Shown here one piece after another: positions 1-64,000 of a stretch of 64,000 nt of DNA. The position numbers and the translations under genes are program-made. The notes beneath the pieces are model-generated. The model ran no database searches. It had not been told where the DNA came from and saw only the letters and a program-made list of their open reading frames with translations. The stretch is from Candidatus Marinacidobacterales bacterium. GTDB lineage: Bacteria; Acidobacteriota; Vicinamibacteria; Marinacidobacterales; SMYC01. The stretch lies in NCBI GenBank assembly GCA_965224085.1, contig CBDCYI010000004.1, positions 1,312,001 to 1,376,000 of the forward strand. Direction: 5' to 3'. Within the stretch, counting starts at the first letter, position 1; the number at the start of each line of letters is the position of its first letter.

Positions 1-74
1 CCGGATCGTCGATCGTATATTCGTAGAGGAGCTTGTCGGTCTCGACGCGCGTGAAGCGCTCGACAAGATGCACC
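1..74 (-). pseudogene. Fragment of a conserved hypothetical protein running off the window edge
   Basis: Minus strand reads VHLVERFTRVETDKLLYEYTIDDP, a motif recognised from a widespread hypothetical family. No start is visible upstream. Confidence 0.4.
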
Positions 75-138
75 CCCGGCCACAAAATTGGGCCCGGCCG
101 AGGGTGTTTCGACGAGCAGCTTCGATGCAGGTCCTTGC

Positions 139-590
139 TCAATTGCTCGAGCCTAGCCACGTGACTTGAATCCCGGCCCCCCTGGAACCAACATGGGGAG
201 AACAGCGAAACGATTCTTCGCGGCCTCAACGGTCACGGTGCGGCCGACGAGGATTCCCACCGCGGCACCGAAGACGACATCGCTCAAGTAGTGTTTGTTC
301 TCGCTCAAACGCGAGCAAGCGATGTAACCGGCGAAGGCGTATGCGGGGAACCCGACTTTCTACCCGTAATGCCGTTGCAATACAGTGGCCGTCGCAAAAC
401 TTCCCGAGGAGTGGCCGGAGGGGAAGGATTTGTTGTTCGAGCCGTCCGGTCTCTCGCGCTGTCCCGAATACTTCAGCACTTGAGTGAGTGTCTGCGTCAC
501 GATCTGGGCCCTGACGAGATCCCGCCCGCGCCTTTCGAGGCTCGGCTTCGAGAAGACTTTACCCAATCCGTAAGCCGCGAAGGCGCTTCC
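139..590 (-). pseudogene. PAP2-family phosphatase, disrupted (5' truncated, in-frame TAG, 3' frameshift)
   Basis: All three PAP2 motifs lie in one frame: KYSGQRERP, FPSGH, SRLSENKHYLSD. TAG at 360-362 (HYG*KVG, Trp expected) interrupts them. The C-terminus (RFAVLPMLVPGGAG...) is in another frame. Confidence 0.8.
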
Positions 591-1324
591 AATTGATGAG
601 ATGCGACAGAAAGGGTTGGCGCCCGATCGACCGGCGCTCGGAGAGCCCGCTTTTGGAGCCATAGGACTCCGAGCAGATCGATGATGCCGGACCAGAGTCG
701 ATCTTGGACGCCGTACTTGGACCGTCCGCTTCGTCGAGGTCGATGACGCACTTCAACCGAAGAGACGGCACCTCCTTGCATTTCCACCAATGCGGGCAGG
801 AATCGGTGCATGTGATCGAAACTGGGCAATTTCAGAAGAGTGTCTCGGCGAAAGAGCTTGATACCGCAGCCTATGTCGGGCGCGCCGCTCCCGACGATCG
901 CTCGGTATGCGATATTCGCCAGTTTCGAGGATACCCGTTTGACCCAGGGATCCTTTCGATTCTTACGCCATCCCATTACGATCGCCGGCGTGGGGGACGC
1001 GCGCTTCGCCGCACGGAACAGAACGAGAATGTCGGCGGGATCGTTCTGCCCGTCGCCGTCAAGAGTGACGATCCACTCTCCCCGTGCGGCGCACACGCCG
1101 GTTAGGATCGCCGCGCTTTGCCCCCGGGACCACTCGTGCCTGACCATCCGGACGGGAGGAAAACGAGTCACTACCGACTGCAATATGTCCCCGCTTCCGT
1201 CGACGCTCCCATCGTCCACGCAAACGATCTCGAAGCGGCGGTCAGCCAGGGCTTTGTGCACCGCCACCACGAGTGGCTCGATGTTGTCGCGCTCGTCTCG
1301 GATCGGGACGACGACGGAAATCAC
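497..1324 (-). CDS. Glycosyltransferase family 2 (DPM1/ArnC-like polyprenol-phosphate sugar transferase)
   Basis: ISVVVP, VDDGSVDG, TLDGDGQNDP, DIGCGIKLFRR, HRFLPAL and HRPRRSGRSKYG motifs. The tail overlaps the PAP2 remnant. Confidence 0.9.
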   Translation of the reverse strand: MISVVVPIRDERDNIEPLVVAVHKALADRRFEIVCVDDGSVDGSGDILQSVVTRFPPVRMVRHEWSRGQSAAILTGVCAARGEWIVTLDGDGQNDPADILVLFRAAKRASPTPAIVMGWRKNRKDPWVKRVSSKLANIAYRAIVGSGAPDIGCGIKLFRRDTLLKLPSFDHMHRFLPALVEMQGGAVSSVEVRHRPRRSGRSKYGVQDRLWSGIIDLLGVLWLQKRALRAPVDRAPTLSVASHQLEAPSRLTDWVKSSRSRASKGAGGISSGPRS

Positions 1325-1664
1325 GCTCGAGACTATACTCAGGCTTTCTGACGAATCTCTGAAGCTCCAAGACGTTGTTTCAGCTGTAGCTCCACTCGTT
1401 TCATCTCCTCTCGAGCTCGCGTCGGTCTCTCACCGATTCCTGCTCCCTGTCGGGCACCCAAACCCACGTCAACTCTCCAGAACGAAATAGCGACGCTAAC
1501 TTCACCGCATCCTGTCGATCCGTCTTCATTCGAATATCTCAGATAGGTTTACGGTACCCGCTCATTACAGTTGACAACTCCTCTGCTCCTTACTATCGTC
1601 CCCCGGGCACAGGCAAGATTCGGAAAGGGAAGAGGAGCTTGGGCGACCTCGCCTGCGCGAGGCA

Positions 1665-2210
1665 TTGTCGTCACTCCGGTTTCTGACGTTGCTTATCGCA
1701 CAGGCAGTTTTCTACTACATGGCGGCCGCCAGCGTCGTGAGCGCCCTGCTGGCTGTCACCCGCAAGAACCCGGTCCACAGCATGCTCTGGGTGCTGGCGC
1801 TCTTCCTCCACATGGCGGGCATGTTCCTTCTCTTGGACGCTGAGTTCCTGGCGGCCGTGCAGGTCATCGTCTACGCCGGAGCCATCCTGATCTTCTATCT
1901 CTTCGTGGTGATGCTGCTCGACCTGCCAGATGAGGAGGCGCGGCCGCGCTTCGGACAGCACTGGCCGTTCGCCGCTTTTGTAGGGCTCTCCTTCGCAGCA
2001 TGGGCATGGCTCGCCCGTTCGGACATGGACCTCTTTGAGGTCGGCATCGCCGCCGCGGCCGTGGATGGCCCGCCGCCGGGGAGCCTCGAGGACCTCGGCA
2101 TGGAGCTCTTCGGTCCGTTCGCGCTGCCCTTCGAGATGGCCTCGCTGGTGCTCCTGGCGGCCATCGTCGGCGCTATCGTCCTCGCCCGTAGGAGGGGGGC
2201 AAGGGCATGA
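1665..2210 (+). CDS. nuoJ: NADH-quinone oxidoreductase subunit J (start uncertain, 1665-1719)
   Basis: KNPVHS, AEFLAAVQVIVYAGAILIFYLFVVMLL, LPFEMASLVLLAAIVGAIVL. Confidence 0.92.
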   Translation: MSSLRFLTLLIAQAVFYYMAAASVVSALLAVTRKNPVHSMLWVLALFLHMAGMFLLLDAEFLAAVQVIVYAGAILIFYLFVVMLLDLPDEEARPRFGQHWPFAAFVGLSFAAWAWLARSDMDLFEVGIAAAAVDGPPPGSLEDLGMELFGPFALPFEMASLVLLAAIVGAIVLARRRGARA

Positions 2211-2512
2211 TCGTTCCGTTGGGAACGATTCTCGGATTAAGCGCTGTCCTCTTCGGGATCGGTGTGTTCGGCTTCCTGGCCCGGCGCAACATCATCCTGA
2301 TGCTCGTCTCGGCCGAGATCATGCTCAACGCGGTCAACCTCAGCCTCGTCGGCTTTAGCAGGCATCTCGAAGACCCCCGAGGTCAAGTTCTGGCCCTCTT
2401 CGTCATCGCCGTGGCCGCCGCGGAGGCGGCGGTCGGTCTCGGGCTCGTGATCGCCTTGTACCGGAACAAGCCCGGGGTCAGAGTCGGCGACCTGACCGAG
2501 CTCAGATGGTGA
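2207..2512 (+). CDS. nuoK: NADH-quinone oxidoreductase subunit K
   Basis: RRNII, EIMLNAVN, AVAAAEAAVGL; 101 aa; ATGA overlap with nuoJ. Confidence 0.95.
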   Translation: MIVPLGTILGLSAVLFGIGVFGFLARRNIILMLVSAEIMLNAVNLSLVGFSRHLEDPRGQVLALFVIAVAAAEAAVGLGLVIALYRNKPGVRVGDLTELRW

Positions 2513-2521
2513 TGGCTCGAG

Positions 2522-3997
2522 ATGGGTGAGTCTGTGATACCGCTGCTCGCGGTGCTGGCGCCCGCCGTCGGCGCCCTCTTCATCGCCTTCACGGGTGAGC
2601 GTCGCACCAACTTGAGAGAGCTCTGGTCGTTCGCCGCGGGAATCGCGATGCTCGCTCTCGTTGCCAGCATGGTGCCGGAGGTTCTTTTGGGCGGCGGGCC
2701 CGGGATCGTGCTCTTCCGTCTCCTCCCCGGTATCGAGCTCGCGTTTCGCGTGGATGCCTTCGGCCTTCTTTTCGCCATCGGAGCGTCGGTCTGTTGGATT
2801 CTCACCTCGGCCTACTCGATCGGCTACATGCGTACTCTCGAGGAGCACGCGCAGACCCGCTACTTTGCTTGTTTCGCTCTAGCCCTCGCAGCCACTGTCG
2901 GTGTCGCCCTCTCCGCCAACCTCTTCACGCTGTTTCTGTTCTACGAAGGCTTGACGCTGGTCACCTACCCGCTCGTGGGTCATCACGAAGACGCCGAGGC
3001 CAGGGCCGGCGCTCGCAAGTACGTCATTTACCTGCTGGGTGCCGCCAAGGTGTTCCTGCTGGCGGCCATCATCCTGACCTACAACCTCGCTGGGACCCTG
3101 GAGTTTCGCGCCGGCGGCATCCTGCCCGCGGACAAGCTCGCCGAGCACCCCACGCTTTCTCTCGTGATCTTCGCTCTCTTTCTTTTTGGATTCGCAAAAA
3201 ACGCGCTCATGCCGCTGCACAGCTGGCTGCCGGCGGCGATGGTGGCGCCCACTCCGGTGAGCGCGCTCTTGCATGCGGTGGCCGTGGTCAAGACGGGGGT
3301 CTTCTGTACCGTTCGGGTCTTTCTCTTCGTCTTCGGTCCCGACGCCATGCGCGAGATCGGTGCCGATCAAGTCGCCCTGGTGGCCGCCTCGGTGACCATC
3401 CTCGTCGCCTCGCTGCTGGCGCTCAGTCAGGACAATCTGAAAGCGAGGCTGGCCTTCTCCACGGTGAGCCAGCTCTCCTACATCGTCCTCGGAGCAACGC
3501 TCTTGAACGCCAGTGGTGTCATGGGCGGCGTCGCGCATATCACCAACCATGCGGTATCCAAAATCACTCTCTTCTTCTGCGCCGGCTCGATCTACGTCTC
3601 TACCCGCAAGACCGAGATTAGCCAGCTCTCCGGCCTGGCCACGCGCATGCCGTGGACTGTGGCGGCGTTCTCGCTGGCCTCACTGAGCATCGTAGGGATT
3701 CCGCTCACCAGCGGCTTCGTCTCCAAATGGTACCTCGTCCTCGGCGCGGTGGAGCTCGAAAGCCTCGTCGTACTGGGCGTGCTTCTTGGGAGCTCGCTCC
3801 TCAGCGCGGCCTACCTGGGTCCGATCGTCTTCAAGGCCTATTTCGAGCCGGAGCCCCCGAAGAAAAACGACGGCGACGAAATCCGCGAGGTTCCCTGGAT
3901 GGTGGTGCCCCTTTTGATCACTGCCGCCTTTAGCCTGCTCCTGGGCCTCTTTCCCGGACCGGTGCTCGAGTTGGCCGGAAGAGCGATGCTGCCATGA
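2522..3997 (+). CDS. Antiporter-like subunit, MrpD/NuoM-type (extra pumping subunit)
   Basis: Proton_antipo_M features: FLFYE, KNALMPLHSWLPAAMVAPTPVSALLHAV, LKARLAFSTVSQ, GFVSKW. No NuoL-type C-terminal helix. Confidence 0.88.
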   Translation: MGESVIPLLAVLAPAVGALFIAFTGERRTNLRELWSFAAGIAMLALVASMVPEVLLGGGPGIVLFRLLPGIELAFRVDAFGLLFAIGASVCWILTSAYSIGYMRTLEEHAQTRYFACFALALAATVGVALSANLFTLFLFYEGLTLVTYPLVGHHEDAEARAGARKYVIYLLGAAKVFLLAAIILTYNLAGTLEFRAGGILPADKLAEHPTLSLVIFALFLFGFAKNALMPLHSWLPAAMVAPTPVSALLHAVAVVKTGVFCTVRVFLFVFGPDAMREIGADQVALVAASVTILVASLLALSQDNLKARLAFSTVSQLSYIVLGATLLNASGVMGGVAHITNHAVSKITLFFCAGSIYVSTRKTEISQLSGLATRMPWTVAAFSLASLSIVGIPLTSGFVSKWYLVLGAVELESLVVLGVLLGSSLLSAAYLGPIVFKAYFEPEPPKKNDGDEIREVPWMVVPLLITAAFSLLLGLFPGPVLELAGRAMLP

Positions 3998-4257
3998 GCT
4001 TCCTTACGAAACAGCTGGAAGATCCGGTCCGCTTCAAGCGGGTCAAGCTCTGGTTCTACGTCGGCCTGGTCGTGGTCGTTGCGACCGAGATCGTTCTGCC
4101 GCTTGTGTTCCACGGAGGCGACCACCACTTCTCGTTCGAGAGCTGGCCTGCCTGGGGCTCTCTCTATGGGTTGATCTCTTGCGTAGCGATCATCGTGGTG
4201 TCCAAGCTCATCGGAAAAGTGTGGCTGACGCGCCCCGAGGACTACTATGACGATTGA
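3994..4257 (+). CDS. Small 2-TM membrane protein coupled between two antiporter-like subunits
   Basis: 87 aa, two hydrophobic segments, C-terminal RPEDYYDD; overlaps both neighbours. Confidence 0.75.
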   Translation: MSFLTKQLEDPVRFKRVKLWFYVGLVVVVATEIVLPLVFHGGDHHFSFESWPAWGSLYGLISCVAIIVVSKLIGKVWLTRPEDYYDD

Positions 4258-6019
4258 GTGGATCCACCCGGGGCTCATCCTCATTCTGGGCGCCTTTGTG
4301 TTGCCGTTGCTCAGCGGCCGGATCAAGCGCGTCGCCATGGTCGTCCTGCCGGCCGCGGCGGTGGTCGATTGCCTTTTTTTAACGACTCCCGGGACCCATG
4401 GCGAAGTCAGCTTCCTCGGCCAGGAAATGGTGTTCGGCCGGGTGGACAGCCTGAGCCTGATCTTCTCCTACGTGTTTTCGATCATGGCCTTGCTCGGGAT
4501 GATCTACGCGCTCCATGTCAAAGAAGATTCTCAGCACGTAGCTTCCTTGGTTTATGCAGGAAGTGCCCTCGGCGTGACGTTTGCCGGCGACTTCCTCTCT
4601 CTCTACATCTTCTGGGAGCTTTTGGCGATCGCTTCGGCGCTCTTGGTTTTGCTGCGCCGCGAACGAAGTGCGCTTCTAGCCGGGTTCCGCTACCTCTTGG
4701 TTCACGTGTTCGGCGGGCTCCTCCTATTGGCGGGAATTGTGCTCCATTGGGCTCAGACCGGCTCGATCGCCTTCGGGGACATGGGAGACTTCTCGGGCAG
4801 CCTCTCTTGGGGCTTGATCCTCGCGGCCTTTCTCCTCAACGCCGCGGTTCCGCCGCTCGGGGCGTGGCTTCCCGACGCCTATCCCGAGGCCACGGTCACC
4901 GGCGCCATCTTCATGACCGCGTTCACGACCAAGTCGGCGGTCTACGTTTTGATTCGCGGCTTCGCGGGCACGGAGCTCTTGGTGTGGCTGGGCGCCATCA
5001 TGGCGATCTACGGCGTGGTGTACGCGGTGCTAGAGAACGACGCTCGCAGACTGCTGGCCTACCACATCATAAGCCAAGTCGGTTACATGGTCTGCGGCGT
5101 AGGCATCGGGACGGCGCTGGCCCTAAACGGTGCCACCGCCCACGCCTTCGCGCACATCCTCTACAAGGCGCTGCTGTTCATGGGCGCCGGCGCCGTTTTG
5201 CAGATGACCGGGTTGCGAAAGCTGAGCGACATGGGTGGGCTCTACAAGACCATGCCGGTCACACTCGGGCTCTACATGATCGGAGGCTTTGCCATCTCGG
5301 CAGTGCCACTCTTCAGCGGCTTCGTGAGCAAGTCGATGGTGGTCTCCGCCGCCGGCGAGGAACACTTGACCGTGATCTTTCTCATGCTCACGCTAGCCTC
5401 CGCGGGAACCTTCCTGCACACCGGCCTCAAGCTTCCCTACTACATGTTCTTCGGCAAGGACTCGGGGCTCAGAGCCAAGGAGCCGCCCGTGAACATGCTC
5501 GTGGCCATGGGACTGGCCGCGGCCGCCTGCATCGTGATCGGAGTTTTTCCTCGACGCGTCCTCTACCCATCCCTTCCGAACGCCGCGGACTACGTTCCGT
5601 ACACACTGCCGCACGTCACGAGCACACTCGGGATGTTGGCCTTCACAGCGCTCGGTTTCTTCCTGCTGCTCAAGCAGCTCGATCCCGAGCGCACGGTAAG
5701 CCTCGACACCGACTGGTTCTACCGCCGTGGTGTGACGCGTCTCATGAACCTGATCCTGGGTCCCGTGGCACGTCTCGAGTACGGTTACATCGGTGAGTAC
5801 TATGAGCTCGTGATCCGGCGGCCCGTTTTGGGCGCAGCGAGTCTGTTCCAAAAATTCGACAGCCGGGTGGTCGATGCGGCGCTCGTGGGTGTGGGGCGCT
5901 CGACGCGGAGCTTGAGCCAGCACCTCAAGACCGTCGAAAGCGGCCATGTCCAACACTACGGACTCATCATGGCCGCCGGAATCCTGGCTCTAGTGGCCTT
6001 GTTGATGCTCGCCCTATGA
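4247..6019 (+). CDS. Antiporter-like subunit in the NuoL position (MrpD-type core with NuoL-like C-terminal amphipathic helix and terminal TM)
   Basis: FWE, WLPDAYPEA, RRLLAYHIISQVG, GFVSKS; C-terminus FDSRVVD...SGHVQHY plus a TM segment, as in NuoL. Confidence 0.88.
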   Translation: MTIEWIHPGLILILGAFVLPLLSGRIKRVAMVVLPAAAVVDCLFLTTPGTHGEVSFLGQEMVFGRVDSLSLIFSYVFSIMALLGMIYALHVKEDSQHVASLVYAGSALGVTFAGDFLSLYIFWELLAIASALLVLLRRERSALLAGFRYLLVHVFGGLLLLAGIVLHWAQTGSIAFGDMGDFSGSLSWGLILAAFLLNAAVPPLGAWLPDAYPEATVTGAIFMTAFTTKSAVYVLIRGFAGTELLVWLGAIMAIYGVVYAVLENDARRLLAYHIISQVGYMVCGVGIGTALALNGATAHAFAHILYKALLFMGAGAVLQMTGLRKLSDMGGLYKTMPVTLGLYMIGGFAISAVPLFSGFVSKSMVVSAAGEEHLTVIFLMLTLASAGTFLHTGLKLPYYMFFGKDSGLRAKEPPVNMLVAMGLAAAACIVIGVFPRRVLYPSLPNAADYVPYTLPHVTSTLGMLAFTALGFFLLLKQLDPERTVSLDTDWFYRRGVTRLMNLILGPVARLEYGYIGEYYELVIRRPVLGAASLFQKFDSRVVDAALVGVGRSTRSLSQHLKTVESGHVQHYGLIMAAGILALVALLMLAL

Positions 6020-7479
6020 CGGCCTACCCCGTACTCACCGTCGCGACTTTCCTCCCAGTGGTGGGTGCTGCTCTTGTGCTTCTCGGCGGCGAGCAGCGCG
6101 CGCGCTTCATTGCGCTGGCCACTGCCTTTATGACTCTGGCAGCCTCGGCCCCCCTCTACCTGAATTTCGACAAGGCCTCGAGCGGTCTACAGTTCGCAGA
6201 GACGCGAGAGTGGATCCCGTCCTGGGGCATCACTTACGGCATGGGCGTGGATGGCATCAGCGTGCTGTTCATCTTCCTCGCTTCAGTCTTGATCGTCTTG
6301 TGCATCGGAGCCTCTTGGATTGCGGTTGGCACCAGAGCGCGGGAGTTCTACGCTGCCTTGCTGGTCGCGGAAACGGCGATGATCGGGCTCTTTGCCGCAT
6401 CCAACCTGTTTCTCTTTTTCATTTTCTGGGAGCTCATCGTCGTTCCCCTCTTTCTGCTGATCGGCATCTGGGGAGGGGAAAAGCGCGTCTACGCCTCCGT
6501 CAAGTTCCTGATCTTCACGCTAACGGGTAGCGTCTTGATGCTGGTGGGCATGATGGCGCTCTACAACCTTTGCGGCACGATGGACTTCAAGGCCCTCACT
6601 CTCGCCCGAGCGAGCCTTGAGCCGCATCATCAGGCCTGGCTCTTTGCAGCTTTTCTAGCTGCCTTCGCCGTCAAAGTGCCCATGTTCCCGGTGCACACTT
6701 GGCTACCGGACGCCCACACCGAAGCGCCCACGGCAGGCAGTGTCATCCTGGCCGGAATCCTCCTCAAGATGGGCGCCTACGGTTTCTTGCGGGTCTCCAT
6801 TCCGATTCTTCCAGACGGCGTCGAGTTCTTTGTAAAACCCATGCTCGCCATCTCCGCAGTAGCCATCGTCTACGGCGCCTACGTGACGTTGGTTCAGAAG
6901 GACATCAAGCGCCTCGTCGCCTATTCCAGCGTCAGCCACATGGGCTTCGTGACTCTCGGCATCTTCACTCTCGACGAGCGAGGAGTCGAGGGCGGGATCC
7001 TCCAGATGATCAATCACGGAATCGTCACCTCGGCGCTCTTTCTGTGCGTTGGCATGATCTACGAACGCACCCACACGAGAGAGATCAAGGACTATGGTGG
7101 CGTTTTTAAGGTCGCGCCGGTCTACGCGGCATTCTTCGCGCTGTTTTGTTTGGCTGCTGCGGGATTCCCGGGTCTGAATTCTTTCGTGGGGGAGTTCCTG
7201 ATCGTCGGTAGCGCCTTCGAGACCCAGGCTTGGCTCGGCGCGATGGCGATCTGGGGCGTAGCCCTGGGGACCACCTACCTGGTCTGGCTCTACTACCGCG
7301 TGGTGATGGGTGAGACCAACGCGGGGTTGCACGGGCTCGAGCTCGAGCTCAACCCACGCGAGGTGGCAACGCTTTTGCCACTGGCCATCCTCACTGTGAC
7401 TCTCGGTCTCTATCCTGAGCTCGTCCTCTCCTATCTTCGTGCTCCCGTGGCCGAGCTCCTAGCCGGAGTCGTGCCATGA
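6016..7479 (+). CDS. nuoM: NADH-quinone oxidoreductase subunit M
   Basis: GVDGIS, FIFWE, AVKVPMFPVHTWLPDAHTEAPTAGSVILAG, LVAYSSVSHMG, FVGEF. Confidence 0.95.
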   Translation: MTAYPVLTVATFLPVVGAALVLLGGEQRARFIALATAFMTLAASAPLYLNFDKASSGLQFAETREWIPSWGITYGMGVDGISVLFIFLASVLIVLCIGASWIAVGTRAREFYAALLVAETAMIGLFAASNLFLFFIFWELIVVPLFLLIGIWGGEKRVYASVKFLIFTLTGSVLMLVGMMALYNLCGTMDFKALTLARASLEPHHQAWLFAAFLAAFAVKVPMFPVHTWLPDAHTEAPTAGSVILAGILLKMGAYGFLRVSIPILPDGVEFFVKPMLAISAVAIVYGAYVTLVQKDIKRLVAYSSVSHMGFVTLGIFTLDERGVEGGILQMINHGIVTSALFLCVGMIYERTHTREIKDYGGVFKVAPVYAAFFALFCLAAAGFPGLNSFVGEFLIVGSAFETQAWLGAMAIWGVALGTTYLVWLYYRVVMGETNAGLHGLELELNPREVATLLPLAILTVTLGLYPELVLSYLRAPVAELLAGVVP

Positions 7480-8915
7480 GAAGTGTCACCGTCTCTGACC
7501 TGGCCCTCGTCATACCGGAGCTGATCCTGATCGGCACGGCGCTAGCGCTCATTCTTTTCGCGCCTCGCATCCGGCAAGGAACCACCGCCGCCGTCGCGAC
7601 GGTTCTAGCAGCGCTCACCGCCGCTCTGGCCTCGGCCGGGGTCCTGCGTTCGGACACCGTAACAGGCTTCGGAGGAATGATCACCCAGGATGGCTATTCC
7701 GTATTCTTCAAGATTCTGATCGCCTCCGCCTTGGCTCTAGCCGCGCTTCTCTCAGTGCGAAGCACCAAGGAAGACGAAGACGAGGACGAGGACGAGGTTC
7801 CGCGCGGCGAGTATCACGCCCTGCTGCTCCTCGCTTCGACAGGAATGATGCTCGCGGTCTCTACCGTGGATCTGCTGACCCTCTACCTGGGCCTGGAGTT
7901 GATGACCATCTGCTCCTACATCCTCGTGGGGATCCACGTGCAGAGACCGACATCGAACGAGGCGGCGATCAAGTACTTCCTCGTGGCTTCCTTCTCCTCG
8001 GCCCTGCTCCTCTTCGGCATCAGCCTGACCTACGGTTTCGCGGGCAGTACCGACTTCGCCGCCGTGGCGTCGGCCTTTGCTGAGCACGGCACGGCGACAA
8101 GCCCGCTTCTCTTGGCGGCCATCTTGCTGGTGCTGGGTGGCCTGGCCTTCAAGATCGCGGCAGCCCCGTTTCACTCCTGGGCGCCGGACGCGTACCAGGG
8201 TGCGAGCGCACCAGTCGCCGCCTTCTTGGCAGCCGGATCCAAGGCGGCGGGCCTTGCAGCTCTGGGACGCGTGACACTGGTCGCGTACGGCTCGGCGGCC
8301 GAGGTCCTGTCGATGCTTCTGGCCGGTCTCGCCGCTCTCTCCATTGTGGTTGGCAGCATCACCTTGTTGGCGCAGACCGACATGAAACGCCTCTTGGCCT
8401 ACTCCTCCATCGCGCATGCAGGCTACGCCATCCTGGGCCTCATCGCCGGCACTCCCGAAGGGGCGTCGGCGACGATGACTTACGCGTTCTTTTATGTGTT
8501 CATGACTCTAGGCGCCTTTGGCATTGTGATCGCCCTTGGCGAGCGGGGAGCTACCCTCGATGGCTATCGGGGCCTGGCCGCACAGCGGCCCGTCGCGGCC
8601 TCGCTCATGCTGCTCTTCCTATTGTCATTGACGGGGTTCCCTCCAACCGCCGGTTTCGTCGCCAAGTTCGTCGTCATCCTGAGCGCCGTGCGCGCCGGGC
8701 ACGTAGCACTCGCGGTGCTGGCCGTGGCCTGCAGTGTGATATCGGCCTTCGTCTACATGCGCGTGGCCGTGTACATGTTCATGAGGGAGTCCGAGGAGCC
8801 CGCACCGTCACGCTGGCCGGTGGCGGTGTCCGCGGCACTCACGGTGGCCGCGCTGGTCACTCTGATCGGCGGCATCTCACCCGCCACTCTCATGTCCTGG
8901 GCGGTGTCGCCATGA
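7476..8915 (+). CDS. nuoN: NADH-quinone oxidoreductase subunit N
   Basis: GLEL, EAAIKYF, FKIAAAPFHSWAPDAYQGA, KRLLAYSSIAHAGY, GFPPTAGFVAK. Confidence 0.95.
   Translation: MRSVTVSDLALVIPELILIGTALALILFAPRIRQGTTAAVATVLAALTAALASAGVLRSDTVTGFGGMITQDGYSVFFKILIASALALAALLSVRSTKEDEDEDEDEVPRGEYHALLLLASTGMMLAVSTVDLLTLYLGLELMTICSYILVGIHVQRPTSNEAAIKYFLVASFSSALLLFGISLTYGFAGSTDFAAVASAFAEHGTATSPLLLAAILLVLGGLAFKIAAAPFHSWAPDAYQGASAPVAAFLAAGSKAAGLAALGRVTLVAYGSAAEVLSMLLAGLAALSIVVGSITLLAQTDMKRLLAYSSIAHAGYAILGLIAGTPEGASATMTYAFFYVFMTLGAFGIVIALGERGATLDGYRGLAAQRPVAASLMLLFLLSLTGFPPTAGFVAKFVVILSAVRAGHVALAVLAVACSVISAFVYMRVAVYMFMRESEEPAPSRWPVAVSAALTVAALVTLIGGISPATLMSWAVSP
7770..7796 (+). repeat. In-frame (GARGAC)n hexamer microsatellite encoding EDEDEDEDE in NuoN
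   Basis: gaagacgaagacgaggacgaggacgag. Confidence 0.7.
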
Positions 8916-8955
8916 ATATCGGCCGTCCTGTATATTGGCATCGAGGCAATCACCA

Positions 8956-9309
8956 GTGACCGAATATATCGGAATCGCAGTGAGCATCGTCATGGCCGCA
9001 GGGATCACGGGGATGTTGGTGCTTCTGGGCTCTACGCTTGGGAAAAAGAATCCGAGCGCCGTCAAGCTGGCGCCGTTCGAGTGCGGCCAACAACCCTTCT
9101 CCCTGCCGATGGGCAGGTTGGTGATCAAGTTCTATCTCGTCGCGATCCTGTTCATCCTGTTCGACGTCGAGCTCGTCTTTCTCTACCCGTGGGCGGTCGT
9201 GTACCGCACGCTCGGGACCTTGGGCCTGGTCGAGATGGGAGTTTTTCTCGGGGTGCTGATGGTGGGCTTTGTCTACGCGTGGGCCAACGGTGCCCTAGAT
9301 TGGAAATGA
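8956..9309 (+). CDS. nuoA: NADH-quinone oxidoreductase subunit A
   Basis: PFECG, FYLVAILFILFDVE, FLYPWA; GTG start at 8956. Confidence 0.95.
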   Translation: MTEYIGIAVSIVMAAGITGMLVLLGSTLGKKNPSAVKLAPFECGQQPFSLPMGRLVIKFYLVAILFILFDVELVFLYPWAVVYRTLGTLGLVEMGVFLGVLMVGFVYAWANGALDWK

Positions 9310-9324
9310 AGACTGGAAGTGAAT

Positions 9325-9843
9325 ATGCCGGAAATGCCGTCTTTTCTCACAAGTCGACTCGATGAAGCCCTGGGCTGGGCTCGGAAGTTCTCGATTTTCC
9401 AATACCCGTTCGTGACGGCTTGCTGCGGGATGGAGTACATGGCAACGGCCTGCTCTCACTACGATGTCGACCGCTTCGGAGCCGGCCTCCCCAGATTCTC
9501 GCCGCGCCAGTCCGACGTTCTCTTCGTGGTCGGTACGATCAGTCACAAGATGGCTCCGGTCTTGGTGCGCATCCATGAGCAGATGGCCGAGCCCAAGTGG
9601 GTGGTCGCCTTCGGCGTCTGCACCTGCACGGGCGGTTTCTACGACAACTACGCGACCGTGATGGGCATCGATACGGTCATGCCGGTGGACGTCTACATAC
9701 CAGGATGCCCGCCGCGGCCGGAGATGGTCCTCGACGGCCTGATGAAGCTCCAGAACAAGATCCAGAACGAGCGCACGAGCGGCAAGCGGCCGACGCCCGA
9801 AGAGCGCCCGGAGGAGCTATTGAAAGGGCGAATCGAGGTATGA
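9325..9843 (+). CDS. nuoB: NADH-quinone oxidoreductase subunit B
   Basis: TACCGME, SPRQSD, GVC, VDVYIPGCPPRPE (cluster N2 ligands). Confidence 0.96.
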   Translation: MPEMPSFLTSRLDEALGWARKFSIFQYPFVTACCGMEYMATACSHYDVDRFGAGLPRFSPRQSDVLFVVGTISHKMAPVLVRIHEQMAEPKWVVAFGVCTCTGGFYDNYATVMGIDTVMPVDVYIPGCPPRPEMVLDGLMKLQNKIQNERTSGKRPTPEERPEELLKGRIEV

Positions 9844-10424
9844 ATACCTCTTCCCTGATCGAGTCGGTGACCAAGCGCTTTCCCGATGGCGTGTCGGCTT
9901 CCCACAACTACCGGGGCGACGCGACCGTCGTTGTGCGGCCGGGCTCGCTTCTCGACGTGGCTCGCTTCCTCAAGGAAGACCCGGACTTCTCGATGAACTT
10001 CCTCGTGGACGTGACCGCCGTCGACTACTCGGCTTTCGGCAAAGCGCCGGCTCCAGCTTTCTTCGCCTCCTCCGGAGTAGCCGTGACACCCATGTCTCAG
10101 ATTCCGGATCTCGACCCGTGGCCCGGGCCGCCGGACAAAGCGCGCTTCGTGGTCGTCTACCACTTCTACTCGATGGCCAAAAAGCACCGGCTACGACTGC
10201 AGATTCTGATAGAAGACGAAACCTCCCCGGAGGTGGATTCTCTGACGTCGCTCTGGCCCGGAGCCAACTGGCTGGAGCGCGAGGTCTGGGACATGTTCGG
10301 GATCGGTTTTCGCGGGCATCCCGACCTCAAGCGCATCCTCATGTACGAAGAGTTCGAAGGCCACCCGCTGCGCAAGGACTATCCCGTCAGCAAGCGCCAG
10401 CCCCTAATAGGACCCGTCAACTAG
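9840..10424 (+). CDS. nuoC: NADH-quinone oxidoreductase subunit C
   Basis: DVTAVDY, ANWLEREVWDMFG, HPDLKRIL, GHPLRKDYP; ATG at 9840. Confidence 0.95.
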   Translation: MNTSSLIESVTKRFPDGVSASHNYRGDATVVVRPGSLLDVARFLKEDPDFSMNFLVDVTAVDYSAFGKAPAPAFFASSGVAVTPMSQIPDLDPWPGPPDKARFVVVYHFYSMAKKHRLRLQILIEDETSPEVDSLTSLWPGANWLEREVWDMFGIGFRGHPDLKRILMYEEFEGHPLRKDYPVSKRQPLIGPVN

Positions 10425-10426
10425 AC

Positions 10427-11785
10427 ATGACCACGCACACGACTCCCAACAAGGCCGCGCGTCTCGAAACACGGGAAATGATGCTCAACATCGGTCCCGC
10501 ACATCCGGCCATGCACGGCATCGTCCGTCTCGTGACCAGGCTCGAGGGCGAGGAGATAAGAGGGGCCGAAGTGGAGATTGGCTACCTCCACCGCGGCTTC
10601 GAGAAGATGGCGGAAACCGTCGACTATAACGGCGTCATGCCCTACACCGACCGGCTCAACTATGTATCGCCGCTGATCAATAACATGGGCTACTGCATGA
10701 CGATGGAGAAGCTCTTGGGGATCGAAGTCCCTGAGCGCTGCCACTACATTCGGGTCATTCTTTCGGAGATCTCGCGGATCGGGGACCATCTCACCTGCGT
10801 GGGTGCGACCGCCATGGAGCTCGGGGCGTTCACTGTCTTTCTCTACATGATCAAGGCCCGGGAATACCTCTGGGATCTCGTGGAGAAGGTGACCGGGGCA
10901 AGGATGACCGTGAGCTACTGCCGCGTCGGCGGCGTAAAGGCAGACCTGCAGGACGATTTCGCCGAGCCCTGCAAAAAGGCGTTCGTGGAGACCCGCAAAG
11001 TCCTTGAGGAAACGCACGGGCTCTTGACGCGCAACCGCATCTTCACCGATCGTATGAACGGCACCGGGGTGATTTCCGCCGAAGACGCCATCTCTTACGG
11101 GATCACGGGCCCCTTCCTTCGCGCCACCGGCGCGGAGTACGACGTCCGCAAAGACTGCCCGTACGCTGTCTACGATCGCCTGCCCTTCGACGTGCCGGTA
11201 GGGACCCGAGGCGACAACATGGATCGCTACCTCGTCCGCATGGAAGAGATGGAGCAGTCGATACGCATCGTGGAGGCCGCTCTTCGCGACCTGCCACCTG
11301 GACCGGTGCTGACCAACCCGGAAACCGGGCGCCCGATCCCCGCCGCCGAGATGGTCGACCTCGCCAAGGTGGGGAACATCGACGCCATCTCGGGCGGTTG
11401 CGCCGTCGCCGGTCCGACGCTCGAAGGTTCCGGTCGGGCTCAGCATCCGTCGATTGCAGCGGACCAGAAACAAGTCTTCCTGCCGGCAAAGGAGGACACC
11501 TACGGGAACATCGAAGGGCTGATGCAGAATTTCAAGCTGGTCATGTACGGCCACGGCGTGCGGGCGCCGAAGGGTGAGGTCTATTTCCCGGTGGAAGGGG
11601 CCAATGGGGAGCTGGGGTTTTACGTCGTGAGTGACGGAAGCGGAGGGCCCTACCGATTGCGTTGTCGCCCGCCCTGCTTCGCCATCATGTCGGCGCTGCC
11701 CATACTCCTCGAGGGGGACATGGTGTCCGACCTCATTCCTACTTTCGGCTCAGTGAACATGATCGGTGGGGAGCTCGACCGTTGA
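10427..11785 (+). CDS. nuoD: NADH-quinone oxidoreductase subunit D
   Basis: NIGPAHPAMHG, GYLHRG, DRLNY, EGANGELG, GELDR; no NiFe CxxC motifs. Confidence 0.95.
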   Translation: MTTHTTPNKAARLETREMMLNIGPAHPAMHGIVRLVTRLEGEEIRGAEVEIGYLHRGFEKMAETVDYNGVMPYTDRLNYVSPLINNMGYCMTMEKLLGIEVPERCHYIRVILSEISRIGDHLTCVGATAMELGAFTVFLYMIKAREYLWDLVEKVTGARMTVSYCRVGGVKADLQDDFAEPCKKAFVETRKVLEETHGLLTRNRIFTDRMNGTGVISAEDAISYGITGPFLRATGAEYDVRKDCPYAVYDRLPFDVPVGTRGDNMDRYLVRMEEMEQSIRIVEAALRDLPPGPVLTNPETGRPIPAAEMVDLAKVGNIDAISGGCAVAGPTLEGSGRAQHPSIAADQKQVFLPAKEDTYGNIEGLMQNFKLVMYGHGVRAPKGEVYFPVEGANGELGFYVVSDGSGGPYRLRCRPPCFAIMSALPILLEGDMVSDLIPTFGSVNMIGGELDR

Positions 11786-13575
11786 AACTGTCTGATCTCG
11801 AAGGCAAAGCTGCGGAGATTCTCGAGCGCTACGAGTACCCCAAGGCGGCCATGCTGCCTCTCTTGTGGCTCGTTCAAGAGCATCAAGGCTACGTCGCACC
11901 GGACGCAGAGGACTGGGTCGCAGGTATCTTGGGAGTGTCCCGCTCCAAGGTGCGCGAGGCCGTCTCCTTCTACAACATGTTCCACACCAAGCCGGTGGGC
12001 CGGCGCGAGCTCCGCGTCTGCACGAGCTTGCCGTGCATGCTGCGCGGCTCCGGCAATCTGCTCAATCGAATCGAGAAAGCGTTGAACATCCGCCCCGGCG
12101 AGACCACCCCTGGGGGCGAGGTGACCCTCACCGAAGTCGAGTGCTTGTGCGCCTGCGAAATGTCGCCCATGGCTCAACTCGACGAACGCTTCGTCGGTCC
12201 TCTCGAAGGCGAAACGGTCGGCATGATCGTCCACGACGCGCTGACAGAGCCCGCTAGCCCGGAGTCGACCCCGGAGCCCACGCCCTACATCTCTACGGAT
12301 GGGCCGGTGCTTTCTCTGCACTTCGAGAATCCCGATGGGACATGGATGGATAGCTACGTGGCCGATGGCGGGTACGTCGCGGCCAAGAAGGCACTCACCT
12401 CGTTGACGCCGAAGCAGGTGACCGACGAGGTTCTTGGTGCCAATCTACGCGGACTGGGCGGCGCAGGGTTCCCCACCGGTAGGAAGTGGTCGTTCATCCC
12501 CGCGGACACGGACAAGCCAAAATACCTCGTTGTCAACGCCGACGAGGGCGAGCCCGGTACCTTCAAGGACCGCTACCTCATGGAGCGCGACCCACACGCG
12601 CTGCTCGAAGGCATGCTTATCGCCGCTTACGCCATCGACTGTCACAAAGCCTATGTCTATATCCGCGGTGAGTACTTCCGATCGGCACATCGCCTACAGC
12701 GCGCCATCGACGAGGCCCACGAAAGCGGCTGGCTTGGCAAGGACATAAAGGGGACGGGTTTCGATCTGGATGTCGTCATCCACCGCGGCGCGGGGGCGTA
12801 CATTTGCGGCGAAGAGACGGCGCTTCTGACCTCGCTCGAAGGGGGGAAGGGCTTTCCACGGCTCAAGCCCCCCTTCCCTGCGATCTCGGGTCTCTTCTCC
12901 TGCCCTACGATCGTTAATAATGTTGAGACCCTGTGCTGTGTGCCGTTCATTCTGCGCCAAGGAGTCGATCGATTCAAGGAGATCGGCACCGAGACTCAGG
13001 GCGGCACGCGTCTGTTCTGCGTCAGCGGGCACGTGGTCACGCCCGGCGTCTACGAGGCGCCGGTCTCTATCACACTACGAGAGCTGATCGAGAGGGCCGG
13101 TGGTATCCGCGACGGCAACCAGCTCAAGGCCGTTATCCCCGGAGGCATCTCGGCCAAGATCCTGACCGCCGATGAGATCGACGTTGCCATGGACTTCGAT
13201 TCCCTCCGCGCCGCAGGCACCATGGCCGGGTCCGGAGGTGTCATCGTCATGGACGATACCACGTGCATGGTGGAGGCGCTGGCGTCGGCCGCCAAGTTCT
13301 TCGCGGACGAGTCGTGCGGACAGTGCTCGCCGTGCCGTGAAGGAACCGGCTGGGTACTTCGTATCGTGCACCGCATCCTCGAAGCGCGGGGGAAGGTTCA
13401 GGACCTGGATGACCTGCTCGCCATCGCCGGCGACATGGAAGGAAAGACCATCTGCGTTTTCGCGGATGCGGCCGCATGGCCGGTGCAATCCTACATCGTG
13501 AAATTCCGGAGCGAGTTCGAGGAGTACATCCGCACGGAGCGTTCCATCCGAAGCACCCAGGCCGCCCATGCCTAG
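11782..13575 (+). CDS. nuoEF: Fused NADH-quinone oxidoreductase subunits E and F
   Basis: N-terminal NuoE ligands CTSLPC/CLCAC, then a Pro/Thr/Glu linker, then NuoF motifs GGAGFPTG, NADEGEPG, YICGEET, CGQCSPC...C. TTG start overlaps the nuoD stop. Confidence 0.93.
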   Translation: MKLSDLEGKAAEILERYEYPKAAMLPLLWLVQEHQGYVAPDAEDWVAGILGVSRSKVREAVSFYNMFHTKPVGRRELRVCTSLPCMLRGSGNLLNRIEKALNIRPGETTPGGEVTLTEVECLCACEMSPMAQLDERFVGPLEGETVGMIVHDALTEPASPESTPEPTPYISTDGPVLSLHFENPDGTWMDSYVADGGYVAAKKALTSLTPKQVTDEVLGANLRGLGGAGFPTGRKWSFIPADTDKPKYLVVNADEGEPGTFKDRYLMERDPHALLEGMLIAAYAIDCHKAYVYIRGEYFRSAHRLQRAIDEAHESGWLGKDIKGTGFDLDVVIHRGAGAYICGEETALLTSLEGGKGFPRLKPPFPAISGLFSCPTIVNNVETLCCVPFILRQGVDRFKEIGTETQGGTRLFCVSGHVVTPGVYEAPVSITLRELIERAGGIRDGNQLKAVIPGGISAKILTADEIDVAMDFDSLRAAGTMAGSGGVIVMDDTTCMVEALASAAKFFADESCGQCSPCREGTGWVLRIVHRILEARGKVQDLDDLLAIAGDMEGKTICVFADAAAWPVQSYIVKFRSEFEEYIRTERSIRSTQAAHA

Positions 13576-15208
13576 CCTGAGCCGCTTGACCATTGACGGC
13601 CGCGAGATCACCGTTCCCGAAGGAACCACGGTCATCCAGGCGGCGGAGCAGCTCGGGATCTTCATTCCTCGCTACTGCTACCACCCCGGCCTATCGATCG
13701 CCGGCAACTGCCGCATCTGTCTCGTCGAAGTCGAGAAATCCCCCAAGCTGGAGATCGCCTGCAACCTGGCGGTTCGGGAGGGGATGGTCGTGCACACCCA
13801 GAGCGACGAGGCCGAGGACGGGCGCCGGTCCGTGCTGGAGTTTCTCCTCGCCAACCACCCGCTCGACTGCCCGGTCTGCGACCAGTCCGGTGAATGCGAC
13901 CTGCAGAACTTCTACATGAACTTCGGGCTCTACGACCCGAGGTTCCGGGAGCAGAAGGTCAAGAAGAAAAAGGCCGTGGAGCTAGGCCCCCATGTGATGC
14001 TTGACCAGGAGCGCTGTATCCTGTGCTCCCGCTGTGTGCGCTTCACAGACGAGATTACCGAGACCGGTGAGTTCGGCATCTTCAACCGCGGCGACCGGGC
14101 GGAGCTTGGGATCTATCCTGGTGAGGTGCTCGACAATCCCTACTCGGCGAACGTGGTGGACATCTGTCCGGTCGGCGCCCTAACCGAGAAGGACTTCCGC
14201 TTCGCGGCCAGGGTCTGGTACCTGTCGAGCGCCCCAACCGTCTGCAACGGCTGCAGTCAAGGCTGCAACGTCGATCTACACTTCGTGCTCGACAGGCCTC
14301 ATCTGAACGACGGGGCTAGGCTCGTGCGCATCAAGCCCCGCTACAACCCGGACGTCAACCAATGGTGGTTGTGCGACGAGGGGCGCTACGGCTTCGGCTG
14401 GCTGGATCAGGCACGGATCACGAAAGTGCGGCAGGGGCCGGCGGCGGACGGAGCGAACGGAGATGCAACCTGGGAGCAGGCCCTCACCGCAATCTCGATG
14501 ACCCTGGCGGAGTTGGACAAGGGCCGGATCGCCGTGATGGCCTCGGCTCAGCTCACCAACGAAGAGCTCTTCCTGATCCGAGAGATTCTCCAGAATTCCC
14601 TGGGAGCCCGAGTCAGCGCCTCCGTTTCAGACAAGCCCGGCTCGGCCGACGACTTTCTCATCAAGGGCGACAAGAATCCCAACACTCGGGGAGCGACGCT
14701 GTTGGGTTTGGCCGGCCCCGAGGCACCGGATGCCGAACAGATCATGGACGAGGCCGCCTCTGGGAACCTCGGTGCCCTATGGGTCTTCGGGCACGATCTG
14801 GTGGAGCTCTTTGGCGAGGAAAGAGTTCGGGAGCTCGCAAAGAAAGTGGGTCTCTTCGTCTTGTCGGGCACCAACGACAACGCGACCGTGCCGTTCGCCC
14901 ATTGGGTACTGCCGAGCGCCGCCTACATGGAGAAGGATGGCACCTTCGTCAACTGTCACGGCCGCGTCCAGCGCATCGGCCGGGCCTTCGCACCTCTCGA
15001 GGACGCGCGTGAGGATTGGCGCGTTCTCCTGGATTTAGCCGGGCGGTTGGGTCAGTCGCTGAACTGGCGCGGACCGCAAGAGATCTTCGACGGCTTGGCC
15101 AAGGCGTCTAGCCTCTTCGGGGGATTGAGCTACGACGCCATCGGCGCGCAAGGGGCTGACATTACGACAGCCGCTCCCGCTACTGAGCTTGACGCGGTCG
15201 AGCCATGA
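13568..15208 (+). CDS. nuoG: NADH-quinone oxidoreductase subunit G (short form, 546 aa)
   Basis: GNCRIC, HPLDCPVCDQSGEC, CILCSRC, DICPVGAL, CNGCSQGC...C. Confidence 0.93.
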   Translation: MPSLSRLTIDGREITVPEGTTVIQAAEQLGIFIPRYCYHPGLSIAGNCRICLVEVEKSPKLEIACNLAVREGMVVHTQSDEAEDGRRSVLEFLLANHPLDCPVCDQSGECDLQNFYMNFGLYDPRFREQKVKKKKAVELGPHVMLDQERCILCSRCVRFTDEITETGEFGIFNRGDRAELGIYPGEVLDNPYSANVVDICPVGALTEKDFRFAARVWYLSSAPTVCNGCSQGCNVDLHFVLDRPHLNDGARLVRIKPRYNPDVNQWWLCDEGRYGFGWLDQARITKVRQGPAADGANGDATWEQALTAISMTLAELDKGRIAVMASAQLTNEELFLIREILQNSLGARVSASVSDKPGSADDFLIKGDKNPNTRGATLLGLAGPEAPDAEQIMDEAASGNLGALWVFGHDLVELFGEERVRELAKKVGLFVLSGTNDNATVPFAHWVLPSAAYMEKDGTFVNCHGRVQRIGRAFAPLEDAREDWRVLLDLAGRLGQSLNWRGPQEIFDGLAKASSLFGGLSYDAIGAQGADITTAAPATELDAVEP

Positions 15209-16299
15209 TCGAAATCCTGGCCATAAAGGTCGCTCTGGCGGGAATGGTCTTTCTCGCGGTCCTGAATCTGGCCGGGTTTCATACCTGGGTGGAGCGCAAG
15301 CAGTCAGCCCTCATCCAGGACCGCATCGGGGCCAACCGCGCTAGCATCTTTGGCTTTCGGGCGCTGGGACTCTTCCATGGCCTCGCCGATCCGATCAAGA
15401 TGTTCACCAAGGAGGACATCGTCCCGACCGGAGCGGACAAGGTCCTCCATACTCTGGCCCCGTTCTTCTCGGTCTTTTTCGCCTTGGTGACCTTTGCCGC
15501 GATTCCCTTCGGTGACCAGCTCATCCTTTTCGACCGCGTCATCGACCTGCAGGTGGCTAAAATCAACGCGGCGCTGCTCTACGTCTTCGCCATGCTCTCC
15601 CTCGGAGTCTACGGCGTGATCCTCGCCGGCTTCGCTTCGCGCAACAACTACGCGATCATGGGCGGGCTGAGAGCAACCGCGCAGATGATCTCGTATGAGA
15701 TTGCTCTGGGCATCTCCATCGTCGGCGTGATCATGGTCTACGGGACCATGGACCTGGCCGAGCTGGTGCGGGCCCAGGGATACATGATCGGCGGGTGGAT
15801 CCCGATGTGGGGAATCGTCACCCAGCCTGTCGCTTTCATCGTCTTTTTGACCGCGGCCCTCGCTGAGACCAAAAGAGTCCCCTTCGACCTACCGGAAGCA
15901 GAGTCGGAGATCATCGGGTACTTCGTCGAGTACAGCGGCATGAAGTTCGGAATGTTCTTCCTCACCGATTTCCTCGAGACCATCGTGGTGGCGTGCCTCG
16001 CAACGACCCTCTTCTTCGGCGGATGGCAAGTGCCCTTCCTCTTGCCGGACGGCTTCCACTTCCCCTGGGGAGGAGAGCTCCAGCTCGCCAACTGGTTCTA
16101 CGCGCTCCTCGGAGTGACGAGCTTCTCGATCAAGGTCTTGATCTTCTGCTTCGTGTTCATGCAGATACGATGGACCCTGCCGCGCTTCCGCTACGATCAG
16201 CTCATGAGCCTCGGCTGGAAAGGGCTCTTCCCGATCGCAGTGGCCAACACCGCGCTCACCGCAGTCGTGCTAGTTATCTTCTTCGGGGAGAGCACCTGA
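15205..16299 (+). CDS. nuoH: NADH-quinone oxidoreductase subunit H
   Basis: ERK, DRIG, ADPIKMFTKE, AQMISYE, RVPFDLPEAESE, PRFRYDQL. Confidence 0.96.
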   Translation: MIEILAIKVALAGMVFLAVLNLAGFHTWVERKQSALIQDRIGANRASIFGFRALGLFHGLADPIKMFTKEDIVPTGADKVLHTLAPFFSVFFALVTFAAIPFGDQLILFDRVIDLQVAKINAALLYVFAMLSLGVYGVILAGFASRNNYAIMGGLRATAQMISYEIALGISIVGVIMVYGTMDLAELVRAQGYMIGGWIPMWGIVTQPVAFIVFLTAALAETKRVPFDLPEAESEIIGYFVEYSGMKFGMFFLTDFLETIVVACLATTLFFGGWQVPFLLPDGFHFPWGGELQLANWFYALLGVTSFSIKVLIFCFVFMQIRWTLPRFRYDQLMSLGWKGLFPIAVANTALTAVVLVIFFGEST

Positions 16300-16928
16300 T
16301 GGCCGTCAAAGTCGTCCGCAGGCCTGAGCTGACCTTCTGGGAGAAGACCTATCTCCCCCAGATCCTCTCCGGCCTCAAGATCACCTTTTCGCACTTCTTC
16401 CGTAACCTCTTCCTCCATATCGCCCACCTCTTTGGCCGTCTCCTGCATCTTCGCGCCAGCGCCACCATCCAGTATCCCGAAGAGCTAAGGCCACTCATGT
16501 CGAGGTACCGAAGCCGCCACCGACTCACCGTACGCGAGGACAACACCCCGCGCTGTGTGGGCTGCATGCTCTGTGAGACGGTGTGTCCGGCCAAATGCAT
16601 CACCATCGTGCCGGACGAGCACCCAGACCCAAACGTCGAGAAGTACCCGATCCGCTTCGACATCGACCTGGGCGTCTGCGTCTATTGCGGATACTGCGTC
16701 GAGGTCTGCCCTGAGGACGCGATCCGCATGGACACGGGAATCCTCGACCTAGCCGCCTACTCGAGGGAAGCCATGCGGCTCGATATCCATGAGCTGATGG
16801 ACCCATCGCTGCGCAAACCGATCACCGACTGCAGCCTGGACTTCCCGCACCAGTGCGCGCCGACAGGGGGAAAGATGAAGGGCAGCTGGAGCGTCGACAG
16901 GGCGCAAACCGAGTCTGTAGAACGATGA
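16299..16928 (+). CDS. nuoI: NADH-quinone oxidoreductase subunit I
   Basis: TIQYPEE; two ferredoxin motifs, CVGCMLCETVCP and CVYCGYCVEVCP. Confidence 0.95.
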   Translation: MAVKVVRRPELTFWEKTYLPQILSGLKITFSHFFRNLFLHIAHLFGRLLHLRASATIQYPEELRPLMSRYRSRHRLTVREDNTPRCVGCMLCETVCPAKCITIVPDEHPDPNVEKYPIRFDIDLGVCVYCGYCVEVCPEDAIRMDTGILDLAAYSREAMRLDIHELMDPSLRKPITDCSLDFPHQCAPTGGKMKGSWSVDRAQTESVER

Positions 16929-17929
16929 GCCGCCTACATCTGGCCAAGGAGATCATGGTGACGAAGCTCGTCACCGTAGGTCCGGAAGACGACGTGCTAT
17001 GGGGCATTGGTCGACTTCTTGACCGTCGCATCAGCGGCGCCCCAGTGGTCGGTAGCGGCCGGCGCTATCTCGGCATGCTTTCGGATCGCAGTTGCATGAA
17101 AGTCCTCTACGAGACGGCTCGCGAGGCTCGGGTGGAGACGATCCATCTTCCCCAAGCGCGCGCGTTCATGTCGAAGAAGCTCTTCACTCTGAGCCCGGAA
17201 ACCGACGCCATCGAAGCGATCTCGAGGCTGCTCAAGCAACGTTTCTCGGGGGCTCCCGTCGTCAACGAGAAGGGGAATTTTTTGGGGGTCTTCTCCGAAC
17301 GCTACATCATGCGATTGCTGATCAACTCGGCCTACGAGCAGGTACCGTCCACCCGAGTGGACGCGTTCATGAACACGGACCGCGGCCGACTGATTGAAGG
17401 GACAATGGACCTTCTCGAGGTCGCTCGGATGTTCCACGACACGTATTACCGGCGGCTACCCGTCATGAAGGACGGAAAATTGATCGGCCAGATCAGCCCG
17501 TTCGACGTTCTCAGTGCCGAGCATCACCTGGCCCGCTCCGTCAAGGGTCGCTGGCGGAGCCTGCTGGACCATCGTCTGGTACGGACCCTCGCCGAGCTAT
17601 GGCGTGGCGGCGGAAAGCCACCTTCGATGCAGATCTCCCAGTTCATGGACACCTCCGCCGAGACGATCGAGGAGGACTTGGATCTCCTGGCGATCGCCAG
17701 AATCTTCCTCGACTCCAACCGTCGTCGCCTCCCGGTTCTGCGCGAAGGCGAGCTGGTCGGCCAGATCAGCCGCCGCGATCTACTGCACGAGGTGCTCGAC
17801 CTGCTCTCGGAACAACCGCACCGCGAGCGACCCGGCCTATTCCTGAGCGCTGTCACGAACCCTGCTGAGAACCCGATCTTGCGGGACAGTCAACATCCGA
17901 GCGCCGGATCGTCGCAGCACCGCTCCTGA
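16925..17929 (+). CDS. Four-CBS-motif protein, translationally coupled to nuoI
   Basis: ISGAPVV, FSGAPVV, YRRLPV..GQIS, RRRLPV..GQIS; ATGA overlap with nuoI. Confidence 0.88.
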   Translation: MSRLHLAKEIMVTKLVTVGPEDDVLWGIGRLLDRRISGAPVVGSGRRYLGMLSDRSCMKVLYETAREARVETIHLPQARAFMSKKLFTLSPETDAIEAISRLLKQRFSGAPVVNEKGNFLGVFSERYIMRLLINSAYEQVPSTRVDAFMNTDRGRLIEGTMDLLEVARMFHDTYYRRLPVMKDGKLIGQISPFDVLSAEHHLARSVKGRWRSLLDHRLVRTLAELWRGGGKPPSMQISQFMDTSAETIEEDLDLLAIARIFLDSNRRRLPVLREGELVGQISRRDLLHEVLDLLSEQPHRERPGLFLSAVTNPAENPILRDSQHPSAGSSQHRS

Positions 17930-18016
17930 GCCTGCGAGCCGGGTTGTCCCTCGTCGAAATGAGTCTTTGGACAAAACGGATCTAGCAAGATTTCCACTAT
18001 TGTTATATGGATATTC

Positions 18017-18040
18017 ATAGCTTACAATTGTAGCTATAAT
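18017..18040 (+). promoter_or_regulatory. Imperfect palindrome (putative antitoxin operator) overlapping a TATAAT -10 box
   Basis: atagcttacaattgtagctat followed by TATAAT (18035-18040) in an AT-rich patch upstream of the TA pair. Confidence 0.5.
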
Positions 18041-18072
18041 TATACTCACAAACGTCACCTATAGGAGAGGCG

Positions 18073-18303
18073 ATGAAGACCGTTCAGATGACGCTTGACG
18101 CGGACCTGCTGCAACAGGTCGATGAGGTCGTCGCGCAACGCGGTACGACGCGGTCGGCGTTCACGAGAGATGCCTTGCGAAGCGCTCTTAGTCGACTGCG
18201 TACGCAAGCGCTCGAGCAACAGCAAAAACAAGGCTACGAGCGACATCCCGTGGAGCCTGCGGAGTTCGATGACTGGGAGGCCGAGCAGGTATGGCCGAGC
18301 TGA
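18073..18303 (+). CDS. CopG/ribbon-helix-helix antitoxin (MazE/EndoAI-like)
   Basis: MKTVQMTLD...VDEVV..RGTTRSAFTRDAL; acidic tail; AGGAG RBS; overlaps the toxin. Confidence 0.85.
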   Translation: MKTVQMTLDADLLQQVDEVVAQRGTTRSAFTRDALRSALSRLRTQALEQQQKQGYERHPVEPAEFDDWEAEQVWPS

Positions 18304-18611
18304 GACGCGGTGAAGTGCGCTGGTACAAGTTCAGGATTCCGGATAAAAGGCGGCCGGTAGTCATTCTCACACGATCCTCCGCGCTCGCGTTCCTCGGGCA
18401 GGTTACGGTAGCTCCCATTACCTCTACGACCCGAGAGATTCCCTCCGAAGTGGCGCTCTCCTCGAACGACGGGATGAACCGGGACTGTGCTATCAATCTG
18501 GACCACGTGCAAACCGTCTCGAGGGGCAAGATCGGAGCGTTGATCACGACCCTCGCGGAAGAGCGCATGCTCCAGGTTCGAGACGCCATCAGTTTCGCGC
18601 TGGATCTATAG
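18291..18611 (+). CDS. mazF: PemK/MazF-family toxin (endoribonuclease)
   Basis: RRGEV, KRRPVVIL, VTVAPITST, NLDHVQTVS. Confidence 0.9.
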   Translation: MAELRRGEVRWYKFRIPDKRRPVVILTRSSALAFLGQVTVAPITSTTREIPSEVALSSNDGMNRDCAINLDHVQTVSRGKIGALITTLAEERMLQVRDAISFALDL

Positions 18612-18713
18612 CTACTCTCGAACGCCCTACGGCGGAAGCGGTCTCGCGGACAACTCACCCGCATTTGCTTACGCGGTCAAAATTCCTATAAGTCGGATAG
18701 ACTGCTCGGCATC

Positions 18714-19628
18714 GTGCGCTTTTGGGTCTCGCGTCGTAGCGAAGTTCCGGTGCGGGAGCAGCTCGTTACCCAAATCTTGCTGGCGGTCAGCAGCAAAGAG
18801 CTCAAGGCCGGGACGAAGCTTCCGAGCACGCGCGCTCTGGCGCGGCAGCTGGGTATCCATCCGAACACCGTGAGTGCCGCCTATCGCGAGCTTTCGTCGC
18901 GGGGCTGGGTCGAGCTCCGCCAAGGTAGCGGCGCGTACGTGTCGCGGATGGCCGAGCGTCCGTGCCTCTCCGGCGATTTGGAGCTCGACGGGCTCATCAA
19001 CGAGTTCATGCAGAAGGCGCGGCGCCGAGGATTCTCGCTCGCCGAGATTCGCTCACGTGCGAAGCACTGGCTCGAGCTCCAACCGCCCGATCATCTATTG
19101 GTGGTGGAAGACGACGAGGAGCTTCGGACCATCCTCATCCGCGAGATCGAGGACGCGACGAGCTTCCCTGTGCGCGGCGTCTCGCAGCGCGTTTGTCAAG
19201 ACGACGGCCACTTCGTCGGAGCGCAGCCAGTCGCGCTCTACGGTCGAAGCGCGGATCTGCCCGGGCTCTTGCCCACGGATTTGTCATGTCTCTGGCTTCA
19301 GGTGCGCTCGGTGCAGCAAGAGCTCGTCAAGAGCTTCAAGCCGCTTCCCGCGGGCGGGAGTATCACCGTCGCGTCCCGGTGCTCAGAGTTCTTGGAGCGG
19401 GCACGCACCATGCTTCTCGCCGTGGGGTTCGATCCCGATGCTCTTCACTTCCTGGATGCGCGTAAGAAAGGTTGGGAACGAGGGCTGACGGTCGAGGATT
19501 TCTTGATCACCGACGCCGTGACCCAGGCGTCGCTCGTCGAAAAAAGACGCTTACGCGGCGTCACGTTCACCTTGCTGTCGGCAGAGGCTCTCGAGACGCT
19601 TCTAAAGTTCGTGAAGGGGATCCGGTAA
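18714..19628 (+). CDS. GntR (YtrA-like) regulator with an extended C-terminal region
   Basis: LPSTRALARQLGIHPNTVSAAYRELSSRGWV...GSGAYV. Confidence 0.85.
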   Translation: MRFWVSRRSEVPVREQLVTQILLAVSSKELKAGTKLPSTRALARQLGIHPNTVSAAYRELSSRGWVELRQGSGAYVSRMAERPCLSGDLELDGLINEFMQKARRRGFSLAEIRSRAKHWLELQPPDHLLVVEDDEELRTILIREIEDATSFPVRGVSQRVCQDDGHFVGAQPVALYGRSADLPGLLPTDLSCLWLQVRSVQQELVKSFKPLPAGGSITVASRCSEFLERARTMLLAVGFDPDALHFLDARKKGWERGLTVEDFLITDAVTQASLVEKRRLRGVTFTLLSAEALETLLKFVKGIR

Positions 19629-19735
19629 TCCTGTAAGCGACGTCGAGCGGCTCTTCTTTCTCGACGAGCTGACGCATGAGTTTCTTGACGCTACGCGCTC
19701 GGTCCCGTCCGTTAGTGAGAGCGGCAGACCGGCGC

Positions 19736-21310
19736 TTACGCGATCACGGAAGCGACCAGCCGCTGCGCTTCGCTCTGGATGAGGTGCAAATGGTCCTCGT
19801 CACGGAAACTCTCGGCATATAACTTGTAGATATCCTCGGTCCCTGAAGGCCGCGCGGCGAACCAACCATGCGCCGTCGAGACTTTGAGCCCACCGATCGG
19901 CGCACCGTTTCCGGGTGCTTCGCTCAGCATCTGAGTGATCGGATCGCCCGCAAGCTCCTGCGCATCCACTTGCTTCGGCGAGAGGCGCTCGAGCTTGGAC
20001 TTTTGCTCGCGCGTGGCCGGGGCGTCGATGCGCCCGTAAATGGGCTCGCCGAACTCCGCCGTCAAAGCACGATAGAGCTCGCCCGGGTCCTTCTCCGTCC
20101 GCGCCATCATCTCGGCAGCGAGAAGCCCCATGATGATGCCATCCTTGTCCGTCGTCCAGACGCCGCCGTCCCGTCTCAGGAACGAGGCCCCCGCGCTTTC
20201 CTCGCCTCCGAAGCCGAGCGAGCCATCGAGAAGACCGCTCACAAACCACTTGAAACCCACAGGCACTTCGACGAGCTGACGGCCGAGCCGCGACGCCACC
20301 CGGTCGATGATGGCGCTCGAGACGAGCGTTTTGCCGATCGCCGTTTCGTCCTTCCAGTCGCGACGGCCAAAAAGATAGTCGATGCTCACGGCGAGAAAGT
20401 GATTCGGGTTCATGAGCCCCATACTCCGCGTCACGATGCCGTGACGATCGGTGTCGGTGTCATTCGCGAAGGCGACGTCGAACCGATCGCGCAGCTCGAT
20501 GAGCTTCGCCATGGCATAGGGCGACGAGCAGTCCATGCGAATCTTCCCGTCACGATCGAGCGTCATGAAACCGAAAGTGGGGTCGACAGCATCGTTCACG
20601 ACTTCGATGTCTAGCTTGTACTTATCCGCGATCGGCGCCCAGTAGCCGACACCCGCACCGCCGAGAGGATCGACACCGATGCGGATACCGGCACCGCGGA
20701 TTGCGGCCATGTCGACGACGGCCCCGAGCTCGCTCACATAGGCATCGACGTAATCGTACACCTGTGCATTGATGTCCGTCCGTCGAATCTCGTCGTTCAA
20801 CAGTTGATTCGCGCGCTTTTCGACCCAGCTCGTCACGTCAGTGTCGGCCGGACCGCCATGCGTAGGATTGTACTTGAAGCCGCCGTCTTCCGGCGGGTTG
20901 TGCGACGGCGTGATGACGATACCGTCGGCCCCGTCGGCCCCGAGAATGGCGTGCGAGATGACGGGCGTCGGCGTGAAGCCACCGTCGCGATCGACCCGCA
21001 CATCCACCCCGTTCGCGGCAAGCACTTCGAGGGCGCTCACGCGGGCGGGCTCGGAGAGCGCATGGGTATCGACGCCTAGAAAAAGAGGCCCATCGATGCC
21101 TTGCGCCGAGCGGAACTCGCAGATCGCTTGGGACGTCGCGAGAATATGTGCCTCGTTGAAGCTTCCTTTGAGGGAGGAGCCGCGGTGGCCCGACGTGCCG
21201 AAAGCAACAGGCTCACTCGGGGTCGCTTCGTGATAAGCGGACACGAGCTCGTCGACATCGACGAGGTGCGACGGGTCCGCCGGCTTTCCCGCCCCCGGAT
21301 GAACGCTCAC
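19736..21310 (-). CDS. pgm: Phosphoglucomutase (alpha-D-glucose phosphate-specific)
   Basis: [17 protein letters not shown] (phospho-Ser), [20 protein letters not shown]; GTG start 21310. Confidence 0.95.
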
Positions 21311-21538
21311 CGACTCACCAAGCTCCCGCACCGATCTCGAAAATTAGATATGTGTCGCCGAACGTATCGCTCCAGCGCAACGGCGAGCAGAGTGAGGACC
21401 GAGAACCGCATTCGAAGTGATCTTACAGCAACAGGCTCCAGATGGGCCGCGCATTCGGGACGGTCTCGAGCTGTCTCGATCGTGACTTCGTGAGAGCTGG
21501 CGAGATCGCTAGACAGATGAGCGCAGGGACCTATCGAG

Positions 21539-23053
21539 CTACCGAGCTTTCATGTGCAGGTCGACATTGTCCAGGTCGATCTTTGCCGCCTCCGCGTAGA
21601 GTACGCGAGCGCGGTGGGCGAGACCCATCCTCTCGTAGAGCTCCGCGAGCCCCGTCAGACATTCGACGTCGAACCGGTCCGCGCCGAGCGCCGTTTTGAA
21701 GTGCTCTTCGGCGCTCTTTCTCCACCTCGGGTTCCTCGCGAGTGCCTGGGCAAGGAGGCAGTGGTAGCGAACCTTTCCCGGATCAAGCTCGACGGCCTCT
21801 TCCATGAGCTTCACCACTTCGTGGAAATCGCGTTTCGCGAAATACCTCCTGGCCTCCCGGTAGTAGCCATCCGCCACCTTCTCGGACCGGCTCGGCGGCG
21901 CCGTTGCCTCGGAGGGTAGCACTCTGAGGGTTGCGGGGACCGCTTCGCCCTTGGGGGCCTCCGTTCGGAGGGAATTGTCATAACGACGCCTGGACGGGAG
22001 CTTACCGAGGGTTTCGTGTGCACGCGTCACTTTCGCGACGATGTCTTCGAGCTTTTTGCTCAAAGTGTCGAGGAGCTTCGAGCGATGCCGATCGGGGTGG
22101 TACTTCTTGAGGAGCCTTGAAAACGCCTTCTTGATGTGGCGGGTGCTCGCGGTCTTGCCAACTTCGAGCCAGTCGTAAAAGGTCCCCGTCGAGAGCGACG
22201 CGTGCTTCGCTTCGATCTCTTCTCGAACCCACTGCTCTTCTGTGCTCAAAGCGCCGGCTTCTTCGGGGGCAGGCTTGCTCAGCGCGATCGCCGGCTTTTC
22301 ATGAAAGAGCTCCAGCGGCTGGAGCCGCTGCTCCGAAGGAGCGACTTCGCGCGTCTTGCTCCCGAACTCGAGGAATCCGGCCGAAAGCAGACCGTGGAGG
22401 CAACGAAGCGTCTTGTCCTCCGTGAGGGGCGAGATGCATACAATCTCGTCGAGCGAAGCAGCACCGTCGACGCGCGAGAGCACGAAGCCCTCTTGGGGTG
22501 TCAGTTTCGCGTAATGAGCGATCACGTACGGATCTTTCGAATAGCTCACGGGGCGCCCCCGATCGCCCAAGGCCTTGCGCACCGCCTCGGGCTCCATGCG
22601 CCGCGTGCCCTCGAGAATGATGGGCACGGTGGGCAGATCCAGAAGCGCCTCCCGCTTGACGGGGCTCCGCTGGGACTCGAATCGAAACGCGCCCTCTTCC
22701 CAAGTGAACAACGAATGGATGATCTCCCGGATCTGTTCTTCGAGCCGGGCCTTCACCTGAACCGCCGACATGAGACCGAGTGAGACAACGGTCATGCCGA
22801 GCCGCTCGCGACGCGCTCTCATCTTGTTCGACACGAGTGCGAGATTGGCGCGCGAAAGCTCCCCCTTTCGTACGAGCAGCTCGCCCAGCCGATCGGTGTA
22901 AAGGGTCGAACGCGCGAAAACCATCGAGCCGCGGCCGAAGTAGATCTGCTTTTTGACGTCATCCTGCGTCACTTGCAAGATACCGTTTCCTCGCTCGCGG
23001 CCGAACGTCTGTAGCAGGTCGGGTAAGCAAGCCTGAGAGAGATTTCCATGCAT
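21539..23053 (-). CDS. DUF4388 + J-domain + TPR protein
   Basis: GNLSQACLPDLLQ/RLGELLV/LFTWEEGAFRF N-terminus; YHPD J-domain motif; C-terminal TPRs. Confidence 0.82.
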   Translation of the reverse strand: MHGNLSQACLPDLLQTFGRERGNGILQVTQDDVKKQIYFGRGSMVFARSTLYTDRLGELLVRKGELSRANLALVSNKMRARRERLGMTVVSLGLMSAVQVKARLEEQIREIIHSLFTWEEGAFRFESQRSPVKREALLDLPTVPIILEGTRRMEPEAVRKALGDRGRPVSYSKDPYVIAHYAKLTPQEGFVLSRVDGAASLDEIVCISPLTEDKTLRCLHGLLSAGFLEFGSKTREVAPSEQRLQPLELFHEKPAIALSKPAPEEAGALSTEEQWVREEIEAKHASLSTGTFYDWLEVGKTASTRHIKKAFSRLLKKYHPDRHRSKLLDTLSKKLEDIVAKVTRAHETLGKLPSRRRYDNSLRTEAPKGEAVPATLRVLPSEATAPPSRSEKVADGYYREARRYFAKRDFHEVVKLMEEAVELDPGKVRYHCLLAQALARNPRWRKSAEEHFKTALGADRFDVECLTGLAELYERMGLAHRARVLYAEAAKIDLDNVDLHMKAR

Positions 23054-23186
23054 GGCACCACCTCGTAACGGTGATCGAACTCACTGTTGTAGCTCGATCT
23101 TAAGGCTGGGCCGGCGAAAAACCTGTGACGCACGGCGTGGGGATTAAAGGACAGGAAAATGGGGGACAAACCACCCGAGGGTAATG

Positions 23187-23252
23187 TGTCGACGTCGACG
23201 AGCTGCAACTGTTCCGCCGGCTTTCCCGCCACGGATGAACGCTCACCGACTC
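23187..23252 (-). repeat. Degenerate, frameshifted copy of the pgm 5' end
   Basis: Shares GAGTCGGTGAGCGTTCATCCG with the pgm start region (about 21296-21316) and encodes VSVHP/AGKPAEQLQLVDVDTL. Confidence 0.7.
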
Positions 23253-24454
23253 TAAGCGAAACGGCTCAACAAGAAGAGCGCGTCCTTGTTGCGCTCACGC
23301 AGTACTTGGGAAGCGACGCGTTCGCCAAAAGCGGGGCCGTGCTTGAAGCCGTGGCCCGAGCCTCCACCGAAGATCCAGACATGGTCCGCTTTCGGATGCT
23401 GGTCGACGATGAAATCGCCATCTAGCGAGCTCTCGTATTGGCACACTTTGGAGCCGACGAGCGGCGCGCCTTTTAGCGCCGGGAAACGCTGATCCATGTA
23501 ACGACGGGCCTGGTCGACGAGCTCGGGGGTGACGCTGCGGTTGCCATCCGTCGGGTCGAAGGTCGGCGCGCTCGGCGTCCCGCCCGCGACTTTGAACCCG
23601 CGCCACTCGTTCCCCGGAATGCCGTAATAGCTCGGGCTGAGCGCGCCGTCGAGAAAGCAAGGCATCTGTGACTCGCCGAAGCGTGCATCGCCCGCGGCCG
23701 TCCCGAAGAAGAAAACTTCTTGCCGGTTGGGCCGGATGCGCTCGCCGATGGTCTCGGGGAACAGCTTCCCGAGCCATGGGCCGCAGGCAAAGACATATTG
23801 GTCCGCGAGCTGGTAGGTACCGTCGGAGAGAAACAACCCTTCCGGGAGCCCGACTTCGAGATCGGTCGGCTTCACCGCGAGCTGGCGATAGGTGCCGCCC
23901 TCTGCGATGAAGGACTCGAGCACTGCTTGGCACGCGCGCCGCGCCAGCAGGTAGCCGGCGTCGTGCTCGTAAAGAGCCCAGCCGACACCGTCCATGTTGA
24001 TTTGCGGGAATCGCTTCCCCGCTTCGGACGGCGTAAGCTCTTCGATCTCGAGACCCGCGCCTTTGAGAAGCGGCACTGCGCTCTTTGCGTAGGACGCATC
24101 TTTTCTCAGACGCAGCGAGCCGCATTGGAAGAGCAGCTTCTTGTTCCACCGCTTTTCGTTGTCACGCCAGAGCTCGAGCGCACGCGCCACGAGCTCGACG
24201 TACATTTTCTGGTCACCGTAGGAGGCACGGATGACCCGCGTCTCACCGCCCGAGCTCGCGCGGGCGTGTCCCGGGCCCCACGCGTCGACCAGGGTCACGC
24301 GCGCACCTCTTCGAAGAAGCGACAGCGCCGTCCACCCACCAAAGACGCCGGCCCCGACGACCACGATATGCTGCGCCTGCGCCGCTCGGACGCGCACGCT
24401 CCCGACTGCGACGAGCGCCCCGCTCGATTTCAAGAAGCTCCGTCTCGTGATCAT
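23252..24454 (-). CDS. Tat-exported FAD-dependent oxidoreductase (monomeric sarcosine oxidase/SolA-like)
   Basis: MITRRSFLK Tat motif; VVGAGVFG; SSGGETRVIR; VCQYE; GGSGHGFKHGP. Confidence 0.85.
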   Translation of the reverse strand: MITRRSFLKSSGALVAVGSVRVRAAQAQHIVVVGAGVFGGWTALSLLRRGARVTLVDAWGPGHARASSGGETRVIRASYGDQKMYVELVARALELWRDNEKRWNKKLLFQCGSLRLRKDASYAKSAVPLLKGAGLEIEELTPSEAGKRFPQINMDGVGWALYEHDAGYLLARRACQAVLESFIAEGGTYRQLAVKPTDLEVGLPEGLFLSDGTYQLADQYVFACGPWLGKLFPETIGERIRPNRQEVFFFGTAAGDARFGESQMPCFLDGALSPSYYGIPGNEWRGFKVAGGTPSAPTFDPTDGNRSVTPELVDQARRYMDQRFPALKGAPLVGSKVCQYESSLDGDFIVDQHPKADHVWIFGGGSGHGFKHGPAFGERVASQVLRERNKDALFLLSRFA

Positions 24455-24518
24455 GTCGTCCTCCGGACGCAACCTAAGCTATTATGAGTCGTTTGCCAAG
24501 CGTCCAGGAGGAAAGTGA

Positions 24519-25670
24519 ATGCGTTTCGCCACCAAGCAGATTCATGCCGGCGTCGAGCCCGATCCCACTACGGGATCCATTCTTACACCCATCTACCAAT
24601 CGACGACTTATGTGCAGGAATCTGTCGACCGGTATCTCGAGAAAGGTTATTCGTACTCGCGCTCGGGAAACCCGACGGTGCAAGCGCTCGACAAGAAACT
24701 CGCGGAGCTCGAAGGGGGGGCAGCCTGCGCTAGCTTCGGGACGGGCATGGCCGCGATCCAAGCAGTGCTCCTCGCCTTTCTGAACGCCGGAGACCACGCG
24801 GTTGTCTCCGACGTGGCCTATGGCGGCACCTACCGCCTGTGCACGAAAGTCTTCACCCGCTTCGGCGTCGAGTTCACGTTCGCGGACACGTCCGACCCCG
24901 AAGACGTGAAGAAGAGCATGCGCGACGAAACAAACCTCATCCTGACCGAGACCCCGGCCAACCCGACTCTCAAGCTCACGGACATCGCCGCAGTCTCCGC
25001 GATCGCAAAGGAGCACGGCGTCCCCCATGCGATCGACAACACGTTCTTGACACCTTACTACCAGCGCCCCATCGAGCTCGGCGCCGATCTCGTCGTCCAT
25101 AGCACGACGAAATATCTCGACGGCCACAACGCTACCGTGGGCGGCGCCGTCGTGAGCGCGACCGACGAGCTTCACGAGAAAGTGGTTTTCGTACAAAACG
25201 CGTCCGGGGCGATCATGTCGCCGCAAGTTGCTTGGCTCACACTCCAAGGATGCAAAACGCTCACCGTGCGCATGGACGCGCAGTCCGCAAACGCATTGGC
25301 TATCGCGAAATTCCTCGAAGCACATCCCAAGGTCGGAACGGTCCGCTATCCGGGACTTCCATCCCACCCGCAGCACGAGCTCGCGACGCGCCAGGCGAGC
25401 GGCTACGGTGCGATGGTGTGGTTCGAGGTGGAAGGCGGCGTGGCCGCTGGAAAGGCCATCATGGATTCTCTCGAGCTTTGGACACTCGCGGAGAACCTCG
25501 GCTCGGTCGAGTCACTCGTTACCCATCCGGTCACGATGACCCATGCCGATGTCGAGGAAGCCGAGCGCAAGCGCGTCAGGATCACGGACGGTCTCGTGCG
25601 GCTTTCCGTCGGTCTCGAAGATGCGCAGGACTTGATCGACGACCTCAAAAAGGCGCTCGAGAAAGTCTAG
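24519..25670 (+). CDS. Cys/Met metabolism PLP enzyme (cystathionine gamma-synthase/lyase)
   Basis: YSRSGNPT, ETPANP, DNTF, HSTTKY (PLP Lys), LAENLGSVESL, RLSVGLE. Confidence 0.92.
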   Translation: MRFATKQIHAGVEPDPTTGSILTPIYQSTTYVQESVDRYLEKGYSYSRSGNPTVQALDKKLAELEGGAACASFGTGMAAIQAVLLAFLNAGDHAVVSDVAYGGTYRLCTKVFTRFGVEFTFADTSDPEDVKKSMRDETNLILTETPANPTLKLTDIAAVSAIAKEHGVPHAIDNTFLTPYYQRPIELGADLVVHSTTKYLDGHNATVGGAVVSATDELHEKVVFVQNASGAIMSPQVAWLTLQGCKTLTVRMDAQSANALAIAKFLEAHPKVGTVRYPGLPSHPQHELATRQASGYGAMVWFEVEGGVAAGKAIMDSLELWTLAENLGSVESLVTHPVTMTHADVEEAERKRVRITDGLVRLSVGLEDAQDLIDDLKKALEKV

Positions 25671-25728
25671 TAGGGTGCTGAAAAAGTCACCTGCACCCTG
25701 CTGCTCGCAACGCTCCCCCGGCCCGCCC

Positions 25729-27679
25729 CTTAAGCGGAGCTTCCGCCGGCTAGACGCATGTAAACCCGTACGTTTAAAGCAGATGTGGCCGTTCTAAGTG
25801 TAATCAGTACGCATGTAATAATAACGGTATGGTTGATAATGCTGATTAGATCCTGTATAGTCGGCGCATGTACATCGCCAAGGTGCCGAACCGTAACTCG
25901 CCCCCAGCGATTCTCATTCGCGAAAGCTACCGCGAAGGCGGTAAGCCCAAAACGAGGACCGTCGCCAACATCTCGAAGTGGAAGCCCGCTCGAATTGAAG
26001 CTCTTCGCCAGTTGCTGAAGGGCAACGTGGATTTGGGTGAGGCTCAGCAATTCGAGATCACCAGAAGCAAACCTCACGGACATGTTGCGGCCGTGCTGGG
26101 AACGCTGCGCAAAGTTGGCCTCGAGCGAATCATCCATAGCCGCCAGCGCCGAGAGCGTGACCTCGTGGTGGCGATGATTGTGGCGCGAATCGTAGAGCCG
26201 GGCTCCAAGTTGGCCACGGCCCGTGGTCTATCGAAACAGACCTTGACTTCGTCTTTGGGTGAGTGTGTTGGAGTTGAAGACTCCAACGAGGATGAGTTGT
26301 ATGAGGCCCTGGATTGGCTTTTGAGCCGCCAAGCTGCCATAGAGAAGAAACTGGCGAAACGCCATCTGCAGCAGGGCAGCTTGGTTCTCTACGACTTGAC
26401 GTCGACTTGGGTGGAAGGTCGGTCGTGCCCTCTGGCGAAGCTCGGTTACTCGAGAGACGGCAAGAAAAACAAACTGCAGATCGTGTTCGGCTTACTGTGT
26501 GAGCGTAATGGTCGGCCGGTCGGGGTAGAGGTGTTCGAAGGCAACACCGGAGATCCCGCAACACTGGGGAGCCAAATTCGCAAAGTCCGAGAACGTTTTG
26601 AGCTTGACAATATCGTCTTCGTAGGTGACCGAGGGATGATCACCGAAGCTCGGATTCGCGAGGAACTTCGACCAGAGGAAGGTCTCGAGTGGATCAGCTC
26701 ACTTCGTGCCCCGCAGATTCAGCGACTTGCAAAAGACGGAATGCTACAGCCTTCTCTGTTCGATGAGGTCGACCTAGCGGAGATCCATCATCCTAACTTT
26801 CCTGGTGAGCGACTCATTGCTTGTCGCAACCCTCTTCTTGCTGCCGAGCGGGCACGGAAACGGGAAGAGATGCTTGTGTCGACGGAGTCGAAGCTAGAAG
26901 TGATTCGCAAAGCGACGAAGCGAGACCAGCGTCCTTTGCGAGGCAAAGATACCATCGGCATACGATTGGGTCGAGTGTTCGCTCGGAGCAAGATGGGCAA
27001 GCACTTTCGCTACACCATTACGGACGACAGCTTCGACTTCGAGCGCGACAACGATAACATCGAGCGTGAGGCGACCCTCGACGGTATCTATATCATTCGT
27101 ACAAGCCTCACCGAAGAGGCCATCTCCGCAGACGAAGCTGTCAAGACCTACAAAGGCTTGGCAGTCGTTGAACGCGCTTTTCGTTGCTGCAAAACCGTGG
27201 ATTTGAAAGTACGGCCCATCTATCACTACAACGCTGAGCGAGTTCGAGCTCACATCTTTCTTTGCATGCTCGCCTACTACGTGGAATGGCACATGCGAAA
27301 AGCCCTCGCCCCGATCTTGTTTGACGACGACGACACTGACGGTGCCCAAGCCAAACGCTCATCCATCGTCAGCCCAGCAACGTCTTCAGACTCCGCCCAG
27401 GCAAAGGCTTCTACCAAGAAGTCTCCCGATGGGTTGCCCGTCCACAGTTTCAGAACGCTTCTTTCTGATCTTGCTACGGTCACGAAAAATCAAGTCGAAA
27501 ACGACGCCCGCGGCCTGTCCTTCGTCAGCGTTACTCGCCCTACACCCTTGCAGCACAAAGCATTCAACCTCCTCGGAATCAATCCCCGCACGATGTAAGC
27601 AGTACACACGCCTCTCTTAAAAAACAAGACTAATGATGCCAACACTTACGCTTGTTCATCTGTGGAAGTTCCGCTTAAG
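25729..27679 (+). mobile_element. IS1634-family insertion sequence
   Basis: Ends cttaagcggagcttcc and ggaagttccgcttaag form a 16-bp inverted repeat with 1 mismatch. The outer palindromic CTTAAG may be the target duplication. Confidence 0.88.
25868..27598 (+). CDS. IS1634-family transposase
   Basis: LYDLTSTWVEG, GYSRDGK, VFVGDRGMI, YKGLAVVERAFR, RPIYH, RVRAHIFLCMLAY. Confidence 0.93.
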   Translation: MYIAKVPNRNSPPAILIRESYREGGKPKTRTVANISKWKPARIEALRQLLKGNVDLGEAQQFEITRSKPHGHVAAVLGTLRKVGLERIIHSRQRRERDLVVAMIVARIVEPGSKLATARGLSKQTLTSSLGECVGVEDSNEDELYEALDWLLSRQAAIEKKLAKRHLQQGSLVLYDLTSTWVEGRSCPLAKLGYSRDGKKNKLQIVFGLLCERNGRPVGVEVFEGNTGDPATLGSQIRKVRERFELDNIVFVGDRGMITEARIREELRPEEGLEWISSLRAPQIQRLAKDGMLQPSLFDEVDLAEIHHPNFPGERLIACRNPLLAAERARKREEMLVSTESKLEVIRKATKRDQRPLRGKDTIGIRLGRVFARSKMGKHFRYTITDDSFDFERDNDNIEREATLDGIYIIRTSLTEEAISADEAVKTYKGLAVVERAFRCCKTVDLKVRPIYHYNAERVRAHIFLCMLAYYVEWHMRKALAPILFDDDDTDGAQAKRSSIVSPATSSDSAQAKASTKKSPDGLPVHSFRTLLSDLATVTKNQVENDARGLSFVSVTRPTPLQHKAFNLLGINPRTM

Positions 27680-27759
27680 AATGCCCCGACGACACGCCGG
27701 GCGAGCTCGGCGCAAGTTCAAGAGAGAGCGAGCATTAAGCACTAGAAAAGCCAACAGCT

Positions 27760-28236
27760 TTATTCGATGCGTTCGGTTCGCGTCTTGTTGCCTTCGGCAT
27801 CCCTCCAGAAGCGCTCGCCTTCGGCTTTGACGAGACCGATGCCACGGGCGTACCACTCGATAACGTCCTCGCCATATTCGGTGCCTGAATAGTCCATGCG
27901 CAGCATGTACCGGCGGATCTTCAGACAGTCCTCGTAGTCTTTCCAAGCTTCCACGACGAGAAGCTCTGCTTCGAAGTAGTGGGCGCCCACGTCCCGCTTC
28001 TCGCCGTCGACGCGCAGGACGAAGCGACGCTGGCTCGTGTGCACCTCGCCTACCGTCATGATGACGGGAAGGAGCACCACCGGCCTTTCGTAGTGGAGGG
28101 TGCCACCATCTGGCGAGGCGCTTTCTCGAAGGAGCAGGCCTACCTCCGGGTCGAAGTCCGGGGCCTCTCCGACATAGAGCGCGAGGGAGACGTCTACGAG
28201 GGCGAGAACAAGGGCGGCGGCAATCACGCGCTTCAT
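27760..28236 (-). CDS. Secreted hypothetical protein
   Basis: Signal peptide; C-terminal EWYARGIGLVK beta-rich motif. Confidence 0.65.
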   Translation of the reverse strand: MKRVIAAALVLALVDVSLALYVGEAPDFDPEVGLLLRESASPDGGTLHYERPVVLLPVIMTVGEVHTSQRRFVLRVDGEKRDVGAHYFEAELLVVEAWKDYEDCLKIRRYMLRMDYSGTEYGEDVIEWYARGIGLVKAEGERFWRDAEGNKTRTERIE

Positions 28237-28493
28237 TTTACCCCGTTGCCGGAGCGTGTGCGAGGCTAGCGGGCTACCGATGCGGCAGCCAACGCCATTC
28301 TAGATCAGCTGAACCAGTGGGGAGTGAGGCGGCGTTGGACACTCGATGAGAACCTCCGTCCGATCGACGTGCGCTACCGTGACAAAAGGTAGTTCATCTT
28401 GACGACAAGGCGGCGATCTTGCTCGGGCGTCACTTTGGTTTCGATCGATTCATCAGGAGCTGATAGAATTCCGCGCCAGAGATCGAGAGGTCA

Positions 28494-29532
28494 ATGACCA
28501 TGCACAGCACTCTTTTTAAAACCGTGGGTGTCGTCGCGACGATTCTCGTTGCAGCCTGCACCGACCGAGTCCGTTCAATGCGTGACGACGAATCCAGAGA
28601 CGAAAGCAATATCTTGTTGACGGAGAGTTACGGACAAGACGTCCGGCGAGCATATCGGCGTCTGGTATCTCGACCCCTATGCTCGACCAGGAAAACGCTC
28701 CGGAGCCTGGGCGACCACCTATCGCAGCCACGAGACGTTCGACGGCAAGAAGACGGTGCTCGGTTCGAACAACTCGAACTTTATCAAAGGAGCACTTGGG
28801 GAGCCGGTGCTCGTTTCCTGGGACGATGCCGAAACGCTGTTCCACGAGTTCGGCCACGCGCTGCACTATTTCTCGTCGACCGTCGAATATCCCACGCTCA
28901 ATAGCGGCGTGCGGGACTACACGGAGTTTCAGTCGCAGCTTCTGGAGCGGTGGCTACTGACGGACGCGGTGATCGAGACTTACCTCGTTCACCATGAAAC
29001 GGGCGAGTCGATCCCGGAAGAGCTCGTGGCGAAGATCAAGAAGGCTTCGACGTTCAACCAAGGCTTCGAGACGACGGAGTATCTCGCTTCCGCGCTCGTG
29101 GACATGAAATATCACACCACCGATCCGACGGGCATCGACCCCGACGCTTTCGAGCGCGATGCGCTTTTGGAGCTGAGCATGCCGAGCGAGGTCGTGATGC
29201 GGCACCGAAGCCCGCATTTCGGGCACATCTTCTCCGGCGAGGGCTATTCGGCCGGCTACTACGGCTACCTATGGGCTGACGTGCTCACGTCCGATGCTGC
29301 TGAGGCCTTCCAAGAGGCGCCGGGCGGCTTTTACGACAAGGACATGGCGAAGAAACTCGACGACCATTTGTTTGCCGTACGCAACGCGGTCGACCCGGAC
29401 GACGCCTATCGCGCTTTCCGCGGTCGCGATGCCCGGATCGACGCGCTCATGAGAGACCGCGGCTTTCCCGTCCCGGGCGAAAAGGGGAACGCATCCACAG
29501 AGTCGCAGGCCGGACCGATCTCAGGACGCTGA
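28494..29532 (+). pseudogene. dcp: M3 peptidase (peptidyl-dipeptidase Dcp-like lipoprotein) with a large internal deletion
   Basis: Lipoprotein signal (LVAAC) and NILLTE are joined out of frame at about 28620 to YLDPYARPGKRSGAW...FHEFGHALH...HIFSGEGYSAGYY...FRGRD. Confidence 0.82.
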
Positions 29533-29650
29533 GCGACGCTTCTGAATACCATCGGCTTGGTAACACTATCCTCAAACAACTCGTTCCGGGAAGAGTCGCT
29601 CGCTCGAGGCGCTGATAGATTCACGTGACCGCCGCGCGTCGGCCTACGAG

Positions 29651-30214
29651 CTATTCCAACACCTTTCGGATCATTTCCTCGAGCTCGATCCTGTAGAAAA
29701 ATCGCTCCGGATCCTCGTCAAGCCTTTGATGCAGCCAACCAACGGGTGGGCTCGGCTGAGCGTCCCATTCGGCATTCGCATCGTAAACGAGATAGACGTC
29801 CCACGCCATGTCCATCTTCGTTCCGAGAACGGGAGCGAGAGCGTCCCCGACGGCCTGCGAGCCATCGAAGTAATGCGTTGCGCGCTCGTCGGGGATCAGA
29901 TTCTTCGCCTCGATCGCCGCTTCGTAGCTGTCGTTGTGAGTCGCATCGATCCAGACCGCGAAGACCTCGAGCCGATCATCGTCTATCTCGCTCAACACCT
30001 TCTGCACCGCACGGGCGCCTCGCACGCACGAGCCTCACGTGGGGGAGAGAACGGTGATGAGTCGCGGGCGGCCTTTCGACGTGTTGAAATCGGAAACTAG
30101 AGGCGCGAGCGCGCGATCGATCTGCTTCACCGCGTCCTCGGCGTGGACGTGAGACGGTGACGGCGCCGAGAGCATGGCCGCGGCGAGACCGACACTAACA
30201 CGGATTCGATTCAC
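29651..30214 (-). CDS. Putative secreted thioredoxin-like selenoprotein (UxxC, in-frame TGA at 30035-30037)
   Basis: AAGGAGG RBS, GTG 30214, signal peptide (VHA-ED), DFNTSKGRPRLITVLSPT-TGA-GSC, then an open frame to TAG at 29651. Confidence 0.8.
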
Positions 30215-30387
30215 GAGTGCCTCCTTCTAAACTGCGGACCTTCCAGGGCCATATATAGCTGCCCCGCGCCTTCCAGCTTGTCGTCTTTCGCTGCTGGTGG
30301 TCCCGACCCTCATGCACTATAACGCTCCACATGGAAGTGTCACGTTGACATTCATATGATGAATGCACGCAACCTCTTTGCCTTGGG

Positions 30388-30844
30388 TCACGGCCCTCGT
30401 CCGAGCAGTCGAAGAAAAATCATGGCGTGCGTTACCAAGAGTAGCGGCACAACGAATGTCGGGATGTACCAAGTCGTCTGAAGATGCGGGACAGCTTCCG
30501 CATGGCGCAGTGCGTTTAGAAGGTCTACTGTGCCGACAGTGTTGAAAAGCCAAACCAACGGAAGCGTCCTCGAAGGGCTGCGAGACACAATAGTGCGAGC
30601 AGGCCGGTGACAAAGTCGCCATAGGCAGCCGGGGGGCAAAAGAGCTCGGCAGAGGTTGAGCCACCAATCCCGGGACCAAAAACGCCAGTCCTAAATGCCG
30701 GAACGCATGGGGGACGATCAGGGGGATCAATCCCTCGTCGATGGTTTTCTCGGCCAGCCACGGCGTCACGTACCATTTCGCCAGCAGAGCGTACACAATA
30801 AGGCTCAAGACAAGCTGCAGACCAAAAATTGTTAGCGTATCCAT
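30388..30844 (-). pseudogene. Membrane protein, frameshifted twice
   Basis: PHAFRHLGLAFLVPG, AAYGDFVTGLLA and LVWLFNTVGTVDLL..WYIPTFVVPLLLVTH lie in three successive frames. Confidence 0.7.
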
Positions 30845-30871
30845 GGGATCACCTTTAGCTCCACATCTCCG

Positions 30872-31573
30872 TTAGTGCGGCGTCACTGCGTCGGCCGACC
30901 AGCCTTCAGCTTCCATGCGATCTCGGCCGTCGTCGATACCGCGTTCGAGATGACCGGATGTCGGCAGAAGCAGAAGCTTCTTCTGCTCCGCCGCTTCGCG
31001 CCAGTCACTACTGTCGTGGGCGAGCACGGGCTCCCGCAACATCGGATGACCGCGGTCCCGCTCCCAGCGATCGAGATCCGGCGCGCGGGTCAGCATCATC
31101 TTGACCGTGAAGGCAAGAGCTCCGAGCTTCGTTCCTGCTCGCAGGCCAGGTGCGATCAGATCAGGCTGGGCGATGTATCGTCGAGCGATCGACTCGAAAG
31201 GCTCCGGCGGCCTGCCGCAGACCTCTTGAACGTGTTCGGTCGGCGCTCCGACCGCAAACGTACCACCACGAAGCTCCTCGAAGTAGAAACGAAGATGGGC
31301 GATCTCGAAGGCCGAGACTCCCTGCGCCGTCGCTGCCTTCTGAAACATCTTGAGGGACGCGTCCTGGTACTTGACCTTGCGACCGACCACTTCGGTGAGA
31401 ACGTTGGCCACGTCGGAAGGCGAGATGAGCTTGGGACCCGTTGGACGGTAACACATGCCAATATGAGCAGATGGTTCAGCGAGCACTCCTGCCGCCACAC
31501 TGCCAATGTCTTCGCTGGAGGGCGGAGCGTTGAGCCCATCACCCCAGGGCCCAACGAGCATCCCAAAGTGCAC
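30872..31573 (-). pseudogene. NmrA-like NAD(P)-binding protein, N-terminal Rossmann half missing
   Basis: EDIGSVAAGVL, YRPTGPKLIS, VGRKVKY C-terminal half only; no Gly-rich NAD(P)-binding loop. Confidence 0.7.
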
Positions 31574-31799
31574 GATCAGCGAGAATGTAACTCGGTCCGC
31601 TACTCATGAGCTTCTTGGTGATCCACGTCACATGATGCACATCACAGCGAGCGTTGAAGGTCGGGGCCCAGATGGATACCTTCTGAGGTGCAGGTTACGA
31701 GCCACATGAATCATTTTCCCGCCGTCGGCCTCGTCGCGCTGTCGGCAAGTTCCGTAGAACTGAAAAAGACGCCCCCACCCGAGCGAGCATCACGACACG

Positions 31800-31933
31800 C
31801 TAATGTTCGGTGCGCAGCGCTTCGACCGGATCGATCTTCGTCGCGCTGAGCGTCGGCACAAACGCGGCGGCGAGCGCCGTCGCTGCGAGCAGAACGGCCA
31901 CGGTGAGATAGGTCGCGGGGTCGGTCGCGGTCA
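31800..31933 (-). pseudogene. 3' remnant of an ADOP/FtsX-like ABC permease
   Basis: TATDPATYLTVAVLLAATALAAAFVPTLSATKIDPVEALRTEH*. Confidence 0.75.
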
Positions 31934-31934
31934 T

Positions 31935-32202
31935 CGGCCGCGACTATGCCTGGCCTGGAAACGTGCGCGAGCTCGAGCAATGTGTGCGCAACATCGTTAT
32001 TCGCAACGCGTATCGACCGGCCGCAATCGGAGGTGAGACAGAAAGCGTGGTCGACCTGGATCAAGCGGAACTCTCTGCAGAGGAGCTCTTGTCGCAATAT
32101 TGCGCCGTCGTCTACGCACGCACCGGAAGCTATGTCGAAACGGCGCGAAAGCTCGGTCTAGACCGCCGCACGGTGAAGAGCAAAGTAAGAAGCATTTCGT
32201 AA
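31935..32202 (+). pseudogene. 3' remnant of a sigma-54-dependent transcriptional activator
   Basis: YAWPGNVRELEQ plus Fis-type HTH (TARKLGLDRRTV); AAA+ core absent. Confidence 0.78.
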
Positions 32203-32239
32203 GCGGCGGCCGGTCTAGGACCGACTGAGGGCCGAGAGC

Positions 32240-32953
32240 TCAGAATTTCTTTTTCCCTGCCTCCGCAAGCTCTTGCTCGAGCTCTTCGAGCCTCTCTTCA
32301 ACTTCTTCCATACGCTCTTGAATCGCTCCGAAATCGAGGGCACGAAACCGCTTCAAACGTTCCTGCCATTCCTCGCTTTCGAAACGATCCTCGAGGCCTT
32401 TCATCGCTTCTCGAAACGCTTCGAAAGACTCGCCATCGAGGTGAAGACCGGGCGTGGAAACGAAGACTTCGTGATCGGCGTCCTTATCCATGTCCCCGAA
32501 AAAGCGATAGCCTCCCGCGAGGTCGAGCACTGGCCGCTCGCGCTTCGCGATAGTGACGGGATAGCTCTCGAGACCACCATTGCGATAGAGCTCGATGGTG
32601 ACCGCATCGCCTTCGTCCTTCTTCCGGATGTGTCGCGAAAGCTGCCGTGCGCTCGCGACCGCCTCACCGTCAACGGCAGAGAGGATATCGCCGACCTGGA
32701 TGCCGGCAGCTTCGGCGGGGCCGCCTTCCTCGACACGCGACACGAGAACGCCCACGTCGTCGGGGGCGCCGAAATGGGCACGCAGCTCGGGCGTCATCGG
32801 GGTGACTTGAACACCGATGAAGCCTCGCCCCGCGTCGTGCCAACTAAACGTGAAATTCGCTCCGTCGTGCTCTTGCTCCGGTTCTTGCGCGACACCCACA
32901 CCGGTATTGAGAACACACGTCAAAAGAATTGCCCCATATCGGATTCGTTGCAT
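32240..32953 (-). CDS. Secreted PDZ-domain protein with a C-terminal coiled coil
   Basis: Signal peptide; FIGVQV..LRAHFG..GVLVSRVEEGGPAEAAGIQVGDIL; AAGGAG RBS; no protease domain. Confidence 0.85.
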   Translation of the reverse strand: MQRIRYGAILLTCVLNTGVGVAQEPEQEHDGANFTFSWHDAGRGFIGVQVTPMTPELRAHFGAPDDVGVLVSRVEEGGPAEAAGIQVGDILSAVDGEAVASARQLSRHIRKKDEGDAVTIELYRNGGLESYPVTIAKRERPVLDLAGGYRFFGDMDKDADHEVFVSTPGLHLDGESFEAFREAMKGLEDRFESEEWQERLKRFRALDFGAIQERMEEVEERLEELEQELAEAGKKKF

Positions 32954-32966
32954 TAGTTTGTCTCCT

Positions 32967-33401
32967 TCAACGCGGCGAGTGCGAGACCGGCTCCGCCCGG
33001 CGCTCGCTTCGCTCATCTGCAAGTACTCTCAAGTCGAAAATGAAATCCATCCGCTCCGTGCCGCCGAGCTCGAGAACAGGTTCGACATCCGAAGTCAAAC
33101 GGCGCAATCGGTCCAGCTCGCTGCGGAGCTCGCGATACTCGTTTTGCATCTGTTCGAGGTTCTCCGCCGCGCGCACTTGCTCGCGACGCTCGCTGCGCAC
33201 CATCTGCCCGACCCAAATGCCCACCGCGACCGCGGCCGCCACCGCCCAGGTCGTCCGCGCCCCCCACGCCGTCCGGCGCGGCGGCGCGGCGGCGAGCTTC
33301 GCAAGAACCTTATCCGTGAAATCCGAGGATGCGTCCTGTCGCGACATATCCTTGAGAAGGCGACCCAGTTCCTCGTCATGTAGCGGGTGCAGCTCGGTCA
33401 T
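32967..33401 (-). CDS. Putative membrane-anchored anti-sigma factor
   Basis: ATGA-coupled to the ECF sigma; DFTDKVLA, single TM, coiled coil. Confidence 0.7.
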   Translation of the reverse strand: MTELHPLHDEELGRLLKDMSRQDASSDFTDKVLAKLAAAPPRRTAWGARTTWAVAAAVAVGIWVGQMVRSERREQVRAAENLEQMQNEYRELRSELDRLRRLTSDVEPVLELGGTERMDFIFDLRVLADERSERRAEPVSHSPR

Positions 33402-34015
33402 CCTCGACCTCCGTTCCAATAAGGCTCCAAAAGACGGCGGAGCTCCTCGCGACCTCGATGTATCCGGGATTTGACCGTCCCTTCGCGACAGTTCAAAGCG
33501 CTCGCGATATCCCGGTAGGACCAACCCTCCATCTCTCGCAATACCAGCGGCGAGCGGTACCGCAGCGTCACCCCGGCGAGAGCTTCGGACACGCGCAGGC
33601 CCACTTCTTTGCGGAGAAGCTCCTCCTGCGGGCTCGTCCCGTTTTCGCTGCGATGGTGGCCATTGCCGGAAAACATGTGTAAAAGGACCTCCCGGCGGCG
33701 TTTTTTGCGATCTTCAGACCGCAGCAAGTTCGTCGCGATGCGGAAAAGAAAGGGGACGAGCTGCCCGCGCTCTTCGTAGCGATCCGCCGACTCGAACAAG
33801 CGGATGAAAGTGTCCTGCGCAAGCTCTTCCGCCCGATCACGATCTCGCGTGAGAGTCGATAAGTAGTTGACTAGCCTATGCTTATGCCGATCCACAAGAA
33901 CGGCGAACGCCCCCCGATCGCCGATCTGCACCCGGCTCATCAACTCCGCGTCACCATCCGCCATTATTAGAGGATCAACGCGCGAGACCGCAGAAAGTTC
34001 CGGAGGCCCTTGCAT
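33398..34015 (-). CDS. ECF RNA polymerase sigma factor (start uncertain, 33964-34063)
   Basis: AEELAQDTF, FLFRIATN, LREMEGWSYRDIA..GTVKSRIHRGR. Confidence 0.92.
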   Translation of the reverse strand: MQGPPELSAVSRVDPLIMADGDAELMSRVQIGDRGAFAVLVDRHKHRLVNYLSTLTRDRDRAEELAQDTFIRLFESADRYEERGQLVPFLFRIATNLLRSEDRKKRRREVLLHMFSGNGHHRSENGTSPQEELLRKEVGLRVSEALAGVTLRYRSPLVLREMEGWSYRDIASALNCREGTVKSRIHRGREELRRLLEPYWNGGRG

Positions 34016-34155
34016 TTTCACGAATCGGTTTTCATGGTATAATTTCGTGCCCTCCAGCCCCATAATTAATAGCGGTTTGCAGGAATCGAGCGAAGCACGG
34101 CGTTACGCGAGGCACGATGCTTGTAGAGCGAGCATTCGTGCAAACCGTAATTGAA

Positions 34156-34742
34156 CTGAGCGGGTGCGCTCCATCGCCTAAAGGCGATGGGTTCGCGGGC
34201 GACTAAAGTCGCCTAAAGGCGCACGGCGGAGGATTACTCGCTTACCCTGAACGACTCGTCGTCTTCCGGCAGCTCTCCTTGCAGCTCGATGTACTTGGCC
34301 ACAACCTCATCGGTCACGTTTCCGCTCGTCGCTACAAAATAGCCGCGCGCCCACAGGTGCCGACCCCAAAACTTCTTGCGGATCGCTCGAAAATCACGCA
34401 TCAGCTTGTGCGATGTCTTCCCCTTGATCGCCTGCATTACTCGGCTCGGCGACAGCCGTGGCGGCACGCTCAGCAACAGATGAACGTGCTCTGGCCGTAC
34501 ATGGCCCTTCAGTATTTCTATGTGGTGCGTCGCACAGATCTCTCTTATCAACTCCCGCAGGCGAAGTGCTACATCTCCTCTCAATACCGGCTTGCGGTAC
34601 TTCGGGATGAATACGAAATGGTAGTTTAATTGATACGTCGTGTGCGATGATTTCCGATATCCTTTCATCCGGGGATCGTACCGCAAGCCTCCTAAAGGCT
34701 TCGCCTGAAGGCGAGGGGTTTCAACCATCCCCGAGTGAGACA
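34156..34742 (-). mobile_element. IS200-type element (tnpA only), inserted 3' of TTAG with no TSD
   Basis: Subterminal hairpins (ccatcgcctaaaggcgatgg; ggcgactaaagtcgcc; tcgcctgaaggcga). Removal restores TTGAACTAAGCCGC. Confidence 0.85.
34234..34668 (-). CDS. tnpA: IS200/IS605-family Y1 transposase
   Basis: YHFVFIPKYRK, HVH (HUH), KGKTS, LWARGYFV, catalytic YI..Q. Confidence 0.95.
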   Translation of the reverse strand: MKGYRKSSHTTYQLNYHFVFIPKYRKPVLRGDVALRLRELIREICATHHIEILKGHVRPEHVHLLLSVPPRLSPSRVMQAIKGKTSHKLMRDFRAIRKKFWGRHLWARGYFVATSGNVTDEVVAKYIELQGELPEDDESFRVSE

Positions 34743-34978
34743 CTAAGCCGCCCAGCTAGCGGCAACTATGCATAAATTGGAGTGAGAAGACGGTCGGACA
34801 GGAAGTCGGAGTTGGACGTCAGGGAGTTGCGAATCGACAGAGATATGGCGGGGAAGATAGAAGAAGGGCCTACCCGGTGCGGTAACCACCACGGTAGCGT
34901 TATGAGTTCGCGACGAGACACACGAGTCCGTTTCAACGACCGGTCGGCGTTGTGAGAGGCGGAGCGAAAGCATCGTGA

Positions 34979-36226
34979 TCATGACTCATCTGGAGGGGAG
35001 CGGATCTGGAGGTTGATCCGTCGAAGCTTCGTGGAGAGAGGGCATCGGAGCATGCGACCTTTCTTGCAGCGGGGACAGATGGTGAGGTCGATGCCGGTGA
35101 GCTCCTTGAGCCGCTCGCGCCAGTCCTTGTCCTCGGTGGCACGCGAGCTGACTTGCACGTCGTCGGCGTCGGTCGTGGGTTTTGTTTTCTCATCGAGCAA
35201 CTGGCGCGCGACTACGAGCTTGGTGGTCGCATTGGAGGAGGCCATTAAGCCGAAATGGCGAATCTTGACGAAACCTTTCGGCAGTACGTGCAGGAGGAAA
35301 CGGCGGATAAATTCCTCTGGGGGGACGGTAACGGTATTACCATTCTTGGTGGCGAAGCAGACGCCGTAGTGGTCGATGCGAATGAGTCGGCGGTTGGAGA
35401 TGCCGACCCGGTGGGTATATCGGCCGAGGTAGTTGAAAACCTGCTCTGGGCCACCGAAGGGTCGTTTGCTGTAAACGACCCAATCGATGCGGTAGAGCTT
35501 GTCTTTCAGCTCCCGGAAGCGAGGTGGGTTTCTGAGGTGGGAAGCGTTTGCGCTCAACTCAAGCTCATCTTGGTCGTAAGCGAGCCTAAGGGCATCGAGA
35601 AACTTGCTGCGAAAAAGCCGCGACATGGCCTTGACGGGAAACAGAAAGCGAGGGTTTGCGGCGTTCCACAGCTGCTGAGGGTGGTTGAGCCCGCCCCCGG
35701 AGACGATGCAATGCAGGTGTGGATGGAACAGGAGCTTCCGGGTCCAGGTGTGCAGTACGGCGGTGAAGGCAAGTTGAGCTTCGAGCCGGCTTTGGCCGAA
35801 CTCCAATAGAGTTCGCGAGGCGGCGCGAAACAGGAGGTTGAACATGAACTTGGGATTGTCTCGGGCGAGAGGCTTGAGTTGCTGCGGGAGGGTGAAAACG
35901 ACGTGGAAATAGTGAGTCGGAAGAATCCTCTGAGCTCGCTGCTCCATCCACTTCGCCTGGGCTAGGCTCTGACACTTGGGACAGTGCCGATTGCGGCACG
36001 AGTTAAACGAAGGCGCCGCGTATCCGCAAGCGTTACACACGTCGAGATGGCCACCTAGCACCGCCGTGCGACAGTTCTCTATAGCCCACATCACCTTGCG
36101 CTGCTCGGCTGTCAGCGCATGGGTTTGGCGAAAGCGTGGACCATGTTCGCGGAAGATTTCCGCGATCTCGAGCAGTGGCCGTGGTGGTGACTCGACGCGG
36201 GAAGGACACAGCCCATGGGGCTGCAT
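34979..36226 (-). CDS. IS91-family (Y2) transposase with a Zn-binding domain
   Basis: CRT..LGG, SCRNRHCPKC, HVVFTLP, LHTW..HPHLH, YLGRY, IRHFG, CPRC. Confidence 0.94.
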   Translation of the reverse strand: MQPHGLCPSRVESPPRPLLEIAEIFREHGPRFRQTHALTAEQRKVMWAIENCRTAVLGGHLDVCNACGYAAPSFNSCRNRHCPKCQSLAQAKWMEQRAQRILPTHYFHVVFTLPQQLKPLARDNPKFMFNLLFRAASRTLLEFGQSRLEAQLAFTAVLHTWTRKLLFHPHLHCIVSGGGLNHPQQLWNAANPRFLFPVKAMSRLFRSKFLDALRLAYDQDELELSANASHLRNPPRFRELKDKLYRIDWVVYSKRPFGGPEQVFNYLGRYTHRVGISNRRLIRIDHYGVCFATKNGNTVTVPPEEFIRRFLLHVLPKGFVKIRHFGLMASSNATTKLVVARQLLDEKTKPTTDADDVQVSSRATEDKDWRERLKELTGIDLTICPRCKKGRMLRCPLSTKLRRINLQIRSPPDES

Positions 36227-36232
36227 GATGAG

Positions 36233-36488
36233 CTAGCCGAGCTTTTTGCCCTTCTTCGTTCCCAGCAAATCGAGAGGGCTCTTGATGCGCCCCAAGTGCT
36301 TTGCTGTTACCTTTGTGTAACGGGCCGTGGTCTGGATGGAGGCATGACCGAGCAGTTGCTGCACGGTACGAATGTCTTCACCCAGTTCGAGCATATGTGT
36401 GGCAAAACCGTGGCGCAGCGAATGAGGAGTGATACGTTTGGTGAGCCCCGCCTCAGCCACGGCCTTACGAAGAGCCCAGCGAACGCCA
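36233..36488 (-). pseudogene. 3' fragment of a tyrosine recombinase (matches the tail of 42557-43417)
   Basis: [19 protein letters not shown]. Confidence 0.88.
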
Positions 36489-36537
36489 GGAGGGCGAGCC
36501 CATTACCGACCTAGAGTTCGGGTCGCCGCGGCCATCC

Positions 36538-38241
36538 TTGCTCTCGGTCTTCGGATGGGTAGCGGCACGCTCCGACTCGATCTCGGACATGGCCTGGGCG
36601 CCGGACAGCTCCGCGATTTACTTCGTCGCTCCCGATCCGCCGAGCGACGAAGAAAAGCGGTTCGCCGATTTGGGAGATGACGTGTTTGCGTTCAACGAGA
36701 ACTACAAGCATTGGCGCCTGTGGAGGGCGGCTATTCCCAGCGGGACAGTCGAACGGGTCACCGAGGGGGATTACTCGATACTCGGCTACCAGCTATCCCG
36801 GGACGGGAAGAAGATCGTCCATCACCGGGCGCCGACGCCACTCTACCAGGACCCGCATCGGAGCGAAGTGTGGGTGATGGACGCGGATGGAGGAAACGCG
36901 CTCCAGCTCACTGACAACGAGGTGCCCGAGGGCTCTGGCTGCTGCGGCGCCGGAGGAGCGCAGCTCTCTCCGGACAACGAACAAGTTCTGTTCCTAGCGA
37001 AGGCCAACCAGGGATTCGAGTACTACTACAAGAGCAGTTTATTCCTCGTCCCCGCCTCGGGCGGCGAGGCGCGGCTTTTGCTCCCTGACCTGCCCTATGA
37101 GCTTGGGGCGGCGCACTGGTCGGAAAATGGAGACGCCATCTTTCTCCTGGCGAACATGGGCGTGCGCAGTGAGCTTTTCGAGCTCGATTTGGCCACCGAA
37201 GAGCTACGGCAGCTCACCGACGGGAAGCATTCGATCAGGTCGTGGGGCCTCGAGCTCTCTTCCGACCGACACGTGCTGACCATTGCCCAGCCGGACAACC
37301 CCGGCGACGTGTGGCTGCTACCGGTGGGCGAGAGCGGGGCATCTCCGACTCGATTGACGCACATCTTCGACTACCTCGCACGCGATTTCGAGCTGCCTCG
37401 GCAGGAGAAGATCGCGTGGAAGGGCGTGGACGGCGTAACGGTCGAGGGCTTGCTGGACTATCCATTGAATTTTGACGAGGGAAAGACTTATCCCCTCGTG
37501 CTGCAGTCCCACGGCGGCATGGCTAGCTCGGATAAATACGGCTTCGGGCGTTGGAGCAGTTACATTCAGGTGCTTACCGCCCGAGGTTATGCCGTGTTGA
37601 GAACCAACTATCGCGGCAGCGGCGGATACGGAGACGAGTTTCAACGGGACATGCTCGGGCACTACTTCAACAAGTCGCACCTGGACGTGATGGCGGGCGC
37701 GGACCACTTGATCGAGCTGGGCATCGCCGACCCCGACCGTATGATCAAGAGGGGATGGAGCGCGGGCGGCTACATGACCAACAAGATCATCACCTTCACC
37801 GACCGTTTCAAGGCGGCCTCTTCGGGCGCGGGGATGGTGAACTGGGCCTCTTTCTATTCGCAAAGCGATATCCGCCATTTTCGAGATGATTGGCTGGGGG
37901 GGTCGCCGTGGCAGAAGGATGCTCCCATCGACAACATCTGGGAGCAGTCGCCGCTCAGTCACGTCTCCAACGTCAAGACGCCAACCATCATCTTCGTAGG
38001 AGAGAATGACGTTCGGGTGCCCCCGGAGCAGTCGATCGAGCTCTATCGTGCTCTCGAATTCAACGGGGTTCCCACCCGGCTCTACATCGCGCCTCGTGAG
38101 CCACACGGCTGGCGCGAGCTTCGCCACCGCCTGTTCAAGATGAACGTGGAGCTAGAGTGGTTCGAGAAATACGCGATGGGACGGGAATACGAGTGGGAGA
38201 AGGTGCCGGAGGCGGTTGACAGCAGGACGTCCTCGCCGTAG
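36538..38241 (+). CDS. S9 prolyl oligopeptidase/acylaminoacyl peptidase, probably 5' truncated
   Basis: Propeller repeats; HGG, NYRGS, GWSAGG (Ser), ENDVRV (Asp), EPHG (His). No signal peptide; abuts the IS91 junction. Confidence 0.85.
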   Translation: MLSVFGWVAARSDSISDMAWAPDSSAIYFVAPDPPSDEEKRFADLGDDVFAFNENYKHWRLWRAAIPSGTVERVTEGDYSILGYQLSRDGKKIVHHRAPTPLYQDPHRSEVWVMDADGGNALQLTDNEVPEGSGCCGAGGAQLSPDNEQVLFLAKANQGFEYYYKSSLFLVPASGGEARLLLPDLPYELGAAHWSENGDAIFLLANMGVRSELFELDLATEELRQLTDGKHSIRSWGLELSSDRHVLTIAQPDNPGDVWLLPVGESGASPTRLTHIFDYLARDFELPRQEKIAWKGVDGVTVEGLLDYPLNFDEGKTYPLVLQSHGGMASSDKYGFGRWSSYIQVLTARGYAVLRTNYRGSGGYGDEFQRDMLGHYFNKSHLDVMAGADHLIELGIADPDRMIKRGWSAGGYMTNKIITFTDRFKAASSGAGMVNWASFYSQSDIRHFRDDWLGGSPWQKDAPIDNIWEQSPLSHVSNVKTPTIIFVGENDVRVPPEQSIELYRALEFNGVPTRLYIAPREPHGWRELRHRLFKMNVELEWFEKYAMGREYEWEKVPEAVDSRTSSP

Positions 38242-38489
38242 ATCGGAGGAAATATCAGGACGGATCGGTCGGGTCATCCAAAACGAACGCACTTGGGGTC
38301 CAAAGCGGGTGACCATCCCGTGGTCGTGTGTCGCTGCAGCGGATAGACCGTTAAATATGAGACATTGTGCTTCTGCGCTCAGCTTTCGAAGTTGAAGTGA
38401 GCGACTCGCTTTTCAATACCCAGAGCTCCCGGACGTCGTTTCCCGGAGACCCTCATTTCCTTGCCGCTTGCTAACAAGCTCGCTGTCTT

Positions 38490-38640
38490 TCCAGGACCAT
38501 GAAGTCGGCGTCCTCCCCACATCGACGCTACCGATCCGATCCCCCATACCGATCACCTCGGCCGCGTTCAAAGTAACCATTTTCAGCGCTTCCTGCTCTG
38601 GCCCGCCGTTGCGGAAGGCCCAGGCCGCGTTGAGGGCGGG
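38490..38640 (-). pseudogene. C-terminal remnant of an amidohydrolase
   Basis: EALKMVTLNAAEVIGMGDRIGSVDVG, frameshift, then DADFMVL. Confidence 0.65.
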
Positions 38641-38949
38641 CTCGCCACCGAGGACTCCGGTGGGCGCATCACCCGGCGGCTGCCGTCGGTGCCGCGATCG
38701 TTTTGGCCTCGGCCAGGATGTCACCCATCTCATAGACGTCCCCGTGGCGATAAGTAGTCTTCACGGTCTTCCACTTTCAACGAAACGAGCCGGTATATTT
38801 TGACCACCCGCGAGGCATCTTCGGGCCGAGCGACTCCCGTTATTGCGGCAAGGCGTCGGCGCGGTTATGATGCGTCTGTCCCTCGTCGCGAACCAAGACC
38901 GCGAAGCCTCGAAAGCTTTTCTCGAGAGCTCTGCCGCTGGGAGAACCCT

Positions 38950-40152
38950 ATGAAGTCGTCCCGTTGAACCGTACTGAAGATGAGCCCCGGGTTTGCTGCC
39001 TTGGCATGGACGAAGCCTTCGCTAGCCGTGACGGAGTCCACCGAAAACGACTCACCCTTCGACCCCTGGGTCGAGCTTCACGTGGGCAACGTCCGCCACA
39101 ACGTTGGCGCCATCCGTCACAGGGTCGAGGGTCGTCCCATCCTCGCGGTGATCAAGAACAATGGCTAAGGAACCGGGGTGGCGGAGATCGGGAGCACTCT
39201 CGAGCCGCTCGAAGAGATCGCTGGACTGGCGGTCGTGAAGCTCCAAGAAGCGATGACCCTCAGAGACCGCGGCATTCGGAAGCCTGTCCTCCTCATGGGT
39301 CCCTATGATGAGAACGAGCTCGAGTTGGCGGCGGCCCACGACATCATGCCGATGGTCTATAGACCGATTGGCGACGAGCTCGATCGAGTCGCCGCCAAGC
39401 TGCAGAGGAAAGTCCCCATCCACATCTGTGTGGACACCGGCATGGGCCGGGTCGGGGCGCCCTATCGGGAGGCGGCTCCTTTGGTTCGCGACCTCGCAAG
39501 CCGATCGTCGATCGACATCGAGGGGATCATGATGACCTTTGCCGAGGTCGCCGAGTTCGATACGGTGCAGCACCGTCGTTTCCGCGAGCTTTGCGGCTCA
39601 CTAAAGTCCGAGGGCGCCCGACTCGGCCGCATGCACGCGGCTTCGAGTTTCGGTCTCTTCGAGAACTCTGACAGCTTCCTCGACATGGTGCGACCGGGCA
39701 TGGCTATTTTCGGCGTCTACTCCGAGGCGCATTTTCGGGAGATGGGGCTCGTCGATTTGCGGCCGGCGATGGCCCTGCGCGCCCGCGTGATTTATGTGAA
39801 GAAGCTCTCGAAAGGCGACAGCGTCGGGTACGGTCGCGCCTTCAAGGCGGAGCATGACGTCTGGGTCGCGACGCTACCGGTTGGACATGTCGACGGGTGG
39901 CCGCGCGCCGCGGCGAAAGGGGCTTCGGTCCGAATTGGGGGGAAACACTACCCCGTCATCGGTGCGGTGTCGGCGAGTCACACGATCGTCGAACTAGGAG
40001 CGGAGCCGTCCGTCTCCATCGGAGACGTGGCAACTTTCTTCGATTCGGAAACGGGCTCGCGTCCGGAAGACGTGGCGGCCGCCACGGGAACTTCCGTCTA
40101 CAATCTCGCCATGCACCTCAACCCGCTCCTTCCCAGGCGGACGGCCGGATAG
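38950..40152 (+). pseudogene. alr: Alanine racemase-family enzyme with a Tat-like signal and two nonsense mutations
   Basis: MKSSR*TVLK (TGA 38965); AVIKNNG*G (TAA 39166, Tyr expected, next to the PLP Lys); VDTGMGRVG, VRPG, VGYG. Confidence 0.85.
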
Positions 40153-40277
40153 GGTATGTCAGGGTGTGTCAAGGTGTGTCGCGGCATAGAGCCTGAACTA
40201 CTTGCACCTGCCCTCCTAGAATTGTCTCCAACGAAAAAAAGACCGTCGGCGTGCACGGATTCTTAAGAGAGCAGGCA

Positions 40278-41897
40278 ATGAGCACCGTCGCAACGGAATT
40301 GGTCGACTCACTCAAGGCGCTTGGCGTTCGACATGTCTTCGGTGTGCCAAGTGGCGGCTGGGTCGACTACATGGAAGCCATACGGCAGACAGACGGGATC
40401 GAGTTCGTTCTGACCAGTCATGAGGGCGGCGCATCCTTTATGGCGGATGTCTGCGGACGCCTGACCGGCGTTCCTGGCATATGCTTCGGCACTTTTGGTC
40501 CGGGCGCAACGAATCTGAGCACCGGTGTCGGGGGGGCGCTTCTCGACCGCTCGCCGATGATTGCGTTGACTGACGAGATGCCCGAGAGCCTTCGCGGACG
40601 CACCGTGCAGATGGCCATCGATCATCAAGCTTTGTTCCAGCCACTGACGAAGAAAACTACCTGTCTGAAGCCCGATCGCGTCCGCAGCATAATGTTCGAT
40701 GCGGCGAGGGAGGCTCTTTCGAATCGCCCGGGACCGGTGCATATAGGACTTCCCGTCGGCATGAGCGCCGAGACAGCAAATTCCGAGACACTGGATACTC
40801 CTTCAGCCGCTCCGCATCCGGCGCCTGATGCCGAACTTCTCGAAGAAGCGGCGCGATTGCTGTCGAAAGCACAACGGCCGATTCTAGCCATAGGCCTCGG
40901 CGCAACCAAGGCGGACGTCGGCTCGGAGCTGCTCGCATTCGCGAATCGTCTGCGGATACCGGTTGTGCTCACGCCGATGGCGAAGGGCATGGTGCCCGAA
41001 GACCATCCCTGTTATGCGGGGGTCCTGTTTCATGCGCTTTGCGACCGGGTGGGCGAGACCCATCAACAAGCAGACCTGGTTCTTGCCGTCGGCTATGACC
41101 CGGTCGAGTTCAACTACGAGTCGTGGCTGCCGGCGGCGCCCTTGATAAGCATCGATACCGAACCGGCCGATATCGACCCGCGGTCTTGCGATCTTGCGTG
41201 CGATATCGTCGGTGACATCGAAAAGTCGGTGCACTATCTGGCAGCCGTCAAGGCGGACCCGAAAAGCTGGGATCTCGATGCGCTGCAAGCACGCCGCGAG
41301 TCCGTATTCGCGGCCATGACGCCGCCAAATGAACAACTTGGTCCCTGTGCCACTCTCGATGTCTTGCGCGAGGTGCTCCCGGACGATGGCATCATGACCT
41401 GCGATGTCGGGGCGCACACCCACCTGATTGGTCAGAAATGGCGAACGCCCGCTCCCGGCCTCCAGATCATGACCAACGGCTGGTCCGCCATGGGCTTCGG
41501 GATTCCATCAGCCATCGCAGCGAAACTGTGTCGACCCGAGAGAGCCGTCTGCACCGTCGTCGGTGATGGCGGATTCCTGATGACCTGCGGCGAGATCGCC
41601 ACCGCGGTGCGCGAGAAACTCAACGTCGTCATTCTGCTGCTTACCGACAACGATCTCGCGCTGGTCAGAATCAAACAGCAGAGGAAGAACAATCCTGTCT
41701 ACGGCACGCCGATTCGGAGCGAAGGTGCTATCGGCGGCGAGAATATTCTTGGTGCGCCGGTGCGCCAGGCACGAGATGCCGTGGAGCTCGGTACCGCCCT
41801 CGAGAACGCATTCGCGCAGGACGGCCCGGTTATCGTCGAGGTAATCGTCAACAGCCGCGAGTATGACGACCTCGTGCTGAAAAAAAACAAGGCCTAG
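40278..41897 (+). CDS. Thiamine pyrophosphate-binding enzyme (acetolactate synthase large subunit-like)
   Basis: VFGVP, HEGGASFMA, GPGATN, PGPVHI, MGFGIP, GDGGFLM. Confidence 0.9.
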   Translation: MSTVATELVDSLKALGVRHVFGVPSGGWVDYMEAIRQTDGIEFVLTSHEGGASFMADVCGRLTGVPGICFGTFGPGATNLSTGVGGALLDRSPMIALTDEMPESLRGRTVQMAIDHQALFQPLTKKTTCLKPDRVRSIMFDAAREALSNRPGPVHIGLPVGMSAETANSETLDTPSAAPHPAPDAELLEEAARLLSKAQRPILAIGLGATKADVGSELLAFANRLRIPVVLTPMAKGMVPEDHPCYAGVLFHALCDRVGETHQQADLVLAVGYDPVEFNYESWLPAAPLISIDTEPADIDPRSCDLACDIVGDIEKSVHYLAAVKADPKSWDLDALQARRESVFAAMTPPNEQLGPCATLDVLREVLPDDGIMTCDVGAHTHLIGQKWRTPAPGLQIMTNGWSAMGFGIPSAIAAKLCRPERAVCTVVGDGGFLMTCGEIATAVREKLNVVILLLTDNDLALVRIKQQRKNNPVYGTPIRSEGAIGGENILGAPVRQARDAVELGTALENAFAQDGPVIVEVIVNSREYDDLVLKKNKA

Positions 41898-42033
41898 TCT
41901 TGACTCACCTGGCAGTACCCGTCTGGTCAAAATACTCGAACGCCCGGCGGTCAGCAGTTTGCACCTTCCGAAAGGCGGCTTGAACCCGCCATCGCGGTCG
42001 GATACGTATTCCAGTTCACCGGAAGGAGTGACG

Positions 42034-42387
42034 ATGGACTGGAAGACCATGCTGGCGTACATCACCGGGGCGGTCGACGAAGAGCTGCTGCTGCGCAACG
42101 AGTATCTTGTGGCCGAGAATCGAGTTCTTCGAAATCAGATCCAGGGTCGCTTCCGCCTGACCGATGGCGAACGGCGGTCTCTGGCCGAGCTCGGAAAGCG
42201 TCTGGGTAAGCAAGCCCTTGACCAGATCGCGAGTTTCGTGAAACCCGACACGATTCTGGGTTGGCACCGGAGGCTTGTGGCGAAGAAGTTCGACGGCTCC
42301 AAGAACCGTCAGTATCCAGGGCGACCGCGGGTCGGCGCCGACATCGAAGAGCTGGTGGTGCGTCTCGCCAAGGAGAACAAGTCTTGA
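42034..42387 (+). pseudogene. 5' fragment of an integrase-core/transposase gene interrupted by the IS91 element
   Basis: NEYLVAENRVLR, VKPDTILGWHRRL, PGRPR, RLAKENKS, cut at TTGAACTAAG. Confidence 0.75.
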
Positions 42388-42556
42388 ACTAAGCCGCTCG
42401 CGCGGCGGCGGGACCTGCAAGCTCTCCCGAACTGGTGAGCCAAACTCCGGACAACGAGTCCTGCGTTTCTCGGAACCGCTCTCTCACACATGGCATCATC
42501 CCTGTCCCCCGCGGGCGGCGATGGTCGTCGTCTGCTAAATCACTGGAGGAATAATC

Positions 42557-43417
42557 ATGGGATGCCTTAGCGAAAAAATGCTTGCCGACATGAAACTGAA
42601 GGGGTTCGCACGCTCCACGCAGGAGGAGTATCTGCTGCGAGCGCGCCATTTCGCGGCACATTACATGCGCTCACCCGCCGAGATGGGCGAGCCGGAGACC
42701 CGCGATTATCTGATTCATCTCGTTAACGAGAAGAAGGCCTCTCCGGCCAGCCACCACATGTACGTCGCCTCTCTCAAGTTTCTCTACGCAACCACACTCA
42801 ACCGCCCGGAGGAGGTGGCGAAGATTCCTTGGCCCAAGAAACCTCGCACGTTACCCGATATCTTGAGCGGCGAGGAGGTCGATTGTTTGCTTCACTCCGT
42901 TAACTCCGTCAAACACCGCGCGATTCTCATGAGCGCCTACGGCGCCGGGCTGCGCGTTTCCGAGGTGTGCTGTCTGAAGCACTCCGACATCGACTCCAAA
43001 CGCATGCTCTTGCACATTCGTCACGCCAAGAACTCCAAGGCCCGCTATGTCACGCTCAGCGAACGTTTGTTGAGCTTCCTGCGCTACTACTGGAAAACCA
43101 CTCGCCCTCGCGGAGAGTACTTGTTTCCCGGCCGTAATCCTGGTGCCCACATCTCAGACGATGGCGTTCGCTGGGCTCTTCGTAAGGCCGTGGCTGAGGC
43201 GGGGCTCACCAAACGTATCACTCCTCATTCGCTGCGCCACGGTTTTGCCACACATATGCTCGAACTGGGTGAAGACATTCGTACCGTGCAGCAACTGCTC
43301 GGTCATGCCTCCATCCAGACCACGGCCCGTTACACAAAGGTAACAGCAAAGCACTTGGGGCGCATCAAGAGCCCTCTCGATTTGCTGGGAACGAAGAAGG
43401 GCAAAAAGCTCGGCTAG
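42557..43417 (+). CDS. Tyrosine recombinase/integrase
   Basis: YGAGLRVSE (Arg), AKNSK, HSLRH, LLGH, TTARY (Tyr); GGAGG RBS. Confidence 0.94.
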   Translation: MGCLSEKMLADMKLKGFARSTQEEYLLRARHFAAHYMRSPAEMGEPETRDYLIHLVNEKKASPASHHMYVASLKFLYATTLNRPEEVAKIPWPKKPRTLPDILSGEEVDCLLHSVNSVKHRAILMSAYGAGLRVSEVCCLKHSDIDSKRMLLHIRHAKNSKARYVTLSERLLSFLRYYWKTTRPRGEYLFPGRNPGAHISDDGVRWALRKAVAEAGLTKRITPHSLRHGFATHMLELGEDIRTVQQLLGHASIQTTARYTKVTAKHLGRIKSPLDLLGTKKGKKLG

Positions 43418-43423
43418 CTCATC

Positions 43424-43592
43424 ATGCAGCCCCATGGGCTGTGTCCTTCCCGCGTCGAGTCACCACCACGGCCACTGCTCGAGATCGCGGAAATCTTCCG
43501 CGAACATGGTCCACGCTTTCGCCAAACCCATGCGCTGACAGCCGAGCAGCGCAAGGTGATGTGGGCTATAGAGAACTGTCGCACGGCGGTGC
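43424..43592 (+). pseudogene. Truncated IS91 transposase
   Basis: First 56 codons match the 34979-36226 product. Confidence 0.88.
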
Positions 43593-43855
43593 CTTGGTGC
43601 ACAACTCCGATAGAGGCCGAGAGCTCGCTTGGCCCCGACTCCCATCATCCGATCATCTCGCTATCAGACATCCCGAGCGCCGTCATGGTGTTGAGAATCT
43701 TGCACCCGATCCTTGCCTCGACTCTCTGTGCCGCCAACCCTCTCGCTCGCATCGCTGAGCCCACGATAGCCTTGTAGCGATGGAACGTTGTCTCGACTTT
43801 GCTCCGTTTGCTGTAGCCCGATTCTGTGTGCCACTTTCGTTTGCCGAGCCGAGCT
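43591..43855 (-). mobile_element. 3' remnant of an IS5-family (IS903-like) element with its terminus
   Basis: KWHTESGYSKRSKVETTFHRYK...KILNTMTALG*; end GCCTTGGTGCAC coincides with the IS91 truncation point. Confidence 0.75.
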
Positions 43856-44597
43856 TGTGCTGCAATGTATAGAAAATGACGAATATTGGGACGATCTAAT
43901 AAGAAATTGGCAATAGATGTCAATTACAAAACACGGGCGGACGGTAAAATAGGGCCGCATGACGGAACATTCTGATACGAATATCAACGACACGGCTGTC
44001 GAGCGTCACTGGTTCAGCGGCGAAGCCGGAGATCTGCTGACCCGGATCGACAACGGGCTGAAGAAGGCTGGGAAATCTCTCTCCCGCCTCACAGCGGAGG
44101 ATGTGCTTGCGTTTGATGAGTTTCACATTCGCGGCCGCGAAGCGACCGTCGAGCTGTCCCGCCTCGCCAAGATCCAGACCTCTCACGAGGTCATAGACAT
44201 CGGGTCCGGGTTGGGCGGTCCATCGCGTTTTATAGCATCTAGCATCGGCTGCAGGGTTACCGGCATCGATCTCACAGCGGAATATTGTCAGGTTGCGCAG
44301 GTCCTGGCTGATCGAATGGGACTCGAGGAGCGCGTTCATTACCGCCAAGGCAGTGCATTGGAATTGCCATTTCCGGATGCGTCCTTCGATATCGCCTGGA
44401 CTCAGCATATTTCCATGAACATCCAGGATAAGTCCGCGATGTTCTCCGAGATGTACCGGGTGTTGAAACCGGGTGGGCGCGCTGCCATCTACGATCCCAT
44501 TGCCGGTTCCGGAGAACCGTTGACCTTTCCAGTCCCATGGTCAAAAGATGGTGCGATCAATTTTCTCATCGATACTCAGGAAACGAAGGAAACGCTG

Positions 44598-45042
44598 GGG
44601 GCTTATATCCATGACTAGACAAGCCCCTATTTGGATTCACGAATCAGAAAAAAGCCCTCATAGATGAGCAAGGAGACCGCAAACGGCACCATAACCAGCC
44701 ACAAGGTCCCGCTCTCCAGTCCATTGCCCGCCATCTTCGCCAGGTAATTGTAGGGTATAAATGAACCAGCGCCCCCACCAGGACCGTCACCTCGAGCCGA
44801 GGCCATTCGGTTTCGCCCCGCATCGAACCGAGGATTTTATCGATGAAAACGAGTACGAGGGCGACGATTGCGAAAGGGTCGATCCAATCGAATATGGGCT
44901 TGGCCGCAGCGGGATTGACGGCGTAGAAGAAGTTGTTGAGCGTCAAAACGAAAGCTACGATGAGCATGAAGCATCCTTTTAGTGACCGCATATTTCATCT
45001 TCTCCTATTCTTCTGTCGTGTCTAGTCATGGATATAAGCCCC
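44598..45042. mobile_element. Non-autonomous mobile insertion cassette (MIC/MITE) with a passenger gene
   Basis: Perfect 24-bp TIR GGGGCTTATATCCATGACTAGACA; 8-bp TSD AAACGCTG at 44590-44597 and 45043-45050; no transposase. Confidence 0.92.
44627..44991 (-). CDS. Passenger small membrane protein (about 4 TM; probable frameshift near 44753)
   Basis: AGGAG RBS; three TM segments; a shifted frame gives NYLAKMAG..LWLVMVPFAVSLLIYEGFFLIRESK*. Confidence 0.6.
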
Positions 45043-45370
45043 AAACGCTGACTGCCGCCGGCTTCACCATAGGAAACTGGCGAGATGTGAGCCAAGCATC
45101 GCTGGCCTGGTTCAAAGACAACGCCCCCCCAGCCGATGCCGAGCCACCCATTCTAGGATTTCATTTGCTGCTCGGCCCGCTATGGCCCACCATGGCTGCC
45201 AACATGGTGGGTAATATCGCCGCGGGTCGGCTTGCGGTGATCCAAACCATCGTTCGAAAACCACAATCTCTAGCTATTTAGACGCGCGCCAGCAGAGCAT
45301 CCACGAGATCGAGCAACGCATCACGGCTAGCCGGCTTTGATCTGATTATTTACAAGAGACGGAGGTAGAC

Positions 45371-47038
45371 ATGAAACGCATGGGTTTCCTTTCAGTTGTC
45401 GTCGTATGGCTCGCATCGGGCTGTGACCCGCCCGCGCAGAGTAGCGGCACAGCCGTTATGAGTGCCGATGGAAAAGCGCTTGGCACCGTCCAGTTCCCGA
45501 CGTCGTGTGACCCGCAAGCTCAGGAGCTACTCGAGCGCGCTCTGGCCCTTCTTCATCACATGACGTATAGACCGGCCGAAATGAGCTTCGCATCTGCGGC
45601 CGAGAACGATCCCGAATGCGCGATCGCCTATTGGGGCATGGCGATGACGTACGTACACCCGCTATGGCCCGACAGCGTGCCAACGGAGCAGCTCACGAGC
45701 GGCCAAGAGCTTCTCGAGCGCGCCCGGGCCGCCGACCATACGAGCGATCGCGAAAGCGCTTACATCGAAGCGCTCGCGGGCTACTACGGTGACGACGCGA
45801 GCCCGCGCGCCGAGCGAGAGCGCCTGGGAGGCTTCCTCGATGGCTGGTCCCGGGTCCACGAGATGTATCCAGACGATCCCGAAGCGGCACTCTTTCACGC
45901 GCTCGCCCAATTGGGGACCGCGGCGGCGTCCGATAAAACCTACGCGAACCAACAATCGGGCGGAAGCATCGTAGCCGAAGTTCTCGCGCAGATACCGTCG
46001 CACCCGGGAGCACATCACTATTTGATTCACGCCTACGACTTCCCGCCGCTCGCACAACGCGCACTCGAGACCGCACGCCACTACGGCGAAGTCGCGCCCG
46101 AGAACTCACACGCGCTTCACATGACGACCCACATCTTCACGCGCCTCGGCCTGTGGCCCGAGTCGATCGAGTTCAACATCCGCGCGGCGAACGCGGCAAG
46201 CGAGCGCATGCCTTCGGGAACGATCTCTTTGCACCACCTCCATGCGATCGACTACCTGGCCTACGCGCATTTGCAACGTGCGGATGACGAAGCGACCCTC
46301 GAAGTGCTTCGTGCGCTTCGCGCGCTCGAGCCGCCGTTTCAGAATCACGCGGGAACGTCCTACACGTTCGCCGCGGTGCCCGCGCGCTACGCGTTGGAAC
46401 GCCACGCGTGGGAGGAAGCCATAGAGGTGGAAGCCCGCTGGCCAGACGACGTGCCTTGGGATCAGTACCCTCACCTCGAAGCTATCTCCCACTTCGCGCG
46501 AGCCATGGGTGCCGCGCGCACCGGCCAACGCGACAAGGCGCAGGCCGCGATCGAATCGCTGGCGCGTTTAGAAAAAGCTGCGGCCTCGCTGGACATCGCG
46601 TATGACTGGGGAATCCAAGTCGCCATCCAGCGCACCGCCGCCGAAGCGTGGTTGGCCTACGAAGGCGGCGACACGGACCGGGGTCTCGAGTTGATGCAAA
46701 AAGCGGCCGAGATGGAAGCGTCGACGGAGAAAAACCCGGTCACGCCGGGCGAAGTACTACCGGCCATGGAGCTCTACGGCGACATGCTTCTCGCCGCGGC
46801 CCGATACGACGAAGCCCGGCAGCAATACGAAGCCGCGCTCACCCGCTCGCCAAATCGCTTCAACAGCTTGTACGGCTCCGGACGTGCCGCCGAGCTCGCT
46901 GGCGATGCGGACGCTGCGGCGTCTTCTTACGCCGCGCTTGTCGAGAGCTGCTTGGAATCCGGGGAGCGCGAAGCGCTCGTTCACGCGCGGGACTACCTCG
47001 AGACAAAAGGACGTGAGAAAAAATTAATATTTGACTAG
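45371..47038 (+). CDS. TPR-repeat lipoprotein with His-rich motifs
   Basis: Lipobox LASGC; HPGAHHYLIH, HALHMTTHIF; C-terminal TPRs. Confidence 0.85.
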   Translation: MKRMGFLSVVVVWLASGCDPPAQSSGTAVMSADGKALGTVQFPTSCDPQAQELLERALALLHHMTYRPAEMSFASAAENDPECAIAYWGMAMTYVHPLWPDSVPTEQLTSGQELLERARAADHTSDRESAYIEALAGYYGDDASPRAERERLGGFLDGWSRVHEMYPDDPEAALFHALAQLGTAAASDKTYANQQSGGSIVAEVLAQIPSHPGAHHYLIHAYDFPPLAQRALETARHYGEVAPENSHALHMTTHIFTRLGLWPESIEFNIRAANAASERMPSGTISLHHLHAIDYLAYAHLQRADDEATLEVLRALRALEPPFQNHAGTSYTFAAVPARYALERHAWEEAIEVEARWPDDVPWDQYPHLEAISHFARAMGAARTGQRDKAQAAIESLARLEKAAASLDIAYDWGIQVAIQRTAAEAWLAYEGGDTDRGLELMQKAAEMEASTEKNPVTPGEVLPAMELYGDMLLAAARYDEARQQYEAALTRSPNRFNSLYGSGRAAELAGDADAAASSYAALVESCLESGEREALVHARDYLETKGREKKLIFD

Positions 47039-47069
47039 TGTTATCGCTATGCTTTAGCGTAAGCCCATC

Positions 47070-47261
47070 ATGGGATACGTGACGAAGCTGCAGGTGATAA
47101 AGCGAGCCAACGATACGCGTCAGTTCTATGTGATTTGCCCGTCGCCTTTGGCGCAGGCGCTGGAGATGGAGCCTGGCGAGGAGCTTGAGTGGGTCGTCGA
47201 GGATCGGAACACACTGATAGTTCGTCGGACGCCGCGGGTGAAGCGTGGTAAACGTGGGTGA
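47070..47261 (+). CDS. Small AbrB/MazE-like DNA-binding protein upstream of a transposase
   Basis: QFYVICPSPLAQALEMEPGEELEW swapped-hairpin pattern. Confidence 0.55.
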   Translation: MGYVTKLQVIKRANDTRQFYVICPSPLAQALEMEPGEELEWVVEDRNTLIVRRTPRVKRGKRG

Positions 47262-47815
47262 GAAGCAAGCATCGCTACCTGGTATGCCGAGTCCGCGAAA
47301 ACGTGGCGATGACGGTGATGAAGGAGCGCGCGCGACACAAGCTCGGTTGAAGGTTGTGGATCGGGCGCAGCTGCTGTTGCGGACGGTGGACGTTGAGCAG
47401 TTGATTCCAGAGGATCACGCAGCGCGAGCGATCTGGGAGTTCGTGGGTCGGCTGGACCTCAGCGGGTATACGGAGCAGGTCCACTCGGTCGAGGGTGGTG
47501 CAGGGCGGCCTGCATTCGATCCGCATCTACTGGTGAGCCTTTGGGTCTACAGCTACAGTCAGTCGGTGAGTTCGGCGCGCGCGATTGAGCGGCTGTGCGA
47601 GCATCACCCGGCGTATCAATGGCTGACGGGAATGCAGAGCATCAGTGCCCATACGCTATCGGACTTTCGGGTGACCCATGCCGAGGCGCTGCACGAATTG
47701 TTTGTACAAACGTTGGGTCTTTTGAGTGCGGACGGATTGATCACGCTCGAGCGAGTCATGCTGGATGGGACGCGGATTCGGGCGAACGCATCGGGGAATA
47801 GTTTCCGCACGAAGG
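47254..47815 (+). pseudogene. IS1182-family transposase, 5' fragment
   Basis: LIPEDH, GRPAFDP, SSARAIER, HTLSDFR, DGTRIRANAS; truncated. Confidence 0.82.
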
Positions 47816-48225
47816 GTCGAGTCCCACGACCGGAAGCTTTCCGCTCTTGAGCGACTGAATAACCTCGTCGGCTTGCCGGACCACGCTGCGCGCCGTGCCC
47901 ATGAGCTTGCGATAACTTTGCTTGAACTTGACTTGGCTCGATTCGGTGAACGACTTGCTGGCGCGGTCGATCTCAAGCTGCCTGTTTTTCGTTGATCGGC
48001 TGTGGTCCACCACCTTGAGCGCACCTTGAGCACAAGCCTTTGCAATACACTTCAGACTACGGGTGAGCACCCGGATGCCATCGGCAAGCAGTGAGCTATC
48101 TGTGGGGTAATGGATGTTGCTCTCCAACTACCGTCGTATCCGTGCGTAACTTGCGTCCCGTAGCCACCTTTTCGTCTCGAGCCTGAGCGACCACACGGGC
48201 ATGGATTTTCTGCACTCCCGCCGGA
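47816..48225 (-). pseudogene. ISNCY/IS5-like transposase internal fragment
   Basis: GRKLRTDTTVV, frameshift, ESNIHYPTDSSLLADGIRVLTR. Confidence 0.75.
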
Positions 48226-48697
48226 TGTTGAATTTGGGGTAGCGGCGGCTCCTTGGCCGGCCTAAGAATAGGTCTGCCAATAAACCGTCTCCAGAGGGGG
48301 ACAAGGAGCCACCAATGCCTAGGAAATCAAAGAAGCCAGTAAAAAAGCAAACGCACTCGCCTACGGGCAAGGTAGTTCCATTGTACAACAGTCACATAAA
48401 CCAACGGTGGACGTTCGGCCCTACAGCTACCAGCCGTCCAAGGCAGAGCTGGAGGCCGACGTGAGCATTCCGACGACTCCCGAACAGCTAGCAGATGCTG
48501 TTCTGCGTCAAGTGACCGTACGCCACAAGAAGGACTAACCTTTCCTGGGGTTAGCTGCGTCACCTTCGCTGGCCCTACGTAACTTTCGTATATAATTCCC
48601 AAAAGGGTTACTACCCAAAAAAGCAGGGTTCGGTCCTCGGCAAGACTCGCTCGGCGGCTAATGATAGCTAGAGTTAGGGGCTAATAGGAGGTCCGCT

Positions 48698-49358
48698 ATG
48701 TCGAACAAACGTATTGGGGTCGTCATCACGATAGTGATTGTGCTGGTCGCTTCCGGATGTTCCACCAAGAAATATGTCAGCAAGGAAGTCGGCGCCGTCA
48801 ATCAAAAAGTCGAGACGCTGAGCGAGTCGGTCGAACGGAATCAAGAACGCATCGGCCGCAATACGGATGAGATTTCCCGGCACGGCGGCGAGATTCAGAG
48901 AGCGGATGCCAAAGCCGACGAGGCCGGCCAGCTGGCCGCATCGGCGCACGATGAGGCCGAGAACGCCTTCAACGTCGCGCAGAAAGCGATGAAGGGTAAG
49001 CTCATCTACGAGATCACTCTTTCGAACGACAAAGTCAACTTCGCTTTCAACGCCTCCGAGCTCTCGCCGGACGCGCAGACGCTCGTCGACGAGCTCGCCG
49101 ATCGGGTGAAGGCCGACAACCGCGGCCTGTGGATCGAAGTCGAGGGCCACACGGACGCGACGGGCGAAGCCAATTACAAACAAAGCGCTCGGTCTCAAGC
49201 GGGCCGAAGCGGTTCGAGACTATCTCTATCAGGCGCACGGTATACCCCTCCACCGCATCGCCGTTTACAGTTTCGGCGAAGAGCAACCGGTCACGGACAA
49301 CGAGTCCCGCGAAGGCCGTGCCCGTAACCGGCGGGTCGTGGTGAAGGTTTTGGAATAA
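48698..49358 (+). pseudogene. OmpA-family lipoprotein with a +1 frameshift (or sequencing error)
   Basis: Lipobox VASGC; IEVEGHTDATG; extra A near 49178; shifted frame LGLKRAEAVRDYL..FGEEQP..NRRVVV. Confidence 0.85.
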
Positions 49359-49584
49359 CGCGTATCCAGAAACTCCCAGCTCGGCAACGGGCTAGTGGGG
49401 AGCCCGGCAGGCCCCTTTTCCGGCGCGCGGGGTCCTGCCGGGTTTTCGCGCGCGCGCGAAACTTTCTGAGCGGCCTGACCGGAGATCGGCGCCTCCACGC
49501 CAGATTCTCGCTACAATAAACAAAGCGGAATAAACTGAAGCATCCCCTGTAGTCCTCAGTGGGACCAACCTGAGAGGAGCTACT

Positions 49585-50202
49585 TTGGGCAGCGCAGCCC
49601 AAGTGCCAAATCTTTCGAGCGCCGGTGAGGACGATCGAGACCTCGTCGTGCGCGCTCGTGGCGGAGACGATGATGCTTTCGGGGAGATCGTGCGTACTTA
49701 CCAGCGCCGCGTCTATGGGGTGGCCTTGCGGATGACGCGTCGCCACGAGGTGGCTGATGACATCGTGCAAGACACGTTTCTCCGCGCGCATCGCAGCCTC
49801 GACCGCTTCGAGCTCGGACGCCCCCTCGCGCCGTGGCTCACGAAAATTGCCGTGAACCTATCCATCAACTACCTGAACGGACCCACGAAACGCGAGCAGT
49901 CCATGTACACGGAGGACCGTCCCGACGGACCGTGGGAGCCGCAAGTCCGTGAAGACGCGAGTCGCGAGCCGCTCGAATCGGATCCGGCACGAATCTTGAT
50001 GTCCTCGGAGTTCGCGGCGGCGCTCGCAAAAGCGATCGAGAAACTTTCGCCCGACCATCGCTCGGTCTTCATGTTAAAAGTCGATGAAGGGATGCGATAC
50101 GAAGAGATCGCGACAACGCTCGGAATCTCTCGAGGCACCGTCATGTCCAGGCTCTTTCGGGCGCGCACGAAACTCAAGAACATGCTCGAGGACTATCTCT
50201 GA
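49585..50202 (+). CDS. ECF RNA polymerase sigma factor
   Basis: ADDIVQDTF, WLTKIAVN, EGMRYEEIA..GTVMSRLFRAR. Confidence 0.92.
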   Translation: MGSAAQVPNLSSAGEDDRDLVVRARGGDDDAFGEIVRTYQRRVYGVALRMTRRHEVADDIVQDTFLRAHRSLDRFELGRPLAPWLTKIAVNLSINYLNGPTKREQSMYTEDRPDGPWEPQVREDASREPLESDPARILMSSEFAAALAKAIEKLSPDHRSVFMLKVDEGMRYEEIATTLGISRGTVMSRLFRARTKLKNMLEDYL

Positions 50203-50203
50203 C

Positions 50204-51262
50204 ATGAAATGCGAGAACGCCATTCTTCTCGTTGAGAAGCTAGTGGACGGCGAGGCCAGCGCCGAGGAAAAGCCGCTCGCGGAGCGGCACGTCGCTGATT
50301 GTGCCGATTGCCGCTCTCACTACGCTTTCCTCAAAGCGCTCGCGAGCGCTTCGGAGAAGATCGAGCTCCCGCCGGCGCCGCCGCGAGCGTATTGGGATCA
50401 TCTGCCGTCCAGGATAATCGCGCGTCTTCACGAAGACGAACACCCGAGATTTTGGCAGCAGCTAGTAGCACCTTCTATGCTGCGGTGGGGAGCGCTGGCC
50501 GCGACGCTCACGGTGGTTGTGGCCGTCGGCGTGAACGTTTTGCGTGAGGGCGATCTGGCGGAGGAAACGCCGGCGCAGGACAAAATCCTTCAGCAGAGCG
50601 AAGCCATCCGTGTGGAAGAGCTCGAAGCAGCTGACGACCTGGTCGAGCCTTTCAAGCGGACCCCGGCCGGTATTCCGGAAGTTGCGCCGCCCGCGCCCCC
50701 TAGTGACGCCCGGCTCCGCCGGGGGCGCCTCCGGGAGCTCGAGGACGCCCGGAGCAACGCGAGTGATTCGGAGAAGCTCCGGCAAACCCTCGCCGCGCCG
50801 TCGCGTGCTCGCGCCAAGACCGACGCGCCTGATGCGGTGGAGTCGAACTTGCGAGTGGAGCCAACAGAAGACCCGGCGAGCCCCCAATTCATGGCGCCCG
50901 TTACAGCCGAACCCGTGCGCTCACTCGCCGTGGGCGAGTCCCGAGTCGATCCCGCCGAGCTCGAATACCAAGAGCTAAGCGGTGGAGCACGTCCCGGTTT
51001 CGCTGGACGCCGCGGCCCTGGCGGCACCGTCGAGGATTGTGACAGGTGGCGAGCCTATCTCGAGCGCTATCCTGAAGGTTCGCGAGCGAGCGATGCGCGC
51101 TACGAGCACGCACGCTGTACCCTAGCCCGCTACGAGGCCGAGCCGAGCGAAACGGGCCGCGAGGTAGCGATTCGCGGCGCCGACGCGTTCCTGGCGGTCG
51201 AAAGCGCAGGTGCGAGAGCCGAAGAGATTCGCGAGCGCGCCACCCCGCTCCGCCGACCCTAG
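50204..51262 (+). CDS. Zinc-finger (HxxxCxxC) anti-sigma factor with TM and periplasmic TPR-like tail
   Basis: HVADCADC; TM WGALAATLTVVVAV; YLERYPEG. Confidence 0.8.
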   Translation: MKCENAILLVEKLVDGEASAEEKPLAERHVADCADCRSHYAFLKALASASEKIELPPAPPRAYWDHLPSRIIARLHEDEHPRFWQQLVAPSMLRWGALAATLTVVVAVGVNVLREGDLAEETPAQDKILQQSEAIRVEELEAADDLVEPFKRTPAGIPEVAPPAPPSDARLRRGRLRELEDARSNASDSEKLRQTLAAPSRARAKTDAPDAVESNLRVEPTEDPASPQFMAPVTAEPVRSLAVGESRVDPAELEYQELSGGARPGFAGRRGPGGTVEDCDRWRAYLERYPEGSRASDARYEHARCTLARYEAEPSETGREVAIRGADAFLAVESAGARAEEIRERATPLRRP

Positions 51263-51299
51263 CCACCCAACCCCGGGGCCGGCTCGAGCACTAGTCTGT

Positions 51300-52298
51300 C
51301 TAGTGCTCGAGCGCGAGCCGGTAAACCGTGCTCGAGCCCGCAAGCACCAGACCGCCAGTACCATCGAAGGCGAGTCCGACGAGAGGCGGTGAGGCGACAA
51401 CGCGCTCCGGACTTCCATCGGGCCGGATGCGGTAGACGCCGCTGCCCCCGGTGAGTCCTTCGGTGACGTAGAGCGTGCCTTCGTCGTCGAAGGCCATGCC
51501 TTGAGGTCGCCCAAAACCTTCATAGGCCTTCGTGACTTGGGCATGGACGTCGATGCGGTAAACCGGATCGACCGAGGCCAGGCTCGGCGCCGTGACGAAG
51601 AGATTGCCCTCGCCGTCGAACACCATGTGATACGCCGCAACTGAAGGCTCGAGATGAACGAAGGAGCGCGGCTCGCCGTTGGGCTCGATCCGAAAAATCG
51701 TTCCCCGCCGATCCCCGACATAGAGAATGCCTTCGGGATCGAAGGCGAGACCGGTCGCCGTGCCGAGCTCGTCCGCGACGAGCTCGGCTTCACGATCCGA
51801 AGAGACGCGGTAGACGGTCCCTTCTTCGCGGCTCGAAACGTAGAGACAGTCATCCGGCCCCCATGCGAGGCCGGTCGGGTTCAGGATGTCGCTGACGAAA
51901 GGCTCGATCTCGCCGTCGCCGTCAATGCAGTAGACCGACACGGGAACTTTTTCACCCCGGCTGCCGCTGAAGGCCACGTAGAGTTTGCCTTCGCGATCGA
52001 AGACCGGATTTTGCACAGGCTGAAGCTCATCGGCGATCCTATCTGCGAGCGAGATTGAATAGGTGCCGCTCGACACCCCATCGCGCTCGACGCGAACTTC
52101 CGGCATCGCCTGGTTGGGAACCACGGTAGAGATGGTACGGGCCGAGACGCGCATCACTTGGGCCCGTTGGTCCCCGAAGAAAACCCGGTGGGCATGAGCC
52201 CGTCCGGGATCGAAGCCGCTGCCTTGGATAGCGATACGTCCTCCAGGCACAGCGTGAAGGGGGTCGGTCGCCAATATGTTCGGAAGGTGATCGCTCAC
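51300..52298 (-). CDS. IPT/TIG + SMP-30/gluconolactonase-like beta-propeller protein
   Basis: IQGSGF..VFFG N-terminus; repeated PTGLAW/GLAFD..G.LYV blades. Confidence 0.8.
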   Translation of the reverse strand: MSDHLPNILATDPLHAVPGGRIAIQGSGFDPGRAHAHRVFFGDQRAQVMRVSARTISTVVPNQAMPEVRVERDGVSSGTYSISLADRIADELQPVQNPVFDREGKLYVAFSGSRGEKVPVSVYCIDGDGEIEPFVSDILNPTGLAWGPDDCLYVSSREEGTVYRVSSDREAELVADELGTATGLAFDPEGILYVGDRRGTIFRIEPNGEPRSFVHLEPSVAAYHMVFDGEGNLFVTAPSLASVDPVYRIDVHAQVTKAYEGFGRPQGMAFDDEGTLYVTEGLTGGSGVYRIRPDGSPERVVASPPLVGLAFDGTGGLVLAGSSTVYRLALEH

Positions 52299-52349
52299 TT
52301 CGGTTCCGATTTTGCCCTTCGCAGCATCATAACACGCTGCGAAACCGAC

Positions 52350-53459
52350 TCACTCGATGTCGATGAGCTCTTTGTCGAGAAGCCTCTTGAAAATTAGAAG
52401 AACATCTTGCTCGCCCATCGGGCAGATCTTCGTAATGAAATCCACGTCCCAATCTCCGTTGACACGCGAAAGAACGAAGCCTTCTTGCGGGTCCAGGTCG
52501 AGCGTGGAGAGCTTCGCGAGCGTGACTTTGAGGCGCGGCACGGCGTCGGTAGGGATCTCCGAGACCTTGTCCAAGTCGTCGAGGATGGCTTCAATCTTGA
52601 TCTTGAACAGCGTCGCATGTTTATTCTGCGGATCGAACTCGAGGGCGGCCTGAAACTTCTCGAGCGCCTTGTGGTAATCGCCGGCGTTGTACAAGCTCGC
52701 CCCCGTGTCGAGCTTCTCCCGAAGCTCCTTGACTTGATTGTCGAAATCGGTCTCGGCGGGCGAGTCTTTTACCGCCACCAGTGTGCGCTCGTGAAGCTCG
52801 AGAAGCCGCGAAGCGGCGTAGAACTCGACGGCGTGAAGCTCGAGTGAGATCTCCGCCATGTTCTTGCCGCGGTCGACGAGCTCGAGAACGCGCTGATCTT
52901 CTTCTGAGAGATCCGTCGCTTTGGCGACAGCGGCGTGGTCGGTCTCGAAGGTGGTGAGCCGGGACGGGAACACTTCGTGAATCCGACGCCACTCGTCGCT
53001 CCGGCGAGCACCTTCGAGGATGACTCCGGTGAGCTCCAGGGGCAGGAATACCGGGATGTTGTCCGGTAGCACGTCGTCGAATGTGAACTCGCCGTCCGAC
53101 CAGAGGAAGCAATCGTAAATGGCTTCTTCGGTCTTTATCTGTAGCAGCTCCTCGAGAACCTGCTCGGTGATCGCTTTCATGCTCAACAAGATCTGCCCAA
53201 GCGGACGGTCGCCGGAATCCTGCTCGATGAGCGCCTTGAAGAGCTCTTCCTCGGTGAGATGTCCCGCGCGGATCAAGAACTGACCGAGAGTTTCTCGAGG
53301 GCTGCTCGAAGTCGAGGAGAAAAGACGCCCCTGCTTGAAGAAAAGCTTTTTCTCGATCGGCCCTCGCCGCACGGTAATCGTGCCGGTCTTGAGATTGTTC
53401 CCGCACCATTGCAGCAGATCTCCGAGCACCATGGTGGCGAGAGATCCCGAAAGGCTCAT
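52350..53459 (-). CDS. DUF4388 domain protein with TPR
   Basis: LSGSL..LGDLLQW, LGQFL, FLWSDGEFTF, EGARRSDEW, TPR, PQEGFVLSRV. Confidence 0.82.
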   Translation of the reverse strand: MSLSGSLATMVLGDLLQWCGNNLKTGTITVRRGPIEKKLFFKQGRLFSSTSSSPRETLGQFLIRAGHLTEEELFKALIEQDSGDRPLGQILLSMKAITEQVLEELLQIKTEEAIYDCFLWSDGEFTFDDVLPDNIPVFLPLELTGVILEGARRSDEWRRIHEVFPSRLTTFETDHAAVAKATDLSEEDQRVLELVDRGKNMAEISLELHAVEFYAASRLLELHERTLVAVKDSPAETDFDNQVKELREKLDTGASLYNAGDYHKALEKFQAALEFDPQNKHATLFKIKIEAILDDLDKVSEIPTDAVPRLKVTLAKLSTLDLDPQEGFVLSRVNGDWDVDFITKICPMGEQDVLLIFKRLLDKELIDIE

Positions 53460-53514
53460 TGAGTTGCGCTACCCCGGGAGGGCGCGGGCAAAGAGATCTC
53501 CGAACGGAGCCGGC

Positions 53515-54030
53515 TCACCCGGTCCAGGATAAGTAATCGCGCCAGCTGTTGGGGACTTCGTTCATGCCATAGGTGATGGCGTGAGCGGGAAGGTAAGAGG
53601 GCCTTCTCGGCCGGCGCACGAGCGTGAGCCCTGCCTCTCGAGGCGTTCTGCCACCTTTCGTGCGATTGCACTCGATACAGCAGGTGACGATGTTCTCCCA
53701 TACTTTGCGGCCGCCACGCGACACGGGTACTACGTGATCGAAGGTCAACTCCGAGGCTCTGAATTGCTTGGAGCAATACTGGCATCGATACTTGTCGCGA
53801 AGATAGATATTCGATCGAGAAAATGGGACCTGATGAAAACGCCGGGCCACTCTTACGCGCCGGACTAGCCTCAAGACGGATGGGAGCACGAGCGAGATAC
53901 GAACCCCGCGAATCCGTCGGTCATATGAGGCGATCACCTCGACCTTGCCCTTGACCAGCAGAACGATCGCTTTTTGCCAGGTAATGACTCTCAGCGGTTC
54001 GTAACTGGCATTGAGCAGCAAGCTACGCAT
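53515..54030 (-). CDS. HNH endonuclease
   Basis: LLLNASYEPL, RDKYRCQYC, TFDHVVPVSRGG, WENIVTCCIECNRTKG. Confidence 0.92.
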   Translation of the reverse strand: MRSLLLNASYEPLRVITWQKAIVLLVKGKVEVIASYDRRIRGVRISLVLPSVLRLVRRVRVARRFHQVPFSRSNIYLRDKYRCQYCSKQFRASELTFDHVVPVSRGGRKVWENIVTCCIECNRTKGGRTPREAGLTLVRRPRRPSYLPAHAITYGMNEVPNSWRDYLSWTG

Positions 54031-54238
54031 CGGCGTGCGCACCCGTTTCCACTAGGCACAGGGAACCCGAGCATGCACCGCAGCGGTAGGATCTCGAGCT
54101 CCCCGGGATGCGTCCGAAACTAGCTTGCCTGGCTGGGATAACCTCCGCGAACGTTGGATTGAACCCGTAAAGTCAGATTTTGGTATATGTTCCGCCAAAG
54201 AACGTTGGTTTGTCAAACGCGTGGAGCAAAGGAGAAAC

Positions 54239-54688
54239 ATGCGCCTTCAAATAGCTGTTGTGGGGGCTTCGCAGCCGAGCCGGGACGCGGCGAACGAAGC
54301 CGAGGCGATCGGCGCGGCGATCGCGGAAGCGGGAGCGACCCTCGTTTGTGGAGGGCTTGGCGGGATAATGGAGGCGGCGGCGAAAGGGGCTCGCAAAAAA
54401 GGCGGACTCACCCTGGGTATTCTGCCGGGAAGCTCACGGCGCGACGCCAACCCTTACATCGATTGCGCTGTCACCACTGGACTCGGTGATTTCCGAAACT
54501 ATCTCGTCGTGGCCACGGCCGACGCAGTGGTGGCGATGCCCGGCCGCTACGGCACACTTTCGGAGATTGCGATGGCCTTGACGCTGGGCAAAACCGTCGT
54601 GGGACTGGGAAGTTGGGAGATCGAAGGTGTGCTCAAGGCCGCGAATCCGGAAGAGGCGGTACGGATGGCGCTCGGTCACAAATATTGA
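54239..54688 (+). CDS. LOG/TIGR00725-family nucleotide-binding protein
   Basis: CGGLGGIMEAA, RNYLVV, PGRYGTLSEI. Confidence 0.85.
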   Translation: MRLQIAVVGASQPSRDAANEAEAIGAAIAEAGATLVCGGLGGIMEAAAKGARKKGGLTLGILPGSSRRDANPYIDCAVTTGLGDFRNYLVVATADAVVAMPGRYGTLSEIAMALTLGKTVVGLGSWEIEGVLKAANPEEAVRMALGHKY

Positions 54689-55062
54689 CGGTAGAGGGGG
54701 TTCGATAGACAGTAGCTTTGGATCGCTCTCGCGATGACCCGCACGTCATCGATCTCGAGCGTCTGGAACGTTGCTCCGAAGCCCGGAGGGAGCCCGTGGA
54801 CGGGATGGGTTTGAACCTTTTGCACCCAGACGACGACGCTTTTGATCGCGAGCTCACGCTCGTTCCCAGGGACCCGAAACGCGACCTCGAGCTCATCGCC
54901 GACGTCGGGCAGTTCTTTCGTCGCGATGTAGACCCCTTTCAACGACAGATCCAAGAGCATGGCACGGCCCTCGGGCATGGCGCTGCCCTCGCCGAGCGCA
55001 CCCCGGACTGTGCAGCGACGGACGAGCGGAATACGCAGCGTAGGTGGAGGCGTCGTTTTCAC
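54676..55062 (-). CDS. PilZ-domain protein
   Basis: LRIP, DLSLKGVYI (D/NxSxxG), VVVW, GFGATF. Confidence 0.75.
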   Translation of the reverse strand: MKTTPPPTLRIPLVRRCTVRGALGEGSAMPEGRAMLLDLSLKGVYIATKELPDVGDELEVAFRVPGNERELAIKSVVVWVQKVQTHPVHGLPPGFGATFQTLEIDDVRVIARAIQSYCLSNPLYRQYL

Positions 55063-55085
55063 AGCGTTGTTCGAAGAGAGTTCTC

Positions 55086-55114
55086 AGGTTACCGTCCGAG
55101 AGAGGGCGTGTCAA
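55086..55114 (-). promoter_or_regulatory. Sigma-70 promoter for the PilZ gene
   Basis: TTGACA, 17 bp, TAACCT on the minus strand. Confidence 0.6.
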
Positions 55115-55139
55115 CGCAGTGTTACGATAGCGGCCGACG

Positions 55140-57968
55140 ATGAGTGCGAAGCCGGCAACCGATCTCCCCGAGCTAGAGGCGGGCGTTGTGCGGGAAGTCG
55201 ACCTCCTACTGCGTGAGCTCAAAGGTGCGCGGGCAACGCTCCGCGTGACGCCCGAATCGCTGCTAGAAAAAGAGCTGGGACTCGGAAGTCTCGAGCGCGT
55301 CGAGCTTTTGTCACGTCTCGAAAAGCTTTTCCGCGCCAAGGTCTCCGCGAGCGCTCTCAGCGAGGCGCTTACGCCGAGAGAGGTTGCCGAAGCCTTCATT
55401 CACGGCGAAGCGGAGCCGAGCTTCGAGCGCGAAGCAGTTACTTACCGGCCGAGCCGACACGCACCGCCAGAGCAAGCGCACACGCTCGGTGAAGTCCTGG
55501 TGACGCGGGCCCGGGGCGAGCCCGACGCGGTACACGTGTTCATGAAGGAAGACGGTAAACCGGAGTCGACGCTGACGCTCGGCGATCTCTACAGCGAAGC
55601 GCTCACAATTGCCGGTGGGCTCTCTGCTTCCGGGATCGGGCGGGACGACAAAGTCGCGCTCATGCTCCCGACGAGTCGGGATTTCTTGACGAGCTTCATG
55701 GGCGTCCTCCTTGCAGGCGCGGTGCCCGTGCCCCTCTATCCGCCTTTCAGCATGGCAGGGCTTCAAGAATATGCGCGGCGTCAAGCCGGGATTGTCGCGA
55801 ACGCGGAGGTGCTTTTATTCATCACGCTCGAGCGCGGCCTCGCCGTGGGCGACATCCTCAAGACGCGTGCGCGCTCGCTTCGTGATGTCGTGACGACATC
55901 GGAGCTCGTGGCGCGGTCGCGGCCTGTTGCGCCCGCGATCGTCGATGGCGATGCGACGGCACTCATTCAATACACGTCAGGTAGTACCGGCGACCCGAAA
56001 GGCGTCGCGCTGACGCATGCGAACTTGCTCGCCAACATTCGGGTCATCGGCGCGACCCTCGAGATCCAGCCGAGCGACGTGGGTGTGAGCTGGCTTCCGC
56101 TCTACCACGACATGGGGCTGATTGGCGCGTGGCTCACGCCGCTCTATTTCGGGATACCGGTCTCCATCTTCTCCCCACTCGCCTTTCTCGCGCGGCCGGA
56201 GCGGTGGCTCTGGACTATCCACGCGCGCCGCGCGACGATCTCGCCCGCCCCGAACTTTGCCTACGAGCGATGCGTACGCAAGATCGCGCAGGAGGATCTC
56301 GAAGGTCTGGACTTGAGCTCGTGGCGCGTGGCGTTGAACGGTGCGGAGCCGATCGCCCCTGAAACCCTCGAAGGTTTTCAGCGAAAGCTCGCGCCCCACG
56401 GGTTTCGCAAAGAAAGTCTCCTGCCGGTTTATGGACTCGCCGAGTCTTCACTATTGCTTTCGTCGTCCAAGCCAGGCACCGCTCCGCGCATCCGGTCCTT
56501 CGCGCGGGAGCGGCTCGAGAGCGAGGGGACGGCGTCGCCTGCGCGAGCGGCAGACGCATCCGCCCTTCGTCTCGTGAGCGTCGGCAGAGTGATCCCGCGA
56601 CATGAGATTCGCATTGTCGACGAGGGTGGGCGTGACGTTCCGCAGGGACGCGAGGGCTCCCTCATCTTTCGCGGACCCTCCGTGATGAAAGAGTATTACA
56701 AGAAGGAAGACGCCACCGATGCCATCCGCCGCAGCGGCGGCTATCTCGATTCGGGCGATCGGGCGTTCGAGCTCGACGGCGAGCTTTTCATCACCGGCCG
56801 CTCCAAAGACATCATCATCCGCGCCGGCCGTAACTTGATGCCGCAAGAGATCGAAAAGGAAATCGCCGAGGTCAACGGGGTGCGGCGCGGTTGCATTGCC
56901 GCCTTCGGTGTCTCGGATCCTGCAACCGGGACGGAGAAATTGGTCGTCGTCGCGGAAAGCCGCGAGAACGACGCCGGCGCGCGCGCGCGCATCGGACGAG
57001 AGATCGAATCGAGACTCCTCGAGCGCATCGGCGTCCCGCCCGACGATGTTCGGCTCGTGCCGCCAAAGAGCATCCCAAAAACGTCGAGCGGGAAGCTCCG
57101 GCGCTCCGCGTGTCGCGAGCAATATCTTCGCGCCGAGTTGGCTTCTGCCAGGAACAGCTCGTCGACGTTTTGGGCGAGAGCCGTTTGGATTTCTGGCAAG
57201 GCTCGGGTGGGAAGAGAGCTCGGGCGACTCGCGCGTGCGCTGTTCGGAAGCTATGTGTGGGTTTTGACCGCGTTGTTCGTGCTACTCGGTTGGACTCTAA
57301 CCTGGCTCATCCCGACGCGTCGTCTCTTCGCTCGATTCGTTCGCTATGCCGCTCGCGTCTACTTGTTGCTCTCCGACATCCGCCTCGAAGTCGAAGGAAC
57401 AGAGCACTTGAGCGGGGCAGGAGGTCCCTTCGTCTTCGTGGCGAACCATGCGAGCTATCTCGATCCCATACCTGTGATGGCGAGTTTGCCAAACGACTAC
57501 GCTTTCGTCGTCAAGAGCGAGGCCGCGTCTTGGCCGTTGTTCGGAACGTTCATCCAGAAGCTGGGCCATCTTCCCGTGAAGCGCACGCTCGCGGATGAAA
57601 GTGCCAAGAGCACCGATGAGATGCGCGCGCTTCTCGACGCGGGTCGCTCGGTCGTGCTCTTTCCCGAAGGAACGTTCAGCTACGCGACCGGCGTCCGTCC
57701 TTTCAAGCTCGGCGCGTTCAAGCTCGCGGCGGAGAGCGGCCGCTCTCTCGTCCCGATAGCACTTCTCGGCACCCGTCGCTGGTTGCGCGACGGCACGTGG
57801 ATCCCGCGGCCGGGCCGTGTCAAAGTCTTGATTGGCGAGCCGAGGCCGATCGCCGACCCGTCCTTCGAGAGCATCGTGCGAATCAAGGAAGAGACGGCGG
57901 AAATCATCGCGGCAGCGGTAGGCGAGCCGCGGCTTGATATCGTCTCTGCCGGCCCGCTCAACCCCTGA
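55140..57968 (+). CDS. ACP + fatty acyl-AMP ligase + PlsC-like acyltransferase fusion
   Basis: LGLGSL carrier motif; YTSGSTGDPKG, WLPLYHDMGLIG, YGLAE, PKTSSGKLRR; NHASYLD and FPEGT. Confidence 0.9.
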   Translation: MSAKPATDLPELEAGVVREVDLLLRELKGARATLRVTPESLLEKELGLGSLERVELLSRLEKLFRAKVSASALSEALTPREVAEAFIHGEAEPSFEREAVTYRPSRHAPPEQAHTLGEVLVTRARGEPDAVHVFMKEDGKPESTLTLGDLYSEALTIAGGLSASGIGRDDKVALMLPTSRDFLTSFMGVLLAGAVPVPLYPPFSMAGLQEYARRQAGIVANAEVLLFITLERGLAVGDILKTRARSLRDVVTTSELVARSRPVAPAIVDGDATALIQYTSGSTGDPKGVALTHANLLANIRVIGATLEIQPSDVGVSWLPLYHDMGLIGAWLTPLYFGIPVSIFSPLAFLARPERWLWTIHARRATISPAPNFAYERCVRKIAQEDLEGLDLSSWRVALNGAEPIAPETLEGFQRKLAPHGFRKESLLPVYGLAESSLLLSSSKPGTAPRIRSFARERLESEGTASPARAADASALRLVSVGRVIPRHEIRIVDEGGRDVPQGREGSLIFRGPSVMKEYYKKEDATDAIRRSGGYLDSGDRAFELDGELFITGRSKDIIIRAGRNLMPQEIEKEIAEVNGVRRGCIAAFGVSDPATGTEKLVVVAESRENDAGARARIGREIESRLLERIGVPPDDVRLVPPKSIPKTSSGKLRRSACREQYLRAELASARNSSSTFWARAVWISGKARVGRELGRLARALFGSYVWVLTALFVLLGWTLTWLIPTRRLFARFVRYAARVYLLLSDIRLEVEGTEHLSGAGGPFVFVANHASYLDPIPVMASLPNDYAFVVKSEAASWPLFGTFIQKLGHLPVKRTLADESAKSTDEMRALLDAGRSVVLFPEGTFSYATGVRPFKLGAFKLAAESGRSLVPIALLGTRRWLRDGTWIPRPGRVKVLIGEPRPIADPSFESIVRIKEETAEIIAAAVGEPRLDIVSAGPLNP

Positions 57969-58140
57969 CGCCAGACCGGGACCCGAAGGGCTTCATCGTC
58001 AACGCCGGGAGGGCGGCGGCGGAGAGTCTTCCCAACCCGCTTTTGATCGAACGCGCTCCTTGATCGTCTTGTAACCTCCTGACGCGTCCCGCCCCTTGGT
58101 CCTCTGCTGGAATTGCTAGACTGGCGTCCTGGAGGTAAGC

Positions 58141-59940
58141 ATGTTTCGCTACTTGGTGTTGTTTGTCGTCTCGTCGGCGGCGTCGGCGGCGCCGCTGGCG
58201 CGCGCTCAGCCGACCAGCAATGCGGCCGAGGCGGCCGCGTTTATCGAGCGTGCCGAAAAAGAGCTCCTCGCTGCTTGGAAGGATTCGGCGCGGGCGAGCT
58301 GGGTGCAGTCCACCTACATCACCGAGGACACACAGATCTTGGCGTCTAAGGCGAACGAGAAGGCCACCGCCCTCGCGGTACAGCTCGCACAGGAAGCAGC
58401 GCGGTTCCAGGGCCTTGAGCTGTCGGCCGATTTGAGTCGAAAGCTCCTTCTGCTTCGACTCGCTTTGACCGTCCCCGCGCCGTCGAACCCGGAAGAGACG
58501 AGCGAGCTCGCGCGTATCGAAACGTCTTTGGAGAGCACCTACGGCGCCGGCAAATACTGCCCCGACCAGGGCGAGTGCTGGGACCTTCAGAAGTTGAGCG
58601 GCATGCTCGGGGAGAGCCGCGACTCGGATCACCTACTCGAGGTTTGGCGAGGGTGGCGCACGGTCTCGGCGCCCATGCGTAAGGAATTCACGCGTTATGT
58701 CGAGCTCGGAAACAAAGGCGCGCGTGAACTCGGCTTCACTGATCTCGGCGCAATGTGGCGCTCCAAATACGATATGCCGGCGGACGCGTTTGCGGCGGAG
58801 CTCGACCGCTTATGGGAGCAAGTGCGGCCGCTCTACCTGGCGCTTCACGCCTATGTGCGCACGCGTCTTCGCGAGACTTACGGCACGGAGCTCGTTCCCG
58901 ACAACGGTCACATCCCTGCACATCTGCTCGGGAACATGTGGGCCCAGTCGTGGAGCAACGTCTATGACCTCGTGGCGCCTTCTGACGCGGACCCGGGATA
59001 CGACCTCACCGAACGGCTGGTCGGAGAAAGACTCGACGAGCTCGAGATGGTGCGCTACGGCGAGCGGTTCTTTCTCTCGCTCGGCTTCGAGCCTCTGCCC
59101 GAGACGTTTTGGACGCGCTCGCTCTTCGTTCAACCGCGTGACCGCGACGTCGTGTGCCACGCTAGCGCGTGGGATCTCGATGCTGCCGAAGACGTTCGGA
59201 TCAAGATGTGTATCAATATTAATGCCGAGGACTTCACGACGATCCACCACGAGCTCGGGCATAATTTCTACCAGCGCGCGTATAAAGACCTGTCGCCTCT
59301 CTATCGTGACAGCGCCAATGACGGCTTTCACGAAGCCATCGGCGATACGCTCGCGCTCTCGATTACCCCGGCTTATTTGAAGGAGCTCGGGCTCATCGAT
59401 GAAGAGCCGGACATGTCGAAGGACATTGGCCTGCTCCTTGCGATGGCGCTCGATAAGGTCGCCTTTTTGCCGTTCGGGCTGCTCGTCGATCAATGGCGCT
59501 GGCAAGTCTTTTCCGGAGAGGTGCCGCCGGAGCGTTACAACCAGGCGTGGTGGGAGCTGCGCGAAAAATATCAAGGCGTCGCCGCTCCCGTGGCGCGGAG
59601 CGAGGCGAATTTCGATCCCGGCGCTAAATATCACGTGCCCGCAAGTGTTCCCTATTCGCGCTACTTCATTGCTCGCATCCTGCAGTTCCAGTTCCACCGC
59701 GCGCTCTGCAGCGTCGCGGGCTACGAAGGCCCGCTCAATCGCTGCACGATCTACGGCAACGAGGAAGCGGGCGCGCGCCTGAACGCGATGCTCGAAATGG
59801 GCTTGTCCCGTCCGTGGCCGGAAGCGCTCGAGGCGATGACCGGAGAGTCGGAGATGGACGCGACCGCCATCCTCGACTTTTTTGCCCCCTTGAAGGCCTG
59901 GCTCGACGAGCAGAATGAAGGGCATCCCATAGGGTGGTAA
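58141..59940 (+). CDS. M2 peptidase (ACE-like peptidyl-dipeptidase A), secreted
   Basis: Signal peptide; PAHLLGNMWAQSW, CHASAW, HHELGH, HEAIGD, FDPGAKYH. Confidence 0.94.
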   Translation: MFRYLVLFVVSSAASAAPLARAQPTSNAAEAAAFIERAEKELLAAWKDSARASWVQSTYITEDTQILASKANEKATALAVQLAQEAARFQGLELSADLSRKLLLLRLALTVPAPSNPEETSELARIETSLESTYGAGKYCPDQGECWDLQKLSGMLGESRDSDHLLEVWRGWRTVSAPMRKEFTRYVELGNKGARELGFTDLGAMWRSKYDMPADAFAAELDRLWEQVRPLYLALHAYVRTRLRETYGTELVPDNGHIPAHLLGNMWAQSWSNVYDLVAPSDADPGYDLTERLVGERLDELEMVRYGERFFLSLGFEPLPETFWTRSLFVQPRDRDVVCHASAWDLDAAEDVRIKMCININAEDFTTIHHELGHNFYQRAYKDLSPLYRDSANDGFHEAIGDTLALSITPAYLKELGLIDEEPDMSKDIGLLLAMALDKVAFLPFGLLVDQWRWQVFSGEVPPERYNQAWWELREKYQGVAAPVARSEANFDPGAKYHVPASVPYSRYFIARILQFQFHRALCSVAGYEGPLNRCTIYGNEEAGARLNAMLEMGLSRPWPEALEAMTGESEMDATAILDFFAPLKAWLDEQNEGHPIGW

Positions 59941-59977
59941 ACTAACCTCTCGTCGATTACAGAGCTCTCGAAGCCCC

Positions 59978-60763
59978 TTGTTCAAGAATCTCTTAACGCT
60001 CGTCCGCTATCGCGTGCTCATCCAGAGCCTCGTCGTTCGGGAGCTGAGAGCGCGCTATCGGGGCTCGGTGCTCGGCTTTTTGTGGTCGTTCATCAACCCC
60101 CTGCTGCAGCTCGGGATTTACTGGTTCGTTTTCAGCTACATCATGCCCACTCGGGGCTCGATGGGGATGACTCCCTACGCACTCTTCTTGTTCACGGGGA
60201 TTCTTCCGTGGACGTGGTTCGGTTCTTCCGTGATGGAGTCCTCGGCCATCCTGATATCGAGCGGCAACCTCATCAAGAAGATTCTTTTTCCCGCCGAGGT
60301 GCTCCCCATCGTTGTCGTTCTCAGCAACCTCGTGCACTTCTTCCTCGGACTCCCGATCCTTTTCGGCTTTCTTATCTATTACGGAAAGGTCCAGACGACC
60401 CTCGTCTATCTGCCCGGGGTTATCCTCTTGCAGCTGTTTCTCACCTTGGGGATCTGCTTTTTCGTATCCGCACTCGCGGTCCATTTCCGCGACGTCCAGA
60501 ACATCATCGGGAACTTCATGATGCTGTGGTTCTTCGCGAGCCCCGTGATCTATTCCTATCTGACCATCTCGCCGTCGATTCAGCGTTATCTCAACTACAA
60601 CCCGATGACTCACATCCTCGTCGGCTACCACCAGACCCTCTTCACCGGGGAGATGGGTCACAGGCCGTGGCTCTTAATGATGATTCCTGCATCCTTGGTC
60701 ACGTTCCTCGTGGGTTACTATTTCTTTGACCGCCTGCGTGAGACTTTCGCGGAAGAAGTGTAA
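59978..60763 (+). CDS. wzm: Polysaccharide ABC transporter permease
   Basis: RYRGSVLGFLWSFINPL, LIKKILFP, FRDV, SPVIY, NPM. Confidence 0.9.
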   Translation: MFKNLLTLVRYRVLIQSLVVRELRARYRGSVLGFLWSFINPLLQLGIYWFVFSYIMPTRGSMGMTPYALFLFTGILPWTWFGSSVMESSAILISSGNLIKKILFPAEVLPIVVVLSNLVHFFLGLPILFGFLIYYGKVQTTLVYLPGVILLQLFLTLGICFFVSALAVHFRDVQNIIGNFMMLWFFASPVIYSYLTISPSIQRYLNYNPMTHILVGYHQTLFTGEMGHRPWLLMMIPASLVTFLVGYYFFDRLRETFAEEV

Positions 60764-62097
60764 TGGGCATAGCGATTCGAGTTTCCGACGTGACCAAGGT
60801 ATACCAGCGCTATAGCCAGCGGAAGCAATTCCGTACTCTCAAGAGCGCGCTTCTCGGCGGAAGCTTGCTCGCTGAGCTTCGACCCGACGAGCGCTTCGAA
60901 GCTCTGAACGACATCACGTTCAACGTGCGCGAAGGGACTACGTTTGCCGTCATCGGAAGAAACGGCTCGGGGAAAAGCACGCTTCTCAAATGTATCGCGG
61001 GCATCTCGAAGCCGAGTGCGGGCACGGTGACCGTCAACGGCCGTATCTCGGCGCTCATCGAGCTCGGCGCTGGTTTTCACCCCGAGATCACGGGGCGCGA
61101 GAACATCTTCATCAACGGCATCATGCTCGGCCTGTCTAAGAAAGAAATCCACGATCGCTTCGACGACATCGTGGCCTTCGCTGAGCTCGAGGATCTCATC
61201 GACGCGCCCGTCAAGACTTATTCGTCGGGCATGTATATGCGGCTCGGTTTTGCCGTCGCGATCCATGTCGACCCCGATGTATTGCTCATCGATGAAGTGC
61301 TCGCCGTGGGTGACGAAGGCTTCGTCCATAAATGCCTCGACAAGATCGCGGAGTTTCGCCGCAGCAACAAAACCATCATCCTCGTCACCCACAGCCTCGG
61401 CTTGGTCGAAAAGATGGCGGATGAGGCGCTTTGGATCGACAATGCGCGCGTGCAACTGCGTGGTGACCCGAAGAAAGTGGTCGATGCTTATCTCGCTCGA
61501 GTCACCCACCACGAAGAACAAGCCCTCGTCGCGGCGGAAGAGAAAGCCGTCACCGATTTCGAAGCACCCGAATCCGCGACCGAGCACGAGGAGCGGGAGA
61601 GCGAAATCGAACCGACATCGCCTTTCGCGCGCAAAAAAGGTCGCTGGGGATCGCGAGAGGTCGAGGTTCAGGACGTGACGCTCCATGGCGCAGAAGGGAG
61701 CGCCAAGCACGTCTTCACGACCGGCGAGCCAGTGACCGTCCGTCTAAAAGTCAAGAGCACGGGGACGATTGATGATTTCGCCTTTGGTGTCGCGATCTTC
61801 AACGCGGACGGGATGTGCTGCTATGGAACGAACACCCATCTCGAACAGTTCACACCGGTGAAGTTTTTCGGCGAAGGCGAAGTACGCTTCGTCATCCCGA
61901 ACCTTCGCCTCGTCGAAGGGACCTACTTCCTCGACGTCGCGGCGCATCAGCGCGACGGCTACCCGTTCGACTATCACCGGGCGCTCCATCAGTTTCGGGT
62001 GCAGTCGAAAATCAAGGATGTGGGCATCTATCGTCCGACGCACACGTGGGAGTTCTCGCCCAATATCTTCCTGAAGCCGCCGAAATCGACGTCATGA
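60763..62097 (+). CDS. wzt: Polysaccharide ABC transporter ATPase with Wzt C-terminal domain
   Basis: GRNGSGKST, ELGAGF, YSSGM, DEVLAVGD; C-terminal beta domain. Confidence 0.92.
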   Translation: MGIAIRVSDVTKVYQRYSQRKQFRTLKSALLGGSLLAELRPDERFEALNDITFNVREGTTFAVIGRNGSGKSTLLKCIAGISKPSAGTVTVNGRISALIELGAGFHPEITGRENIFINGIMLGLSKKEIHDRFDDIVAFAELEDLIDAPVKTYSSGMYMRLGFAVAIHVDPDVLLIDEVLAVGDEGFVHKCLDKIAEFRRSNKTIILVTHSLGLVEKMADEALWIDNARVQLRGDPKKVVDAYLARVTHHEEQALVAAEEKAVTDFEAPESATEHEERESEIEPTSPFARKKGRWGSREVEVQDVTLHGAEGSAKHVFTTGEPVTVRLKVKSTGTIDDFAFGVAIFNADGMCCYGTNTHLEQFTPVKFFGEGEVRFVIPNLRLVEGTYFLDVAAHQRDGYPFDYHRALHQFRVQSKIKDVGIYRPTHTWEFSPNIFLKPPKSTS

Positions 62098-62585
62098 GCC
62101 GGGCGAAGATCTTCAGTCGAGCGAAGATGCTCGCTGAGCGAGAGAGATTGCGCGCCGCAGGCGAGACCCTCGTTTTTACCAATGGCTGCTTCGACATCCT
62201 CCACCCGGGCCACATGCGCTATTTGAGCGAGGCGCGCCAGCAAGGCGACCGTCTCGTCGTGGCCGTCAATGAAGACGCGACCGTCACGAAGCTCAAAGGC
62301 GAAGCGCGGCCGCTCGCACCGCTCGACGAGCGCATGGAAGTCTTGGCGGCGCTCGCCACCGTCGACTACGTCGTACCGTTCGAAGAAGAAACGCCCGCGG
62401 CGATCATCGAGGCGATCGTTCCTGATATCCTCGTCAAGGGCGGCGATTGGGCTCACGATAAAATCGTCGGCCGCGAGACCGTCGAAGCGGCGGGCGGACG
62501 CGTGCTCTCGCTGCCTTTCGCTCCGGGATTCTCGACCACCGAGTTGATCGAGCGTGTCGTCAGCCGTCTTGGCAGGAAGGCGTGA
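62094..62585 (+). CDS. rfaE2: D-glycero-beta-D-manno-heptose 1-phosphate adenylyltransferase
   Basis: VFTNGCFDILHPGH, LVKGGDW, STT. Confidence 0.9.
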   Translation: MSRAKIFSRAKMLAERERLRAAGETLVFTNGCFDILHPGHMRYLSEARQQGDRLVVAVNEDATVTKLKGEARPLAPLDERMEVLAALATVDYVVPFEEETPAAIIEAIVPDILVKGGDWAHDKIVGRETVEAAGGRVLSLPFAPGFSTTELIERVVSRLGRKA

Positions 62586-64000
62586 GCACTTCTTTCGCGC
62601 AGCTCGTTTCCGAGCTTTCGCTCGGCGAGATCGCCCCCCCGGCACGCATCTCTGGAGTGATGGGGCCAGCCCGCTCGCTGATGCAGGCCGAGCTCGCAAA
62701 AAGCCGTGATGGTCCGACGCTAGTGGTCGTTCCGGACGAGAGACGCCTCACGCCCGCTGTGTCCGACCTAGAGGCGTTTTTCGGGGCGCTCGATCTCGCG
62801 CGCAACGTGCTCCCGTTTCCAGCCTTTGCGCTCGACCCCTATCGCGGTTTGTCGCCGCACCTCGATGTCATCTCGGCGCGCGTCCGGGCGCTCGTGGCCC
62901 TCGCGCGGGACGAGAACGTCGTCGTTGTGGCGACGGCCGCGGCGCTCTTGTACCGCACGGTCCAGCCAGAGCTTCTCGCGAGCGGCGTTCGCCGGCTCGC
63001 AACCGGCGACAGCTTCGACGCGGGCGAGCTCGAGCGCTATCTTGTCGCGTTCGGCTTTCGTCACGAGGATCCAGTCACGACGCCGGGCGATTTCGCCCGC
63101 CGTGGTGGCATCCTGGACATCTTCCCTCCAGGCCGTTCCACGCCCGTTCGCCTCGAGTTCGTCGGTGACGATCTCGAAGAGCTACGCGCCTTCGATCCTC
63201 AAACGCAGCGGACGACCGAGACGATTCCCGACGTCGAGCTCCAGCCGGCAAACGAGTGGTCGGCCGCTGAGACTGAGGATTTCGAGCACGTCGCCTCCCT
63301 CGAGATCATCGACCTGCGCGGCTCGGCGGGAATGGGATCCGTCCTTACGCGCCACCATAATTTTCAAGCAAGCCTTTTCGACTACCTCGAAGCCGGCCTT
63401 CTCATCGTCGATGAGCCAGCCGAAGTCTTGCGCGCCGCCGAGATCGAATGGGAGCGCGTGCTCGCTAGCTACGGCGACGCGCAGGACGACGTGACACGTT
63501 ACGCCGAACCGTCCCGCTTGCTCATGGACCTCGGCTCGCTCAGCGACATCATCGACGAACGGGCGATTACCCTTCAAGAGATGGGCCTTCTCGGTGAAGA
63601 GACGCGCCACCTGTCGACGACGATTCTTCCGTCCCACCGCGGCCGTATCCCCGATTTCGTTCGAGAGATCGAACGCCGCTTCGCGAAGGGTGAGCGGCTA
63701 CGCCTTTTTGTTGCAAGTGAAGGGATGGCCGATCGTTGCATCGAGATATTGTCGGAGGCCGGACAGACGGCCGGACGCGCTCGTCGGGACGGCGGCCCCG
63801 TCGAGGAAGGGCACATCGTCTTGGAGCACGGCCATCTTTCTCAGAGCTTCTCGGTGCCCGAGCTCTCCCTGACTCTCTTCACCGCGGGCGATCTGTTCGC
63901 AGAGCCCCATCGGCCGCCGCCGCGGAAAACGGCCAAACTGAGGCGCTTTCTCTCCGATTTCCGCGATCTCAAAATCGGAGACTATGTCGTGCACACCGAG
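62582..64000 (+). CDS. mfd: Transcription-repair coupling factor (5' part, runs off the window)
   Basis: GTG 62582; DPYRGLSPH, PGDFARRGGILDIFP, RLEFVGDDLEELRAFDPQTQR, DLKIGDYVVH. Absent from the ORF track because no stop occurs in the window. Confidence 0.92.
   Translation, partial: MSTSFAQLVSELSLGEIAPPARISGVMGPARSLMQAELAKSRDGPTLVVVPDERRLTPAVSDLEAFFGALDLARNVLPFPAFALDPYRGLSPHLDVISARVRALVALARDENVVVVATAAALLYRTVQPELLASGVRRLATGDSFDAGELERYLVAFGFRHEDPVTTPGDFARRGGILDIFPPGRSTPVRLEFVGDDLEELRAFDPQTQRTTETIPDVELQPANEWSAAETEDFEHVASLEIIDLRGSAGMGSVLTRHHNFQASLFDYLEAGLLIVDEPAEVLRAAEIEWERVLASYGDAQDDVTRYAEPSRLLMDLGSLSDIIDERAITLQEMGLLGEETRHLSTTILPSHRGRIPDFVREIERRFAKGERLRLFVASEGMADRCIEILSEAGQTAGRARRDGGPVEEGHIVLEHGHLSQSFSVPELSLTLFTAGDLFAEPHRPPPRKTAKLRRFLSDFRDLKIGDYVVHTE

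What the first reader, a model, noticed from the sequence alone, without database searches (positions are those of the whole stretch)
1665..17929. Complex I with four antiporter-like subunits: an Mrp-type D-x-D module in place of nuoL
Seen: between nuoK and nuoM are a 491-aa MrpD-like subunit, an 87-aa 2-TM protein and a 590-aa subunit, followed by normal NuoM and NuoN. The module is tightly coupled: a 9-bp gap after nuoK, then overlapping starts and stops. Established: canonical complex I has three antiporter subunits (L, M, N), and variants with an extra one (2M type) are proposed to pump more ions per electron. Inference: the D-small-D trio resembles the arrangement in multi-D Mrp Na+/H+ antiporter operons. 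This may be a Nuo/Mrp hybrid with a complete NADH input module and either altered stoichiometry or Na+ coupling.
Basis: partly seen in the sequence, partly recalled or inferred. Interest (0 to 1): 0.85.

Follow-up and report, generated by a model that had tools for sequence, protein, structure and literature searches.

The report
Green-type complex I with Mrp-derived pump cassette

Summary
One tightly coupled + strand operon (1665-17929) reads nuoJ-K-D1(491 aa)-x(87 aa)-D2(590 aa)-M-N-A-B-C-D-EF(fused)-G-H-I plus a CBS-domain gene.

The architecture is not new. Citing papers describe a rhizobial "green complex I" in which two MrpD-like subunits replace NuoL. An Ensifer plasmid has the same J-K-D1-x-D2-M-N-A-G order; nuoH, nuoI and the CBS gene are inverted there.

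Of 80 fetched loci encoding D2 relatives, 46 lie in nuo operons across many phyla. 25 have an extra antiporter-like gene (D') upstream; four examined are stand-alone mrpEFG-MbhD/E-B-C-D'-D1-x-D2 operons. One sits in a bd-like oxidase cluster.

D1 and D2 form their own clades, separate from NuoL/MrpA, NuoM and NuoN. The D1 model superposes best on MrpD. The D2 model superposes best on MrpA and NuoL and has a 74-residue lateral helix.

Two details I did not find described:
- x accompanies the cassette in every context.
- D2 has Asn where the essential TM7 lysine sits (29 of 29 aligned rows).

Extra pumping stoichiometry is possible but untested. Nothing supports Na+ coupling. Verdict: a new member of a known kind, of modest interest.

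The parts
1665..2210 (+). nuoJ. The start is uncertain: TTG at 1665, or a later ATG at 1719.
   Evidence: Pfam PF00499, 136 bits. The stop overlaps the nuoK start by 4 nt.
2207..2512 (+). nuoK
   Evidence: Pfam PF00420, 100.6 bits. NCBIfam NuoK NF004320, 110.5 bits against a cutoff of 57.
2522..3997 (+). D1: an MrpD-like antiporter subunit of 491 aa with 14 transmembrane helices and no lateral helix. It keeps the full set of channel residues: E142, K226, H251, K257, H339, H343, K347, K402.
   Evidence: PF00361, 194 bits. NF006236, 645 bits against a cutoff of 663. Member of the D1 clade, SH-aLRT 100. Residues. AF2 model pLDDT 89.9. Best fold matches are MrpD 7qru_D (TM 0.89) and 6z16_D.
3994..4257 (+). 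x: an 87-aa protein with two transmembrane helices and no known family. It has an invariant membrane lysine (K71) and a conserved C-terminal EDYYD tail.
   Evidence: No Pfam hit and no PDB sequence hit at E<=10. 729 homologues. Atlas neighbours are only hypothetical or 2TM proteins. Alignment A4. Hydropathy. Detected beside D2 in 73 of the 77 loci with sequence upstream of D2.
4247..6019 (+). D2: an antiporter subunit of 590 aa with a NuoL/MrpA(N)-type C-terminal extension. The extension comprises TM15 (454-473), a lateral helix (489-562) and TM16 (567-589). Asn198 sits where the TM7 lysine normally is.
   Evidence: NF009310 (PRK12668), 731.5 bits against a cutoff of 564. Member of the D2 clade, SH-aLRT 100. 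AF2 model pLDDT 88.3. Best fold matches are MrpA 7qru_A and 6z16_A, NdhF and NuoL. Residues 512-590 align to the lateral helix plus TM16 of NuoL chains 8qby_L and 4he8_L. N198.
6016..7479 (+). nuoM, with the canonical E139, K220, K251 and E393
   Evidence: TIGR01972, 567.6 bits. In the NuoM clade with E. coli NuoM. Residues.
7476..8915 (+). nuoN
   Evidence: TIGR01770, 387.8 bits. In the NuoN clade with E. coli NuoN.
8935..9309 (+). nuoA
   Evidence: PF00507, 117.9 bits.
9319..9843 (+). nuoB
   Evidence: PF01058. TIGR01957, 202 bits against a cutoff of 142.7.
9840..10424 (+). nuoC
   Evidence: PF00329, 153.7 bits. ATG start at 9840 overlaps the nuoB stop.
10427..11785 (+). nuoD
   Evidence: PF00346, 330 bits. 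ATG start at 10427.
11782..13575 (+). nuoE-nuoF fusion, the NADH/FMN module
   Evidence: PF01257, PF01512 and PF10589 all lie in one ORF. TIGR01959 NuoF, 601.6 bits against a cutoff of 558.65. TTG start at 11782 overlaps the nuoD stop. The same fusion is seen in L002-L004.
13568..15208 (+). nuoG, a short form of 546 aa
   Evidence: Fer2_4, NADH-G_4Fe-4S_3, Fer4_Nqo3 and a partial Molybdopterin domain. TIGR01973, 448.7 bits against a cutoff of 470.
15205..16299 (+). nuoH
   Evidence: PF00146, 349.6 bits.
16299..16928 (+). nuoI
   Evidence: TIGR01971, 109.7 bits against a cutoff of 113. Fer4 domains. ATG start at 16299.
16925..17929 (+). A protein with four CBS domains, translationally coupled to nuoI. 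Possibly a nucleotide-sensing accessory or regulator.
   Evidence: PF00571 with 4 stretches, 146.9 bits. ATG at 16925 overlaps the nuoI stop by 4 nt. A CBS gene also lies beside nuoI in Ensifer and inside or beside the operon in L004, L008 and L061.

Best explanation

Its peripheral arm (NuoB, C, D, fused EF, G, I) and proximal membrane part (NuoH, A, J, K, N, M) are ordinary. The distal subunit NuoL is replaced by a three-gene cassette of Mrp origin:
- D1 is an MrpD-like subunit with 14 transmembrane helices and every canonical channel residue.
- x is an 87-aa protein with two transmembrane helices.
- D2 has an antiporter core plus TM15, a roughly 110-Å lateral helix and TM16. It is the structural counterpart of NuoL or the N-terminal part of MrpA.

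Most likely order along the arm (inference): H-A/J/K-N-M-D1-D2. D2 sits at the tip, and its lateral helix runs back over D1 towards NuoM and NuoN as a clamp, as in Mrp (MrpD-MrpA) and complex I (M-L). Protein x stays with D1/D2 as a small structural subunit.

[quoted passage not shown] That would give up to 5 H+ per 2 e- forward, or an easier reverse reaction. I put about 0.4 on the fourth subunit really adding a pumped proton.

What is shown: gene content, tight coupling, conservation of the cassette, its clades, the folds of D1 and D2, and the residue patterns. What is inferred: assembly, subunit order, stoichiometry and the role of x.
For: - Gene content and tight coupling of 16 genes.
- The Ensifer plasmid has the same J-K-D1-x-D2-M-N-A-G order, with D1 55%, D2 59%, M 50% and N 41% identical to the window proteins; nuoH, nuoI and the CBS gene are inverted there.
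- The architecture is named green complex I in the literature (passages).
- The cassette lies between nuoK and nuoM/N in 46 of 80 fetched loci from many phyla.
- No NuoL-clade gene is in the operon. D1 and D2 are each a clade with SH-aLRT 100, and Nuo-context and Mrp-context rows are mixed in both.
- AF2 models: D1 has pLDDT 89.9 and fits MrpD best (TM 0.89, rmsd 2.7 Å). D2 has pLDDT 88.3 and fits MrpA, NdhF and NuoL best. D2 has helix 489-562 followed by TM16.
- The D2 C-terminus aligns to the lateral helix plus TM16 of solved NuoL chains.
- For the order: NuoM carries Glu on TM12 (E393), as E. coli NuoM does. D1 offers the Glu/Lys pair (E142/K226) that NuoL offers to NuoM. D2 has no TM7 lysine (N198), so it needs a neighbour with a TM12 lysine, which D1 has (K402).
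- In the Mrp structure the coupling point is TM7 Lys and TM5 Glu of MrpA with TM12 Lys of MrpD (passage).
- Deleting nuoL in E. coli prevents assembly of complex I (passage of PMC3274701), so some distal subunit is needed.
- Natural fusion proteins exist: D1-D2 (P0275, 1090 aa) and D1-linker-D2 (P0389, 1304 aa; its linker looks x-like by eye only).
Against: - There is no direct evidence of assembly, of subunit order or of stoichiometry.
- The opposite order (N-M-D2-D1, with D2 in the exact NuoL position) fits the helix length at least as well. The predicted D2 lateral helix is 74 residues. That is about the E. coli length, inferred from K551 being mid-helix and TM16 starting at Y590, although the TM15-TM16 spacing is 16 residues longer in D2.
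- The Nitrospiria five-pump relative (L041) has 26 more residues in this tail.
- D2 lacks the TM7 lysine whose mutation abolishes function in NuoL, M and N (passage of PMC3046159). It may therefore not pump.
- From my own knowledge: NADH to menaquinone yields too little energy for 5 H+ at a normal proton-motive force.
- The pLDDT of the D2 lateral helix is only 60-79.
Confidence: 0.7

Rival explanations
1. This is a three-pump enzyme in disguise. D1 does the job of the NuoL channel. D2 is a degenerate pump kept mainly for its lateral helix and TM16 clamp, so the stoichiometry stays at 4 H+/2e-.
For: - D2 has Asn at the TM7 lysine position in 29 of 29 aligned D2-clade rows.
- A motif scan of all 80 loci gave Asn in 75, Ser in 1 and no regex match in 4.
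- Mutating that lysine in NuoL, M or N causes loss of function (passage).
- From my own knowledge, the energetics argue against 5 H+ with a low-potential quinone.
Against: - The other channel residues of D2 are strongly conserved: E124 29/29, K229 29/29, H299 28/29, H303 28/29, K307 29/29, K362 28/29. That is not expected for a purely structural subunit.
- The same D2 serves in stand-alone Mrp operons, where ion transport is its only conceivable role.
Confidence: 0.2
2. D1-x-D2 forms a separate Mrp-like transporter that merely shares the operon. The Nuo subunits then make an L-less complex.
For: - The cassette is 47-63% identical to copies in Mrp-context loci.
- In two loci (L066, L055) a whole Mrp operon sits inside a nuo operon.
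Against: - No MrpE, F, G, B or MbhD/E genes were found in the window operon or among the 42 other large ORFs scanned.
- No other NuoL candidate is present.
- The cassette occupies the nuoL slot in 46 of 80 loci.
- Start and stop codons overlap with nuoM.
- The E. coli nuoL deletion does not assemble complex I.
Confidence: 0.04
3. The Mrp-derived cassette makes the enzyme pump or exchange Na+.
For: Only the Mrp ancestry and the database name 'Na(+)/H(+) antiporter subunit D'.
Against: - In the solved Mrp complex the Na+ path runs at the MrpC/F/A(C-terminal)/D interface, and MrpA(N) and MrpD are proton channels (passage). Those Na+-path subunits are absent here.
- D1 and D2 keep the Lys/His/Glu proton-channel pattern.
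Confidence: 0.05

Closest known systems
Green complex I of rhizobia (Degli Esposti & Martinez-Romero 2016). I know it only through citing passages in PMC9040806 and PMC7415380, and through an Ensifer canadensis plasmid record.
   Same: - Two MrpD-like genes and a small ORF lie in the nuoL slot.
- The order J-K-D1-x-D2-M-N-A-B-C-D-E-F-G is the same, with a CBS gene beside nuoI.
- Identities to the window proteins are D1 55%, x 35%, D2 59%, M 50%, N 41%.
- The sequences fall in the same D1 and D2 clades.
   Different: - Here nuoE and nuoF are fused and nuoG is short (546 aa against 872 aa).
- nuoH, nuoI and the CBS gene follow on the same strand, whereas in Ensifer they are inverted.
- The CBS protein has four domains (334 aa) against 146 aa in Ensifer.
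- The host is an acidobacterium, and the locus is apparently chromosomal.
Group 3-like Mrp antiporter operons of the form mrpE-F-G-MbhD/E-B-C-D'-D1-x-D2 (seen in L064, L028, L033 and L020)
   Same: - They carry the same D1-x-D2 cassette: D1 49-53% and D2 55-63% identical to the window proteins in these four loci.
- D2 has Asn at the TM7 lysine position there too.
   Different: They carry MrpE/F/G/B/C, MbhD/E and a third antiporter-like subunit D', and they have no redox module. The window has none of the Mrp-specific small subunits.
2M complex I of Nitrospira, and Complex_I_3 of Ca. Manganitrophaceae (Chadwick 2018 and Yu 2022; passages only)
   Same: More than three antiporter-like subunits in a complex I operon. 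Complex_I_3 uses the same D1/D2 pair.
   Different: - The 2M type keeps NuoL, with a 26-aa insert in the lateral helix, and duplicates NuoM.
- The window has one NuoM and no NuoL.
- The D2 tail in the window is the common length (104 aa after the D-x-D-W motif), against 129 in the Nitrospiria locus L041.
MbsH/MbsH' of the archaeal MBS complex, and MrpD/MrpA of solved Mrp complexes
   Same: A pair made of one plain antiporter-like subunit and one that carries TM15, the lateral helix and TM16 holding the pair together (passage of PMC7684303). These are the best sequence and fold matches of D1 and D2.
   Different: Sequence identity is only 21-26%. No counterpart of x exists in those structures. 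Their helix-bearing subunits have a lysine on TM7 (K217 in MbsH'; K248 in MrpA).

Membership tests
Green complex I | Two MrpD-like subunit genes replace nuoL between nuoK and nuoM | tested here: met
   Searches give the gene content. In the tree neither protein groups with E. coli NuoL.
Green complex I | Rearranged gene order (J-K...M-N ahead of A-G), as in the rhizobial operons | tested here: met
   The order J-K-D1-x-D2-M-N-A-G matches Ensifer plasmid pT173d; nuoH, nuoI and the CBS gene are inverted there. 14 of the 16 Nuo-context loci with NuoE/F share this permutation.
Green complex I | Orthology of the subunits with the rhizobial enzyme | tested here: met
   Identities of 41-59% for the large subunits. 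Rhizobial rows (L009) lie in the same D1, D2, M and N clades.
Green complex I | Physiological role (up-regulated in symbiosis, low-potential quinone) | not testable with these tools
   Known only from the review passage.
Canonical 14-subunit complex I (Nuo14) | All of NuoA-N present, including a NuoL orthologue | tested here: not met
   13 of the 14 subunits are present. No member of the NuoL/MrpA clade is present.
Canonical 14-subunit complex I (Nuo14) | A distal subunit with TM15, lateral helix and TM16 | tested here: met
   D2 model and alignments.
2M complex I | A second nuoM, and a NuoL with a roughly 26-aa insert in the lateral helix | tested here: not met
   There is one NuoM-clade gene. 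The D2 tail is 104 aa, like the rhizobial copies, against 129 aa in L041.
Mrp (CPA3) antiporter | MrpE, F, G and B subunits together with MrpA/D and MrpC | tested here: not met
   No MNHE, MrpF_PhaF, PhaG_MnhG or MnhB domain in the operon ORFs or in the other 42 ORFs of 110 aa or more that I scanned. Shorter ORFs outside the operon were not scanned.
Mrp (CPA3) antiporter | An MrpD-like plus MrpA(N)-like antiporter pair | tested here: met
   Fold matches. Both share clades with Mrp-context copies.

The most novel reading that the evidence does not exclude
D1-x-D2 may be a portable, self-contained two-channel pump cassette with an obligatory, so far undescribed third subunit (x). Evolution appears to have plugged it into at least three different machines: stand-alone Mrp antiporters, complex I in place of NuoL, and a bd-like terminal oxidase cluster.

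Inside the cassette the universally essential TM7 lysine of the terminal subunit D2 is missing. Its role may be supplied in trans, either by the TM12 lysine of D1 or by the invariant membrane lysine K71 of x. That would be a new variant of the inter-subunit coupling point of the complex I/Mrp superfamily.
Probability: 0.3. Interest if true: 0.55.

Novelty: new member of a known kind. Interest (0 to 1): 0.32.

Why it matters
As an example of complex I with four antiporter-like subunits, this is not a discovery. The type has been named since 2016 and is common on rhizobial plasmids.

It matters in a smaller way for four reasons:
- It shows the type is widespread. It occurs in 46 of the 80 loci fetched, from Acidobacteriota, Planctomycetota, Desulfobacterota, Verrucomicrobiota, Nitrospirota and Pseudomonadota.
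- NCBI's family model NF009310 names D2 'Na(+)/H(+) antiporter subunit D', and the small gene is left as 'hypothetical'. Genome-based surveys may therefore score these operons as complex I lacking NuoL.
- The cassette, with its small subunit and its missing TM7 lysine, is a natural experiment on how antiporter-like subunits are coupled.
- My searches found no structure and no stoichiometry measurement of such an enzyme, so it is a reasonable target for cryo-EM and H+/e- measurements.

Tried and rejected
- **Complex prediction of x with D2.** Not sent on. The job never ran, so binding of x was not tested.
- **Folding the natural D1-D2 fusion P0275 to see the D1/D2 arrangement.** The MAFFT alignment put all D2 rows on the D1 half (A5). 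Three other input sets tried in the sandbox also merged D1 and D2 rows into one block. I dropped this. P0389 (1304 aa) is above the size limit for folding.
- **Primary papers.** Degli Esposti & Martinez-Romero 2016 and Chadwick et al. 2018 are not held. Their content is known to me only through citing passages.
- **Looking for fused forms of x.** One doubtful 179-aa hit only.
- **Known-family search for x.** Nothing from Pfam or NCBIfam (only a 14.5-bit chance match), from PDB sequences or from the Atlas.
- **Literature search for a solved or measured four-pump complex I.** Phrase search gave 0 papers. A search on pSymA nuo gave only listings, with no biochemical study evident.
- **The idea that the D2 lateral helix carries an extra ~27-aa segment relative to NuoL.** Rejected. 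The predicted helix (74 aa) is about the E. coli length implied. Only the TM15-TM16 spacing is 16 aa longer.
- **A split NuoL.** Rejected, because both D1 and D2 have complete antiporter cores.

Full report
**What is in the window.** On the + strand, 16 genes run from 1665 to 17929 with overlaps or gaps of at most 19 nt. They are nuoJ, nuoK, a 491-aa antiporter-like gene (D1), an 87-aa gene (x), a 590-aa antiporter-like gene (D2), nuoM, nuoN, nuoA, B, C, D, a fused nuoEF, a short nuoG, nuoH, nuoI and a gene for a protein with four CBS domains (Pfam, NCBIfam, ORFs, junctions).

There is a 9-nt gap after nuoK. D1/x overlap by 4 nt, x/D2 by 11 nt, D2/nuoM by 4 nt and nuoM/nuoN by 4 nt. Protein x has two hydrophobic segments, 21-39 and 60-78.

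The closest relatives of D2 that carry a name come from Vicinamibacteria and Acidobacteriota (80-87% identity). The most similar locus, L002, is a Vicinamibacteria MAG with the same gene order.

**It is a known architecture.** A passage in Yu et al. [quoted passage not shown] It cites Degli Esposti & Martinez-Romero 2016. A review passage (PMC7415380) adds three points: about 70 Alphaproteobacteria have it, it has a 'peculiar rearrangement of gene order', and it is up-regulated in symbiosis. I could not read the two primary papers.

A tblastn search of D2 against plasmids found 393 records. 98 of them cover at least 80% of the query, led by Ensifer, Sinorhizobium and Rhizobium at 59-60% identity. 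The annotated Ensifer canadensis plasmid shows J-K-'antiporter subunit D family' (487 aa)-'hypothetical' (84 aa)-'Na(+)/H(+) antiporter subunit D' (586 aa)-M-N-A-B-C-D-E-F-G. The CBS gene, nuoI and nuoH lie inverted next to this block. The window is therefore a new, acidobacterial member of this type. It differs in three ways: NuoE and NuoF are fused, NuoG is short, and H-I-CBS lie on the same strand.

**Distribution and contexts of the cassette.** A scan of one genome per species with a D2 alignment returned 80 loci, the cap, out of 576 confirmed candidates. I labelled their ORFs by blastp against the window's proteins.
- 46 loci have the cassette in a nuo context. This counts L032, whose truncated D1 had put it in the 'both' class.
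- 25 loci have an extra antiporter-like gene (D') upstream and no nuo genes on either side. L055 was put in this class although nuoM lies about 4 kb further upstream; it is described under 'Things seen in related loci'.
- 1 locus (L066) has both kinds of neighbour.
- 8 loci are truncated or different.

Among the 46 nuo loci, 16 carry NuoE/F on the same strand. 14 of those 16 have the window's permuted order. 21 show A-B-C-D-H-I-J-K with no NADH module.

In the four D' loci I scanned with Pfam (L064, L028, L033, L020), the genes found ahead of the cassette are Mrp ones. L064 shows the full series mrpE-F-G-MbhD/E-B-C-D'-D1-x-D2. L028 and L033 show parts of the series, and L020 only mrpC. One of the 'different' loci, L031 from Manganitrophaceae, has D1, a D2 without lateral helix and x, set between cytochrome c genes and a bd-like oxidase. 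This matches the TO_2 cluster of Yu et al..

x was detected next to D2 in 73 of the 80 loci. In 3 of the 7 misses D2 lies at a contig start, so 77 loci have sequence upstream of D2. In 3 more misses a divergent x-like ORF is visible by eye. In L031, x lies downstream of D2. D1 was found just upstream in 72 of 80 loci.

**Phylogeny.** I built a quick maximum-likelihood tree of 106 antiporter-like proteins. It included the window, E. coli NuoL/M/N and 26 of the 80 loci. The other 54 loci were left out to save time. The tree has separate well-supported clades:
- NuoN (SH-aLRT 100).
- NuoM (100), which includes E. coli NuoM.
- NuoL/MrpA (98): E. coli NuoL, a canonical 649-aa NuoL from L066 and a 768-aa MrpA-like protein from L060.
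- D' (98).
- D1 (100; 28 rows).
- D2 (100; 29 rows).

Nuo-context and Mrp-context rows are mixed within the D1 and D2 clades. The deepest D2 branches come from Mrp-context loci, and the Nuo-context D2 rows lie in a nested group (SH-aLRT 89) that also holds two Mrp-context rows. This suggests, but does not prove, that the cassette moved from Mrp to Nuo. Neither D1 nor D2 is a NuoL orthologue.

**Structure of D1 and D2.** The AF2 model of D1 (38 sequences, pLDDT 89.9) has 14 transmembrane helices and ends there. Its best Foldseek matches in the PDB are MrpD chains (7qru_D, TM 0.89, rmsd 2.7 Å; 6z16_D).

The AF2 model of D2 (51 sequences, pLDDT 88.3) adds three elements after the core:
- TM15, residues 454-473.
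- One long helix, residues 489-562 (74 residues, pLDDT 60-79).
- TM16, residues 567-589.

The best matches of D2 are the helix-bearing subunits MrpA (7qru_A, TMq 0.77; 6z16_A), NdhF, NuoL and MbsH'. D2 residues 512-590 align to the lateral helix and TM16 of Paracoccus and Thermus NuoL. So D1 plus D2 is the counterpart of MrpD plus the N-terminal part of MrpA, or of MbsH plus MbsH'. In MBS the lateral helix 'holds MbsH and MbsH' together' (passage of PMC7684303).

No solved chain resembles x. No family library or Atlas cluster gives it a name.

**Channel residues.** I mapped residues in the 106-row alignment using E. coli numbering. The numbering was recalled; the columns are self-consistent, and the TM5 Glu and TM7 Lys numbers are confirmed by PMC3046159.
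- D1 has E142, K226, H251+K257, H339/H343/K347 and K402. These are invariant, or nearly so, in all 28 D1 rows.
- D2 has E124, K229, H299/H303/K307 and K362.
- At the TM7 lysine position D2 has Asn198, in 29 of 29 D2 rows.

A motif scan of all 80 loci gave Asn in 75, Ser in 1 and no regex match in 4.

Mutation of that lysine in NuoL, M or N 'resulted in loss of function' (passage). I did not find the substitution mentioned in the passages I read.

x has an invariant lysine in its second helix (K71) and a conserved C-terminal EDYYD tail (35 sequences).

**How it most likely works.** What the data show is that a complete NADH module, Q module and proximal membrane module are encoded together with N, M, D1, x and D2, and that no NuoL is present.

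The rest is inferred. The subunits probably assemble as H-A/J/K-N-M-D1-D2. I prefer this order for three reasons.
- NuoM here keeps Glu on TM12 (E393). D1 presents the same TM5 Glu/TM7 Lys pair that NuoL presents to NuoM.
- D2 lacks the lysine, so it needs a neighbour with a TM12 lysine. D1 has K402.
- The solved Mrp complex has exactly this arrangement: the TM12 lysine of MrpD couples to the TM5 Glu/TM7 Lys pair of MrpA(N), and MrpA is distal (passage of PMC7419157).

I give this order about 0.65.

The alternative order is N-M-D2-D1. It is attractive because the D2 helix has about the canonical length. In E. coli, K551 is mid-helix at the L/M boundary and TM16 starts at Y590. By hydropathy, the TM15-TM16 spacing is 96 aa in D2 against 80 aa in E. 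coli. The tail after the conserved D-x-D-W-x-Y-R motif is 100-108 aa in 40 of the 43 nuo-context D2 proteins where the motif was found. It is 129 aa in the Nitrospiria locus L041, which matches the 26-aa insert reported for five-pump enzymes.

With four channels plus the E-channel the enzyme could move 5 H+ per 2 e-. I put about 0.4 on that. There are two reasons for caution: D2 may be a crippled pump, and, from my own knowledge, NADH-to-menaquinone chemistry cannot pay for 5 H+ at a normal proton-motive force. Working at low proton-motive force or in reverse is possible. That is the idea cited from Chadwick et al..

**Rivals.**
- A three-pump enzyme in which D2 is mainly a clamp: 0.2.
- A separate Mrp-like transporter: 0.04. 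Against it: no MrpE/F/G/B, the cassette occupies the nuoL slot in 46 loci, translational coupling to nuoM, and the E. coli nuoL deletion does not assemble complex I.
- Na+ coupling: 0.05. Against it: the Na+ path of Mrp lies in subunits that are absent here.

**What stayed unchecked.**
- Binding of x to D1 or D2. The complex-prediction job was never accepted.
- The D1/D2 arrangement. The fusion protein could not be aligned properly, and the full trio exceeds the size limits.
- The primary literature and its supplements.
- The closed metagenome and viral collections.
- The rest of this organism's genome, for example whether it also has a canonical complex I.

**Verdict.** But the architecture has been named and surveyed since 2016. 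This is a new member of a known kind, of modest interest (0.32).

The points that might repay work are these:
- The unnamed small subunit x.
- The invariant loss of the TM7 lysine in D2.
- The cassette's reuse in Mrp, complex I and a bd-like oxidase cluster.
- The absence, in my searches, of any structure or stoichiometry measurement for such an enzyme.

**Things seen in related loci.** In L066 (Bacteroidota) a full Mrp operon of this type lies between nuoM and nuoN of an otherwise canonical nuo operon that keeps NuoL; L055 (Ignavibacteriales) shows D'-D1-x-D2 about 4 kb downstream of nuoM, but that gap was not scanned and no nuoN was found there. L040 has the order J-K-M-D1-x-D2-N. L017 and L069 carry a second D2 copy after the first.

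Noticed in passing
window 11782-13575 and 13568-15208: nuoE and nuoF are fused into one 597-aa ORF (TTG start at 11782), and nuoG is only 546 aa with a truncated molybdopterin-like part. The same fusion and short NuoG occur in the Vicinamibacteria and Planctomycetota loci L002-L004. In the rhizobial operons E and F are separate and G is about 800-870 aa.
   Followed up: partly
window 16925-17929: A protein with four CBS domains is translationally coupled to nuoI. A CBS-domain gene also lies beside the operon in Ensifer (L001) and in L004, L008 and L061. It may be a recurrent accessory or regulator of the NADH-type green complex I.
   Followed up: partly
window 7476-8915 (NuoN residues about 97-108): NuoN carries a run of alternating acidic residues (KEDEDEDEDEV) in a loop after its third helix. 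The composition check of the tree also flagged NuoN as unusual.
   Followed up: no
L066 124-13215; L055 40-11686: In a Bacteroidota MAG (L066) a complete Mrp operon (mrpE-F-G-MbhD-MbhE-B-C-D'-D1-x-D2) sits between nuoM and nuoN of a nuo operon that still has a canonical 649-aa NuoL. In an Ignavibacteriales MAG (L055) D'-D1-x-D2 lies about 4 kb downstream of nuoM, but that gap was not scanned and no nuoN was found. Whether this is one giant arm or two machines is unknown.
   Followed up: partly
L031 6478-17253: In a Manganitrophaceae MAG, D1, a 514-aa D2 without lateral helix and then x lie between cytochrome c genes and an 800-aa fusion of a bd-like oxidase with cytochrome c. This is a third context for the cassette and matches the TO_2 cluster of Yu et al. 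2022.
   Followed up: partly
P0275 (1090 aa) and P0389 (1304 aa): Natural single-chain fusions exist: D1-D2 (P0275) and D1-linker-D2 (P0389). The P0389 linker resembles x by eye only.
   Followed up: partly
L040 6381-13238; L017 and L069: L040 (Desulfocapsa) has the gene order J-K-M-D1-x-D2-N. L017 and L069 have a second D2-clade gene directly after D2.
   Followed up: no
L026 and L045: In two MAG contigs, x-D2 is present but no D1 was detected within 700 nt upstream, although more than 5 kb of upstream sequence is held.
   Followed up: no
L078 9511-10002: Here the x-like ORF is 163 aa. It has an x-like N-terminal part without the conserved lysine and an extra C-terminal domain.
   Followed up: no
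window 25868-27598, 34234-34743, 34979-36226, 42557-43417, 47245-47850: A cluster of mobile-element genes lies downstream of the operon: a DDE transposase, an IS200-like Y1 transposase, an IS91-like Y2 transposase, a tyrosine integrase and a DUF772 transposase fragment. A Peptidase_M3 ORF at 28756-29532 matches only the C-terminal half of its profile and may be truncated.
   Followed up: no
window 58141-59940: A bacterial homologue of angiotensin-converting enzyme (Peptidase_M2, 763 bits, full-length match).
   Followed up: no
window 18714-19628: A GntR-family regulator gene lies about 800 nt downstream of the operon on the same strand.
   Followed up: no

Follow-up and report, generated by a model that had tools for sequence, protein, structure and literature searches.

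A lengthened, apparently mosaic transverse helix on the MrpD2-type subunit of a probable green complex I from Candidatus Marinacidobacterales

The window, the whole stretch of 64,000 nucleotides analysed here, carries an operon that we assign, with a probability of about 0.78, to a green complex I in which an mrpD1-orf-mrpD2 cassette replaces nuoL, the MrpD2-type subunit forms the far end of the membrane arm and a composite transverse helix, longer by one subunit-width, braces the arm. The sequence, spans, gene content, tail type and residue identities on which this reading draws were observed directly. The operon type and the rule of about 26 helix residues per subunit are already in print and the finding is a rediscovery; what is added here is a measured series of helix spans, a mosaic origin for the brace, a spread of the family beyond rhizobia and a residue pattern suggesting that the fourth antiporter-like subunit is no normal pump. 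That pattern bears on what determines the number of protons moved by complex I, and the split between pumping and bracing is testable in rhizobia.

Matches to NCBIfam and Pfam families gave the operon order nuoJ, nuoK, mrpD1-like, an 87-aa ORF, mrpD2-like, nuoM, nuoN, nuoA, B, C, D, a fused nuoE-F, G, H and I, all on the forward strand, with a single nuoM and no nuoL. nuoJ (1665-2210) and nuoK (2207-2512) are followed by an MrpD1-type antiporter-like subunit of 491 aa (2522-3997), which scores 645 bits against PRK08375.1-1, just below the cutoff of 663, and lacks a C-terminal helix. A small hydrophobic ORF of 87 aa (3994-4257) leads into the MrpD2-type subunit, which occupies the NuoL position (4247-6019, 590 aa). 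nuoM (6016-7479) and nuoN (7476-8915) score above cutoff against TIGR01972 and TIGR01770, and family matches identify nuoA to nuoI (8935-16928), the starts of nuoC, D, E-F and I being internal ATGs picked by hand. The nuoE/nuoF fusion lies at 11782-13575, and a CBS-domain gene (16925-17929) follows nuoI; the nuoI of Ensifer also adjoins a CBS gene. GC content runs from 0.59 to 0.65 with no compositional step at the locus. The position of the 87-aa ORF is the same in Ensifer and in most GTDB loci listed (best 80 of 571 matches), and it is kept between mrpD1 and mrpD2 in complex I operons and Mrp operons alike; family profile searches and blastp against the reference set assembled here returned no convincing family for it.

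The MrpD2-type protein scores 731.5 bits over aa 2-583 against NF009310/PRK12668, above the curated cutoff of 564, and fails the canonical NuoL models (PRK06590, 177 against a cutoff of 556; TIGR01974, 159 against 407.5). The PRK12668 model, of length 584, already covers long-tailed members. We use the names MrpD1 and MrpD2 after PMC9040806 and number TM15 and TM16 by analogy with NuoL. The earlier note had described a span of 78 aa from DWFY to the SG preceding HVQHY, and this was confirmed as aa 489-566 (nt 5711-5944); it holds two successive helix-start-like motifs, DWFY at aa 489 (nt 5711) and GEYY at aa 516 (nt 5792), the second lying 51 aa from the same Gly. The equivalent span of E. coli NuoL, given in that note as about 50 aa, measures 48 aa from DWLY (aa 542) to ENG in NC_000913.3, and nine canonical NuoL proteins (E. 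coli and eight from plasmid-collection records, of which the Komagataeibacter row aligns poorly) give 48, 51, 51, 53, 51, 52, 53, 51 and 51. An insertion relative to canonical NuoL is present, and the excess of 25-30 aa, or 27 relative to the usual 51, agrees with the 26-28 residues first estimated.

Sequence and structure place the start of this helix differently. In sequence register the D-x-L-Y motif of NuoL pairs with GEYY and not with DWFY: aa 514-588 (from nt 5786) match positions 536-611 of the 615 in PRK06590 with no net gap (E 8e-8), and the register is repeated in alignments to the Paracoccus and Thermus chains 8qby_L and 4he8_L. Two AlphaFold models, built from alignments of 47 and 34 sequences, were superposed on E. 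coli NuoL; the superpositions report alignment end-points only, at residues with pLDDT of 52-69, and these fall at model residues 507-509 on chain residues 560-562 for model 1 (rmsd 2.9-3.1) and at 510-512 on 560-561 for model 2 (rmsd 2.5-2.8). The resulting offsets of 49-53 place D489 at E. coli 538-542, within about 4 residues of E. coli D542, whereas a GEYY start would need an offset of 26, and structure therefore favours DWFY as the helix start. The two anchors would be reconciled by a NuoL-type transverse helix of the usual length (aa 516-566, 51 aa, nt 5792-5944) set 27 residues downstream of a Mrp-type start, the extra unit (aa 489-515, nt 5711-5791) beginning at the D-x-D-W-F-Y-R anchor. 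With 26-27 Mrp-type residues ahead of a complete NuoL-type helix, the whole would be about one subunit-width longer than that of NuoL, in line with the proposal that the additional length corresponds to one antiporter subunit.

The models predict helices at aa 489-541 and 551-564 (model 1) or at 490-511 and 514-562 with a break at aa 512-513 (model 2), at a low pLDDT of 41-69 across the transverse helix. TM15 (aa 454-473, nt 5606-5665) is helical in both and lies within the range superposed on NuoL, and both place TM16 after the transverse helix at aa 567-589 (nt 5945-6013); together with the superpositions and the profile match they suggest that TM15, the transverse helix and TM16 of NuoL are all present in MrpD2. 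The added segment, which had been expected to form an amphipathic helix, is thus helical in both models, and the hydrophobic moment of aa 489-566 is 0.44 against 0.31±0.05 in shuffled sequences (p=0.003), with an alpha-periodicity peak at 95 degrees. By itself the extra unit gives p=0.068; across 34 homologues, which are related and hence not independent, its z score is above 0 in 34 of 34 and above 1.64 in 25.

We surveyed the family by a GTDB scan that gave 77 loci, from the best 80 of 571 confirmed matches; three plasmid loci and the window bring the total to 81 loci. Of their 88 MrpD2-type proteins, 45 have a complex I context, 27 an Mrp context and 16 no assigned context, and as the loci are related these counts are not independent. 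Within this set (best 80 of 571) a NuoL-type tail, scored with a profile of eight NuoL tails, occurs in every one of the 45 copies with complex I context, at 28.8-61.7 bits, and in none of the 27 Mrp-context copies, which reach at most 2.5 bits. The span is 76-79 aa in 41 of the 45, three could not be parsed and a Manganitrophaceae copy (L029) measures 103, while the distance from anchor to NuoL motif is 25-27 residues in 44 of the 45 and 52 in L029 (best 80 of 571). Spans accordingly form a series with steps of about 26, from Niallia MrpA (25) through NuoL (48-53) and complex I MrpD2 (76-79) to L029 (103), and these steps match the +26 aa that PMC9040806 gives for the complex with five subunits; the L029 contig stops in its first nuoM and five subunits were not seen there. 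The span of Shinella MrpA came to 42 in a poor and unreliable alignment. The anchor Asp (D489) is present in 127 of 135 aligned family rows, and the distance from anchor to last TM, in the 124 rows where it was measurable, is 50-64 residues in 58 and 80-89 in 33. The extension is a trait of the whole complex I-context family and no peculiarity of the window gene; an insertion specific to the window was ruled out by the same length in rhizobial and other homologues.

The family extends past rhizobia into Acidobacteriota, Thermodesulfobacteriota, Verrucomicrobiota and others (best 80 of 571). Nearest to the window MrpD2 in the core tree are Vicinamibacteria loci, L080 at 82 % and also L044 (best 80 of 571), and another Vicinamibacteria match reaches 87 %. 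Among plasmid records 98 of 118 matches cover at least 80 % of MrpD2, those listed being about 58-60 % identical.

From the lengthened helix it had been argued that the fourth subunit is really incorporated. The lengthened helix does go together with four antiporter-like genes in all 30 complete operons, the other 15 running off contig ends (best 80 of 571), but length alone is no proof of incorporation. MrpD2 copies from Mrp operons, mostly of three subunits, have tails of 77-148 aa with variable inserts after the NP motif (best 80 of 571), so helix length is no strict ruler outside NuoL-type tails, and we rejected it as a universal ruler of subunit number for Mrp-type tails. Insertions of 26 aa are also described in PMC9040806 for Manganitrophaceae complexes of canonical gene content, so that an insertion need not be accompanied by an additional gene in the same cluster.

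Several other arrangements were recorded within the family. A separate PRK12668-family clade (P0231, P0191, P0245, P0230, P0223, P0254 and P0165) has NuoL-type tails of 100-231 aa, which would mean far longer arms if length tracked subunit number, and an Actinomycetes MAG copy (L012:184-2196) with a 187-aa tail is followed on its 4.4-kb contig by unrelated genes. In Desulfobacteraceae-like MAGs (L007, L008, L009, L016 and L041) the Mrp operons hold two tandem pairs of small ORF and MrpD2 with tails of 105-106 and 122-124 aa. Methanophagales copies (L013:9974-11860, L017 and L025) occur singly or as tandem copies, and neither Mrp nor nuo genes were detected in their vicinity; that of L013 lies downstream of ribosomal protein genes. 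Archaeal MrpD1-MrpD2 fusions of 1085 and 1007 aa (L055:4804-8061 and L040:9635-12658) have N, B, C, D, H and I-like genes downstream of them. A Desulfocapsa operon (L063) runs K, M, D1, small ORF, D2, N, again with a span of 77 aa.

The suggestion in the earlier note that the gene is a chimera of an MrpD-type core and a NuoL tail, with a breakpoint near 5790, is supported by the PRK12668 core, the ungapped NuoL match of aa 514-588 and the tail's restriction to complex I-context copies. In sliding windows the mean local score at aa 489-515 is 37.9 with the copies from Mrp operons and 23.4 with NuoL, and at the C-terminal end 43.8 to NuoL against 24.6 to the Mrp copies. These scores support a predicted switch from Mrp-type core to NuoL-type tail at about aa 500-515 (nt 5745-5790), a loose breakpoint since windows at aa 501-563 are near background against both groups. 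In a core tree (best 80 of 571; L040, which has no tail, left out) the 87 MrpD2 cores and the 10 NuoL/MrpA rows are split by a branch with SH-aLRT 100. Under midpoint rooting the complex I label requires three changes, and short-tailed Mrp copies stand beside long-tailed complex I copies at two places (L014; L038, L043 and L079). Recombination is the simplest reading of the tail's origin. It is unlikely in our view that the tail instead grew by duplication of an internal Mrp helix unit and came to resemble NuoL by convergence on contacts with NuoM, N, J and K. Such an origin would suit the weak NuoL likeness of the middle of the tail in pairwise scores and the repeated gain of 26-aa units in NuoL reported in PMC9040806, yet the NuoL and NdhF profiles are matched gap-free over 75 residues and Mrp-type tails carry no NuoL signal (best 80 of 571). 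Between the extra unit and the one that follows it, 2 of 27 residues and 29 of 81 bases are identical, figures on which we rejected a recent tandem duplication as the source of the two motif units.

In complex I the TM15-bearing subunit is terminal. As MrpD2 has TM15, the order of subunits is probably MrpD2, MrpD1, NuoM, NuoN. The mrpD1-orf-mrpD2 cassette, as found in three-D Mrp antiporter operons, would have taken the place of nuoL, with MrpD2 as the outermost subunit of the membrane arm, carrying TM15 as NuoL does. Its helix, made of the first 26-27 residues of a Mrp-type helix and then a whole NuoL-type helix, would span MrpD1, NuoM and part of NuoN before TM16 anchors it at the site of NuoL's TM16. 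Alternatively, MrpD1 could lie at the distal end or be loosely attached, with MrpD2 where NuoL ordinarily sits, the helix then starting at GEYY and the DWFY unit being a Mrp leftover folded on MrpD2; this would fit the pairing of GEYY with the NuoL motif by sequence methods, the break in model 2 and the residues of MrpD1, which are those of a terminal NuoL/MrpA-type subunit. We consider it very unlikely, however, since the superpositions set aa 489-510 on the first half of the NuoL helix, TM15 by analogy with NuoL would lie on the distal face and the unit is doubled to 52 in L029. According to PMC8165549, helix length goes with the number of subunits. The fourth subunit is probably braced; we infer that a fifth proton does not follow.

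Pairwise and multiple alignment show that MrpD2 has Asn198 (nt 4838-4840) where the TM7 ion-pair Lys (E. coli NuoL K229, B. pseudofirmus MrpD K219) would stand. The Asn is found in 45 of 45 complex I-context and 26 of 27 Mrp-context copies (best 80 of 571), with the Lys retained in 22 of 62 short-tailed representatives. By residue mapping the uptake triad of MrpD2 is Arg-Gly-Tyr/Met, and the TM7 Lys and TM8 His motif of NuoL, taken from PMC4938563, is absent (N198 and M223); the second half is intact (H299, H303, K307 and K362). MrpD1 carries the NuoL/MrpA-type charged set E142/K226, K307-S247-H251 and K402, the first two elements invariant in 34 of 34 (best 80 of 571). The window NuoM has the triad K298-S242-H234, Lys-Ser-His being present in 42 of 42 NuoM (best 80 of 571), and NuoN has an inactive-type Tyr at the junction. 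The same mapping recovered the E. coli positions K305, K312, K295, H248 and H254 given in preprint 10.64898/2026.10.08.757549, in which the ion-pair Lys is essential and the proton count is set by active uptake paths. By this yardstick our alignment points to two active-type paths, as in Paracoccus, despite four subunits, and MrpD2, being without TM7 ion-pair Lys and uptake triad, need not be a fourth pump. Literature searches, which were aimed elsewhere, found nothing on the TM7 Asn, and we claim unpublished status for neither the Asn nor the extension.

A tentative reading, at slightly less than even odds, is that the roles of NuoL have been split, MrpD1 with the pumping residues serving as a NuoL-type pump inside the arm and MrpD2 as a non-pumping brace and perhaps exit adaptor (or a Na+ route). 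If true, four antiporter-like subunits would have only two active uptake paths (MrpD1 and NuoM), a natural experiment that parts subunit number from H+ per NADH and for which tractable Sinorhizobium strains exist. With odds likewise somewhat short of even, all four subunits may be true pumps, MrpD2 moving H+ (or Na+) by a modified axis so that more ions are moved per NADH than in canonical complex I. This possibility, as proposed for 2M and green complexes, is compatible with the brace architecture and differs in function; it draws on MrpD2 E124, K229, H299, H303, K307 and K362, kept in 45 of 45, and on an extra His273 invariant in 34 of 34 (both best 80 of 571), and PMC9040806 puts forward a count of 5 to 6 ions for complexes of this kind. 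N198 in place of the TM7 Lys and the Arg-Gly-Tyr/Met triad count against it.

Section 10 of PMC9040806 defines green complex I as having two MrpD-like subunits instead of NuoL, and the Fig. 4 and Fig. S2 alignments of that paper might already display the green-complex span; the accessible part of PMC12361115 does not mention green complex I. The window operon has nuoL replaced by two MrpD-like subunits, begins with nuoJ-K and carries A-G after N. It is syntenic with that of Ensifer canadensis pT173d and shares with rhizobial green complex I the two MrpD-like genes for nuoL, the order J K D1 orf D2 M N A B C D E F G and an MrpD2 about 59-60 % identical with a span of 77 (Ensifer) against 78; it differs in its fused nuoE-F and Vicinamibacteria-type relatives, and nuoH and I, inverted in Ensifer, both follow nuoG on the same strand in the window. 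Complex_I_3 of Ca. Manganitrophaceae (PMC9040806) shares the MrpD1/MrpD2 cassette and NuoL-type tail but has five subunits and a further 26-aa insertion (103 in L029), which the window MrpD2 lacks, its operon having one nuoM. 2M complex I, as papers citing Chadwick et al. 2018 describe it, likewise has four antiporter-like subunits and a helix about 26 aa longer, but its lengthened subunit is a true NuoL and its nuoM is duplicated, whereas the window has one nuoM, no nuoL and the brace on an MrpD-type core. The PRK12668 subunit of three-D Mrp operons (E F G B B C D D D) has the same core, D-x-D-W-F-Y-R anchor, adjoining small ORF and usual TM7 Asn, but a tail of variable length that is not of NuoL type, and MrpB/C/E/F/G partners. 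Lastly, MbsH' of the Pyrococcus MBS (6u8y_X) is a comparable MrpD-like core bearing TM15, helix and TM16, according to PMC8165549, although its helix is short, serving two subunits, and its TM7 Lys is kept.

Follow-up and report, generated by a model that had tools for sequence, protein, structure and literature searches.

An in-frame UGA codon conceals a probable exported UxxC selenoprotein with a predicted thioredoxin fold in an acidobacterial genome

The 64-kb window (the whole stretch of DNA that was analysed) carries on its minus strand a reading frame of 187 codons, in which the sole in-frame stop is a TGA at codon 60, in the context SPT-U-GS-C; past this codon the frame is open until a TAG terminator at 29653-29651 (Table 1). 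The GTG start codon (30214-30212) is separated by a 5-nt spacer from an AAGGAGG sequence. In these respects (a strong ribosome-binding site, a GTG start, and a single TGA at the place of the first Cys of a CxxC motif in an otherwise open frame) the preliminary description of this DNA was accurate. It had also proposed a signal peptide, and our by-eye reading agrees: the N-terminus consists of a positive n-region (MNRIR), a 10-residue hydrophobic core (VSVGLAAAML) and SAPSPSHVHA, ending in a V-H-A cleavage-type site before ED. In a crude test, an N-terminal hydrophobic run was present in 53 of 80 family members of single-domain size. A promoter-like site lies about 100 nt upstream of the start codon (one site, against 0.3 expected in shuffled sequence). 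The ORF list made with translation table 11 gives two separate halves, of 59 aa (30035-30214) and 124 aa (29651-30025), and this is how gene callers split the gene.

Table 1. Features of the minus-strand gene and its upstream region (positions are those of the window)
Feature	Position	Strand	Basis
Whole coding sequence, 187 codons, with UGA (Sec) as codon 60	29651..30214	-	homologues and AF2 model
Shine-Dalgarno sequence AAGGAGG	30220..30226	-	direct sequence reading
Signal-peptide-like N-terminus, residues 1-25, putative cleavage after VHA	30140..30214	-	by-eye reading
Active-site motif U-G-S-C: Sec60 TGA 30037-30035, Cys63 TGC 30028-30026	30026..30037	-	
SECIS-like apical hairpin GCGCC-CGUGC-GGUGC	30004..30018	-	pairing and synonymous conservation in group A
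Sigma-70-like promoter candidate GTGACA, 16-nt spacer, TATAGT	30316..30343	-	consensus match only

The neighbourhood of the gene is rich in IS elements, with transposases and gene remnants, including the C-terminal half of an M3 peptidase, a piece weakly similar to NmrA, and an ORF like that of a membrane protein, broken up over three frames. The earlier suggestion of a decaying region partly suits the neighbours; it does not suit the gene itself, in which all the near-invariant residues of the family are present and the remainder of the coding sequence is intact. No conserved operon partner was found in the eight loci of relatives that were scanned, and the neighbours offered no functional clue. 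A Ser/Thr kinase is encoded upstream in three loci (L005, L007, L009) and an LpxA-like acyltransferase downstream in three (L005, L007, L010).

Relatives were obtained as 36 genomic loci from a genome scan that used an alignment of nine closer sequences. At the codon for the first Cys of CxxC, 26 of these loci have TGA, eight have TGC, one has a Ser codon and one is unreadable, and neither TAA nor TAG occurs there in any of the 36. (A scripted count gave TGA in 25 and TGC in seven; the remaining four loci, read individually, were L015, which has TGA-xx-TGA and hence a UxxU variant, L022, with TGC and a frameshift, L029, with SxxS, and L035, the unreadable one.) The Cys/TGA pairing that the preliminary description had suggested seeking in homologues is thus plain to see, and its contrary case, of homologues all carrying Cys, is not what the loci present. 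The TGA of the window falls exactly on the first Cys of a near-invariant family motif, LLSPT-CxxC, and there is conservation on both sides of it: residues F43, R51, S57 and P58 upstream are conserved equally to those downstream. The middle residues of the UxxC motif vary freely in close relatives (UGTC, UGKC, UHNC, UPRC, USKC). Some relatives show signs of damage, L032 and L033 being frameshifted and L034 having a poor N-terminus.

The window protein belongs to a clade of 12 (SH-aLRT 99), all of which carry TGA; the 11 members with named records are from Acidobacteriota, a phylum in which at least one genome has been reported to be Sec-utilising, with three known selenoprotein genes (PMC12013277, Table 2). 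Its branch length (0.34, against a median of 0.43) is ordinary. Because gene callers split the gene, the whole clade is mis-annotated in the protein collections, where the closest relatives are stored as the C-terminal piece only. A word search retrieved eight database proteins, seven of which are without the portion up to CxxC, six of the seven starting right after it; P0002, which is 92% identical to the window protein, has a divergent, out-of-frame N-terminus, and the eighth protein has Cys (SPTCSQC). Of the 150 best representatives, eight have their first residue at query positions 63-73, and another, P0015, is an independent N-terminal piece of 59 aa, 98% identical, which ends at the same point as the window's TGA. 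Since LLSPT-CxxC is near-invariant, the same codon is TGA in most of the loci and the endpoint of P0015 is identical, the placement of the TGA is beyond chance; by comparison of these sequences, the TGA at codon 60 is ancestral, and no lesion. When a natural Cys homologue was compared with protein clusters, it found only 'hypothetical protein' clusters, none with a Pfam family. The family comprises more than 1,200 representative clusters.

A hairpin just downstream of the UGA had been drawn in the preliminary description, and it exists. It begins 16 nt past the UGA and has a 5-bp stem; the loop, at a distance of 21 nt from the UGA, is of 5 nt, the second of which is G. In what we call group A (the window and 19 loci), the stem is paired in 20 of 20 sequences and 100 of 100 cells, whereas in a control with a sliding 3' partner only 22-63% were paired. 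One pair shows compensatory change in this group, from C-G to G-C (L012) and to U-A (L023), and in two sequences G-U has changed to G-C. A sister group (group B, six loci) has a different hairpin, of 7 bp, 10 nt past the UGA and 97.6% paired, in which two pairs are changed on both sides, a count reached by 111 of 500 shuffles. Covariation is thin, with few events: a single pair in group A and the two pairs of group B. Synonymous conservation points in the same direction as the pairing: among 19 sequences, the third positions of four stem codons are conserved at 0.93, 1.0, 1.0 and 0.94, against 0.28-0.83 for the 22 other conserved degenerate codons, and the probability that the four named codons should by chance rank highest among the 26 is 1 in 14,950. 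As judged from these alignments, the hairpin region is under constraint at the RNA level.

The geometry of the group A hairpin agrees with the bSECIS model, under which the loop has 3-9 nt, with G in its first two positions, and lies 16-37 nt from the UGA, while the stem has 4 bp or more and the MFE is -7.5 kcal/mol or below (PMC13188914). The energy of the window hairpin alone is -6.0 kcal/mol, and that of the apical hairpin alone ranges across sequences from -5.7 to -7.6 kcal/mol; when lineage-specific lower stems are included, values of -10.9 to -25.8 kcal/mol are reached. In perfect-stem enumeration, 4 of 26 Sec and 1 of 7 Cys sequences passed a cut-off of -7.5 kcal/mol, and 25 of 26 Sec and 2 of 7 Cys sequences passed one of -5 kcal/mol. 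The 66 nt taken from the window are not unusually stable (z = +0.77; of 200 shuffles, 155 are equally or more stable), and the 45-nt folds of Sec and Cys forms (mean z +0.46 and -0.02, respectively) did not differ significantly in energy (Mann-Whitney p = 0.14) or in z (p = 0.71). RNAalifold gave the 5-bp apical stem only, with no conserved lower stem, and the whole 64-kb window had no Rfam match at gathering thresholds. The hairpin pattern has a single perfect match in the window, the sole other match (at position 14091) having 2 mismatches, with a shuffle mean of 2.7. The element is thus like the fdhF-type SECIS of E. coli in being a stem-loop inside the coding sequence shortly past the UGA, and in having G then U/G early in a small apical loop (PMC13188914); it is unlike it in the shortness of its conserved stem (5 bp in group A and 7 bp in group B), and in its lack of a conserved lower stem, its shuffle-level stability and its lack of an Rfam match.

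What of the decoding machinery? No tRNA-Sec was detected in the window or the 36 loci, no SelA, SelB or SelD domain in the 52 window ORFs, and no sel domain in 86 ORFs from eight loci; nor did tblastn with E. coli SelA, SelB and SelD find a match in the window plus 36 loci (524,197 bases). Because this sequence amounts to no more than a few percent of any genome, the absence is uninformative, and not a negative.

The AF2 model of the protein (pLDDT 92.9, pTM 0.84, with low pLDDT at residues 1-28) is a thioredoxin fold, in which a strand (51-56) is followed by a helix (61-76) with U-G-S-C at its N-terminus. Foldseek found 36 matches in the PDB at E<=0.001. At the top were M. tuberculosis DsbF/DsbE, ResA, CcmG, SdbA and TlpA-ScoI, and also GPx structures (TM 0.48-0.52, query-normalised); the top entries of CcmG/DsbE-ResA-TlpA type were 3ios, 1lu4, 2f9s, 1kng and 4txo. 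In hhalign the family profile matched E. coli CcmG with 93.3% probability (E=2.6e-7) and with the CxxC motifs aligned, the match ending at residue 127. With CcmG/DsbE, ResA and TlpA the window protein shares the thioredoxin fold, an N-terminal extension, an inserted helix and a CxxC-type motif starting helix 1, and like these proteins, which are known to be exported or membrane-anchored, it has a predicted export signal. It differs from them in sequence (identity only 8-20%), in having Sec for the first Cys, and in motifs of its own: SPT-[U/C]xxC, VW, D-x-R-x-x-H-x-WD, AWDVY, PPxP and W-x-HQ. As aligned by eye, the consensus AWDVY precedes strand 140-144, where there is no conserved Pro and where the CcmG counterpart is GAPETF. 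With Trp-Asp apparently in the cis-Pro place of CcmG, the chemistry may differ from that of classical thioredoxin-fold reductases.

No Pfam or NCBIfam model covers the window protein, and the curated models for Thioredoxin, AhpC-TSA, Redoxin and Thioredoxin_8 (Pfam) and TlpA (NCBIfam) gave no significant match. The best sub-threshold match was to NCBIfam TlpA NF047696 (E=0.022, 14.5 bits against a cut-off of 230), that to Pfam Thioredoxin PF00085 had E=0.25, and Redoxin or Thioredoxin_4 was found at E<=0.01 in only 2 of 74 family members. Identity as a glutathione peroxidase was considered and set aside at the level of sequence, the hhalign probability against E. coli BtuE being 0.2% and PF00255 giving no match, so that its support is the structural neighbourhood only. 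We found no prior description of the family in the literature. Catalogued bacterial UxxC selenoproteins with a thioredoxin fold include Sec forms of Trx, Prx-like thiol:disulfide oxidoreductase, thiol:disulfide interchange protein, DsbA-like and DsbG-like proteins, the Redoxin family, thiol-disulfide isomerase-like proteins and SaoT (PMC13188914, Table 1), and the present family is like these in having Sec for the first Cys, Cys homologues and a SECIS-like element within the ORF. Yet none of their Pfam or NCBIfam identifiers matches the window protein at E<=1, and none matches more than two of the 74 family members at E<=0.01, in a comparison that covers the families having such identifiers and leaves two, defined solely by CDD cd02966, outside it. 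The UGSC-containing protein NF041046 was likewise set aside: the window protein has the same tetrapeptide, U-G-S-C, by happenstance, but there is no match to the HMM at E<=1, and the middle UxxC residues vary freely among relatives of the gene. It therefore seems that we are dealing with an apparently uncatalogued family of UxxC selenoproteins of a known kind.

From the TGA/TGC pairing, the hairpin, the thioredoxin-fold model and the lack of a Pfam or NCBIfam family, the proposal in the preliminary description, of an exported redox protein that contains Sec and belongs to an uncharacterised family, gains support, and we think it likely that this is an intact selenoprotein gene, encoding an exported UxxC redox protein with a thioredoxin fold, of CcmG/ResA/TlpA/DsbE type. 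The least probable of the other explanations is that of a gene in decay in which TGC has become TGA by plain nonsense mutation, so that it yields fragments or no product. An IS-rich patch among truncated genes, with no Sec machinery visible in 64 kb, might encourage such a view; the recurrence of TGA at the same codon across several phyla (26 of 36 loci, and never TAA or TAG), its presence in the entire clade of 12, the intactness of the rest of the gene with its near-invariant residues, the RNA-level constraint past the TGA, and the near-identical independent fragment P0015 that stops at the same codon all speak against it. It is also very unlikely, if somewhat less so, that the family is truly one of selenoproteins but that the window copy is no longer expressed or decoded, through loss of the Sec trait or stranding of the gene among IS elements: remnants and transposases surround it, its close relative P0002 has an out-of-frame N-terminus, and L032 and L033 are frameshifted, but the gene itself retains a strong ribosome-binding site, an intact signal peptide, the hairpin, a complete reading frame and a promoter-like site upstream, and its branch length is ordinary. 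Between these two in probability, and so also remote, is the reading of UGA as an amino acid other than Sec, either Cys, via a tRNA-Sec-like tRNA(Cys), or another, via a suppressor allo-tRNA. Acidobacteria have 8/4 and 9/3 tRNAs that are possible missense or nonsense suppressors, and selC*-type tRNA(Cys) opal suppressors occur in other phyla (PMC5389517); moreover, UGA/Cys pairing is equally compatible with insertion of Cys. Against this, the phyla named in that source for selC* are Firmicutes, Thermodesulfobacteria, Nitrospirae and Proteobacteria, and not Acidobacteria (PMC5389517), no such tRNA was found in the window or the 36 loci, and a position-specific downstream hairpin is a hallmark of SelB-dependent decoding. 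TGA is, besides, still the commonest terminator in the window, ending 23 of 42 Pfam-supported ORFs, and it ends 13 of 19 relatives of the gene.

A selenoprotein with some other chemistry is a less remote idea, although still an unlikely one: U-x-x-C might be a ligand for soft metals (Hg/Cu), working with HMA (heavy-metal-associated) and MerT partners, or the protein might be a GPx/Prx-like peroxidase. An HMA domain is present in 18 of 60 multidomain homologues, two of which also have MerT, and a GDCCVxC (seleno)protein domain is present in one; several selenoproteins have been implicated in resistance to Hg and As (reviewed in PMC13188914). The UxxU variant of L015, the GPx structures among the top Foldseek matches, and the lack (by eye) of a conserved Pro at the cis-Pro place of CcmG could be read in the same way. 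However, profile comparison favours CcmG over BtuE, UxxC is a classical redox motif, and no metal gene adjoins the window copy or was seen in the eight loci scanned.

If the gene is indeed that of an exported UxxC redox protein, the UGA at codon 60 would be decoded as selenocysteine by way of SelB and Sec-tRNA, under the direction of the small stem-loop that lies 16 nt downstream within the coding sequence, and the product would be exported through its Sec-type signal peptide to give a mature thioredoxin-fold protein of about 160 residues. Sec60, at the N-terminus of helix 1, would act as the attacking nucleophile and Cys63 as the resolving residue, the pair cycling between selenol/thiol and selenenylsulfide, and the most likely job would be the reduction (or isomerisation) of disulfides outside the cytoplasm. 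Such a protein would add a selenoprotein family that neither Pfam nor NCBIfam includes and that, judged by model identifiers, is also missing from the compared part of the 119-family catalogue of PMC13188914, and it would extend the known use of Sec in Acidobacteriota and neighbouring phyla, which have been little studied for selenium. The natural Sec, Cys and UxxU variants, with two types of SECIS-like hairpin at one site, may provide material for studies of the origin of Sec sites.

Fusion to HMA and MerT recurs among the relatives, which makes the Cys pairs of metal-binding proteins likely to be among the clients and hints at a connection, open to testing, of selenium with the handling of metals outside the cytoplasm. 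A more ambitious reading, which we put forward tentatively as possible rather than probable, is that the window gene is the founding example of an uncatalogued, large and mostly exported selenoprotein family that services extracytoplasmic HMA/MerT proteins, frequent in phyla of soil and sediment (Acidobacteriota, Gemmatimonadota, Planctomycetota and Desulfobacterales), with a non-canonical active-site surround (Trp-Asp at the cis-Pro place), and with a history that includes several Cys/Sec exchanges, two SECIS hairpins evolved at the same site and a UxxU form; if so, selenium use would be linked to Hg/Cu handling in aerobic soil bacteria. None of the NCBIfam (seleno)protein models matches the thioredoxin-like domain, the matches to NF041115 and NF041374 falling on HMA or GDCCVxC domains that are fused to it in two other members. 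The HMA domain is N-terminal in P0009, L027 and L030, and C-terminal in P0132, apparently a Sec form.

The minus-strand frame under study is an intact, mis-split gene for a predicted exported thioredoxin-fold UxxC selenoprotein (U, selenocysteine), and its parent family is large and without any curated model. The preliminary description of the gene (a ribosome-binding sequence, a GTG start, a signal-like N-terminus, TGA at codon 60 and an otherwise open frame) was accurate in every particular, and its reading of the product as an exported selenocysteine (Sec)-containing redox protein of an uncharacterised family is supported: the finding is real. The motif around codon 60 is LITVLSPT-U-GS-C, and the N-terminus, with a basic head (MNRIR), a hydrophobic core of 10 residues and a V-H-A-E site divided between A and E, looks by eye like a putative Sec-type signal peptide.

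Features of the gene, its surroundings and the rest of the window (window positions)
Feature	Position	Strand	Remarks
NADH:quinone oxidoreductase (nuo) cluster	1665-17929		
Fused NuoE/F-like gene	11662-13575		within nuo cluster
IS-rich patch	about 25.8-36.3 kb (25868-36226)		
DDE transposase	25868-27598		
Peptidase M3 remnant	28756-29532		C-terminal half only; profile positions 224-455 of 457
Terminator TAG	29653-29651	minus	end of 187-codon frame
Second part in standard ORF list	29651-30025	minus	124 aa
In-frame TGA, codon 60	30037-30035	minus	sole internal stop of frame
First part in standard ORF list	30035-30214	minus	59 aa
Start codon GTG	30214	minus	187-codon frame begins
Ribosome-binding sequence AAGGAGG	30226-30220	minus	5 nt before GTG, read from sequence
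Membrane-protein-like ORFs	30317-30844	minus	split over three frames
NmrA-like C-terminal piece	30872-31573	minus	weak
Regulator HTH tail	31963-32202		
IS200-like Y1 transposase	34234-34743	minus	
IS91-like Y2 transposase	34979-36226	minus	
Peptidase M2 gene	58141-59940		full length; Pfam E=2.6e-229

Whether the TGA is a lesion or a codon was judged from relatives. Eight came from a word-based search covering 5.8 billion proteins, and six of these (48-55% identical) start just past the CxxC position; a seventh, database protein P0002 (92% identical), is without the N-terminal part and begins with another sequence, and the only full-length protein, P0009, has the motif SPTCSQC. An exhaustive phmmer search, run over 1.84 billion cluster representatives, found 1,215 matches at E<=1e-3 (465 at E<=1e-10); among the best 150 of the 1,215, most span the site and most carry a near-invariant LLSPT-CxxC, and eight start at query residues 63-73. 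One more of these 150 (P0015) is a 98% identical N-terminal piece of 59 residues that stops at the position of the window TGA. A genome-collection scan that used the nine closest sequences, aligned, found 36 related loci. The codon at the first Cys, taken by script after in-frame translation, was TGA in 25 loci, TGC in seven, and never TAA or TAG. The script found no match in four: L022 has CPVC with a frameshift directly behind the motif, L029 has SxxS, no recognisable N-terminal part was found in the translation of L035, and L015 reads TGA-CTA-GCC-TGA, which brings the total with TGA to 26 of 36. The Cys/TGA pairing in homologues that the preliminary description proposed to look for is present. 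The TGA-bearing loci span Acidobacteriota, Gemmatimonadota, Planctomycetota, one Desulfobacterales metagenome-assembled genome (MAG) and one Promineifilaceae MAG, and residues are conserved on both sides of codon 60 (upstream F43, R51, S57 and P58).

As TGA is the terminator of 23 of the 42 Pfam-supported ORFs of the window and of 13/19 relatives of the gene, it is not reassigned genome-wide. Suppressor-like tRNAs described in Acidobacteria (accessible part of PMC5389517) motivate a minor alternative, that such a tRNA reads the UGA. Sec machinery was not found in the 64-kb window and the loci, DNA that covers little. The accessible part of the deep-Sep study (PMC12013277) records one Acidobacteriota genome as Sec-utilising, with three known selenoprotein genes and no new family there.

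In group A, which comprises the window and 19 loci, a 5-bp stem closing a 5-nt loop (GCGCC-CGUGN-GGUGC) is made by 15 nt that begin 16 nt past the UGA; this stem is the one structure that RNAalifold predicts. Standard pairs occupy 100/100 pair cells, falling to 22-63% when the 3' arm is shifted by 1-3 columns; one variable pair, C-G, becomes G-C in L012 and U-A in L023, and a G-U becomes G-C in L020 and L023. The group-A hairpin also occurs in L015, with U-A at the variable pair. At the same site, six loci (group B: L016, L018, L021, L031, L032 and L033; mostly Gemmatimonadota and Thermoanaerobaculia) form another stem, of 7 bp, which is 97.6% paired and has two pairs altered on both sides. 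Because the peptide encoded at the hairpin (G-A-R-V-V-Q) is itself conserved, synonymous sites were compared in 19 group-A genes (L034 excluded): third-position conservation is 0.93, 1.0, 1.0 and 0.94 in the four stem codons, 0.63 in the loop codon and 0.28-0.83 in the 22 other conserved degenerate codons. By our own arithmetic, four named codons would be the top four of 26 by chance once in 14,950. The loop is 5 nt long and lies 21 nt from the UGA, and its second position is G, with U or G next; this geometry agrees with the bacterial SECIS model that the accessible part of a 2026 review (PMC13188914) quotes.

The fold of this downstream RNA is no more stable than shuffled sequence (window z = +0.77; mean z +0.46 for Sec forms and -0.02 for Cys forms), the bare hairpin has only -5.7 to -7.6 kcal/mol, and no Rfam match was found at gathering thresholds. 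A perfect-stem enumerator passed 4/26 Sec and 1/7 Cys sequences at the cut-off of -7.5 kcal/mol, and 25/26 and 2/7 at -5 kcal/mol. These results count against a strong SECIS, so the case for a candidate element is one of conservation, covariation and synonymous constraint and not of energy. The group B hairpin, in what is a sister group, occupies positions 10-31 nt past the TGA and has a small G-rich loop; L032 and L033 have a frameshift inside its G-run, which could be assembly error or decay.

A quick maximum-likelihood tree was made from 156 domain sequences, of which 128 are Cys protein segments and the others come from the window and loci (21 Sec and 7 Cys forms). It excludes two frameshifted loci (L032 and L033), two that contig ends truncate (L013 and L031), L034, the four motif-less loci, and protein segments shorter than 120 residues or without C..C near the start. 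The window protein falls in a uniformly Sec-containing Acidobacteriota clade of 12 with L001-L011 (SH-aLRT 99). Since the tree needs at least seven changes of the Sec label, two of them forced by well-supported branches alone, Sec and Cys have been exchanged repeatedly in the family. Two MAGs each have two Sec paralogues, on different contigs (L003 and L010; L004 and L011), and the Desulfobacterales locus L015 (2447-2458 of its contig), with TGA for both motif Cys codons, is a UxxU double-selenocysteine variant. Five further Sec forms (L014, L017, L019, L020 and L023) have 179-695 open codons ahead of the TGA in its frame, so the Sec domain may form the C-terminal portion of a longer protein; the N-terminal domain has no Pfam match, and Cys homologues of about 300 residues, such as P0019 and P0045, have the same architecture.

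The window protein has no significant match in Pfam or NCBIfam: its best hits are to the TlpA equivalog (E=0.022; 14.5 bits, where the cut-off is 230) and to PF00085 (E=0.25), and among 74 family members at E<=0.01 Redoxin and Thioredoxin_4 are each touched by only two. NCBIfam (seleno)protein models do not match the thioredoxin-like domain, the family profile reaches only about E=0.1 against PDB sequences, on thioredoxin-like chains, and the natural Cys homologue P0026 finds in the ESM Atlas clusters that are named 'hypothetical protein' and have no Pfam family. AlphaFold2, given a 74-sequence alignment, returns a confident model (pLDDT 92.9, pTM 0.84; lower for residues 1-28) with thioredoxin-fold strand-helix order and U60 at the beginning of helix 61-76. 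With this model, Foldseek gives 36 PDB matches at E<=0.001, led by DsbF and DsbE of M. tuberculosis, ResA, CcmG, SdbA and TlpA-ScoI, with glutathione peroxidases interleaved (TM-scores 0.36-0.52 on query and up to 0.65 on target; identity 7-22%). Profile comparison settles the nearer kinship in favour of E. coli CcmG (93.3% probability, E=2.6e-7, CxxC aligned, the alignment ending at residue 127) rather than the E. coli glutathione peroxidase BtuE (0.2%). Where CcmG has G-A-P-E-T-F with its cis-Pro, the family has, by eye, an invariant A-W-D-V-Y, which suggests to us a non-canonical active-site surround.

In the accessible part of the review, 119 prokaryotic selenoprotein families and subfamilies are listed together with their model identifiers. 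Thioredoxin-fold UxxC proteins whose SECIS lies inside the ORF are numerous among them, so the kind itself is an established one. The window protein matches no Pfam or NCBIfam identifier of that list, and a full-text literature search found no prior description of the family; the family is apparently new, and its kind is well known. As novelty was judged by those identifiers and two catalogue families are defined by CDD cd02966 alone, identity with one of these two is possible. The 'UGSC-containing protein' model (NF041046) does not match.

The newest aspect of the finding is a link to heavy-metal domains. A heavy-metal-associated (HMA) domain, N- or C-terminal, is present in 18/60 multidomain homologues, two of which also have MerT; further fusions include those to AhpC-TSA and aspartyl protease (one each) and Thioredoxin_3 (two). 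The HMA domain is N-terminal in P0009, L027 and L030, and P0132 begins right after the Sec position and ends with one. The best-supported mechanism is that of a predicted exported selenol/thiol-disulfide oxidoreductase, which might service Cys pairs of metal-binding proteins; this would be similar to the action of TlpA on the copper chaperone ScoI (PDB 4txo). A direct metal-ligand role is possible, as is a peroxidase role. A GDCCVxC (seleno)protein domain occurs in one family member, and P0010, P0011 and P0012 (571-708 aa) have two or three tandem domain copies, each with its own CxxC, combined in P0010 with HMA and Thioredoxin_3.

No conserved gene neighbourhood was found among eight loci scanned, and the window copy stands alone in an IS-rich patch: 3' of it lies a peptidase M3 remnant in convergent orientation, and 5' of it lie the remains of two genes, one NmrA-like and one for a membrane protein. 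Elsewhere in the window, the nuo cluster looks complete, with four Proton_antipo_M subunits, and is followed by a gene for a CBS-domain protein. The peptidase M2 gene belongs to the angiotensin-converting-enzyme family, which is uncommon in bacteria.

Follow-up and report, generated by a model that had tools for sequence, protein, structure and literature searches.

A MITE-sized, MIC-type element with an orphan four-helix membrane-protein gene, inserted in a methyltransferase gene

Relation to described transposase-less elements

MICs are described in the sources cited here as IS-type inverted repeats that enclose one or more passenger genes, that lack a transposase, and that are thought to be activated in trans by a cognate transposase (PMC3129680, PMC4133298). 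One of these, MIC231 of Bacillus cereus, is reported to derive from IS231, a member of the IS4 family (PMC2266710). The element that occupies positions 44598–45042 of the window, i.e., of the whole 64-kb stretch of DNA analysed here, resembles the MICs in that IS-type repeats surround a passenger, no transposase is encoded, and mobilisation in trans is assumed. Compared with MIC231, the element is only 445 bp long, carries a single gene of 366 nt, and appears to be multicopy and to decay in the manner of a MITE. MIC231 measures about 1.9 kb, and the duplication produced by IS231 is 10–12 bp as opposed to the 8 bp found for our element. The Tn3-derived MICs of Xanthomonas and the qnrD/qnrS2 'mic' elements are likewise presented in the respective reports as transposase-less and bounded by inverted repeats, and they carry effector or resistance genes (PMC4337579, PMC3913671, PMC5444012). 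An assignment of the present element as a Tn3-derived MIC or TIME does not agree with its 8-bp duplication and 24-bp repeats. Both groups are kilobase-sized, and the Tn3-derived MICs have long GGGG... repeats of about 38 bp and 5-bp duplications.

As for the MITEs, the sizes given are about 30–300 bp, with some elements of about 400 bp (PMC3184786, PMC4133298), and deletion of parts of an IS is named as their usual origin (PMC4133298). ORFs that are unrelated to transposases may be present in MITEs, with no protein product shown for them at the time of the account cited (Delihas 2011, PMC3184786). The likeness between such ORF-carrying MITEs and our element extends to size class, inverted repeats, target duplications, insertion within genes, and an ORF that is unrelated to transposases. 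They differ in that the ORF of our element takes up 366 of the 445 bp, is preceded by its own ribosome-binding site, and has distant stand-alone relatives, and it is these features that make us regard it as a cargo gene and not as a fortuitous frame. The MITE definition of a core without coding capacity therefore does not describe the element, in which a gene that we argue is real fills most of the interior, and the multicopy state typical of MITEs is in this case suggested by protein clusters only.

The remaining comparison is with the IS1595 family, which includes the IS1016, ISSod11, and ISNwi1 groups and has passenger-carrying members. According to the sources, duplications of 8 bp are the usual outcome for IS1595 members, and the ends of IS1016/Merlin start with GG (PMC8101967, PMC12561309). 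Our element is similar in both respects, with ends that start with GG and an 8-bp duplication in both of the two insertions, but differs from the family in that neither a DDE_Tnp_IS1595 transposase nor an autonomous element to match the cassette turned up in the window or at the three genome loci described below. Structurally, the element corresponds to a MIC on every point except an identified partner; it is of the MIC type, a kind already known, and is unusually small and equipped with an orphan cargo family. Relative to the classic MICs it is MITE-sized, has a single tiny gene, is widely decayed, and is apparently multicopy. As such, it offers a clean minimal case in the grey zone between MITEs and cargo transposons, with a gene, a ribosome-binding site, and a 3′ hairpin placed between 24-bp ends.

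The element, its insertion site, and a second copy

The features of the locus are given below in window coordinates, where L002 refers to the genome locus that holds a second copy of the element.

43959..44597, plus strand: N-terminal 213 codons of a class I SAM-dependent methyltransferase (Methyltransf_11, E 1.1e-21; Methyltransf_25, E 2.8e-20)
44590..44597, no strand: left copy of the target-site duplication, 8 bp, AAACGCTG; abuts the left repeat and is part of the methyltransferase codons E-T-L
44598..44621, plus strand: left terminal inverted repeat, 24 bp, GGGGCTTATATCCATGACTAGACA; on the 3′ side of the passenger, and a perfect match to the right repeat
44598..44627, minus strand: stem-loop GGGGCUU...AAGCCCC on the passenger transcript; begins at the last base of the stop codon
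44627..44752, minus strand: distal part of the passenger, codons 81–121 and TAG stop; out of frame with the start; L002 residues 81–121 align at 44752–44630 with 97.6% identity
44755..44991, minus strand: proximal part of the passenger, codons 1–79, with ATG at 44991; located by tblastn of the intact L002 protein; a 1-nt deletion follows at codon 80
45002..45006, minus strand: Shine-Dalgarno-like AGGAG, 10 nt upstream of the passenger ATG; read from the sequence
45019..45042, minus strand: right terminal inverted repeat, 24 bp, exact reverse complement of GGGGCTTATATCCATGACTAGACA; on the 5′ side of the passenger
45043..45050, no strand: right copy of the target-site duplication, 8 bp, AAACGCTG; abuts the right repeat
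45051..45281, plus strand: C-terminal 76 codons and stop of the same methyltransferase; aligns to residues about 214–287 of P0052 and P0053

The terminal repeats are identical at 24 of 24 positions, which agrees with the perfect inverted repeats reported in the first-pass annotation, as does the 8-bp duplication that adjoins both of them. With up to three mismatches allowed, the 24-bp repeat matches the 64-kb window at two places, i.e., the two ends of the element, and the same search of 100 shuffles yielded nothing. Both ends start with GGGG. Together with one copy of the duplication, the 445-bp element amounts to 453 bp or 151 codons, a multiple of three. No transposase is present inside the element, none of whose ORFs reaches the curated cut-off of a Pfam or NCBIfam family, and the passenger product is modelled as a four-helix membrane protein. 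The passenger is unrelated to transposition: it is a 121-aa ORF with 51 clusters of homologues and with distant relatives that match over the full length.

The methyltransferase halves that flank the element, of 213 and 76 codons, add up to 289 amino acids in a single frame. When the N-terminal part was used as query in a protein search, 3338 relatives passed E ≤ 1e-20. The top ones are 285–287 aa long and 90–92% identical; among these relatives, the uninterrupted P0052 has 287 aa and shares 92% identity with the N-terminal part in the window. Alignment of P0052 and P0053 across the join requires no gap and produces no overlap (...IDTQETKETL on one side of the join and TA.GFT... on the other), with the insertion point at methyltransferase codons 211–213. 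Because the intact relatives read exactly through the join, they serve as an empty site at the protein level, which establishes the octamer as a true target duplication, and the gapless junction also upholds the earlier proposal that excision would restore an in-frame methyltransferase of 289 aa. The halves are in frame but have stop codons between them, and the gene is thus knocked out; this is one direct cost of the element that is visible in the window.

A scan of genome contigs with a degenerate form of the 24-bp repeat returned three loci (L001, L002, and L003). The collection that was scanned is evidently without the window's own genome, since the exact repeat of the window did not match itself. 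L002 comes from a related genome, a MAG that bears the label Candidatus Marinacidobacterales, where it is part of a chromosome of 8.13 Mb. At 1579–2024 it contains a full copy of the element, which shares 97.1% identity with the window copy over 446 bp and whose 121-aa ORF is intact. The right repeat and the 51-nt leader are identical in the two copies, and the left repeat differs by two mismatches, so that the L002 copy matches at 22/24 positions in one repeat and at 24/24 in the second, compared with 24/24 in the window. The sequence context at L002 is unrelated to that in the window, and TTTGAAAT is found on both flanks as an 8-bp duplication of its own. Both DNA copies, that is, two of two, show a duplication specific to their site (AAACGCTG in the window and TTTGAAAT at L002). 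A near-identical copy whose site is unrelated and whose 8-bp duplication differs means that the element is mobile and has moved. The original description of the locus as a transposase-less cassette bounded by inverted repeats and an 8-bp duplication is supported. At the DNA level, two copies were seen, in the window and at L002; every other copy is known as a predicted protein without context.

L001 and L003 are orthologous loci in two Granulosicoccaceae MAGs, and contain only a solitary repeat-like string with a 23/24 match. The string overlaps the start codon of a gene for a DsbD_2-family membrane protein, and the rest of the element is absent. Based on our own estimate that about 0.5 chance matches are expected for the scan pattern, these strings are probably fortuitous, and L001 and L003 are not counted as copies of the element.

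The passenger gene and its protein family

The first-pass annotation described the interior as almost entirely one minus-strand gene with its own ribosome-binding site, encoding a protein of about 120 residues with four transmembrane helices. The gene, the AGGAG motif, the length of 121 aa, and the four helices stand, but the gene in the window is broken by the deletion of a single base at codon 80, as seen in the DNA alignment with L002. From the ATG at 44991, the frame in the window runs for 115 codons and ends in a tail rich in tryptophan, arginine, and cysteine, and a second frame provides the hydrophobic continuation up to the TAG stop at 44629–44627. Because of this frameshift, the copy in the window delivers no working gene and is dead. 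The window and L002 genes are separated by 3 synonymous and 7 non-synonymous changes in 6 changed codons, and since these changes are too few and the window copy is a pseudogene, the dN/dS ratio of this pair is uninformative on selection. The GC content at codon positions 1, 2, and 3 of the cargo gene is 0.58, 0.36, and 0.73, respectively.

At the 3′ side of the gene, the stem arm GGGGCTT (44598–44604) pairs with AAGCCCC (44621–44627), which corroborates the earlier observation that the left repeat forms a stem with an adjacent AAGCCCC just after the passenger stop. The 71-nt stretch of transcript around the stem-loop (44580–44650, minus strand) folds with a ΔG of −17.7 kcal/mol and a z-score of −2.0, and an equally good fold is reached by 6 of 200 shuffles. 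The stem-loop presumably constitutes the 3′ end or terminator of the cargo transcript. On the opposite side, an inward-facing ATG in the right repeat opens an upstream frame of 16 codons that overlaps the start of the cargo gene. A search for sigma-70-like promoters in 44400–45250 found none, with 0.8 expected, and a search of the whole window against Rfam gave no matches.

An AlphaFold2 model of the cargo protein (pLDDT 80.2, pTM 0.71) has helices at residues 2–25, 27–57, 63–88, and 97–120. The average number of lysine and arginine residues is 2.1 at the N-terminus, 3.0 in loop 2, and 1.6 at the C-terminus, versus 1.3 in loop 1 and 1.0 in loop 3, a distribution that favours an N-in/C-in topology, probably in the inner membrane. 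The profile search proposed earlier for the passenger was carried out, and no family was recognised in Pfam, NCBIfam, PADLOC, or PHROGs. The best Pfam matches, to Phage_holin_2 (E 0.2–0.68) and HlyIII (E 0.073), are both far below the cut-offs. NCBIfam, PADLOC, PHROGs, and a sequence profile against the PDB reached no curated cut-off and no significant E-value, the best matches being CapE (E 0.016; 15.1 bits compared with a cut-off of 35), phrog_13487 (E 0.029), and LptG (E 0.048). At the level of structure, the best Foldseek matches had E 0.54 in the PDB and 0.8 in BFVD, and two runs against the ESM Atlas gave nothing significant. Small multidrug resistance proteins, holins, and other known families of small membrane proteins were considered as identities for the cargo and rejected, as no profile scored above cut-off. 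A role in the handling of small solutes or ions is a low-confidence guess, and the same applies to a role as an immunity-type protein against a membrane-acting toxin; if either were true, the host would have a reason to keep the cassette. No description of the cassette or its protein was found in the literature, which is weak evidence given that the searches were aimed at classes of elements and not at the sequence.

With residues 1–80 of the cargo as query, 62 candidates were obtained, of which 51 clusters had E ≤ 0.01; these 51 clusters comprise 253 member sequences in total. The typical full length in these clusters is 121–125 aa, and identities range from 66 to 99%. Based on a single-alignment criterion and inspection, 29 of the 51 clusters are uninterrupted and 22 are interrupted or truncated, from which it follows that much of the family is decaying. 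The breaks in the 22 damaged clusters occur at a dozen or more different codons. For grouping into subfamilies, we used those 48 clusters whose alignment over residues 9–73 is free of gaps, and dropped three because of gaps or short overlap. The damage is concentrated in the window's own subfamily, where 14 of 22 clusters are broken, versus 6 of 26 in all other lineages together; in other words, the frame is open in 20 of the 26 clusters of the diverged lineages. It would seem that selection keeps the gene intact along lineages, and that copies that arise in bursts within a genome decay. The terminal repeats can also be traced in the proteins, as the start of P0039 is a translation of the right repeat and the leader, and the end of P0047 is a translation of the left repeat, showing that the ends accompany the gene in other clusters too.

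The frameshift of the window is present in P0005 and P0008, which show single-residue differences from each other and from the window, and which both list an 8,700,493-bp longest contig. The sharing of one frameshift by sequences that differ at single residues points to continued multiplication of a copy that was already broken, and hence to a cargo that is dispensable in cis; the shared frameshift of P0005 and P0008 could alternatively stem from segmental duplication or gene conversion. In P0006, the same shift is accompanied by a second one that restores the frame.

The reach of the family was evaluated by a search with a profile of 27 intact cargo members against 1.84 billion representatives. 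Only 24 proteins were found at E ≤ 0.001, and these include P0178 and P0181, two long proteins with matches in multiple stretches that were left out. Eight relatives match over the full length (E 1.5e-20 to 4.4e-4); they are stand-alone proteins of 110–140 aa, 26–39% identical to the L002 protein, and have the same four-helix layout. Longer or fused forms of the cargo did not turn up in a separate search, which is weak evidence. Among the distant relatives, Asp38, Tyr79, and Trp98 are invariant, and Lys86 is present in at least 90%. Conservation within the protein is uneven, such that none of 16 columns in loop 2 are invariant compared with 10 of 16 in loop 3 (permutation p 0.007). The relatives at 26–39% identity, the codon-position GC, and the uneven conservation argue for a real, selected protein-coding gene as opposed to an accidental frame in a repeat. 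The 51 clusters and the full-length relatives, together with the lack of a match to known families, also confirm the earlier notion of an unrecognised membrane-protein gene with four helices.

Mobilisation, rival explanations, and significance

Taken together, we consider it probable that 44598–45042 is a non-autonomous transposable element of the cut- or copy-and-paste and MIC kind, which is MITE-sized and has one cargo gene. Movement of the cassette in trans would be the work of a DDE transposase from elsewhere in the genome, which would bind the repeats and make cuts staggered by 8 bp. The cargo would be translated from its own AGGAG and ATG, 51 nt inside the right end, and the left repeat and the adjacent AAGCCCC would form the 3′ hairpin of the cargo transcript.

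A search with the repeat for an autonomous partner had been recommended in the first-pass annotation, and gave none in the 64-kb window, at the three genome-contig loci, in plasmids, or in phages. In the window, there are no other matches to the 24-nt or 16-nt element end, and no DDE_Tnp_IS1595 transposase was detected among the ORFs scanned (15 ORFs and 27 ORFs); the ends of the other transposases are unrelated to those of the cassette, or there are none that match. No transposase lies beside the repeat at any of the three loci, plasmids gave no match to the element as DNA or protein, and phages gave no protein match and a single 22/25 string at E = 4, which is at chance level. The suggestion that varied cargos travel between these ends likewise found no support, as one of the three loci has the same cargo and the other two have the solitary 23/24 string. 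An enzyme of the IS1595 family is our leading candidate for the mobiliser, although we hold this assignment tentatively. What it relies on is the 8-bp duplication and the GG ends, which agree with the literature but are not exclusive to the family, and it should be read as a candidate assignment. Other families that give 8-bp duplications include IS6, IS256, IS66, ISAs1, and ISKra4, and G-rich ends are not confined to IS1595 either. This, and the lack of an IS1595-type transposase in the window, give a mobiliser from a different family a chance not far from even. A point against a different family is the apparent resemblance of GGGGCTTAT to the consensus ends of three groups, IS1016, ISSod11, and ISNwi1. 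Another is that 8-bp duplications are described as usual for IS1595, and GG ends for IS1016/Merlin (PMC8101967, PMC12561309).

The principal challenge to the cargo interpretation is that the element is an ordinary MITE with an incidental ORF, and that the interior is conserved merely because the copies are young, with no functional protein made. Such a view could draw on the 22 of 51 clusters that are interrupted or truncated, on the continued multiplication of copies with the same frameshift, and on the lack of a promoter-like site or a match to a known family or fold, and MITEs with transposase-unrelated ORFs whose product was yet to be shown have been described (PMC3184786). We nevertheless find it unlikely: youth at the DNA level cannot explain why relatives at 26–39% identity share both the length and the four-helix layout, and the strong periodicity of GC over codon positions, the open frame in 20 of 26 diverged clusters, and the uneven conservation speak against it as well. 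It is very improbable that the interior is instead what deletion has left of a transposase or of another gene for transposition, which would make the element a plain deletion derivative of an IS. While MITEs usually arise in that way according to the source cited (PMC4133298), neither frame matches a transposase family, the product models as a four-helix membrane protein, and the distant relatives are stand-alone proteins of 110–140 aa, with the absence of longer forms in the search adding weak evidence. A remnant without passenger homologues, and with a repeat that occurs nowhere else, was the case in which the initial reading was expected to fail, and it is contradicted by the 51 clusters and by the L002 copy. 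That the repeats and the duplication are a product of chance or of the assembly has a negligible probability in view of the shuffles, none of which matched in 100 trials, the exact methyltransferase join, and the L002 copy with its own 8-bp duplication.

Returning to the preferred interpretation of a MIC-type element with a genuine cargo gene, a more far-reaching proposal is that of a self-spreading 'gene in a MITE', where selection keeps the protein since it pays for the upkeep of the element, for instance as toxin immunity or as an exporter of small solutes or ions, and where the same ends may move other cargos. We regard this as speculative and rather doubtful, but it is compatible with a gene that is intact in 20 of 26 diverged clusters and with the stand-alone nature of the distant relatives. 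If true, a transposase encoded elsewhere would copy a trait that benefits the host around and between genomes, in a package of less than 0.5 kb. A beneficial cargo would also make the element a very small natural unit for gene delivery, and would provide the orphan four-helix family with a testable function. For annotation, it matters that a predicted protein of the cargo family, when met in a database, often represents a copy of a mobile repeat, and that many such copies are broken. As for other mobile genes in the window, these comprise an IS200-type transposase, an IS91-type transposase, a tyrosine recombinase, and a DUF772 fragment, and the window also holds an IS that encodes a 576-aa DDE_Tnp_1 transposase and has CTTAAG... 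ends.

Chromosomal setting and neighbouring mobile genes

The window contains a long gene cluster for respiratory complex I, and is therefore chromosomal; one ORF of this cluster (11662–13575) encodes a thioredoxin-like 2Fe-2S domain fused to the 51-kDa FMN subunit. The cluster and the mobile genes of the window are as follows.

Features of the window (strand where assigned)
1665–16299, respiratory complex I (nuo-type) gene cluster
25729–27679, insertion sequence whose DDE_Tnp_1 transposase (576 aa) is encoded at 25868–27598
34234–34743, minus strand, IS200-type Y1 transposase
34979–36226, minus strand, IS91-type Y2 transposase
42557–43417, plus strand, tyrosine recombinase
47245–47850, ORF with a DUF772 domain

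The G+C content is 0.50–0.57 at 43650–45450, compared with 0.61 over the whole window. This region, which contains the methyltransferase gene interrupted by the cassette together with its neighbours, and is adjoined by the recombinase and by IS fragments, may be an island.

Apart from the cassette, mobile genes are clustered at 34234–36488 and 42557–43923. A 438-bp inverted repeat (36052–36488 versus 43599–43162, 99.5% identity) brackets about 7 kb, including genes for a peptidase, an alanine racemase and a TPP enzyme. The insertion sequence at 25729–27679 has 16-bp inverted ends (CTTAAGCGGAGCTTCC), which are unrelated to those of the cassette. DUF772 is the N-terminal domain of IS5-type transposases; the ORF at 47245–47850 has no recognisable DDE part and no inverted ends nearby, and is probably a relic.

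Small repeats common to the window and L002

Additional small repeats are common to the window and L002, the Candidatus Marinacidobacterales locus with a full cassette copy. A stretch of 105 bp is identical (100%) at window 43764–43868 and L002 2656–2760, and in both genomes lies less than 1 kb from the cassette and inside ORFs. These ORFs resemble putative IS5-type transposase fragments; a family search with them returned no match. The other repeat is a 61-bp match at 90% identity (window 41917–41976).

Matches to the cassette repeat, and a reading frame that opens in it

Two orthologous loci from Granulosicoccaceae MAGs each contain a single 23/24 match to the cassette repeat (L001 1543–1566 and L003 2001–2024). 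The string overlaps the start codon of a gene for a membrane protein of the DsbD_2 family, which begins MDISPF...; its neighbours look like putative SCO1-type and copper-chaperone genes. It stands alone, the rest of the cassette being absent from both loci, and is probably a chance match, though it could conceivably be a relic cassette end that supplies the DsbD_2-family start codon.

Within the cassette, the ATG of the right repeat (45025–45027, minus strand) opens a 16-codon frame that extends to about 44977 (MTRHDRRIGEDEICGH), and stops in overlap with codons 3–4 of the membrane-protein cargo gene. The overlap could reflect translational coupling, or be mere coincidence. In one database protein, P0039, the same upstream frame is fused to the cargo.
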